Position numbers and translations under genes: made by a program | Assembly (NCBI GenBank): GCA_024278215.1 | Contig: JAJRTR010000194.1 | Span: 1-36,411, forward strand | Direction of reading: 5' to 3' | DNA length: 36,411 nt | Source of the DNA: a bacterium | GTDB lineage: Bacteria > UBP15 > UBA6099 > JAJRTR01 | Shown here: piece by piece, positions 1 to 36,411 of the stretch | Layout: the number at the start of each line of letters is the position of its first letter | How positions within the stretch are numbered: position 1 is the stretch's first letter | The notes under the pieces: generated by a model | Seen by the model: the letters and a program-made list of their open reading frames with translations, nothing else | What the model was told of the DNA's origin: nothing | The model's database searches: none

Positions 1-168
1 ATTATATTCGATGCGAGGTCGAACGAATTTTTTCATAAGCAAGTCGAAGGTGTAAAGTCCTCACAGACGTAACTCTTATAGCACGTTGAGGACGAGCGTG
101 TGACGCGACAACGCAGCTATTGACAATTGCAGCCGAGCGCAGACGAATCAGAATCTTGCAATTGGCTC
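1..168. repeat. MITE-like palindromic interspersed repeat, copy 1 (left end truncated by the window edge)
   Basis: Co-linear similarity to 11944-12108 (shared GCGAGGTCGAACGAA, ACGTTGAGGA, GCAGCTAT-GACAATTGCAGCCGA, TTGCAATTGGCTC). Internal inverted pair TCCTCA...TGAGGA. Confidence 0.75.
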
Positions 169-213
169 AAAAGATTAACATTTCTTGGATCAGCAAACAG
201 GAATAAAGCAGGC

Positions 214-1026
214 ATGGATTCATATTATTACAGACAGGTAAGATTCGGCCCGGGCAGCATCTCGCCCGCGGTCAGGTACCTCATAATTGCAAATGTCGCG
301 GTTTTCCTCGTGCAGAGTATTCTATGGCGCTTTTTCAACACAGGCGCGTTCGATCTGTACTTTGGCATGCGTCCCGATCTTTTCGTCAAGCATTTTTATC
401 TATGGCAGCCTTTTACCTACATGTTTCTTCACGGCGGCCTCTTTCACATTCTCTTCAACATGCTGTTCCTGTGGATGTTCGGCACAGAAGTCGAGCAACG
501 GATGGGAACACGTGACTTTACGATATTTTATATCTTTTGCGGTGTTGGGGCGGGACTGCTGACATGTGTTTTCTGGAACAACTGGAATGTCACGACAATT
601 GGCGCTTCCGGTGCCATATACGGTGTATTCGTCGCATTCGGTCTCATGTTCCCCAACAGGATGATATTACTTTTTTTCATGATCCCTATCAGGGCGTATT
701 ACCTGATGGCAGGACTTGTCGCGATGCAACTATATGGACTGATATTTTCGCCGGGCGGCAGTGTCTCTTATGTTGCTCACGTCGGCGGCGCGGCGCTCGG
801 CTATCTTTTCCTGCGCTACCAGTCGACTATCACTGCTATGATCGACGATTATATTGATAAACACGAAGAACAGAAGGAATACATCCTCAGACAGGAGAAG
901 GTTAACGAGCAGAAGAAAACAGACGAAATACTCGATAAAATAAACCACGAAGGCATGCACAAACTCACACGGGCCGAAAGAAAATTCCTGAGGGACAGAA
1001 GCAGAAGGAAAAGAAGAAAAATGTAG
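214..1026 (+). CDS. Rhomboid-family intramembrane serine protease with a C-terminal soluble helical tail (DUF6576-like)
   Basis: WQPFTYMFLHGGLFHILFNM, catalytic GASG and AHVGG motifs, several hydrophobic helices, C-terminal DEILDKINHEGMHKLTRAERKFL. ATG at 214 preferred because the upstream extension from 127 lies in the repeat. Confidence 0.92.
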   Translation: MDSYYYRQVRFGPGSISPAVRYLIIANVAVFLVQSILWRFFNTGAFDLYFGMRPDLFVKHFYLWQPFTYMFLHGGLFHILFNMLFLWMFGTEVEQRMGTRDFTIFYIFCGVGAGLLTCVFWNNWNVTTIGASGAIYGVFVAFGLMFPNRMILLFFMIPIRAYYLMAGLVAMQLYGLIFSPGGSVSYVAHVGGAALGYLFLRYQSTITAMIDDYIDKHEEQKEYILRQEKVNEQKKTDEILDKINHEGMHKLTRAERKFLRDRSRRKRRKM

Positions 1027-1100
1027 CCCGCGTATTTCACAAATGCAGATAAAAAACGGAAGAAAGCCCATAATACAAGGCCCGGAAAGTGAAATTTATG

Positions 1101-1113
1101 GAGCCAATTGCAA
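1101..1113. repeat. Orphan terminal motif of the MITE-like repeat (GAGCCAATTGCAA)
   Basis: Exact reverse complement of the 13-nt ends at 156-168 and 12096-12108; no element body follows. Confidence 0.5.
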
Positions 1114-1136
1114 TAACTTTGTTTTGATAAATGCTG

Positions 1137-2660
1137 TTATTCAGAGGTCCAGGTCGGTTCCTCGACAAGTTTTTTCTTCTGTATTTTTCCGGTCGGGGTC
1201 TTAGGCATCTCTTTTATGAACGCCACAGATTTCGGACATTTATACTTCGCCATTTTTTCAAGGCAGAAGTTCAGAATCTCTTCTTCCGTTGCAGACTTTC
1301 CTTCTTTAAGCACTATATAAGCTTTAACTTCCTCGCCGTAGAAATCGTCGGGTACGCCAACAACCGCCGCCTCGGCAACTGCATCAATCTGATAGATAAA
1401 CTCTTCTATTTCCTTTGGATAGATGTTTTCACCGCCGCGTATGATCATCTCCTTGATCCGCCCGGAGATAAAGAAATAGCCGTCATCATCGACATAGCCC
1501 ATGTCGCCTGTATGCAGCCAGCCGTCTCTGATCGCTGCTTCGGTGGCCTCGGGATTGTTGTAGTAGCCTTTCATGACGTTCGGGCCTTTTATTACAATTT
1601 CGCCGCGTTCGCCGTTCGGCAACTCATTACCGTCATGATCCACTATCTTCATCTGCTGTCCCGGGAAAGGTAGTCCGATGCTGCCGACTTTTCGGGTACC
1701 ATCCAGCGGATTGACCGAACTGGCGCAGGTTCCTTCGCTCAGGCCGTATCCCTCGAGTATGCTTGCGTTGAATGCTTTCTCGAAATTGTTGAACACTTCG
1801 ACAGGCATCGGAGCCGCCCCGCAGACACAGAAGCGCAGACTGCTAAGATCATAGCCTTCAGTACCGGGCGTATTCAGCAGCATGGCATATATCGTCGGCA
1901 CGGCGCTGAACGCGGTTGGTTTGTATTTATCGACCGTCTCGAAAAATCTCGATGCGCTGAACCTGTTGACGAGCACCATGGCGGCGCCGACAACAAGCGG
2001 TCCCAGCACTGTCACAACCTGGCCGTTCACATGGAACAGAGGCAGGATGCACATGAAGCGATCATCTTCCGTCATCTTCGTCTGCCGTCCCATCATTGTC
2101 GCGTCCCATATATAATTCTTGTGGGTCAGCACCGCACCTTTCGGCTTGCCCGTCGTACCCGAAGTGTAGATAATCGCTGCTGTGTCGTCTTCAGACACAT
2201 CGACATCCGGTTTTTCCATCTGTGAATATGCGATCAATTTATCAAATGAATGCTCATTACCTTCTTCTTCTCCTCCGACCACTATTATCTGCTCGAGCTT
2301 TCCGAGTCTGTCACGAATCTTGCGTACATTCGGCACGAGCCTGGATTCGACAACAATTATTTTCGCTTCGGAATTGTTAATAATGTATTCGAGTTCATCG
2401 CTTCTAAGTGCCGGGTTTATCGGGCACGTTACAATGCCGGCCCGCGAGTTGCCGAAAAACACATAAATAAACTCTGGAATATTCGTCATCAGCAGGCAAA
2501 CATTATCACCTTTATTCAGTCCGAGGTTCAGTAACTCATTCGCAACACGGCTGGCAATTTCGTCCATCTCCTTGTATGTTTTACTTATGCCTTCATAATA
2601 CATGAATACTTTATCTGGATTCTCTAATGCTTTTTCGGACAGAACTTTGCCTATTGTCAT
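1137..2660 (-). CDS. Long-chain-fatty-acid--CoA ligase (class I adenylate-forming enzyme, FadD/LcfB-like)
   Basis: AMP-binding YTSGTTGKPKG, EGYGLSE, WLHTGD, GRIKEMIIRGGENIYP, and A10 PKTPTGKIQK. GAGGTGAG RBS upstream. Confidence 0.93.
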   Translation of the reverse strand: MTIGKVLSEKALENPDKVFMYYEGISKTYKEMDEIASRVANELLNLGLNKGDNVCLLMTNIPEFIYVFFGNSRAGIVTCPINPALRSDELEYIINNSEAKIIVVESRLVPNVRKIRDRLGKLEQIIVVGGEEEGNEHSFDKLIAYSQMEKPDVDVSEDDTAAIIYTSGTTGKPKGAVLTHKNYIWDATMMGRQTKMTEDDRFMCILPLFHVNGQVVTVLGPLVVGAAMVLVNRFSASRFFETVDKYKPTAFSAVPTIYAMLLNTPGTEGYDLSSLRFCVCGAAPMPVEVFNNFEKAFNASILEGYGLSEGTCASSVNPLDGTRKVGSIGLPFPGQQMKIVDHDGNELPNGERGEIVIKGPNVMKGYYNNPEATEAAIRDGWLHTGDMGYVDDDGYFFISGRIKEMIIRGGENIYPKEIEEFIYQIDAVAEAAVVGVPDDFYGEEVKAYIVLKEGKSATEEEILNFCLEKMAKYKCPKSVAFIKEMPKTPTGKIQKKKLVEEPTWTSE

Positions 2661-2859
2661 AACTCACCTCTTCATGTAGTGGATATTCCTGCATTAATAT
2701 ATCATACAGACTGTCGGTGGGAAAAGAGAAAAACACAAAATACGATAAAAAGCATATCTGGACATTTAATGATTGTCCGGAAGTTGATCAAATCATTTGT
2801 CATTTCAACATTGTCTGAACTAAAATATCTTTATACATTCACGTTCAGTTCAGAATGAC

Positions 2860-4059
2860 ATGGCGCAACAGAATACTGGTAAATCAGAATATGCGGAATC
2901 TTCAAAAGTGATAAGACTTAAATATTTAACACTGATTTTTTCTTTCCTTATTATCAGTTTCACCGTACACACGCGCGCTGCCGAGAGACCGAATTGCGAA
3001 AGTGAAGCAAAGTTCACACTGAACTACGAACACAACTCCAACCTCTATATGACTTCGTCCGACCCGGAGATTGATTCCGCCTACAAGTACAATTTTAAGT
3101 TTGATCATGACTGCACGATGACATCCGGCGCGACAATAAAGTTTGATGTCGAACGCGAGGAAAAGGACTTTTTCCGGAATACTGAAGAAAATTTTGAAAA
3201 TTTCGATCTTGGTGTCGAGTACACTCATCCGTGGCGCGATGAAAGCTGGTTCAGGCTTTCTTTCGACAGGGAGGTCGACGAAACCAGTGATGCGGCCTAT
3301 GTGGAAATGGAGGGAGACACAAACGAATACGAAGCTCGAATGGGTATGACATTCAGTCCGAAAACATCAGGTGAAATCTATTTCGGTCGTAAGCACAGCA
3401 GCTACGAGATTTATAATTCCTCCGATGCCGACGAAGATAATTTCGGCGCGAAATATACTTATGATCTGGGTGGCTTCTCGTATGTTGAAGTTGCTTTTGA
3501 GAAAACGAATACCGACTATCCCAATTCCCATCTATACGACACGGAAACTTTTCTCGAAACCTCTGAATACAGGACTGATGAAAAAAGCACTTTTTCAGTC
3601 ACTGTCGCGAAAACCATCAGCCTCTACCCTCTTAAATATCTTTACATAACAGCAGAAAGTTCCGACAACGATTCCACAAGTAACACATATTACGTATGGT
3701 ATGATCCTTTAACCTATGACGAACTGTATTTTTTTCGCAAAGGCTACGACAACTACTCGAATTTCAACTGGTCCATCTACTACATACAAGATATGTCGGA
3801 CAGGACATCGCTGTCTTTATATTATCTGAATGATCGCACAGATTACGATAATTTCCTGATTACCTATGACGATTTTTTTATCATGCCCAGTGTGCCTGTT
3901 ACGATATCTATGGACATCTACTACGCCGCTTTGAGCTACAAACTTCGCGAAAACACGACTCTCGAACTCTCCGGTACACGCACAAAAAACAGCTCGAACT
4001 ACTCGCTCATGTCATATAAGCAGAATCTGTATGACCTGAGCATTTCGTATGAATTCTGA
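2860..4059 (+). CDS. Putative outer-membrane beta-barrel protein (start may be GTG at 2908)
   Basis: Signal-peptide-like KYLTLIFSFLIISFTVHTRA, Tyr/Asp-rich amphipathic beta-strand pattern, C-terminal YDLSISYEF ending in Phe (BamA beta-signal-like). Confidence 0.7.
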   Translation: MAQQNTGKSEYAESSKVIRLKYLTLIFSFLIISFTVHTRAAERPNCESEAKFTLNYEHNSNLYMTSSDPEIDSAYKYNFKFDHDCTMTSGATIKFDVEREEKDFFRNTEENFENFDLGVEYTHPWRDESWFRLSFDREVDETSDAAYVEMEGDTNEYEARMGMTFSPKTSGEIYFGRKHSSYEIYNSSDADEDNFGAKYTYDLGGFSYVEVAFEKTNTDYPNSHLYDTETFLETSEYRTDEKSTFSVTVAKTISLYPLKYLYITAESSDNDSTSNTYYVWYDPLTYDELYFFRKGYDNYSNFNWSIYYIQDMSDRTSLSLYYLNDRTDYDNFLITYDDFFIMPSVPVTISMDIYYAALSYKLRENTTLELSGTRTKNSSNYSLMSYKQNLYDLSISYEF

Positions 4060-4141
4060 TTTAATGCGTTATTCGATGCCGGCGCCCCGTGAATAGTTAC
4101 TGTTGTTTGAAATTATCTCCAAAACAAAGCAGTTGCAAATT

Positions 4142-4804
4142 TCAGATATGTTTAACGTAGCAGATATTATAGAAATCTTTGTCGGTAATATGGCTGAAAA
4201 AGGAATGTGTGACGCGAGTAGTGGAATACCGCTGGAACCCAAGTTTTTCATAGAAAGGCAGCGCCTGTGTATGGAAACTCGATGTGCCGAGATGCACACC
4301 GTGGATTCCTTTGTCGCGCAGGTAATCAAGATAATTATTTATCAGGAGCGCGCCGACACCGAATCTGCGAAAACTTCTGAAAAGATCAATGTGCAGATGT
4401 GCGGGGTAGACATCGAGAGGAGCACTGTTGCTTTCGCCCCTCAGACTCATTTCCAGTGCTCTCATAATGTTTATTCGCACACCCGGCCCGATGTTGTAAT
4501 GCCCACCGATGACTCTCTTCAGGATATTCGGTTTGATCTTCTTACGGGTTATTTCGTCGCATTTCTTCGTATCGACACAGCCGAGCAGATAGCCTGCCGC
4601 CTCGCCGTCTACAAGCGGAATGAAAGCGGACTCCGGCTCATAATCGGTGTAATATACAGTCAGGAAATCTGCGAAAAGCGCACGGTCCTCGAAGTATATT
4701 TCCGCACTGCCGCCTCCGTAGCCTGTTTCATATACGCAATTTCGCACAATAGCCCTGTACTCATCACTGTAGGGTATAATCTCTATCTTTTTTCTCGCAG
4801 TCAT
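4142..4804 (-). CDS. GNAT-family N-acetyltransferase
   Basis: AAGYLLG, YPAHLHIDL, acetyl-CoA loop RRFGVGALLI, GVHLG, ALPFYEKLGF. GGAG RBS upstream. Confidence 0.88.
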   Translation of the reverse strand: MTARKKIEIIPYSDEYRAIVRNCVYETGYGGGSAEIYFEDRALFADFLTVYYTDYEPESAFIPLVDGEAAGYLLGCVDTKKCDEITRKKIKPNILKRVIGGHYNIGPGVRINIMRALEMSLRGESNSAPLDVYPAHLHIDLFRSFRRFGVGALLINNYLDYLRDKGIHGVHLGTSSFHTQALPFYEKLGFQRYSTTRVTHSFFSHITDKDFYNICYVKHI

Positions 4805-4937
4805 AACTTCATTTCTCCGGTTCTACAAATAACTCCCTGGAGCCGCTTGCACTTTCGGAGCGGGGCAGAGTTGATGTGTTTTTGCGACAACTGTTTGTGC
4901 GGACACCGGTTGAGACGAGGTGCCGGTGACAGATAAA

Positions 4938-6896
4938 CCAGAGTTTTCAATTTCACTGTAGCGATGGTGAAATATCCCCGTAATTGAATGGATCAATAGA
5001 GGGGTTTGTGTAAGTAAATTTGCTTTTGCATTTTGTCGAGTTCGAAGAGTTTCCATAGATTATCCTGTACTGTGCTGCGATGTGTGATTTCTCTGGCGGC
5101 GTTGTCGGGGCCGCAGATCATTACTACTTCTTTGAGATCAGCAAGTTCCTGTTTCAGAACCGGGGCGCTCATCTGGAGACCGGCCCGCTCGCATTTCATG
5201 AGCATGACGCGCAGTAGAACGAGGGACATGACGCAGCAGAATCCGAATGCGCGAATTTTTGTGTCGGTCCAGTGGCGGATGGACCGGAAGCGGATAAGTT
5301 CGGGATTTTCGAGAAGCTTTAAGTCCTGTTCTATTTTGTCTTTCTGCCGGTACTGCCCGATGCCTCATCCTTCATCTGCCGTGGTTCTGTTGGTGAACAG
5401 CAGGTTTTTCCCGAATCGTTTTTTATTCTCTGCCCATGCTTCGTGATTTTCCTCGAAGACTGATTTCCCATTCTTAATCTCTGTGACGCGCAGGTATTTG
5501 CCGTAGCAACTGCTTTCAAGGATGCTCAGGACGCCGCGCGGAACTCTTTTGGGGACGCGCTTGTAGCCGTCGATTTTTTCACGCACTGCCAGTTTGAGTT
5601 TTTCCACGGATGTGTTAAGTGTGCGCTCCTGCCGGCGCGCAGGGCCGGGTTGCATGTCATTACCAGCAGGCATTTTATGCCTGACACTTTGCAGCAAAGG
5701 CTGAGGTGGCGTGTTTCTTTCCAGCAACCGGGATATTGCTCATGGTCGATGTCCAGCAGGTCGGGATAATGAGACGGCGCGAGGGAGCCGATCCAGTCTA
5801 TGCGATCTTGCATTGCTTTGAAATTGTCGCGGCTGTTGTTGCCTTTGTCGAGGATGAGGACGAGATCGGCGATTCTGGGGAAACTGTTGTTTATCTGATC
5901 GATGAGTTCATCGACAAGGTGAGAAAACGTGGGGGAATCATGACTGTTTCCCCGGTAGATACGGTGAAAAAAGGGGATGCCCCATTGCTTGTCGGCGCAG
6001 AGTGCGAGGCCCACCTGGCGGAGATGATGCCGACTGTCCTTGCTGTGACCAGTAGCCGCGAGCGCCGAAGGAGTCGCCGCCTCGATGTAAGTGAAGAAGT
6101 AGGTTGTGTCGTAGAGCACGGCTTCGGGCTCTATATCGAAACGCTCGACAAGGATTTGCCCAAGCTCGTCTTCCATATCGCGCAAGACGGCATCGTCCAG
6201 CCCCGCGAGCAATTCCCCGGACGCCTTTTTGTCCTTTTCTCTGCGCCGCCGAAGTTCCTTCCCGCAGATGACATCGTCAATAGCATACCAGAAGGATTTT
6301 CTGTTAAGCTTCTTTGGAGAAAAACCTATCAGGTCCGCCAGCACAGTCTTTGCAGACCAATCGCCCATTTGCTCCTTGCTGGTGGCCTGAGCGGGTCTGT
6401 TGATGATGGAAAGCATAAAATAGTTCCAACGCTCGATGCCGAACCGTTTCCCGGGGATATGCTTCCTGAGTATTTCGATCAGACCGGTATCCAGAGCAGT
6501 CTGATGCAGCGGCGCAACGAAACCGAAATCGCGATGAGACGCCCCAAGAGGTTCGCGGGACCGGAGAACCCTCTGCCTGATATGTTCTGCTGATCCGAGA
6601 TATTCAGAACGAGTGCGAACCCTGCTTTTGCCGCTGCCGAGTTTCTTGCCGAAGTCAGAAGAATCTATTTTTTCGCGCCAGGTTTTCTGGTAGTAATAAT
6701 AATATTTGCCATTTATAACCTTCTTAACAATATTTCCGGACACGTGAGCCTCAAATTTCAGACATAACCTTATAATAGCATAATTAAATCAATATGCAAA
6801 GTATATTTATTGTATTATACATACACTACACTACAAGACAAAAAAGCAAAATCCATGCGGTTATTCAATTTTGAAAAATGAAACTGAAAAGTCCGG
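4938..6896 (-). mobile_element. IS1634-family insertion sequence (degenerate), ~1.96 kb
   Basis: Imperfect 18-bp terminal inverted repeats CCAGAGTTTTCAATTTCA (4938-4955) and TGAAACTGAAAAGTCCGG (6879-6896), 3 mismatches, enclosing a DDE transposase pseudogene. No clear target duplication. Confidence 0.8.
4993..6743 (-). pseudogene. IS1634-family DDE transposase pseudogene (frameshift at ~5640, in-frame TGA at 5365-5367)
   Basis: KKVINGKYYYY N-terminus, LYDTTYF (D1), GHSKDSRHHLRQV, YRGNSHD, ILDKGNNS (D2), then YRQKDKIEQDLK..RHWTDTKIRAFGFCCVMSL (E) downstream of the stop. A 1-nt loss at CTG|CGCGCC shifts the frame. Confidence 0.9.
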
Positions 6897-7012
6897 TTAT
6901 ATACAAAAATGTCAACTGTACTGGAAAATATATTTCCAGCTCCCCTTGTTGTCCACATGTTTTTTTTGTGTAAAATACACTACCTGTCACATGGGAAAGG
7001 AAAGCCGATTCG

Positions 7013-9172
7013 ATGGAAATAAAACATATAGAAATAATCTCCAATGAGCTTAACGTAGAAATGAAACAGGTGGAGAACACTGCCCGGCTGCTTGAAGGCG
7101 GCGCAACCATCCCTTTCATTTCAAGATACAGGAAAGAGGCAACCGGCTCACTCGACGAGGTACGGATTACGGAAATACGCGACCACCTCGAGAAACTGGC
7201 CGAACTCGACGCGCGCCGCAATGCAATACTGAAATCTTTGACGCAACGCGACATGCTGACGCCTGAACTCGAACATACTGTTGCGACGGCTCCGACACTC
7301 ACCGAACTCGAGGACGTCTACCTGCCCTACCGGCCAAAGCGTCGAACGCGGGCGGCTGTCGCAAAAGAAAAGGGGCTCGAACCTCTGGCCGATATAATTC
7401 TCGTCCAGGAAAATACCGACATAATTTCTGAAGCTGAAAAGTTCATAAATGAAGAAAAGGAGGTCCGCAGTACGGACGACGCGCTCGCGGGCGCCCGCGA
7501 CATCATCGCCGAACGTGTCAACGAAGATCAGTCGGCGCGCGAAAGGATACGACGTCTTTTTCACATAAAATCGCAGATCACTTCGCGTGTCGTGACAGGC
7601 GCCGAAGAAGAGGCCGCGAAGTACCGCGACTATTTCCAGTGGAGCGAACCCGCGTCGAACGCGCCTTCCCACAGGGTGCTCGCAATGTTCAGGGGCGAGA
7701 AGGAAGCGCTGCTCATCGTACATGTCGCACCGCCGGAGGAGGAGGCGCTAGACATACTCGAATCTATGTTCATAAAATCCGGCAACCCGGCAGGCGAACA
7801 GGTCGCGGCTGCCGTAAGGGACGGATATAAAAGACTGCTCGCGCCTTCGCTGGAAACTGAATTCCGCAAAGAGCTTAAGCAGAAAGCGGACGCGAAAGCA
7901 ATCAGTGTTTTCGCAGACAACCTGCGCGAACTGCTGCTGATGCCGCCGCTGGGTGAAAAGCGAGTACTGGCTATCGACCCCGGCTTCCGCACAGGCTGCA
8001 AAGTTGTTTGCCTCGACTCGCAGGGGAAGCTCCTCCACAACGACATTATATTCCCGACTCAATCGCAGAGAATGAAACAGGAAGCGGACACCAAACTTCG
8101 CAAACTTATAGAAGAATACGACATCGAAGCAATAGCCGTCGGCAACGGCACGGCAGGACGCGAAACTGAAGAATTCATTCGTAAAATGGGCCTCCCCGGC
8201 TCGATCCCCATCGTAATGGTTAATGAGAGCGGCGCGTCGATCTACTCGGCATCGGAAGCAGCACGCGAAGAATTCCCCGATCACGACCTCACCGTTCGAG
8301 GCGCTGTATCGATAGGCCGCCGTATGATGGACCCGCTTGCGGAACTCGTCAAGATCGACCCGAAATCAATCGGCGTCGGGCAGTACCAGCACGACGTGGA
8401 TCAGAAAGCCCTCAAACGCAGCCTCGACGATGTTGTCATGAGCGCAGTGAACGCAGTAGGTGTCGAGGTCAACACAGCGAGCGTACAACTACTGTCCTAT
8501 GTATCCGGGCTCGGCCCGCAACTTGCAGGAAACATCGTGGCTTTCCGCGACGAAAACGGCGCGTTCGACAGCCGCGCCTCACTCAAGAAAGTGCCGCGCC
8601 TCGGCCCGAAAGCATTCGAGCAGGCGGCAGGTTTCCTGCGCATCAGGGGCGCGGCCAACCCGCTCGATTCAAGTGCTGTCCACCCCGAAAGCTACCACAT
8701 TGTGAAAGCTATGGCGAAAGACAACCGTTGCACTGTCGCCGATCTTATGAAGGATGAAATCCTGCGAAAGAAAATCGACCTGCGGAAATATATTGATGAA
8801 AAAGCAGGACTTCCCACGCTCGAAGATATCGTGCGGGAACTGTCGAAACCGGGACGCGACCCGCGCAGCAGGTTCGAAGCCTTCAGCTTTGCCGAAGGTG
8901 TGAGCGAAATGAAAGACCTCACGCCCGGAATGAAGCTGCCGGGCATCGTCACGAATGTAACAGCGTTCGGCGCGTTCGTCGATGTGGGAGTCCACCAGGA
9001 CGGACTCGTTCACATAAGCCAACTTGCAGACCGCTTCGTAAGGAACGCGTCTGATATTGTAAAAGTGGGAATGAAAGTGGAAGTCACAGTAGTCGATGTA
9101 GACATATCGCGCAAGCGAATAGCGCTTTCGATGAAAAAGAATCCGGAGATCGGGCCTCACAGGAAGAAATAG
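7013..9172 (+). CDS. tex: Tex-family RNA-binding transcriptional accessory protein (YqgF-like, HhH and S1 domains)
   Basis: GATIPFISRYRKEATGSLDE, LEDVYLPYRPKRRTRA, IDPGFRTGCK, VNESGASIYSAS, GVGQYQHDV, and S1 domain VTNVTAFGAFVDVGVHQDGLVHISQL. Confidence 0.97.
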   Translation: MEIKHIEIISNELNVEMKQVENTARLLEGGATIPFISRYRKEATGSLDEVRITEIRDHLEKLAELDARRNAILKSLTQRDMLTPELEHTVATAPTLTELEDVYLPYRPKRRTRAAVAKEKGLEPLADIILVQENTDIISEAEKFINEEKEVRSTDDALAGARDIIAERVNEDQSARERIRRLFHIKSQITSRVVTGAEEEAAKYRDYFQWSEPASNAPSHRVLAMFRGEKEALLIVHVAPPEEEALDILESMFIKSGNPAGEQVAAAVRDGYKRLLAPSLETEFRKELKQKADAKAISVFADNLRELLLMPPLGEKRVLAIDPGFRTGCKVVCLDSQGKLLHNDIIFPTQSQRMKQEADTKLRKLIEEYDIEAIAVGNGTAGRETEEFIRKMGLPGSIPIVMVNESGASIYSASEAAREEFPDHDLTVRGAVSIGRRMMDPLAELVKIDPKSIGVGQYQHDVDQKALKRSLDDVVMSAVNAVGVEVNTASVQLLSYVSGLGPQLAGNIVAFRDENGAFDSRASLKKVPRLGPKAFEQAAGFLRIRGAANPLDSSAVHPESYHIVKAMAKDNRCTVADLMKDEILRKKIDLRKYIDEKAGLPTLEDIVRELSKPGRDPRSRFEAFSFAEGVSEMKDLTPGMKLPGIVTNVTAFGAFVDVGVHQDGLVHISQLADRFVRNASDIVKVGMKVEVTVVDVDISRKRIALSMKKNPEIGPHRKK

Positions 9173-9207
9173 GAAAGCAGTTTCAATATCATAAAATGAT
9201 GTTCTGC

Positions 9208-10461
9208 TCACTTCGCGACCGGATCGAGTGAATAAGCGGCGACTTTTTTCTTTTTGCCCTTTATGCGCACAAGGCCGACACGCCTGAACTTATATTTTCT
9301 GCGCCCGACTGCCCTGTATGTCGCCGCCGAAACAAGTATGCAGCCTGTGCCTGCCATGCTCTCGAGCCGCTGGGCGATATTGACCGCGTCTCCGATCAGC
9401 GACCTGTCGCCCCGCCTCGTGCCGCCCATGTTTCCATGCACTACCTCTCCCGTATTTATCCCTATGCGCACCCTCACCTTCCGCACGGGATCATTGAAAT
9501 CGGCCTTCTTCGCCTCGACATCTATTTCCTCCTGTATGGCTATCGCGGCATCGACGGCGTCGGTGGCGTCATCGAATACCGCCATGACCGCATCTCCGAT
9601 AAATTTGTCGATGTCGCCGCCATGATCGTATATTATCTCACTTATCAGGTCGAAATGACTGTTGAGCATCGCGATAACTTCGCCCGGTTTTATCCTTTCT
9701 GAAATCGCAGAGAAGCCTACTATATCTGTAAACATGATTGTTTTCTCCGCCGTATGCTCCTCCAGCACATCGGTTCGGTGCTTTGCCGCGTTGGAGGCTT
9801 CCGCCCATGTTTCGTTCGACACGAGTTTTCTCACAATGCCCTGCAATCTTATGTTTTCGTCGATCGCATCCTGCAACTCATAGCGCACTCTGCCTATCAG
9901 GGCACTCATATAACCGAAAAAAACTCCGCATGATATCATGATAATATTCCAGAGCAGCACGGAGTATTTCAGTTTCGTTTCGTCAAAAACTGTAAAATTC
10001 AGTTTCATGAAAAACTCACGCGGCTCCAGTATTCCGTGCATCTGCATCATGATCATGATGTCGAATGCAGCGCACGAAAGTATGCTCAGGGTGGTCGTCA
10101 CTGTTTTTGAATTCGATATGATTGCAACGATCAGGATCATCACGAGAAAAGCGAACATGAACGGACTTTTCTCGGCACCCGAGTAATACACGCCGATCAC
10201 TATTATGATGATGAATATCATTCCGTTCATCATGGCGAACGCCCTGACGGGGTAGTCTTTTTTTATAAAGTAGAAAGAAAGTATATTTACGACTATGAGC
10301 CCGACTGCCGTAAGTATCAGGCTGAAAAGGCTGAAAACGTGATAGTGGAAAACTGCAACACCCATGCCGACGAGCATCAGCAGACTTGTGCCGATACGCG
10401 CCTTCAGCATCGGCCTCAACAGGCGCATATATCTTATTTCGTCTTCACGCGCTTTGGGCAT
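9208..10461 (-). CDS. Membrane-bound class III adenylate/guanylate cyclase (about 6 TM helices plus cyclase domain)
   Basis: MFTDIVGFS, GGDIDKFIGDAVMAVF, RIGINTGEVVHGNMG, IGDAVNIAQRLES. Lys in DKFIGD suggests ATP specificity. N-terminal half is hydrophobic. ATG at 10461 chosen. Confidence 0.92.
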   Translation of the reverse strand: MPKAREDEIRYMRLLRPMLKARIGTSLLMLVGMGVAVFHYHVFSLFSLILTAVGLIVVNILSFYFIKKDYPVRAFAMMNGMIFIIIIVIGVYYSGAEKSPFMFAFLVMILIVAIISNSKTVTTTLSILSCAAFDIMIMMQMHGILEPREFFMKLNFTVFDETKLKYSVLLWNIIMISCGVFFGYMSALIGRVRYELQDAIDENIRLQGIVRKLVSNETWAEASNAAKHRTDVLEEHTAEKTIMFTDIVGFSAISERIKPGEVIAMLNSHFDLISEIIYDHGGDIDKFIGDAVMAVFDDATDAVDAAIAIQEEIDVEAKKADFNDPVRKVRVRIGINTGEVVHGNMGGTRRGDRSLIGDAVNIAQRLESMAGTGCILVSAATYRAVGRRKYKFRRVGLVRIKGKKKKVAAYSLDPVAK

Positions 10462-10632
10462 AATTTTTCCAGTTTTTTCCGCTCCGGCATTACTTGCAGA
10501 CGTGCAGATTGTACGTCCGGCCCCGCACAGAGTCAACGCGGTAGTATTGCTGTTTTATCCCGATCTGTCATATCATCATATATGCGTGACATATATTTTT
10601 CGATTTACCATAATATGAAGTAAGGTGAAATA

Positions 10633-11787
10633 ATGGATTTCAGATTGACAGAAGAGCAGCGGATGTGGCGCGGATCAGTGCGCCGGTTCGCCTGCGACAA
10701 ACTTTTCCAGGCTGCTTTCATACATGACGAAGCACAGACCTTCGCGGTGGAACTCCTGCCCGAGATGAAAGAACTCGGCTACTGGGGCGCTTTTGTACCG
10801 TTGGAATACGGCGGTGCGGGCGGCGACAATTTCTTATGGGTGCTGATGATGGAGGAGGTAGGCCGCGTGGACGGCGGCATGGGCATCGCGCTTTTGAGCC
10901 ACGCGAATTGTGTTCGTTCAATAATGATAATGGGCAGCGAGGAGCAGAAGCGGAAATATCTGCCCGGCCTGTCCGGGAAAGGCGGGGTCGCGGGGTTTGC
11001 ACTCACTGAGCCCGATGCAGGCTCCGATGCAGCGGCAATCGTCTCGACAGCCGTGAGACGCGGCGACAAATATATTCTTAACGGAAGCAAAGCTTTTGTT
11101 ACGAATGCGGGCATAGCCGATGTTTATATAGTGTTCGCGAAAACAGACGTCAAAACCGGAGCGGGCGGCATATCCGCTTTCATCGTAGACGCAGACGCGC
11201 CGGGTTTGAGCATCGGCTCGATGGAAAACAAACTCGGTGTGCGCACGTGCGCGACGGGCGAGGTTATTCTCGACGATTGCGAAGTCCCCGCGGAAGACCT
11301 TCTCGGTCGCGAAAACTACGGATGGAAAGACCTGATGGAAATGTTTGCTGTGCAGAGACTCGGAATCGCGGCGATAGCCGTCGGCACCGCCCAGGGGGCA
11401 CTGGACTGGGCGTTGAGCTACACGACGGAACGGCCTGCTTTCGGAAAGATGGTATCGGGCTTCCAGGGTGTGCAATGGATGCTGGCGGATATGAAGACCC
11501 AGATCGAGGCGGCGCGTATGCTGACATACCGGGGCGCGGACCTCGCCGACCGCCGCATGCCCCACAGGCAGGAGGCGGCGATGGCGAAAGTTTTCGCAAG
11601 CGAAATGTGTATGCGGGTGACGACTGATACCGTGCAGCTTTTCGGCGCGCACGGCTACTGCAAATCATTCCCGGTCGAGCGCTATTTCAGAGACGCAAAG
11701 ATGTATGCCGTCGGCGGCGGCACAACGCAGATACTTCGCACACTTATCGCGCGCGATATGATAAAGGAAGTGCAGGATAGAAAATAA
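10633..11787 (+). CDS. Acyl-CoA dehydrogenase family protein (atypical active site)
   Basis: FALTEPDAGSDA, LNGSKAFVTN, ERPAFGK..FQGVQWMLADM, QLFGAHGY, ERYFRDAK. AAGGTG RBS upstream. Confidence 0.93.
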   Translation: MDFRLTEEQRMWRGSVRRFACDKLFQAAFIHDEAQTFAVELLPEMKELGYWGAFVPLEYGGAGGDNFLWVLMMEEVGRVDGGMGIALLSHANCVRSIMIMGSEEQKRKYLPGLSGKGGVAGFALTEPDAGSDAAAIVSTAVRRGDKYILNGSKAFVTNAGIADVYIVFAKTDVKTGAGGISAFIVDADAPGLSIGSMENKLGVRTCATGEVILDDCEVPAEDLLGRENYGWKDLMEMFAVQRLGIAAIAVGTAQGALDWALSYTTERPAFGKMVSGFQGVQWMLADMKTQIEAARMLTYRGADLADRRMPHRQEAAMAKVFASEMCMRVTTDTVQLFGAHGYCKSFPVERYFRDAKMYAVGGGTTQILRTLIARDMIKEVQDRK

Positions 11788-11929
11788 AGCGGAAATCTGT
11801 TTACAGCAGCAATAGAACAGACTTTGCAAGCGGCTCGATATAATAAATTTCGTGATCGGTGTCAGTTGGCGTATACTACGCTCATAGTGATATATAGAAA
11901 AGTTTTGGTTACAATAAGGTATAATGTTA

Positions 11930-12108
11930 GATGCAATTGCAAAATTATGTTCGTAGCGAGGTCGAACGAAATTTTTCAGTAACAAGTCGGCGGTGCAAAA
12001 TCCCCGCAGGCGTACTCGCCAAGTACGTTGAGGAAGATTTTGTACCGACAAAGCAGCTATGGACAATTGCAGCCGACCGCAGCAGAATCGGAATTTTGCA
12101 ATTGGCTC
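11930..12108. repeat. MITE-like palindromic interspersed repeat, copy 2 (complete)
   Basis: Terminal inverted repeats GATGCAATTGCAAAATT...AATTTTGCAATTGGCTC, flanking GTTA direct repeats (11926-11929 and 12109-12112), nested internal stems, similarity to 1-168. Confidence 0.8.
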
Positions 12109-12150
12109 GTTAGAATTATAATATTGTGAAGCTCTTCGAGAGAGAGTGTG

Positions 12151-12876
12151 ATGTTTATGAAAAAAACAGCGGTATTTATAATGATGGTACTGGCTTTGTG
12201 CATCTTCCCCGGCACATCATTTGCGAAGCAGCAGGGAGACAGCCCGGAGATTGAAGCGTTGAGAAAGCATGTCGAGCAGATCGCTTTCAAGCTTCGCGAC
12301 CAGATGTCGAGACCCGACAAATTGAGAAATGTACATGTGCAGAAGGGACCCGACATAAACGCCTTCGCGGACAACAAAGGCGATATAACTATTTTTACGG
12401 GGATGATAGATTTTGTAAGGAACGAAGACGAACTGGCAACTGTTATCGGGCATGAACTTGCGCACTTGTCGGCGCAGCATATAAAACGAAGTATCGGCAC
12501 GAGCATACTGGCGACAGTTGCGCAGGAGGCGATCGGCGGCACACTTGGCAACCTGGCGGGCTCGGCGCTTTTTACCAAGCAAAGCCGCAAGCACGAAAGG
12601 GAGGCGGACCGGCTGGGTATGCTCTATATGTGGCGCGCCGGGTACGATCCCCGTTTGATCTGGAAGTTCTGGACCGACATGGACAAGCAGATGAAAGCCG
12701 GAAATTCAAAAATCGAGAAATTCCTCAGCACGCACCCTGTGCACAGCGAAAGGATAGAAAACTTCAAGGTCCTGCTTGTGCGCTACTGCAAAGAATTCCC
12801 CGAACTCAACTATTGTCCGGGAATCATGGGAAACGAAGACCTGATAAGAACATTTAATGAATTCGAGGCCAGGTAA
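12151..12876 (+). CDS. Peptidase M48 family (Ste24/BepA-YfgC-like) metalloprotease, exported
   Basis: Signal peptide MKKTAVFIMMVLALCIFPGTSFA, INAFA, HELAH zinc motif, EREADRLG, AGYDP, FLSTHP..ERI. Start at 12148, 12151 or 12157 is uncertain. Confidence 0.92.
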   Translation: MFMKKTAVFIMMVLALCIFPGTSFAKQQGDSPEIEALRKHVEQIAFKLRDQMSRPDKLRNVHVQKGPDINAFADNKGDITIFTGMIDFVRNEDELATVIGHELAHLSAQHIKRSIGTSILATVAQEAIGGTLGNLAGSALFTKQSRKHEREADRLGMLYMWRAGYDPRLIWKFWTDMDKQMKAGNSKIEKFLSTHPVHSERIENFKVLLVRYCKEFPELNYCPGIMGNEDLIRTFNEFEAR

Positions 12877-13939
12877 TCTTTTGAGAAAAATATTCCTTTT
12901 GTTTTTAGCTTTAGTTGCTTTTTCTTACACTGCAAGTTTTGTGTCGGCGGAAGAAAAACCGGCTGACGGGAAATACATGACCAAAGTCAGCGCTTTTCAG
13001 GAAGGCGACTTTGTGAAAGCGGAACCGTTCAAGCTTATCGGCGGTGGCGAATTCGATCTTGCAGATTACAAAGGTAAAAAAGTTGTTATTATCGCGTTCT
13101 GGCTTCCCAACTGCGAACTGTGCTTCGATCAACTGCGTGACCTGAAGAAATTCATTTCGGAAAACGACAGAAAAAAACACGTAGTTGTGTTAACAGTTAC
13201 CAAGGCCGCGACCAGAGAAGAAATCGCAATCGCAAAGTATTTCATAAAAAGGGAGAAAATCACTTTCCCGGTTGCTATGGACGATGACACGGTGATAGCG
13301 AGGAGTTTCGGGGCATCCCAGATTCCCTTTTATGTCGCGATCGACAAGAAAGGCAGACTGGTATCGCCAAAAGTGAGTTATCCCGAAAAGAAGATCAGGG
13401 ACCTGTCGTTTTTCGACTACGTGGATGTTCTGATTGCCGACCGGGAAATACCGAAAATCCAGTATTATCCATATAATTGCTCCGAAAAGATGAAAAAACT
13501 TATCGGCACCATACCGCCGCAGTTTTCCCTCGAGTCCGTGCGCGGCAGGACTTTCGATCTATCCGAATATAAAGATAAGATGAATGTCGTTCTTGTCTTC
13601 TGGCACCCGTACAGCCAGACGAGTCTGCGCGAGATGAAAAAGCTCATAAAGTATTACAGCCGCTACCGCCGCGATCACAACTTTGTCCTCCTCACGTTCG
13701 TTTCAATATACGGGCAGAGCCAGAAAGACACAACTGCACAATTCATCGCGCAAAATAATCTCTCTTTCCCTGTTCTCGATGATTCAGGAAGCGTTGTCGG
13801 CAAAAAATACGGCATCGAAAAGATACCGACAACTTTCTTCATTAACAAAAAAGGCAGGATCGTCGAGATCATCGAAAGCGAAACGCGAATTGTTGAAAAA
13901 AGATTCAACGCTGTTTTCGATTCTCTGATGAAGGATTGA
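12857..13939 (+). CDS. Exported protein with two tandem TlpA/AhpC-TSA-like thioredoxin-fold domains
   Basis: Signal peptide. Domain 1: DYKGKKVVIIAFWLPNCELC...IPFYVAIDKKG. Domain 2: EYKDKMNVVLVFWHPYSQTS...IPTTFFINKKG. Overlaps or abuts the M48 gene (alternative start TTG at ~12881). Confidence 0.85.
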   Translation: MNSRPGNLLRKIFLLFLALVAFSYTASFVSAEEKPADGKYMTKVSAFQEGDFVKAEPFKLIGGGEFDLADYKGKKVVIIAFWLPNCELCFDQLRDLKKFISENDRKKHVVVLTVTKAATREEIAIAKYFIKREKITFPVAMDDDTVIARSFGASQIPFYVAIDKKGRLVSPKVSYPEKKIRDLSFFDYVDVLIADREIPKIQYYPYNCSEKMKKLIGTIPPQFSLESVRGRTFDLSEYKDKMNVVLVFWHPYSQTSLREMKKLIKYYSRYRRDHNFVLLTFVSIYGQSQKDTTAQFIAQNNLSFPVLDDSGSVVGKKYGIEKIPTTFFINKKGRIVEIIESETRIVEKRFNAVFDSLMKD

Positions 13940-14060
13940 CCTCTCTTCGTTTCAAACCCCACCGTTCCGACCTGCAAATTGGCTTTGATTGTTTGTTGAC
14001 ATAAAACAAGATAGAATATCATATCCTTACAATTGACATAAACCGGAGCATGTGTTTCGT

Positions 14061-14858
14061 ATGTCGTTTATTCATGACATGACAGGGGAAGGCCGTTCGT
14101 TGCAAAAAAAAGGGCTGTATATGCTCGCGCGTTATCTCGAGCTGCCTTTCCTGTGGCTTTCCTATAGACTGCTAAGAGGTAAATGGAAGCGTTTCGGCGA
14201 CATCCCTGTAATAAGGTATATCTTCGCGCATCTTATTGTGAAACCGATAGCACGCCACGGCGACACGGGCAGCCCCATACCATACAAAGAAGTTCTCAAG
14301 CATATCGATCAACTCGAAGGCGCTATCGCTGTGGGCACTTGCAGATGCAGGATAACAAACGACGGCTGCGACCATCCGCTTGAAACAGACATCGTCGTGC
14401 GCGCAGGTGAGGAAGCCTTCCGCAGGGCGTTCCCCGATGTCTACAGACCGATCTCGAAGGAGGAAGCAAAGAAGATAATGAGCGACGGTCGTGCGGCGGG
14501 TCTGTTCCCGATGGTTTTCTATCACTGCCCTTCTACGGGAGTTGTCGAATACGCGATTTGCAATTGCTGCAAGTGCGGCTGTGCGATTACAATATTAAAC
14601 AACGAGCTGGGCGACGACGTTTTCCCGCTTAAGCGCGGCGAATGGATTTCAATCACGGACAGAAATAAGTGTACCGGACATGGCTCGTGTGTGGATATAT
14701 GCCCTTTCGGCGCGAGAGAAATTGTGGGAGGCAAGGCAGTAACCAGAGAGTGTCTCGGGTGCGGTCTCTGCGAGGACGCCTGCCCCGAAAACGCAATCGT
14801 CATGAAGAATATCGCCCACGGCCACGACAACGATAAAAATAATGAATATATAAAATAG
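14061..14858 (+). CDS. 4Fe-4S dicluster domain-containing protein
   Basis: CRCR..C, ICNCCKCGC, C-terminal ferredoxin motifs CTGHGSCVDICP and CLGCGLCEDACP. Start at GTG 14052 or ATG 14061. Confidence 0.85.
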   Translation: MSFIHDMTGEGRSLQKKGLYMLARYLELPFLWLSYRLLRGKWKRFGDIPVIRYIFAHLIVKPIARHGDTGSPIPYKEVLKHIDQLEGAIAVGTCRCRITNDGCDHPLETDIVVRAGEEAFRRAFPDVYRPISKEEAKKIMSDGRAAGLFPMVFYHCPSTGVVEYAICNCCKCGCAITILNNELGDDVFPLKRGEWISITDRNKCTGHGSCVDICPFGAREIVGGKAVTRECLGCGLCEDACPENAIVMKNIAHGHDNDKNNEYIK

Positions 14859-14876
14859 GATAGAGGCAGAAAAGAC

Positions 14877-15650
14877 ATGTCGAATATAACTGTAAAAGTC
14901 GGGCCCCTTCCCGCCGGAATAAAAATAAACCCTTCAGGTTCCGGCGACTATCCGAAGGGGAAAGAGTATAAAGGCATTTCATATTGCGACGCGTTGCGCC
15001 GCGCGACTACCGGCAAAGGCGGCGCGCTGGTTATCGGGCCGGACTCGGTGAGCACCTGCCTGTGGAACCCGCAGGTTTTCGGTTTTAAGCCACCCGACGA
15101 CAGGTTCGATCTGAAAGTCGAATACTCGCTGCCCGGAAACACGGAAAACATTCTCATTGCGCCGCTGGATTATTATGAATCCGGTTATCCGCCGGATGTT
15201 GTTGTGATCAGGACTGTACCGAGCGAGGTCAGGAAGATATACAACGCGCTCGGCGAATCGAGATTCAACGTCGATATGGCGGGGCGGCTCGACCGGTCCG
15301 CGATTGAGATTTTCAGCGGAGGCGGGCGCGGGAGAGACAAGAGAAGAGTCAAAATCGTCAGCAGGATTCTCGGTGATCTGAACCAGTTTCCGGAATGGCG
15401 GGATTTCACAAAGTTTATTTTCAAATATGAATGGACAACATATATTTTCGATCTTTTTCTCGATCGTTTCCTCGCCAATATGTCGCTGTGCCGCAATGCG
15501 ACGGTTATACCGCACCTGACGGGCAAAGCAAACATATCATTTTTCTGTACCGGCGCTATTGCGTGGGGACTCAATAATCCGAGGCATATCGCATGCGGCA
15601 TCCCCTACCCTCTTGCCGAGGGCATCCGCTTTATTTCCGAAAGCGCATGA
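14877..15650 (+). CDS. DUF169-like protein
   Basis: Pattern YCDALRRA..CLW, PDVVVI..P, SLCRNATVIP..GKANISFFCTG..GIP resembles DUF169 (recalled, not searched). Lies 18 bp after the Fe-S gene with a GAGG RBS. Confidence 0.7.
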   Translation: MSNITVKVGPLPAGIKINPSGSGDYPKGKEYKGISYCDALRRATTGKGGALVIGPDSVSTCLWNPQVFGFKPPDDRFDLKVEYSLPGNTENILIAPLDYYESGYPPDVVVIRTVPSEVRKIYNALGESRFNVDMAGRLDRSAIEIFSGGGRGRDKRRVKIVSRILGDLNQFPEWRDFTKFIFKYEWTTYIFDLFLDRFLANMSLCRNATVIPHLTGKANISFFCTGAIAWGLNNPRHIACGIPYPLAEGIRFISESA

Positions 15651-15662
15651 CGAAAGTATCAT

Positions 15663-15694
15663 AAAAAACCCGAACCTGAAATTTCAGGCCCGGG
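15663..15694 (-). terminator. Rho-independent terminator of the giant gene
   Basis: Minus strand CCCGGGCCTGA-AATT-TCAGGTTCGGG (11-bp stem with 2 G-U pairs) followed by TTTTTT, ~50 nt past the stop codon. Confidence 0.85.
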
Positions 15695-15741
15695 TTTATA
15701 TGCTTTATATATCGGCGGCGCGTCGCTATGCCGTCGTCGCT

Positions 15742-18700
15742 TTACTTCGTTATTGTCAATACGCAACCTGTGTCTGCGACGTCGATCCAGTACCCGTACC
15801 ATGGAATGATGTATGCGCTGTCGTTCGCTTCGAGTTTCCTGTAGCCGAGCGTGTCACTGTAGTAATAAATCGGCACAAGGGTTTTCGATTGTCCGGAACA
15901 ATCGAGACTCACTTTGCTGTCACCCCAGAATATGCTTTCATTGAACGGGTCCGATATTACATTCCAGCCCTGCTGTAGTGTGATCTGATATGAGTTCCCT
16001 GAATAATCCGTTCCGTGCGCGCTTACCGCACCTATATCCGATTCGGAATATATCCAGAGACCTTCGGCGAAGTCCATATCGACCTTCGTTTCGGAAGTCA
16101 GGAACTCGAAGGTGCCGCCGGTCTGTTTCACAATTTCATAAACGTTCACGCCGAAGACTGTCGCCGGGCTGATGTAGGCGTTCTGCTGAGAGACGCCGAC
16201 GAGCGACCAGCCTTTATTGATGATGAGACCCGAGGCAGTCGGAGTAACAGTCGTGCGCGCGCCGTCGCTGTCGGCTGTCGAATAAACGGAACCGTCATAC
16301 GCGAACGCCGCATAGTAATATGTGTAGCCGTTTGTCAGGCCCGTATCAAGGAACGACTCGCCGGCACCGTCGTATACTTCCGTGCCGTCGACAATGCTCG
16401 AGGGATAGCCGCCGAGTTTCCTGATGATCTTCGTGCTTGTCGCGGCTTCCGGGTCGGTCCACATGAGCTGGGCTTCCGTGTCGCCTGCGAGCGCCGTCAT
16501 AGCAGTGACTTCGTCGAGTGTGCCGAGTTGCACTGTGACGCCGTCGGAGTTCGCTGGAGTCGACTCCATACCCGCGCCGTTTTCAGCTTTCACCGTGAAG
16601 TAGTAAGTCGAGCCGACAGAGAGAGAAAGTCCGGACTTCGTTACAGTCGTGGCGGTTGCGTTATCGGTCCAGGAAACGATGTCCGTGCCGCCCGCTGTCG
16701 TACCGACAGCATAGGAATATTTGACGATGCCGCTTTCGGCGTCGGTCGAGGCGGTCCAGTTGGCGGAAAGTTGTGTCTGTGAAGTCGTCGTGTCGACATC
16801 AGCGCCTGTGCCGTCGTTGACGGAAGCGATTGTCGACGGTGCAGTCGCGTCGATGGTCTGGCCGTCGGATGTTGTGACGTTCGATTGGAGGCCCGCGCCG
16901 TTTTCGGCTTTCACGGAGAAGTAATATGCCTGTCCGCCGGTCAATGACAGTCCGGTTTTCGTGACGCTGGTGTTCGTGCTGTTGTCAGTCCAGCCGACGA
17001 TGTCCGCGCCGCCCGCCGTTGTGCCGATTGCGTACCAGTAGCGGGCGATACCGCTTTCGGTGTCGGTCGACGCGGTCCAGTTGGCGGTTAGTTGCGTGAG
17101 CGATGAAGAGTAATCAATATCCGCGCCCGCGCCATCGTTGACCGTAGCGATATCCGTCGGGTTCGTCGAGTCGCCTCCCGTGACCTGCTGGCCGTCGGAG
17201 TTCGCGGGAGTAGACATCAGGCCGACGCCGTTTTCGGCTTTCACAGAGAAGAAATATGTCGATCCTTCAGTAAGAGAAAGTCCGGTTTTCGTGACGCTGG
17301 TGTCTGTACCGTTATCGGTCCAGCCGACGATGTCGGTGCCGCCCGCCGTTGTGCCTACCGCGTACCAGTAACGGGTGATGCCGCTTTCGGCGTCGGTCGA
17401 GTCGGTCCAGTTGGCGGTGAGCTGGACGAGCGATTGCGTCGTGTCTATGTCCGCGCCCGCGCCGTCGTTGACCGTCGTTATCGCCGAAGGCGCACTCGTG
17501 TCGACCGTATAATCCACATCTTCATTCGTATCGGCAGTATCCGCGCTGCCGCCTGTGTCCGAACACGCAATGTAGACGACTTCACTTCCTTCGGCAAGTG
17601 AATCCGCCGAGCATGTATGGAATGTGACGCCTGTGCCGGAGCAGGTATTCTGGGCGGGCATGTCGCCGTAGGCCTGGTCGCTGAGAGACCACTTGCACGA
17701 CGAGTTTTCGTCGGTATCGAAAGTGATCTCGACGGAAGTGCTTGTAAGCCCCGAACCTTTCGCCGGGTCCCAGTTGCTCTGGACAGGCGGATCGACATCT
17801 ATAGTGTAAGACAGTTCGGTGTTGGTCGAGGCGGAATGCGTATTGCCGATAGTGTCGGTGCAAGCGATATAGACGACATCCGATGTGCCGGTGAGTCCCG
17901 ATACGGAACAGGTATGGCTTGTGCCGCCGCCGCCCGCGCACGCGCCCGCGATGTCCATATCGCCGTAAGCTTCGTCCGCGAGAGACCATCTGCATGTCGC
18001 GTTCTCGTCGGTGTTAAGAGTGATCGTCGGCGATGTTGTCGTAAGAGTTGTTCCGGCTGACGGCGACCAGTTGCTCTGGACCGGCGCGGATACGTCGACC
18101 AGTTGTCCGTCCGAGTTCGCCACATCCGCGACAAGTCCCGCGTTATTCTCGGCTTTAACCGAGAAGTAATACGTCTGTCCGTCGGTGAGTGTCAGTCCGG
18201 TTATTGTAACCGATGTCGTCGCGCTGTTGTCGGTCCAGTCGACTACATCCGTGCCGCCCGCGGTCGTGCCGACAGCATACCAGTATTTCGCGACGCCGCT
18301 CTCGGTGTCGGACGATGCAGTCCAGTTCGCGGACAACTGGGTCGAGTCGCCTGTCGTATCGACATCCGCGCCGGTGCCGTCATTTACCGATGTTATGGTG
18401 GCCGGAGCGGTTGTGTCGATTGTCTGGCCGTCAGAATTTGTCGCGCCCGATTGCAATCCGGCTCCGTTCTGTGCTTTGACGGTGAAGTAATAAGTGTCGC
18501 CGTTCGTAAGACCGAGCCCGGTGCGCGTGACGTAAGTGACGGCGCCGTTATCAGTCCAGTCGACTACATCCGTGCCGCCCGCTGTCGTGCCGACAGCGTA
18601 CCAGTATTTCGCGATGCCGCTCTCGGTGTCCGACGACGCCGTCCAGTTGGCTGAAAGCTGGGAGGTAGAACCTGCCCACGACGCGTCGACACCGGTTCCG

Positions 18701-21700
18701 CTGCCGTCATAGACTGTCGCTATGTCGGACGGTGGAGTCGTATCGTTGAAGTCGGCGGTCGCACCGTAGGAGGTCGTTATATTCGACATCATGCCCGCGC
18801 CGTTCTCCGCCTTTACCGATACGTAATAAGTTACCCCGTCGGTGAGAGCGAGTCCGGTGCGTGTTACGGAAGTTTCTGTGCCGTTGTCGGTCCAGTCGGC
18901 AGTGTCGGTTCCACCTGCTGTCGTTCCGATAGCGTACCAGTAGCGCGCTATGCCGCTCTGCGGGTCGGTCGAAGCGGTCCAGTTCGCCGATATCTCCGTA
19001 CCTGAAGATATGACATTCGAGTCGACGCCGATTGTGCCGCCGTCGTAGACAGTAGCGATGTCGGTGGGCGCGGAAGCGTCGATGAAATAATTGATGTCGT
19101 CGTTTGTCGCAATGGTGTCCTCGTTGCCGAGAAGGTCGGCGCATGAAATATAGACGTAATCGGAGCCCTCGCTCATGCCGCTTACCGCGCAACTCTGGCT
19201 TGTAGTGCCGCCACCCGCGCAGGCGTTACCTGACGACATATCAGTGTATGACTGATCGGTGAGAGACCAGCGGCAATAGGCTTCCTCGTCCGTAGTCAGA
19301 GTTATCGAGGGCGATGTAGTGTATATGTAATCGCCCTTGTCCGGGTTCCACGCGCTCTGAACCGGCGGGCTCGCGTCTATAGTGTAATTTATATCTTCGT
19401 TCGTCGCCGCGCTGTCTTCATTACCGGCGGTGTCGGTGCATGAGATGTAAACGTATTCCGCACCTTCGGACATACCGGTTACCGCGCATGATTGCGATGT
19501 CGTGCCGCCGCCGGTACATTCGTTGCCCGCCGACATCGAACTGTAAGAATCGTCGGAGAGCGACCAGCGGCATGTCGCGTTTTCACTTGTTGTGAACGTA
19601 ATCGTCTGTGATGTGCTCGTGAGATACGAACCCTTCGCCGGGCTCCATCCGCTTTGCGACGGTGGACTCACATCCACGGTCTGGCCGTCGGATGTCGCGA
19701 CTGTGGATTCGACGCCGACGCCGTTCTCCGCCTTGACCGACACATAGTAAGTCTGGCCCGGAATAAGTGTAAGTCCGGAGACACTTACTGTTGTAACGAG
19801 CGCGTTGTTCGTCCAGTCGACGACATCGGTTCCACCGGCGGATGTGCCGACGGCATAATAATAACGGGAAATTCCGCTTTCCGAATCGGACGATGAAGTC
19901 CAGTTGGCCGACAGATCGGTCGTCGACGCGACGTAGTCGATGTCCGAGCCTATGCCGTCGCTTACGGTGACGGTGGACGGCGGTGTGGAGTCGACAGTTG
20001 CGCCGTCGGAGTTTGTCGCGCCGGATTCAAGTCCCATTCCGTTTTCAGCTTTGACAGTGAAGAAATATTGCTGGCCGTGGCTGAGGCTGAGACCTGTCTT
20101 CGTTACGGAAGTGTTTGTGCCGTTGTTTGTCCAGGAAACAACGTCCGTAGCCCCGGCAGTCGTTCCTATCGCGTACCAGTATTTCGCGATTCCGCTTTCG
20201 GGATCGGACGAGCCGGTCCAGTTGGCAGACAGCTGGGTTGTGCTGCCCGTTACGTCGATATCCGAGCCGGTGCCGTCATAAACATCGGCGATGTCGGAGG
20301 GCGGCGTCGAATCCGACAGGTTGACCTGCTGCCCGTCGGAACTGACGACATTCGACAACAGGCCCGCTCCGTTCTCCGCCCTGACGGAGAAATAATATGT
20401 AGTACCGTCGGCGAGCGCGAGCCCTGTGTGTGTGACGGAAGTGTTCGTGCCGTTGTCCGTCCAGTCGACGACATCCGTGCCGCCCGCGCTTGTGCCTATT
20501 GCATACAGATACCTGACAATGCCACTCTCGGCGTCGCTGGAGGCTGTCCAGTTGGCGGAAAGCTGCACGCCGGATGTAGTCGTGTCTATATCGCTTCCCG
20601 TGCCGTCGTTGACAGTCGCGACGTCCGCGGGTGCGGTGTCGTCTACCGTATAGCCGAGGTCTTTATTTGTCGACGTTGTGTTCCCGTTGCCCTGTATGTC
20701 CTCACATGCGATATACACATACTCGGCGCCCGTGCTCATTCCGGTTACGGAACAACTGTGGTTTGTGGACGCCGCACCGGAACATGTGTTTTCGACGGGC
20801 ATCGAACTGTAGCCGTAGTCGGTAAGCGACCATCGACATGTGCTCGCTTCGTTCGTGTTCAGAGTGATGGTCACCGAAGTGTCCGACAGATATGAACCGG
20901 CCGCGGGCGACCAGTTGCTTTGTATCGGATCGCCGGTATCGACCGTGTAAGTAAGTTCCGTATTCGTGATCGAAGTGTCGGCGTTGTTATTTTCATCTAT
21001 GCAGTTCAGATACACTATATTCGCGCCCTCGGAAAGGCTTGTGACGCTGCATGACTGGCTTGTCGTGCCGCTGCCGCCGCAAATATTGCCCGGAGCGATA
21101 CTGCCGTAATCAGCATCCGCGCCCGCAAATTTACACGTCGCGTTTTCATCGGTATCGAAGGTAACCGTCGGGTTTGTCGTGCCGATTACCGAACTGTCGG
21201 CGGGCGACCAGTTACTCTGCACCGGGGGCGATGTGTCGAGCGTCGCGCCGTCGGAGGTCACAGTGCCCGACGTAAGGCCGGCCCCGTTTTCCGCCCTGAC
21301 GGATACATAATAAGTCTGTCCTTCCGTGAGTCCCAGCCCCGTCTCCGTCACAGATGTATTGGTTCCGTTATTCGTCCATGCGACAACGTCCGTTCCGCCC
21401 GCCGTCGTGCCTATCGCGTAGTAGTAAGCGGCGATACCGCTTTCCGCGTCGGACGACGCGCCCCAGTTTGCGGAAATCTGCGATGAATTTGTAATTACGT
21501 CCACATCGCTTCCCGTGCCGTCGTACAAGTAGGAGACATCGGCGGGAATGGTCGTGTCGATTGTCTGGCCGTTGGAACTCGTGGTTCCGGATTCGAGCCC
21601 AACGCCGTTCTGCGCTTTGACGGTGAAGTAATAGGTGTTCCCGTTCGTAAGTACGAGACCGGTTTTTGTAACCGATGTGTTCGCGCCGTTGCCGGTCCAG

Positions 21701-24700
21701 TCGACGACATCAGTCGCGCCCGCCGTCGTGCCTATCGCGAAGTAATATGCGGCGATTCCGCTTTCGGCGTCGGATGAGGCGGACCAGTTGGCCGAAAGCT
21801 GCGAGGCCGAGCCGGCCCATGTCATGTCGATGCCGATATCGGCACCGTCATAGACAATCGCGATGTCGGACGGTGCGGTCGTGTCGCTGAAGTCGGCGGT
21901 CTGGCCGTCGGAGGTAGTGACGCCCGACATCATGCCCGCGCCGTTTTCCGCCTTGACCGACACGTAATACGCCTGTCCGTCGTTCAGGGCGAGTCCCGTC
22001 GCGGTCATGTACGCGTTTGTTCCGCTGGTTGTCCAGTCGCGAACATCGGTGCCGCCGCTCGTCGTGCCGATTGCGTACCAGTAGGCGTCGATACCGCTCT
22101 GCGGATCAGACGACGCCGTCCAGTTGGCCGACAACTGCGTGCCGGATGTCACTGTGTCGATGTCCACGCCCGTAGTACCGCCGTCGTAGACGGTGGCGAC
22201 ATCCGCGGGCGCGGAAGTATCTATAGTGTAGTTAATATCTTCGTTGGTCGAGGCTGTTTCCTCATTCGCGTTGAGGTCCACGCACGATATGTACACGAAA
22301 TCGGAACCTTCGCTGAGGCCCGACACGGAACATGTGTGTCCTGTCGTGCCGCCGCCGGTGCAGACGTTCGCTCCGGGCATTGCGCTGTAATCGTTGTCGT
22401 TCAGTTCCCATCGGCAATAGGCGGCTTCGTCGGTCGTCAGGGTAATAGTCGGAGAAGTCGTGTATATGAACGCGCCTTTCGCCGGGTCCCACGCGCTCTG
22501 CGCGGGCGCCGTCGTGTCGACTGTGTAACCTATGTTCTCATTTGTTGTCGCGTCGTCCTCGTTTCCTGCTTCGTCGGCACATGCGACGTATACATATTCC
22601 GCACCTTCGTTCATCCCTTCGACAGCACACGACTGGCTGGTTGTCCCCGCACCGGAACACTGGTTCGCGGGCGGCATCGTCGAGTATGAATCGTCTGTTA
22701 GCGACCAGCGGCAGTAAGCGGCTTCGTCGGTCGTCAGGGTCAGAGTCATGGCGGCGCTCGTGACAGTCGCGCCCTTCGCCGGGTTCCACGCGCTCTGTAC
22801 GGGTGTCGACAGGTCGAGTTTCTGGCCGTCGGACGTCGCGACATCCGACTCCAGATTTACGCCGTTTTCCGATTTGACGGAAACGTAATACGTCGTGCCG
22901 TCGGTGAGTGTCATGCCCGATTTCGTGAATGAAGTCGCAAGCCCGTTGTCGGTCCAGCCGACGACATCCGCACCGCCCGACGTCGTGCCGATAGCATAAA
23001 GATATCGTGTTATGCCGCTCTCGGCGTCCGTGGACGCGGTCCAGTTGGCGGATAGTGAAGTTGTTGATGTGATGAAGTCGACATCGACGCCCGTACCGTC
23101 ACTGACTGTAACGGCGGAAGGCGCGGTCGCGTCGACGGTGACACCGTCGGAAGTCGTCACGGAAGATTCGAGCCCCATACCGTTCTCGGCCTTCACGGAG
23201 ATGTAGTAATCCTGATTCTGCGCGAGGCTCAGCCCAGTGTGCGTCATCGAAGTGCTCAGCACGTTATCCGTCCATGTAACAATGTCTGTACCGCCGGGCG
23301 TTGTGCCGATTGCATACCAGTACCGGGCAACGCCGCTTTCCGGATCGCTCGACGATGTCCAGTTGGCCGAAAGCTGCGTCGTCGAGGCCGTCATGTCGAT
23401 GTCCGCGCCGGTTCCGTCATACACCGATGTGATGTCGATGGGCGGCGTCGAGTCGGTCAACTCGACCATCTGGCCGTCCGAACTCACCGCGTTGGATTCG
23501 AGTCCCGCTCCGTTTTCGGCTTTGACCGACACGTAATATGTCACACCGTCGGAAAGCGCGAGTCCGGACTTCGTTACGGAAGTATTTGTACCGTTGTCCG
23601 TCCAGTCGACAACGTCCGTGCCGCCCGACGTCGTGCCGATAGCATACCAGTACTTCGCCACGCCGCTTTCGGCGTCGCTCGACGCGGTCCAGTTCGCCGA
23701 AAGTTCCGTGCCGGATGTCGTCGTATCAATATCGGCGCCCGTGCCGTCGCTTACGGAAGCGACATCGGCCGGAGCCGTGTTGTCTATAATATAACTGAGG
23801 TCCTTATTTGTCGTTTCGGAGTTTTCATTGCCGAGCGCATCCGCACACGCGACATACACTGCCTCCGCGCCTGTGCTCATGCCGGTTACCGAACAACTAT
23901 GGCCCGTCGCGCCGCCGCCCGAACATGTGTTCGCAGGTGCCATGGAGCTGTACGCGGAGTCCGTGAGCGACCATCGGCATGTCGCGTTTTCATCGGTATT
24001 CAGGGCTATCGTTTCGGAAGTATCCGACAGGTACGAACCCGATGCGGGCAGCCAGTTGCTCTGTACCGGTTCCATCGTATCGACCGTGTAACTCAATTCG
24101 GTGTTTGTCGACGCGGAGTCCTCATTGCCCGCGACATCAGAACATGCAGTGTATACCATGTTCGCGCCTTCGCTCAGGCCGGTGACGGAACAGATATGAC
24201 TGGTTGTTCCGGTGCCGCTGCAATCGTTCCCGGACATGCCGTCGTAGGAGAGGTCGGAGAGCGACCACCTGCAACTCGCGTTCTCATCAGTCGAGAATGT
24301 CACCGAGGGCGATGTTGTCGATAATGACGCGCCGTCCGACGGGTTCCACGCGCTCTGCACGGGAGTGGACAGGTCGACTGTAGCGCCGTTTGAACTCACG
24401 ATGCCGGAAGTGAGCCCGGCGTTGTTTTCCGCCCTGACGGATATGTAATATGTCTGTCCGTCCGTCAGGCTCAGCCCGGTTTTCGTGAACGACAGGTTCG
24501 TCCCGTTGTCTGTCCAGTCGACAACGTCCGTGCCGCCCTCGGTTGTGCCGATTGCATACCAGTACTTCGCCACGCCGCTTTCGGCGTCGCTCGACGCGCT
24601 GTAGTTGCCGGAAATCTGCGTATATGAATATATATATGTCTCGTCGGCGCCTGTGCCGTCGTAGACATAAGTGACATCAGCAGGCGCGGTATTGTCGAGT

Positions 24701-25434
24701 GTCTGGCCGTTGGAACTCGTCGTCCCGGACTGGAGCCCTACCCCGTTTTCAGCCTTGACGGTGAAGTAATAGGCCTGGCCGTTCGTAAGTGTCAGCCCTG
24801 TGCTTGTAACGGACGTGACCGCGCTGTTGTCGGTCCAGTCGACGACATCGTTTCCGCCCGCGGTCGTACCGATTGCATACCAGTAGCGCGCCACGCCGCT
24901 TTCCGCGTCGGCGGAATCCGTCCAGTTGGCGGAAAGCTGTGTGGACGAGCCTGTCCATGTTATATCCACACTTACCGTATCGCCGTCATAAACGGTCGCG
25001 ACATCAGATGGCGGTGTCGAATCGGTGAAGTCGGCGGACTGGCCGTCCGAGGTCGTCACATTTGACAACATTCCGGCACCGTTCTCCGCCCTGACCGACA
25101 CGTAATACATTTGTCCGTTCGTGAGCGACAGCCCGGTTTTCGTGACGTAAGTCAAAGCGCCGTTGCTCGTCCAGTCCACGATGTCCGTGCCGCCGATGCT
25201 CGTGCCGATTGCATATTGATAATCCGAAATTCCGCTCTGCGTGTCCGTAGCGGAAGTCCAGTTCGCCGAAAGCTGCGAGCCGGATGCCGTCGTGTCTATA
25301 TCGACGCCGACCGAGTCGCCGTCGTATACGGTGGCGATGTCGGACGGAGCGGAAGTGTCGACTGTATAATCTATATCTTCGTTGGTCGAAGCGGTGTCCT
25401 CGTTAGAGTTGGCGTCGGTGCAGGCGATATACAC
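15742..25434 (-). CDS. Giant repetitive surface/secreted protein, C-terminal segment (3230 aa ORF, in frame with the upstream segment across one TAA)
   Basis: Tandem ~110-aa Fn3/Ig-like A modules (LSANW..SD.ESGI..YWYAIGTT.GG.D..W..YY..VKAENG.GL) and ~99-aa four-Cys B modules, then a distinct Fn3-like domain and a GW[SN]..GYW C-terminal domain. Confidence 0.88.
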   Translation of the reverse strand: MYIACTDANSNEDTASTNEDIDYTVDTSAPSDIATVYDGDSVGVDIDTTASGSQLSANWTSATDTQSGISDYQYAIGTSIGGTDIVDWTSNGALTYVTKTGLSLTNGQMYYVSVRAENGAGMLSNVTTSDGQSADFTDSTPPSDVATVYDGDTVSVDITWTGSSTQLSANWTDSADAESGVARYWYAIGTTAGGNDVVDWTDNSAVTSVTSTGLTLTNGQAYYFTVKAENGVGLQSGTTSSNGQTLDNTAPADVTYVYDGTGADETYIYSYTQISGNYSASSDAESGVAKYWYAIGTTEGGTDVVDWTDNGTNLSFTKTGLSLTDGQTYYISVRAENNAGLTSGIVSSNGATVDLSTPVQSAWNPSDGASLSTTSPSVTFSTDENASCRWSLSDLSYDGMSGNDCSGTGTTSHICSVTGLSEGANMVYTACSDVAGNEDSASTNTELSYTVDTMEPVQSNWLPASGSYLSDTSETIALNTDENATCRWSLTDSAYSSMAPANTCSGGGATGHSCSVTGMSTGAEAVYVACADALGNENSETTNKDLSYIIDNTAPADVASVSDGTGADIDTTTSGTELSANWTASSDAESGVAKYWYAIGTTSGGTDVVDWTDNGTNTSVTKSGLALSDGVTYYVSVKAENGAGLESNAVSSDGQMVELTDSTPPIDITSVYDGTGADIDMTASTTQLSANWTSSSDPESGVARYWYAIGTTPGGTDIVTWTDNVLSTSMTHTGLSLAQNQDYYISVKAENGMGLESSVTTSDGVTVDATAPSAVTVSDGTGVDVDFITSTTSLSANWTASTDAESGITRYLYAIGTTSGGADVVGWTDNGLATSFTKSGMTLTDGTTYYVSVKSENGVNLESDVATSDGQKLDLSTPVQSAWNPAKGATVTSAAMTLTLTTDEAAYCRWSLTDDSYSTMPPANQCSGAGTTSQSCAVEGMNEGAEYVYVACADEAGNEDDATTNENIGYTVDTTAPAQSAWDPAKGAFIYTTSPTITLTTDEAAYCRWELNDNDYSAMPGANVCTGGGTTGHTCSVSGLSEGSDFVYISCVDLNANEETASTNEDINYTIDTSAPADVATVYDGGTTGVDIDTVTSGTQLSANWTASSDPQSGIDAYWYAIGTTSGGTDVRDWTTSGTNAYMTATGLALNDGQAYYVSVKAENGAGMMSGVTTSDGQTADFSDTTAPSDIAIVYDGADIGIDMTWAGSASQLSANWSASSDAESGIAAYYFAIGTTAGATDVVDWTGNGANTSVTKTGLVLTNGNTYYFTVKAQNGVGLESGTTSSNGQTIDTTIPADVSYLYDGTGSDVDVITNSSQISANWGASSDAESGIAAYYYAIGTTAGGTDVVAWTNNGTNTSVTETGLGLTEGQTYYVSVRAENGAGLTSGTVTSDGATLDTSPPVQSNWSPADSSVIGTTNPTVTFDTDENATCKFAGADADYGSIAPGNICGGSGTTSQSCSVTSLSEGANIVYLNCIDENNNADTSITNTELTYTVDTGDPIQSNWSPAAGSYLSDTSVTITLNTNEASTCRWSLTDYGYSSMPVENTCSGAASTNHSCSVTGMSTGAEYVYIACEDIQGNGNTTSTNKDLGYTVDDTAPADVATVNDGTGSDIDTTTSGVQLSANWTASSDAESGIVRYLYAIGTSAGGTDVVDWTDNGTNTSVTHTGLALADGTTYYFSVRAENGAGLLSNVVSSDGQQVNLSDSTPPSDIADVYDGTGSDIDVTGSTTQLSANWTGSSDPESGIAKYWYAIGTTAGATDVVSWTNNGTNTSVTKTGLSLSHGQQYFFTVKAENGMGLESGATNSDGATVDSTPPSTVTVSDGIGSDIDYVASTTDLSANWTSSSDSESGISRYYYAVGTSAGGTDVVDWTNNALVTTVSVSGLTLIPGQTYYVSVKAENGVGVESTVATSDGQTVDVSPPSQSGWSPAKGSYLTSTSQTITFTTSENATCRWSLSDDSYSSMSAGNECTGGGTTSQSCAVTGMSEGAEYVYISCTDTAGNEDSAATNEDINYTIDASPPVQSAWNPDKGDYIYTTSPSITLTTDEEAYCRWSLTDQSYTDMSSGNACAGGGTTSQSCAVSGMSEGSDYVYISCADLLGNEDTIATNDDINYFIDASAPTDIATVYDGGTIGVDSNVISSGTEISANWTASTDPQSGIARYWYAIGTTAGGTDTADWTDNGTETSVTRTGLALTDGVTYYVSVKAENGAGMMSNITTSYGATADFNDTTPPSDIATVYDGSGTGVDASWAGSTSQLSANWTASSDTESGIAKYWYAVGTTAGGTDVVDWTDNGAVTYVTRTGLGLTNGDTYYFTVKAQNGAGLQSGATNSDGQTIDTTAPATITSVNDGTGADVDTTGDSTQLSANWTASSDTESGVAKYWYAVGTTAGGTDVVDWTDNSATTSVTITGLTLTDGQTYYFSVKAENNAGLVADVANSDGQLVDVSAPVQSNWSPSAGTTLTTTSPTITLNTDENATCRWSLADEAYGDMDIAGACAGGGGTSHTCSVSGLTGTSDVVYIACTDTIGNTHSASTNTELSYTIDVDPPVQSNWDPAKGSGLTSTSVEITFDTDENSSCKWSLSDQAYGDMPAQNTCSGTGVTFHTCSADSLAEGSEVVYIACSDTGGSADTADTNEDVDYTVDTSAPSAITTVNDGAGADIDTTQSLVQLTANWTDSTDAESGITRYWYAVGTTAGGTDIVGWTDNGTDTSVTKTGLSLTEGSTYFFSVKAENGVGLMSTPANSDGQQVTGGDSTNPTDIATVNDGAGADIDYSSSLTQLTANWTASTDTESGIARYWYAIGTTAGGADIVGWTDNSTNTSVTKTGLSLTGGQAYYFSVKAENGAGLQSNVTTSDGQTIDATAPSTIASVNDGTGADVDTTTSQTQLSANWTASTDAESGIVKYSYAVGTTAGGTDIVSWTDNATATTVTKSGLSLSVGSTYYFTVKAENGAGMESTPANSDGVTVQLGTLDEVTAMTALAGDTEAQLMWTDPEAATSTKIIRKLGGYPSSIVDGTEVYDGAGESFLDTGLTNGYTYYYAAFAYDGSVYSTADSDGARTTVTPTASGLIINKGWSLVGVSQQNAYISPATVFGVNVYEIVKQTGGTFEFLTSETKVDMDFAEGLWIYSESDIGAVSAHGTDYSGNSYQITLQQGWNVISDPFNESIFWGDSKVSLDCSGQSKTLVPIYYYSDTLGYRKLEANDSAYIIPWYGYWIDVADTGCVLTITK

Positions 25435-25437
25435 ATA

Positions 25438-28400
25438 TTAGGCACCTTCGATAAGCCCGGAGACTGCGCAACTCTGGCTCGTCGTGCCGCCGCCTGAGCA
25501 AGCGTTCGATCCTGACATTCCGGAGTAAGCGTCGTCGGTGAGCGACCAGCGGCAATACGCGGCTTCGTCGGTCGTCAGTGTTATAGTCGGCGATGTCGTG
25601 TCGACATACGCGCTCTTTGCCGGGTTCCACGCGCTCTGCGCGGGCGGCAGTGTGTCGATCGTATAATCAATGTCTTCATTTGTCGATGAATCGTCGGAGT
25701 TGCCCGCCTCGTCCATGCAGGCGACATATACATATTCCACGCCTTCAGATAGTCCGGTGACATCGCACGACAGTGAAGTAGTTCCACCGCCCGAGCACTG
25801 ATTCGCGCCGGACATCGAGCTGTACGAGATGTCCGACTGCGACCAGCGGCAATACGCGGCTTCGTCGGTCGTCAATGTAATAGTCGGCGATGTAGTTGTG
25901 AGCGTCGAGCCTTTTGCCGGGCCCCACGCGCTCTGCACAGGCGTTGTGAGGTCGAGCTTCTGGCCGTCGGATGTGGCGACTGCCGATTCGACCCCCACAC
26001 CGTTCTCGGACTTCACAGAGACGTAATATGTCGTGCCGTCGACAAGTGTCAGCCCGGAATTCGTGACTGTCTGCGACGTGCCGTTTCCCGTCCAGTCGAC
26101 TATGTCGGTACCTCCGGAAGTTGTTCCGACAGCGTAATAATATGCGATGACACCGCTTTCGGCGTCTGTCGATGCCGTCCAGTTGGCGGAGATAGTCGTC
26201 GCGGAAGTAATGAAATCGACATCCGCGCCCGTGCCGTCACTCACGGTTACCGCGGACGGCGCGGTGGCGTCGACCACAACACCGTCCGACGTTGTCGTGT
26301 TCGACTGGAGTCCCATACCATTTTCCGCCTTGACCGTGAAGTAATACGTCACTCCATGTGAAAGGGGCAGACTGCCGCGCGTCACGGATGTGTTGGTGCC
26401 GTTGTCGGTCCAGCCCGCGAGTTCGCCGCCGCCCGGCGTGGTTCCTATCTGATACCAGTATTTCGCCACGCCGCTTTCGGCGTCGGACGAAGCGGTCCAG
26501 TTGGCGGACAACTCCGTAGTCGATCCCGTAACATCGATATCGGTGCCAGTGCCGTCATATACACTTGTTATGTCCGAAGGCGGAGTCAGGTCCGACAGGT
26601 CGACAGTCTGGCCGTCCGAACTGTTGGCCGAACCGATCAGCCCCGCGTTGTTTTCCGCCTTGACCGCTACATAATAAAGTTGCCCGTCGGACAGCGCGAG
26701 CCCTGTTTTTGTGAAGGAAAGATTTGTTCCGTTGTCTGTCCAGTCGACTATTTCGTTGCCGCCGGCGGATGTGCCGATTGCGTACCAGTACTTCGCGACG
26801 CCGGTTTCCGGATCGGACGCCGCCGTCCAGTTGGCGGACATCTGTGTAGCCGATGTCGTTATGTCGATATCCGCGCCCGTGCCGTCGTTTATAGTGGCAA
26901 CCATAGTCGGCGGTGTTATGTCTACGATATATGAAAGTTCCGAATTTGTCGTGTCCGAGTTTTCATTATCGACCGGGTCCGCACACGCGATATAAACATT
27001 CTGTGTGCCGGTGCTGAATCCGTTTGTGAAGCACGAATGGCTCGTGGACAAAGAACCCGAGCAGGTGTTGCCGGAGAACATCGAGCTGTACGCGAGGTCG
27101 GACAGCGACCATCGGCATGTCGCGATTTCATCGGTGTTCAGATCAATAGTTGCCGAAGTGCCTGTAATGTACGAACCGTCCGACGGGTTCCAGTTGCTCT
27201 GCACCGGCTCCTGTGTGTCAACAGTGTAGTCGAGTTCGGTATTCGACGCCGCAGAATCCTCATTCCCCGCGACATCTGCGCACGCGACATACACTACCTG
27301 CGCACCTTCGACAAGTCCGGTTACGGAACATGTATGGGCTGTCGACTGCGATACATCGCAGGTGTTGCCGCCCGGCATCAGGTCGTAGGAAGTATCGGTC
27401 AGTGCCCAGCGGCACGAGGCGTTTTCATTTGTGGTGAATGTGACAGTCGGCGTGGACGTCGCTATAGTGTCGCCGTCCGCCGGGTCCCAGCCGCTCTGCA
27501 CAGGCAGCGAAGCGTCCACACGCTGTCCGTTCGAGCTTACAGGCGTGGATTCGAGTCCCGCGCCGTTCTCGGCCTTAACTGTCACATAATATATCTGGCC
27601 GTCCACCAGCGTGAGCCCGGAGCGCGTCACGGAAGTATTCGTGCCGTTATCCGTCCAGCCCGCGATACCCGTCCCGCCTGCCGTTATGCCGATGGCATAC
27701 ATGTATCTCACGATTCCGCTGCCGGGGTCCGACGAGGCCGTCCAGTTCGCGGAAAGCTGTGTGAGCGAAGTGGAGTAATCGACATCCGCGCCGGTACCGT
27801 CGTTGACAGTCGCAATATCGAGCGGCGGGCTGGTATCCACAAGCACACCGTCGGATGTCGCCACCGATGATTCGAGCCCGACACCGTTCTGCGCTTTTAT
27901 CGACACATAATAAGTCTGGCCGTCGATGAGAGTGAGCGCTGTTCTGGTGAGGTTCGTGCTGATTCCGTTACTCGTCCAGTCCACGATGTCCGTGCCGCCA
28001 GCAGTCGTGCCGACAGCGTAATAATAGGCGGCGATTCCACTTTCAGGATCGGAAGACGCCGTCCAGTTGGCGGAAAGCTGCGAGCCGAGCCCCCACAGGT
28101 CGACATCCGCGCCGGTGCCATCGTTTACAGTTGCGATGTCGGCGGGAGGCGTGGAGTCCGCGAAGTCCGTCTGCTGGCCGTCCGAACTCACGGGATTTGA
28201 CTCCAACCCCGCCCCGTTTTCCGCTTTGACCGTGAAGTAATAAGTAGTAGCGTCCGAAAGTGAGAGCCCCGTTCTGGTGACATTCACGCCGGTTCCGTTA
28301 TCCGTCCAGTCCACGATGTCCGTACCGCCCGCCGTCGTGCCTATCGCGTACCAGTAGGCGGTTATCCCGCTGCCGGTGTCGCTCGAGGCCGTCCAGTTCG

Positions 28401-31400
28401 CGGAAAGCGTGGTGCCCGATGTAACTGTATCTATATCGACATGGTATGTGCTGCCGTCGTAAACAGTCGCCACATCCGACGGGGCGGTCGTGTCGATCGT
28501 ATATGATATATCCTCGTTGGTGGACGCCGTGTCTTCGTTTGCCGCTGTGTCGATGCAGGCGACATAGACATAATCAGCGCCTTCGCTCAATCCCGTCACA
28601 GCGCACGACTGTGTTCCTGTTCCCGCGCCCGAGCATTCGTTGCCCGCCGACATACTGCTGTATGCGTCATCTGTGAGCGACCAGCGGCAGGTGGCGTTTT
28701 CATCCGTTGTGAACGTGAGTGTAGTCGAACTCGTGGCGAGGAAAGAATCTTTCGCCGGGTTCCAGTTGCTCTGTACCGGCGGCAGTGTGTCCACCGTGTA
28801 ATTCAATTCCGTGTTGGATGCCGCCGAGTCGTAGTTGCCTGCTTCGTCGTTGCAGGCGAGATATACATATCCACTGCCCTGCGAAAGTCCCGACACCGCA
28901 CAGGACTGACTGGTTGTGCCGCCGCCCGTACATATATTGCCGCCGGGCATGGATGTGTACGCGACATCGCTGAGCGACCAGCGGCAGGTGGCCGCCTCGC
29001 CGGTTGTGAATGTCAATGTTGCCGATGTGTCGGTGAGCGTCGAGCCGTCCGCCGGGTTCCACGCGCTCTGCACGGGTGTCGATATGTCCAGCGTCTGGCC
29101 GTCCGAACTCGCGGGCGTCGACAGGAGACCGGCCTCGTTCTCGGCAGTTACGCAGAAGTAATATGTCGTTCCGTCAGTAAGTGTCAGGCCTGTCGCCGTT
29201 ACGCTCAGTGAAGCGCCGATGTCCGTAAGGCCCACGACTTCCGTGCCGCATGATGTGGTGCCGATAGAATACCAGTAGCCCGCTATGCCGCTCTCAGAGT
29301 CCGAGGAAGCGGTCCAGTTCGCGGACAGTTGGCTCGTGTCTGTTGTATAAGTGATGTCCGCGCCGGTTCCGTCGCTTACAGTGACCGCGGCGGGGGCGCT
29401 GCTGTCGATTGTCACACCGTCGGAATCCGCGGGATTGGACTCGAGCCCCATCCCGTTTTCGGCCTTGACCGTGAAGTAATACGTCTGCCCGTCAGTCAGC
29501 GACAGGCCGGTTTGGGTGACGGAAGTATTCGCGCTGTTGTCGGTCCATGCGACGACATCCGTGCCTCCCGCCGTTGTGCCGACGGCATACCAGTATTTCG
29601 AGACGCCGCTTTCGGGATCGGATGAAGCCGTCCAGTTTGCCGACAGTTGTGTTGTCGAACCGTCGAAGTCGATGTCCGAGCCCGTACCGTCGTTCACCGT
29701 TGCAATGTCCGACGGCGGCGTGCTGTCCGTGAAGTCCGCAACCTGGCCGTCGGAACTTGTCGTGAATGAAACAAGGCCCGCGCCGTTCTCGGCTTTCACA
29801 GTGAAGTAATATGTTTCGTCGTCCGTGAGCGCGAGTCCCGATCTCGTGACGGAAGTGCTCGGGCCGTTGTCCGTCCAGTCGACGAGGTCGTTTCCGCCCG
29901 CCGTTGTTCCTATCGAATACCAGTACCTTGTTATGCCTGTTTCGGCATCGGCGGAGGCTGTCCAGTTCGCTGAAAGTTCGGTACCCGATGTTGTCGTATC
30001 GATATCCGCGCCCGTGCCGTCGTTCACGGTTGTAATGGTATCGGGCGGCGTTGTATCTATCGTATAATCAATATCTTCATTTGTTGCGGAAGTATCTTCA
30101 TTGGACATAATGTCCGTGCACGAAATATAGACATATTCAATTCCCTGCTGTAGTCCTGAAGTCGAACACGAATGGCTTGTCGTGCCGCCTCCGGTACAGT
30201 TGTTGGACGATGAAATGGAACTGTAGCCGAGGTCTGTAAGCGACCATCGGCAATAGCCTGTTTCGTCGGTTGTGAATGTTATAGTCGGCGAATCAGTGCC
30301 CACGATACTTGATTTGGCGGGCGACCACGCGCTCTGCACGGGTGGACTGTAATCGACCGAATAGCTAAGTTCCGAATTCGTCGACACCGTGTCGCCGTTG
30401 CCCGCGGTGTCCTCGCAAGCGATATAGACGATTTCAGTGCCTTCGCTCATGCCCGCGACAGAACACGACTGGCCGTAAGTTCCCGCGCCCGAGCATGTCG
30501 CTCCGGAGGACATCGCGCTGTACGACTGATCCGAAAGCGACCACCTGCATGTCGCGTTTTCGTCCGTTCCGAATGTTATGTCGGTGGCGGAACTCGTGAT
30601 CGTCGAACCCGGCGACGGGCTCCAGTTGCTCTGCACAGGCGTCGAAAGATCGACGGTATAATTTATGTTTTCATTCGTTGCGTCCGAGTCCTCGTTGCCA
30701 AGCGAGTCCACACACGCGATGTATACATATTCCGAACCTTCGATGAGGCCGGTGGGATAGCACGTCTGTGAAGTCGAGTCGATACCGTCGCAGGTCTTAA
30801 GCGATGGAATGGAGGCATACGCGCCGTCGGTGAGCGACCATCTGCATGTCGCGTTTTCATCGGTCGTGAAAGTGATGGAAGGCGCGGTCGTATTGATGCT
30901 GCTGCCTTTGGCGGGCGACCATCCGCTCTGCTCCGGCGGCGATATATCGACAGTCTGGCCGTCGGACACGACAGGCGTCGATTCGAGCCCGGCGTTGTTC
31001 ACAGCCTTTATGCTGAAGTAATAAGTCGCACCGCCGCCAAGTGAGAGTCCGGAATGTGTGACGGAAGTGTTCGTGCCGTTGTACGTCCAGTTTACAATAT
31101 TCGTCGAGCCCGGTGATGAACCGACGGCATAATAATAGCCTTCGACATCGCTTTCGGCATCGATCGAGGCTGTCCAGTTGGCCGAAAGAGTGGTGAGCGA
31201 GTTAGTGGAATCTATGTCCGCGCCGGTACCATCGTTCACCGTTGCGACATCGTCGGGCGGCGTATTGTCTATCGTCTGGCCGTCCGAACTCACGGCAGTC
31301 GATTTCAGTGCCGCGCCGTTCTGTGCCTTTACGCTGACGTAATATGTCTGTCCGTTTGTAAGTGAGAGTCCATATATAGTGTCTGAAGTCACCGGCCCGT

Positions 31401-34400
31401 TGGTGCTCTGCCATGTCACGACATCCGTCGCGCCCGCGGTGGTGCCGATAGCCATCCAGTATGTGGATATCCCGCTTTCCGGGTCGGATGCTGCATCCCA
31501 GTTCGCCGACAATGTTGTCGTCGAGCCGGAATAGACGGCATCCGCGACCAGCCCGTCATAAACGTACGTTACGGGCGACGGTTCGGTCGAATCCGTGAAA
31601 TCGGCCATCTGGCCGTCGGAACTCACTTCGCCCGACTCGAGGCCTGCCCCGTTTTCCGCCTTCACAGTGAAGTAATACATCTGATCGTCGACAAGTGAAA
31701 GCCCCGTATGCGTGACCGACGTATTCGCGCCGTTGTCGGTCCAGCCGACGACATCGACGCCGCCCGCCGTTGTGCCGATAGCGTACCAGTATTTCGCTAT
31801 TCCGCTTTCGGCGTCGGTGGAAGCCGTCCAGTTGGCCGAAAGGATCGTCCCGAGCGCCGTAACGTCAATGTCCGCGCCTGTGCCGTCGTTTACTGCGGCC
31901 ACATCCGCGGGGGCTGTCGTATCTATCGTGTAATTTATTTCAGTGTTGTCCGCCGCGATATGGCTGTTGGCGAACATGTCGGTGCAGGCGATGTACACGA
32001 CTTCGGCACCGGTCGTCAGACCGCTCGCCGAGCATATATGAGATTTCGTGCCGCCGCCCGCGCATGTGTTCGCTCCCGGCATCGTATCGTAATCGTCGTC
32101 GGTGAGCGACCACCTGCATATCGCGTCCTCATCCGTGTTCAGGTCGATAGTCGGCGATGTATTCGGCAGGTACGAACCATCCGCCGGGTCCCAACTGCTC
32201 TGCACCGGCGGTGTCGTGTCCAGCGTGTAGGCGATGCTCTCGTTGGTGGACGCGGTGTCTTCATTGCCGTAGTCGTCCGTACACGCGGTATATATCGTGT
32301 TCGCGCCTTCTGCAAGTCCGGTCACGGAACAACTGTGGTTGGTTGTTGACGTGCCGCAACTGTTTCCGCCCGGCATGGCCGAGTAAGCCTGGTCTGTGTC
32401 CGACCACCTGCATGTCGCGGATTCGTCTGTATCGAAAGCGACAGTCGGCGTCGCGGTATTAACGGTGGAATCCTTCGCGGGGTTCCAGTTGCTCTGAACC
32501 GGAGCCGTCGTGTCGACAGTGTAGTCGAGGTCGGAATTCGTCGAAACAGAATCGGCGTTGTCCGCCATATCGACACAGGAAATGTACACGATTTCCGGAC
32601 CTTCGGACAGGCCGGTTGTCGAACAGGTATGCGAGGTTGTGCCGCTGCCCGCACACTCATAGGTTATCGGAATAGAATAATAGGGCAGGTCGGAGAGCGC
32701 CCAGCGGCACGTGGCGTTTTCGTCGGTATTGAAGGAGATGGCCTGCGAAGTCGATGTAAGCACAGTGCCGGTCGCAGGGCTCCAGCCGCTCTGTGACGGC
32801 AGGGTCGTGTCGAAGGTCTGGCCGTCGGAAGTCGTCACGCCCGATTGCACGCCCGCATAGTTCTCGGATTTCGCCGACACGTAATACGTCTGAGCTTCGA
32901 CAAGTGTAAGCCCGGTTCTGGTCACACCTTCGGAGAAGCCGACGTCCGTCCAGTCCACCACATCCGTAGCGCCCGCGGAAGTGCCGATCGCATACCAGTA
33001 GCGAAAAAGCCCGCTTTCATTATCGACGGCGGCGTCCCAGTTCGCCGCCAGCCTGTCGGAATCCGTCGTGAAATCTATATCCAGGCCGTTACCGTCCCTG
33101 ACTTCGGCGAGGTCGCCGGGTGGTGTGATGTCGACAGTCTGCCCGTCGGAACTTGTCGCCGCCGACTCGAGTCCCGCGCCGTTCTCCGCCTTAATGCTGA
33201 TGTAATATGTCTGCGTGTCGGTCAGGGAGAGTCCCGTCATCGTAGCAGTTGTCGACGTCGCGTTATTCGTCCAGTCGACAACGTCTGTAGCCCCCGCCGT
33301 CGTTCCGGCCGCGTACCAGTACGCGGTTATGCCGCTTTCCGGGTCCGATGAAGTGCTCCACGTGGCGGACAATTGTGATGCCGAGCCGACAAAGTCGATA
33401 TCCGAGCCTGTGCTTCCGTCATAAACAGATGATATTCCGGACGGTGGCGTCGTGTCGATGAAGTCCGTGGTCTGGCCGTCGGAGGTCGTAACATTCGACA
33501 TAAGCCCCGCGCCGTTTTCAGCTTTGACGGACACATAATAGGTGGTGCTGTCCGACAGGGAGAGCCCGGTAGCCGTCACAGTCGTTGCCGTCGCATTGTC
33601 GGTGTATGTCCTGATATTCGTGCCGCCCGGCGTCGTGCCGATGGCATACCAGTAGCTCACGATCCCGCTTTCCGCGTCGGCGGAAGCCGTCCAGTTGGCG
33701 GAAAGCTGTACGCCCGAAGTCGCGGTGTCTATATCCACACCGATGCCTTCGCCGTCATATACGGTTGCTATGTCCGACGGCGGGGTGGTGTCGACAGTAT
33801 AAGTAAGCTCGGAATTCGAAGCGGCATCGTCCGCGTTGGACAATGTGTCCTCGCAAGCGAAGTAAACAACCTGCGTACCGCCTGAAAGTCCCGACAGTGA
33901 ACAGGAATGATATGTGCTGCTGTCACCCGAACAACTGCCCGCCATCGAGGCGTAATCCTGGTCGGTGAGCGACCATTTGCAGGAAGCGATTTCGTCGGTG
34001 TCGAAAGTGATCGTCGGCGACGTGCTCGAAACATAAGTGCCGGACGCCGGGTCCCAGTTGCTCTGCACCGGCGGGGTGCTGTCGACATTGTAGAACAGAT
34101 CGGTGTTGCCGGACGCGGAGTCCTCATTCGCATAGAGATCGACACAAGCGATATAAACATAATCCAGTCCTTCGGACAGACCGCTTACGGCGCAACTCTG
34201 GCTGGTGGAAAGAGCGCCCGAACATTCGTTGCCCGCGCCCATTGTCGTGTAATCCGTATCACTCAGAGACCACCTGCAAGTCGCCGCTTCATTCGTTGTA
34301 AATGTTATAGTCGGCGAATTCGTGCCCACTGTCTGGGATGTCGCGGGGTACCAGCCGCTCTGCACCGGCGGCGTCGTGTCCACAACATAGTAGAGCGCAG

Positions 34401-36411
34401 TATTTGTGAGGGAAGTGTCCGAATTGGACTGCATATCCTCGCAGGCGACAAATATATATTCGCCGCCCTCGTCGAGCCCGTCCGCATCGCACGAATGGCT
34501 TGTGGTTCCCGTTCCCGAGCATTCATTCCCGACAGCCATATCGTCATACCCGAGATCGGTGAGCGCCCATCTGCATGTCGCGTTTTCGTCCGTATTAAAA
34601 GTTATTGTCTGTGATGTCGTTGCGAAAACGGTTCCCGTCGCCGGGCTCCAGTTGCTCTGCACCGGCAGAGTGGTGTCTATTGTGTAGCCGAGTTCGGAAT
34701 TGGTCGTGTTCGTGTCCTCATTGCCCTGAAGATCGGAGCAGGAAATATATAATGTGACAGAACCTTCGCTCAGACCGCTGACGTTGCATGTGAGGCTGGT
34801 GGTGCCGCCGCCGCCGCACGTGCGCACGGACGTAATGTCGCTGTAACCATCGTCGGTCGTCGACCACCTGCATGTCGCGTTTTCGTCGGTATCGAATGTA
34901 ATCGCTACAGAAGGCGAAGTCAGCGACGCGCCGTCCGCCGGGTTCCAGTTGCTCTGCACCGGCGTCGACAGGTCGACGATGTACGTCACCGCTTCATTCG
35001 TCGCGGATGTATGCTCATTGCCGTCACCGTCCGTACACGCGAAGTATACAGTCTGCGTCGCCGCGCCGAGTCCCGTCACCGAACAGCTTTGCAACTTTGT
35101 CGCCGCGCCGGAACATTCATTGAGCGCCGGCATCGCGCTGTAGCCGTTGTCGTTCTGCTCCCACCTGCATGTCGCGTTCTCGCCGGTAACGAATGTGACG
35201 GTCGGCGACGCGGTCGCAATGGATGTTCCGTCCGCCGGTGCAATGCTGGAAATCACAGGCGGCAGGGTGTCTATACTGTAAGTAAGACCCGTGTTTGTAT
35301 CCGCCGAATCCTCGTTGCCGGAAGTATCGGCACATGCGAGATAAACAGTTACAACACCTTCGGAAAGCCCCGCGGTCTGGCAACTCTGGCTCGTCGTGCC
35401 CGCGCCCGAACATTCGCTGCCCGCTCCCATAGTCGTATAATCGGTATCGCTCAGCGACCACCTGCACGTTGCGTTTTCGTCGGTAGTGAAAGTTATCGCC
35501 GGTGTCGAGGTCGCGAGATTCGAGCCGTTGACCGGGCTCCAGCCGCTCTGTGCCGGAGGCGATACATCCACGAGCACGCCGTCCGAACTCTGCGGAGTCG
35601 ACTGCGCCCCGACACCGTTCTCCGCTTTGACGGTTATGTAATACATGTGACCGTCGCCGAGTGACAGTCCTGAGATCGTTACCGTTCTCGAAACGCCGTT
35701 ATCCGTCCATCCCACAAGGTCCGTCGCTCCGAGCGTCAGCCCGGCGGCATACCAGTACTTCGCTATCCCCGTTTCAGTATCTGACGAAGTCGTCCAGTTC
35801 GCGGACAGCGCGGAATCGCTGGTAATGACGTCGATGTCCGCGCCCGTGCCGTCTGCAACAGAGACATCCGACGGCGGTGTCGCGTCGACCGTCTGGCCGT
35901 TGGAACTGGTAGCGTTGGACATAAGCCACACGCCGTTCTGGGCCTTGACGGAGAAATAATATGTCTGGCCATCGACAAGTGAGAGTCCGGTCTTCGTGAC
36001 GGAAGTCGCCACGCCCACATTCGTCCAATCGACGACATCGGTTGCACCGGCGGTAGTTCCGATTACATACCAGTACCTGTATATTCCACTTTCCAGGTCG
36101 GATGAAGTCGCCCAGTTGGCCGACAACTCGGAAGTCGAGGCCGTATAAGAAACATCGGAACTGAGGCCGTCGTATACCCACGAAATATCTGAAGGCGGAG
36201 TGCTGTCGTCGAAGTTCGCCATCTGGCCATCGGACGACACCGGAGTGGATTCGAGCCCCGCGCCGTTTTCGGCCTTTACGGAGAAATAATATACCTGGTC
36301 GTCGATAAGCGACAAACCAGTGCGGGTGACGGATGTCGATGTGGCATTATCAGTCCAATCGACAATGTCGACGCTGCCGGCGGATGTGCCGATAGCATAC
36401 CAGTATTTCGC
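25438..36411 (-). CDS. Giant repetitive surface/secreted protein, upstream segment (5'-truncated by the window; frame open to 36411)
   Basis: Same A/B modules. The frame reads AKYWYAIGTSAGSVDIVDW from the window edge and ends at the in-frame TAA 25438-25440 in the middle of a B module. Confidence 0.88.
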   Translation of the reverse strand, partial: AKYWYAIGTSAGSVDIVDWTDNATSTSVTRTGLSLIDDQVYYFSVKAENGAGLESTPVSSDGQMANFDDSTPPSDISWVYDGLSSDVSYTASTSELSANWATSSDLESGIYRYWYVIGTTAGATDVVDWTNVGVATSVTKTGLSLVDGQTYYFSVKAQNGVWLMSNATSSNGQTVDATPPSDVSVADGTGADIDVITSDSALSANWTTSSDTETGIAKYWYAAGLTLGATDLVGWTDNGVSRTVTISGLSLGDGHMYYITVKAENGVGAQSTPQSSDGVLVDVSPPAQSGWSPVNGSNLATSTPAITFTTDENATCRWSLSDTDYTTMGAGSECSGAGTTSQSCQTAGLSEGVVTVYLACADTSGNEDSADTNTGLTYSIDTLPPVISSIAPADGTSIATASPTVTFVTGENATCRWEQNDNGYSAMPALNECSGAATKLQSCSVTGLGAATQTVYFACTDGDGNEHTSATNEAVTYIVDLSTPVQSNWNPADGASLTSPSVAITFDTDENATCRWSTTDDGYSDITSVRTCGGGGTTSLTCNVSGLSEGSVTLYISCSDLQGNEDTNTTNSELGYTIDTTLPVQSNWSPATGTVFATTSQTITFNTDENATCRWALTDLGYDDMAVGNECSGTGTTSHSCDADGLDEGGEYIFVACEDMQSNSDTSLTNTALYYVVDTTPPVQSGWYPATSQTVGTNSPTITFTTNEAATCRWSLSDTDYTTMGAGNECSGALSTSQSCAVSGLSEGLDYVYIACVDLYANEDSASGNTDLFYNVDSTPPVQSNWDPASGTYVSSTSPTITFDTDEIASCKWSLTDQDYASMAGSCSGDSSTYHSCSLSGLSGGTQVVYFACEDTLSNADDAASNSELTYTVDTTPPSDIATVYDGEGIGVDIDTATSGVQLSANWTASADAESGIVSYWYAIGTTPGGTNIRTYTDNATATTVTATGLSLSDSTTYYVSVKAENGAGLMSNVTTSDGQTTDFIDTTPPSGISSVYDGSTGSDIDFVGSASQLSATWSTSSDPESGITAYWYAAGTTAGATDVVDWTNNATSTTATMTGLSLTDTQTYYISIKAENGAGLESAATSSDGQTVDITPPGDLAEVRDGNGLDIDFTTDSDRLAANWDAAVDNESGLFRYWYAIGTSAGATDVVDWTDVGFSEGVTRTGLTLVEAQTYYVSAKSENYAGVQSGVTTSDGQTFDTTLPSQSGWSPATGTVLTSTSQAISFNTDENATCRWALSDLPYYSIPITYECAGSGTTSHTCSTTGLSEGPEIVYISCVDMADNADSVSTNSDLDYTVDTTAPVQSNWNPAKDSTVNTATPTVAFDTDESATCRWSDTDQAYSAMPGGNSCGTSTTNHSCSVTGLAEGANTIYTACTDDYGNEDTASTNESIAYTLDTTPPVQSSWDPADGSYLPNTSPTIDLNTDEDAICRWSLTDDDYDTMPGANTCAGGGTKSHICSASGLTTGAEVVYIACTDMFANSHIAADNTEINYTIDTTAPADVAAVNDGTGADIDVTALGTILSANWTASTDAESGIAKYWYAIGTTAGGVDVVGWTDNGANTSVTHTGLSLVDDQMYYFTVKAENGAGLESGEVSSDGQMADFTDSTEPSPVTYVYDGLVADAVYSGSTTTLSANWDAASDPESGISTYWMAIGTTAGATDVVTWQSTNGPVTSDTIYGLSLTNGQTYYVSVKAQNGAALKSTAVSSDGQTIDNTPPDDVATVNDGTGADIDSTNSLTTLSANWTASIDAESDVEGYYYAVGSSPGSTNIVNWTYNGTNTSVTHSGLSLGGGATYYFSIKAVNNAGLESTPVVSDGQTVDISPPEQSGWSPAKGSSINTTAPSITFTTDENATCRWSLTDGAYASIPSLKTCDGIDSTSQTCYPTGLIEGSEYVYIACVDSLGNEDSDATNENINYTVDLSTPVQSNWSPSPGSTITSSATDITFGTDENATCRWSLSDQSYSAMSSGATCSGAGTYGQSCSVAGMSEGTEIVYIACEDTAGNGDTVSTNSELSYSVDYSPPVQSAWSPAKSSIVGTDSPTITFTTDETGYCRWSLTDLGYSSISSSNNCTGGGTTSHSCSTSGLQQGIEYVYISCTDIMSNEDTSATNEDIDYTIDTTPPDTITTVNDGTGADIDTTTSGTELSANWTASADAETGITRYWYSIGTTAGGNDLVDWTDNGPSTSVTRSGLALTDDETYYFTVKAENGAGLVSFTTSSDGQVADFTDSTPPSDIATVNDGTGSDIDFDGSTTQLSANWTASSDPESGVSKYWYAVGTTAGGTDVVAWTDNSANTSVTQTGLSLTDGQTYYFTVKAENGMGLESNPADSDGVTIDSSAPAAVTVSDGTGADITYTTDTSQLSANWTASSDSESGIAGYWYSIGTTSCGTEVVGLTDIGASLSVTATGLTLTDGTTYYFCVTAENEAGLLSTPASSDGQTLDISTPVQSAWNPADGSTLTDTSATLTFTTGEAATCRWSLSDVAYTSMPGGNICTGGGTTSQSCAVSGLSQGSGYVYLACNDEAGNYDSAASNTELNYTVDTLPPVQSNWNPAKDSFLATSSTTLTFTTDENATCRWSLTDDAYSSMSAGNECSGAGTGTQSCAVTGLSEGADYVYVACIDTAANEDTASTNEDISYTIDTTAPSDVATVYDGSTYHVDIDTVTSGTTLSANWTASSDTGSGITAYWYAIGTTAGGTDIVDWTDNGTGVNVTRTGLSLSDATTYYFTVKAENGAGLESNPVSSDGQQTDFADSTPPADIATVNDGTGADVDLWGLGSQLSANWTASSDPESGIAAYYYAVGTTAGGTDIVDWTSNGISTNLTRTALTLIDGQTYYVSIKAQNGVGLESSVATSDGVLVDTSPPLDIATVNDGTGADVDYSTSLTQLSANWTASSDPGSGIVRYMYAIGITAGGTGIAGWTDNGTNTSVTRSGLTLVDGQIYYVTVKAENGAGLESTPVSSNGQRVDASLPVQSGWDPADGDTIATSTPTVTFTTNENASCRWALTDTSYDLMPGGNTCDVSQSTAHTCSVTGLVEGAQVVYVACADVAGNEDSAASNTELDYTVDTQEPVQSNWNPSDGSYITGTSATIDLNTDEIATCRWSLSDLAYSSMFSGNTCSGSLSTSHSCFTNGFSTGTQNVYIACADPVDNENSDTTNSELSYIVDITPPTMVATINDGTGADIDITTSATQMSANWTAASDPETGVAKYWYAIGTSAGGNEIVDWTDNGTNLSFTKTGLALSDGQLYYVAVKAENNAGLIGSANSSDGQTVDLSDLTPPSDITSVYDGTGTDIDVTGSTTELSANWTASSDAESGVAKYWYQIGTTPGGGELAGWTDNGTNTSVTRGSLPLSHGVTYYFTVKAENGMGLQSNTTTSDGVVVDATAPSAVTVSDGTGADVDFITSATTISANWTASTDAESGVIAYYYAVGTTSGGTDIVDWTGNGTSQTVTNSGLTLVDGTTYYVSVKSENGVGVESAVATSDGQKLDLTTPVQSAWGPAKGSTLTTTSPTITLTTDEAAYCRWSQSDISYSSMSGANQCSGGGTTSLSCDVTGLSEGVEYVYVACMDEAGNSDDSSTNEDIDYTIDTLPPAQSAWNPAKSAYVDTTSPTITLTTDEAAYCRWSLTDDAYSGMSGSNACSGGGTTSQSCAVSGLIEGA

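Follow-up and report, generated by a model that had tools for sequence, protein, structure and literature searches.

A giant, strongly acidic protein of alternating Fn3 and four-cysteine Ig-like modules, probably a surface stalk or fiber of an uncultured bacterium

The window considered here is contig JAJRTR010000194.1 of assembly GCA_024278215.1 over its whole length of 36,411 nt (positions 1 to 36,411, forward numbering; lineage Bacteria; UBP15; UBA6099; JAJRTR01), and it carries the 3' 20.7 kb of a gene that we interpret, with moderate confidence, as coding for a giant, Sec-exported, strongly acidic stalk or fiber protein at the cell surface of an uncultured bacterium. The protein is unusual in its size and regularity and not in kind, both of its domain types being common β-sandwiches. 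Its frame, 15742-36411 (-), has 6889 codons before its terminal stop and continues beyond the contig edge at 36411. It is interrupted by an in-frame TAA, and the gene as assembled may have been inactivated recently, or truncated, in the population that was sampled.

HMMs derived from this very sequence divide the frame into 36 A modules (~110 aa) and 28 B modules (~99 aa), arranged as A3-B6-A3-B3-A3-B3-(A3-B2)x8-A3 and succeeded by a C-terminal part of 263 aa (Table 1); the first A module is partial and covers profile positions 47-110. An earlier note on this DNA had proposed the same counts and order, which these independent models reproduce, and its module lengths, the four cysteines of B and a composition rich in Thr, Ser, Asp and Gly and poor in Lys and Arg hold as well (T 15.5, S 12.8, G 10.2, D 8.8, K 1.2 and R 0.9%, with 843 D+E vs 145 K+R). 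What has to be given up is the claim of a single open frame over 20.67 kb, which the TAA at 25438-25440 breaks into at least 3657 and 3230 codons.

Table 1. Features of the giant gene in the window, in forward numbering.
Feature	Position	Strand	Description
Upstream part of giant frame	25441..36411	-	3657 codons, open at contig edge
Modules of upstream part	25441..36411	-	A3 (first partial)-B6-A3-B3-A3-B3-A3-B2-A3-B2-A3-B1 and most of the next B
Irregular N-proximal array	30070..36411	-	A3-B6-A3-B3-A3-B3, residues 1-2114
Regular array	17515..30069	-	(A3-B2)x8, residues 2115-6299; four copies of a ten-module super-repeat of ~1047 aa
In-frame TAA	25438..25440	-	residue 3658, in B module 18
Downstream part of giant frame	15742..25437	-	3231 codons and terminal stop 15742-15744; gene callers start at GTG 25434
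Content of downstream part	15742..25437	-	end of a B, (A3-B2)x5-A3, Fn3-like linker domain, end domain
Last A triplet	16534..17514	-	Pfam fn3 40.2 bits (cut-off 25), 3 stretches
Linker domain, ~97 aa	16243..16533	-	Fn3-like by eye and an Atlas lead only; no Pfam match
C-terminal end domain (T domain), ~166 aa	15745..16242	-	all-beta; GW.L..P and GYW motifs
Terminator-like hairpin	15666..15697	-	14-pair stem, T run; 45 nt 3' of stop codon

Judged by its profile matches, module A is an ordinary fibronectin type III (Fn3) domain. The last A triplet passes the cut-off of Pfam fn3 (PF00041), and a profile of 35 A copies matches Fn3 chains of titin and neogenin in the PDB (best E 9.2e-9), the Fn3 domains of titin giving the best sequence matches. 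Invariant acidic positions are D5, D17, D22 and D41. Profile-profile comparison of A with B found no homology past a common D-x-T/S-P-P linker (probability 1.6%). A Crocinitomix protein with one A-like module carries a Por_Secre_tail.

Module B had no match among the Pfam and NCBIfam models and no sequence relative in the PDB, although its profile gathers 4767 cluster representatives at E<=1e-3; the earlier suggestion of an unnamed family is therefore right in that no curated model covers it, and wrong in so far as B is not isolated but a branch of this large family. The structure of B is predicted with a pLDDT of 94.7 and among PDB folds resembles Ig-like sandwiches most closely, SiiE (2yn3) being matched by Foldseek with TMq 0.50 and E 0.17; 2yn3 is the structure depicted for Big_13 in the available part of a review of Periscope proteins (PMC9704523). 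We would accordingly place B, on sequence and predicted fold, in a four-cysteine branch of the Big_13/SiiE-like family of Ig-like sandwiches, with a link to Big_13 that is transitive. None of 27 B copies of the giant protein matches Big_13 (PF19077) at E<=10, the closely related four-cysteine protein P0006 scores 22.4 bits, below the cut-off of 27, and in two of the ten proteins scanned the B envelope overlaps the best Big_13 stretch (P0014, 908-999 vs 925-1005; P0055, 744-833 vs 757-839). The overlap would tie two-cysteine members of the B family to the bacterial Ig domain of SiiE type that Pfam names Big_13, and the contrast originally claimed with cysteine-poor, SiiE-like Ig/Fn3 rods would then be smaller than stated. 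The four cysteines are invariant across the copies of the giant protein, and the patterns counted over 148 foreign proteins with 677 B domains (C..C in 350, CCCC in 280, none in 20, mixed in 27) point to two co-occurring pairs, C39-C83 and C57-C67; each B module is probably locked by two disulfides. A relation to FGF-BP1, matched by 20 of 27 copies, in every case below cut-off and over a cysteine-rich stretch, was treated as a coincidence of spacing. A related-locus scan with a single protein gave 16 loci.

Best matches fall at the same position of a unit of the same parity for 17 of the 24 A modules and 13 of the 16 B modules, compared with 3.1 and 3.2 expected, a pattern indicating that the regular A3-B2 order originated in successive duplications of a block of ten modules, A3B2A3B2. 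Such duplication accounts for what had been described as a strict grammar, so that the order is confirmed and a separate rule behind it is not needed. At the DNA level A3B2 units share 60-70% identity, and no exact direct repeat in the gene is longer than 45 nt; the identity between modules as protein is at most 78% (A) and 73% (B). The closest match to a repeat unit outside the genome is 47% identical.

The end domain (~165 aa) occurs in 24 copies in 18 ORFs of the genome, a count restricted to matches above 90 bits since the iterated HMM drifted onto A modules with weak partial matches; 15 are placed no more than 8 residues from the C-terminus and 3 directly behind an N-terminal signal peptide. 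From this placement it would probably serve to attach the chain to the envelope. The domain matched no Pfam family and no PDB fold, word-based homologue searches gave either nothing or matches spanning at most 42% of the query, and the last 263 aa of the giant protein are without a Pfam match at E<=10.

Paralogs (C34, C43, C118) and proteins of the same order (L043, L044, L045, L047) contain these A, B and end-domain modules too, with 5 to 23 modules and recognizable heads (Peptidase_M6, subtilase, FG-GAP, NHL), whereas the giant protein counts 64 modules or more and any head that it has is off the assembly. With T denoting the end domain, C34 reads signal peptide-Peptidase_M6-A7B6A3B3A4-T, C43 reads FG-GAP x19-A5-T, C118 reads signal peptide-T-subtilase-PKD-A/B array-NHL, and relatives read Peptidase_M6-beta helix-A7B2A4-T, so that A/B arrays form the stalk that joins a protease, FG-GAP or NHL head to the end domain. 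Export is suggested by these paralogs, of which C34, C118 and a further one, C107, start with signal-peptide-like sequences as judged by eye. Each of the 12 genomes searched within the same family or order contained matches to A/B, as against 1 of 28 unrelated genomes. The architecture, initially reported as unrecognized, is one extreme of a paralogous family in its own genome and order. Literature on UBP15 giant surface proteins, Big_13/PF19077 and giant genes yielded no description of it. Among 12 flanking ORFs on the 3' side, 9 have housekeeping or other non-secretion Pfam matches, 1 matches an IS1634 transposase model only and 2 are without a match; no secretion or anchoring genes adjoin the giant gene on this side, the 5' side lying off the contig, and no partner gene recurs beside members of the A/B family.

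In the reading that we favor the exported chain would be a rod of at least 66 β-sandwich domains, among them 36 Fn3 (A), 28 Ig-like (B) and one more that is Fn3-like, terminating in the ~166-aa all-beta domain that probably fixes it to the envelope. Since in paralogs and relatives these modules keep a functional head apart from the end domain, the unassembled N-terminal part may, by analogy, be held a few hundred nanometers off the cell; alternatively, the protein itself could be a sticky, cation-binding fiber. At about 4 nm per domain, our own estimate, such a fiber would measure roughly 250 nm. The earlier proposal of a very long extracellular adhesin or filament is retained in part: the sequence is best interpreted as a very long, acidic repeat protein that is exported and akin to adhesins or stalks, and the proposal is qualified by the stop that interrupts the gene. 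A might bind Ca2+, for which its invariant acidic positions would be candidate sites, and the protein might serve in a sheath, as that note considered.

That stop lies in a B module (residues 3582-3680) at a column where most other B copies have E, D, Q or N, and because of it table 11 yields one ORF at 25438-36411 (3657 aa, open at the 5' end) and another at 15742-25434 (3230 aa, GTG start), the latter carried as a protein of its own (P0002) in the public gene call. As a consequence of the TAA the full-length protein may not be made. In the one public read run found a fraction of 0.09 of the sampled words was present, and at 85% likeness the same run gave one contig only, of 222 nt (25682-25903, 3 differences), which does not reach 25438-25440. 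An exact-pattern scan of metagenome contigs returned 0 matches both for the stop region, with a wildcard at the first base of the stop, and for the last 51 nt at the contig edge (36411). The N-terminus of the giant protein is off the assembly, together with any signal peptide or head of its own. C107, which may precede either the giant gene or C1, consists of a signal peptide and A12-B-A-B2-A3, cut at its 3' end, and 13 of its 18 modules are closest to modules of the giant gene, which however holds most of the modules in the comparison; no exact end overlap of at least 15 nt exists between C107, C1, the present contig or other contig ends of the genome.

If the nonsense codon is genuine the gene is freshly broken, and its sole product would be an N-terminal fragment, 3657 aa or longer, that is released and not anchored for want of the end domain, with the remaining 3230 codons either silent or re-initiated at GTG 25434 without a signal peptide; we put this only slightly below an even chance. 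The TAA is there in the assembled sequence, it acts as an ordinary stop in this genome, where it ends 735 of 2502 stop-to-stop frames of at least 300 aa, the public gene call divides the gene at it, and AAGGTG 8 nt upstream of the GTG makes re-initiation mechanically possible. Yet this hexamer simply spells the conserved E-G codon pair of B modules, and a metagenome bin would show the same picture through a consensus error or a minority allele. Neither the 3231 codons downstream nor the 3657 upstream contain a second stop or a frameshift, so that any inactivation must be very recent. The same maintenance of one frame across 20.7 kb with a single stop speaks against the array being an assembly artefact, made of collapsed or chimeric repeats of several paralogs, a possibility that the earlier note had named among those that would refute it. 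Genes of this type are often broken in short-read bins, the contig ends within the array and two other family genes are likewise cut at contig ends, but repeat collapse is unlikely given the short longest exact repeat and the limited DNA identity of the units, and the divergence of the modules as protein argues in the same direction; we regard an artefact as very improbable.

A second set of alternatives concerns what kind of protein this is. Like SiiE of Salmonella (PDB 2yn3) and the LapA-type adhesins with Big_13 stalks, the giant protein is a monomeric chain of many tandem Ig-like β-sandwiches and is very acidic, and the two relatives of B named above overlap with Big_13, SiiE being among the best fold matches of B. 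Size, tandem Ig-like domains, acidity and the Big_13-like module would all suit a giant adhesin of RTX type secreted by a type I system (T1SS), or cargo of type IX secretion. Unlike SiiE and LapA, however, it alternates two domain classes, has two cysteine pairs in B and ends in a different domain; the Pfam-blank C-terminal 263 aa leave no RTX repeats, T1SS signal or Por_Secre_tail, the 12 flanking genes scanned include no ABC, MFP or TolC component, and complete paralogs start with Sec-type signal peptides, all of which makes secretion by either route highly unlikely. Periscope proteins, of whose listed stalk domains Big_13 is one in the part of the review available (PMC9704523), are similar in being rods of tandem folded domains that project a distal part; they are defined there by very high DNA identity between repeats, and the low identity of the present units led us to reject membership. 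The likeness to A-band titin extends to the fixed Fn3/Ig-like order, the recursive duplication of a super-repeat and the greater similarity of equivalent positions, as far as these are described in the accessible portion of PMC10665226, and is one of architecture only, the present protein being bacterial and exported with A3B2A3B2 as its super-repeat. In titin the fixed Ig/Fn3 pattern is read, in the accessible portions of PMC10665226 and PMC7427331, as reflecting the thick filament's periodicity, and by extension the ten-domain super-repeat, about 40 nm long if each domain measures ~4 nm (our own estimate), could be functional as a molecular ruler or scaffold whose period fits that of a partner, for instance a surface lattice, a sheath or copies of the protein bundled together. 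The position-specific similarity across the four super-repeats would fit, but plain block duplication predicts it equally, the N-proximal third is irregular (B6, B3, B3) and paralogs and relatives have other module counts (A7B2A4, A21, A5), leaving a ruler unlikely. Quite unlikely too, and by analogy only, would be a bacterial counterpart of titin in which the four super-repeats set the spacing of a periodic extracellular structure while the end domain docks large secreted proteins, 18 or more of them, on the envelope, by either terminus and throughout the lineage.

For a giant surface stalk or fiber, as we interpret the protein, the array offers a clean bacterial case of the super-repeat evolution otherwise best known from titin, at a locus that public gene calls divide at a stop codon which may or may not be genuine. 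Both the four-cysteine B module and the end domain represent large, confidently folded families outside the curated libraries, the latter common to many giant secreted proteins of the lineage. Should the end domain be an envelope anchor, it would define how this uncultured, sulfite-respiring lineage displays its proteases, propellers and fibers.

HMMs made from the giant protein's own copies parse it into 36 A modules, of which the first is incomplete, and 28 B modules in the order A3-B6-A3-B3-A3-B3-(A3-B2)x8-A3, followed by 263 residues, identical in counts and order to what the earlier note had read from the sequence. The composition described there, rich in Thr, Ser, Asp and Gly and poor in Lys and Arg, is borne out as well (T 15.5, S 12.8, G 10.2, A 9.8, D 8.8, K 1.2 and R 0.9%), with 843 Asp and Glu against 145 Lys and Arg residues. 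Mean identities are 61% among A copies (maximum 78%) and 53% among B copies (maximum 73%), and judged from sequence both sets are old. At the DNA level the A3B2 units share 60-70% identity, and no exact repeat inside the giant gene exceeds 45 nt, which makes repeat collapse in assembly an unlikely source of the array. Within (A3-B2)x8 the closest relative of a module lies at the same position of a same-parity unit for 17 of 24 A modules (3.1 expected) and 13 of 16 B modules (3.2 expected), which argues that the evolving unit is a ten-module block, A3B2A3B2, of ∼1047 aa, present in four copies. The "strict grammar" proposed in the earlier note is thus real as an order, but the same-parity best matches trace it to block duplication, of which the strict A3-B2 order is a remnant. 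Vertebrate A-band titin has a fixed Ig/Fn3 order with recursively duplicated super-repeats whose equivalent positions are most alike (PMC10665226); the giant protein shares this super-repeat pattern as an analogy only.

The array was said to occupy one frame of 20.67 kb, and translation does give a single frame, but an additional, in-frame TAA divides it, so that table 11 yields two ORFs (see table); a public gene call has the downstream piece as a separate protein (P0002). The window forms one complete contig (C172; 36,411 nt) of the source genome. The TAA lies inside a B module, at a column where most other copies have E, D, Q or N. Because TAA terminates 735 of 2502 long frames of the source genome (4.55 Mb in 207 contigs, 51% G+C) and is thus an ordinary stop there, recoding is not indicated. 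The sole public read run found shares 0.09 of the sampled words with the sequence and gave one 222-nt contig, which lies away from the TAA; metagenome contigs returned no match in two exact-pattern scans (with the window's last 51 nt and with the stop region), and the nearest unit in related genomes is only 47% identical. The giant gene may be intact or freshly truncated.

Coordinates of features in the window and in other contigs of the source genome (G000)
Feature	Contig	Position	Strand	Remark
Giant frame	window	15742-36411	-	6889 residues + terminal stop
In-frame TAA	window	25438-25440	-	residue 3658 of giant frame
Upstream ORF (table 11)	window	25438-36411	-	3657 aa, open at contig edge
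Downstream ORF (table 11)	window	15742-25434	-	3230 aa, GTG start one codon past TAA
End domain of giant protein	window	15745-16242	-
Read-derived contig	window	25682-25903		222 nt
Thioredoxin-like gene	window	12857-13939	+	360 aa, two thioredoxin-like (AhpC-TSA/Redoxin) domains
IS1634-family transposase	window	5526-6743	-	NCBIfam 117 bits, cut-off 100
Unmatched ORF	window	4103-4936
Unmatched ORF	window	2860-4059
Lower G+C	window	2001-4000		0.42
End-domain example	C54	1015-1536
End-domain example	C151	65535-66053
End-domain example	C118	3647-4123
Small end-domain protein	C47	1-1878
ORF with N-terminal end domain	C20	10524-16001	+	1826 aa

An A triplet scores 40.2 bits against Pfam fn3 (cut-off 25) in three stretches, and the 35-copy A profile matches the Fn3 chains of titin and neogenin in the PDB; profile evidence places module A in fn3. 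Its invariant acidic positions, D5, D17, D22 and D41, are compatible with putative cation binding. Proteins from other phyla carry lone A-like modules at 50-59% identity, an example being an amidase-CUB-PKD protein of Crocinitomix that ends in a type IX secretion tail, and A is therefore a common spacer domain. A and B have no detectable homology except for a common D-x-T/S-P-P linker.

The earlier suggestion that B may be an unnamed family stands insofar as a Pfam scan of a B pair gave no family at its cut-off, Big_13 was hit at E ≤ 10 by 0 of 27 single B copies of the giant protein, and neither NCBIfam nor a PDB sequence search returned a relative; B belongs, however, to a large family with a probable link to Big_13 via intermediates. 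Among 1.84 billion cluster representatives a 27-copy B profile finds 4767 at E ≤ 1e-3, 1128 at 1e-10 and 186 at 1e-30, and the proteins among the matches listed range from 178 to 6399 aa with many architectures. Pfam scans of ten of these gave strong Big_13 matches in two, P0014 and P0055, whose best Big_13 stretches overlie B-profile envelopes. Big_13 is the SiiE-type bacterial Ig domain, with 2yn3 as an example structure (PMC9704523). By score B falls outside Big_13, to which it appears tied via intermediates only. The AlphaFold model of B, of high confidence (pLDDT 94.7, pTM 0.84), has its best PDB folds in the gingipain and PPAD Ig-like domains, the SorT C-terminal domain, PKD, CopC, Bap and SiiE 2yn3 (TMq 0.50), all generic Ig-like sandwiches and none with E below 0.08. 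One metagenomic match, P0001 (5994 aa), consists of about 30 consecutive B modules without A, so that B arrays alone can make giant proteins.

Counted over four cysteine columns in 677 B domains from 148 foreign proteins, the pattern C..C is found in 350 domains and CCCC in 280, with no cysteine in 20 and a mixed pattern in 27. Going by this co-occurrence, C39 and C83 would form a core pair, to which C57 and C67 may be added as a second one. In Pfam scans, 20 of 27 B copies (B modules lie, for example, at 17515-18108, minus strand) also give sub-threshold matches to a cysteine-rich stretch of vertebrate FGF-BP1, positions ∼38-83, which probably reflect a coincidence of cysteine spacing. In P0006, a B relative with nine copies, the FGF-BP1 matches total 87.9 bits. 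Such matches could mislabel B-type proteins in automatic annotation.

Past the last A, a ∼97-aa stretch that is Fn3-like by an Atlas lead only, and that has no Pfam match, leads to the ∼166-aa end domain, of which there are 24 full-length copies in 18 ORFs of the source genome, one of them the 3842-aa ORF on C151. In 15 ORFs, for large secreted proteins, it lies 3-8 residues from the stop, six of these carrying another copy some 340-355 residues before the C-terminus, and in three it immediately follows an N-terminal signal peptide. The domain (∼165 aa) contains a GW.L..P ... GYW motif twice. Pfam gave no relevant match for 21 members, and the confident all-beta model (pLDDT 92.7, pTM 0.87) had no match in a PDB fold search (best E 6e-3, TMq ≤0.28). 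An end-domain HMM also detects the domain at the end of A/B proteins from four related genomes and from two named MAG contigs. The domain is a candidate for a lineage-specific envelope-docking module. Small end-domain proteins (321-718 aa) on contigs C47, C39, C144 and C194 are each preceded by a large GD.MTG-type short-repeat protein, the sole neighbor family recurring beside end-domain genes (4 contigs). The C20 ORF, without A or B, runs off the 3' end of its contig and is a further unfinished giant gene of this genome.

The A profile matches 11 and the B profile 8 ORFs of the source genome, with both pieces of the window's gene counted in either case. The complete paralogue on contig C34 reads signal peptide - Peptidase_M6 - A7 B6 A3 B3 A4 - end domain, that on C43 FG-GAP x19 - A5 - end domain, and that on C118 signal peptide - end domain - prodomain and subtilase - PKD - A B2 A2 B3 A - NHL propeller, with a C118-type copy on C1 cut at its 5' end. 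Relatives from the same order include Peptidase_M6 - beta helix - A7 B2 A4 - end domain and A21 - two end domains, and A/B matches occur in all 12 genomes searched within the family or order versus 1 of 28 unrelated genomes. The A/B array invariably sits between a functional part and the end domain, C118 being inverted, which suggests that A/B forms a stalk and the end domain the cell-proximal anchor. The gene on C107 (signal peptide - A12 B A B2 A3, then contig end) is the sole family gene cut 3', and those of the window and C1 are both cut 5'; the three contig ends have no overlaps, and module similarity leaves the pairing of C107 with the window or with C1 undecided. Were C107 to carry the start that the window lacks, the protein would be longer than 9000 residues, with no enzymatic head.

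A 14-pair hairpin and a T run lie 3' of the giant gene's stop codon. The 12 ORFs scanned on this side encode rhomboid, acyl-CoA synthetase, Tex, adenylate cyclase, acyl-CoA dehydrogenase, M48 peptidase, a double thioredoxin-like protein, a ferredoxin-domain protein, DUF169, an IS1634 transposase and two products without match; none is a secretion-system gene, and the family-member neighbors compared revealed no recurring partner gene. The transposase adjoins unmatched ORFs and lower G+C, and this stretch may be an inserted island. The thioredoxin-like gene lies 1.8 kb from the giant gene's end and adjoins that for the M48 peptidase; a tie to disulfide handling is hinted at by proximity only.

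By analogy, the giant protein would work like a fibrillar adhesin stalk. It differs from T1SS/RTX adhesins in lacking an RTX or secretion signal and T1SS genes among the neighbors scanned, and from type IX secretion cargo in lacking a Por tail, and its repeats are too diverged for a periscope protein. Literature searches returned no description of the A/B architecture; the protein stands out by its size, by the regularity of its super-repeat and by two domain families that are uncurated, not as a new type of system. Export would proceed via Sec, as suggested by the paralogues' signal peptides, read by eye. Ig/Fn3 domains are about 4 nm long, and the roughly 66 sandwiches, if drawn out in a chain, would measure about 250 nm. 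Two disulfides would stabilize B mechanically and against proteolysis, the very acidic surface may bind cations, and the end domain would provide attachment, with adhesion, spacing or matrix formation as the likely function.
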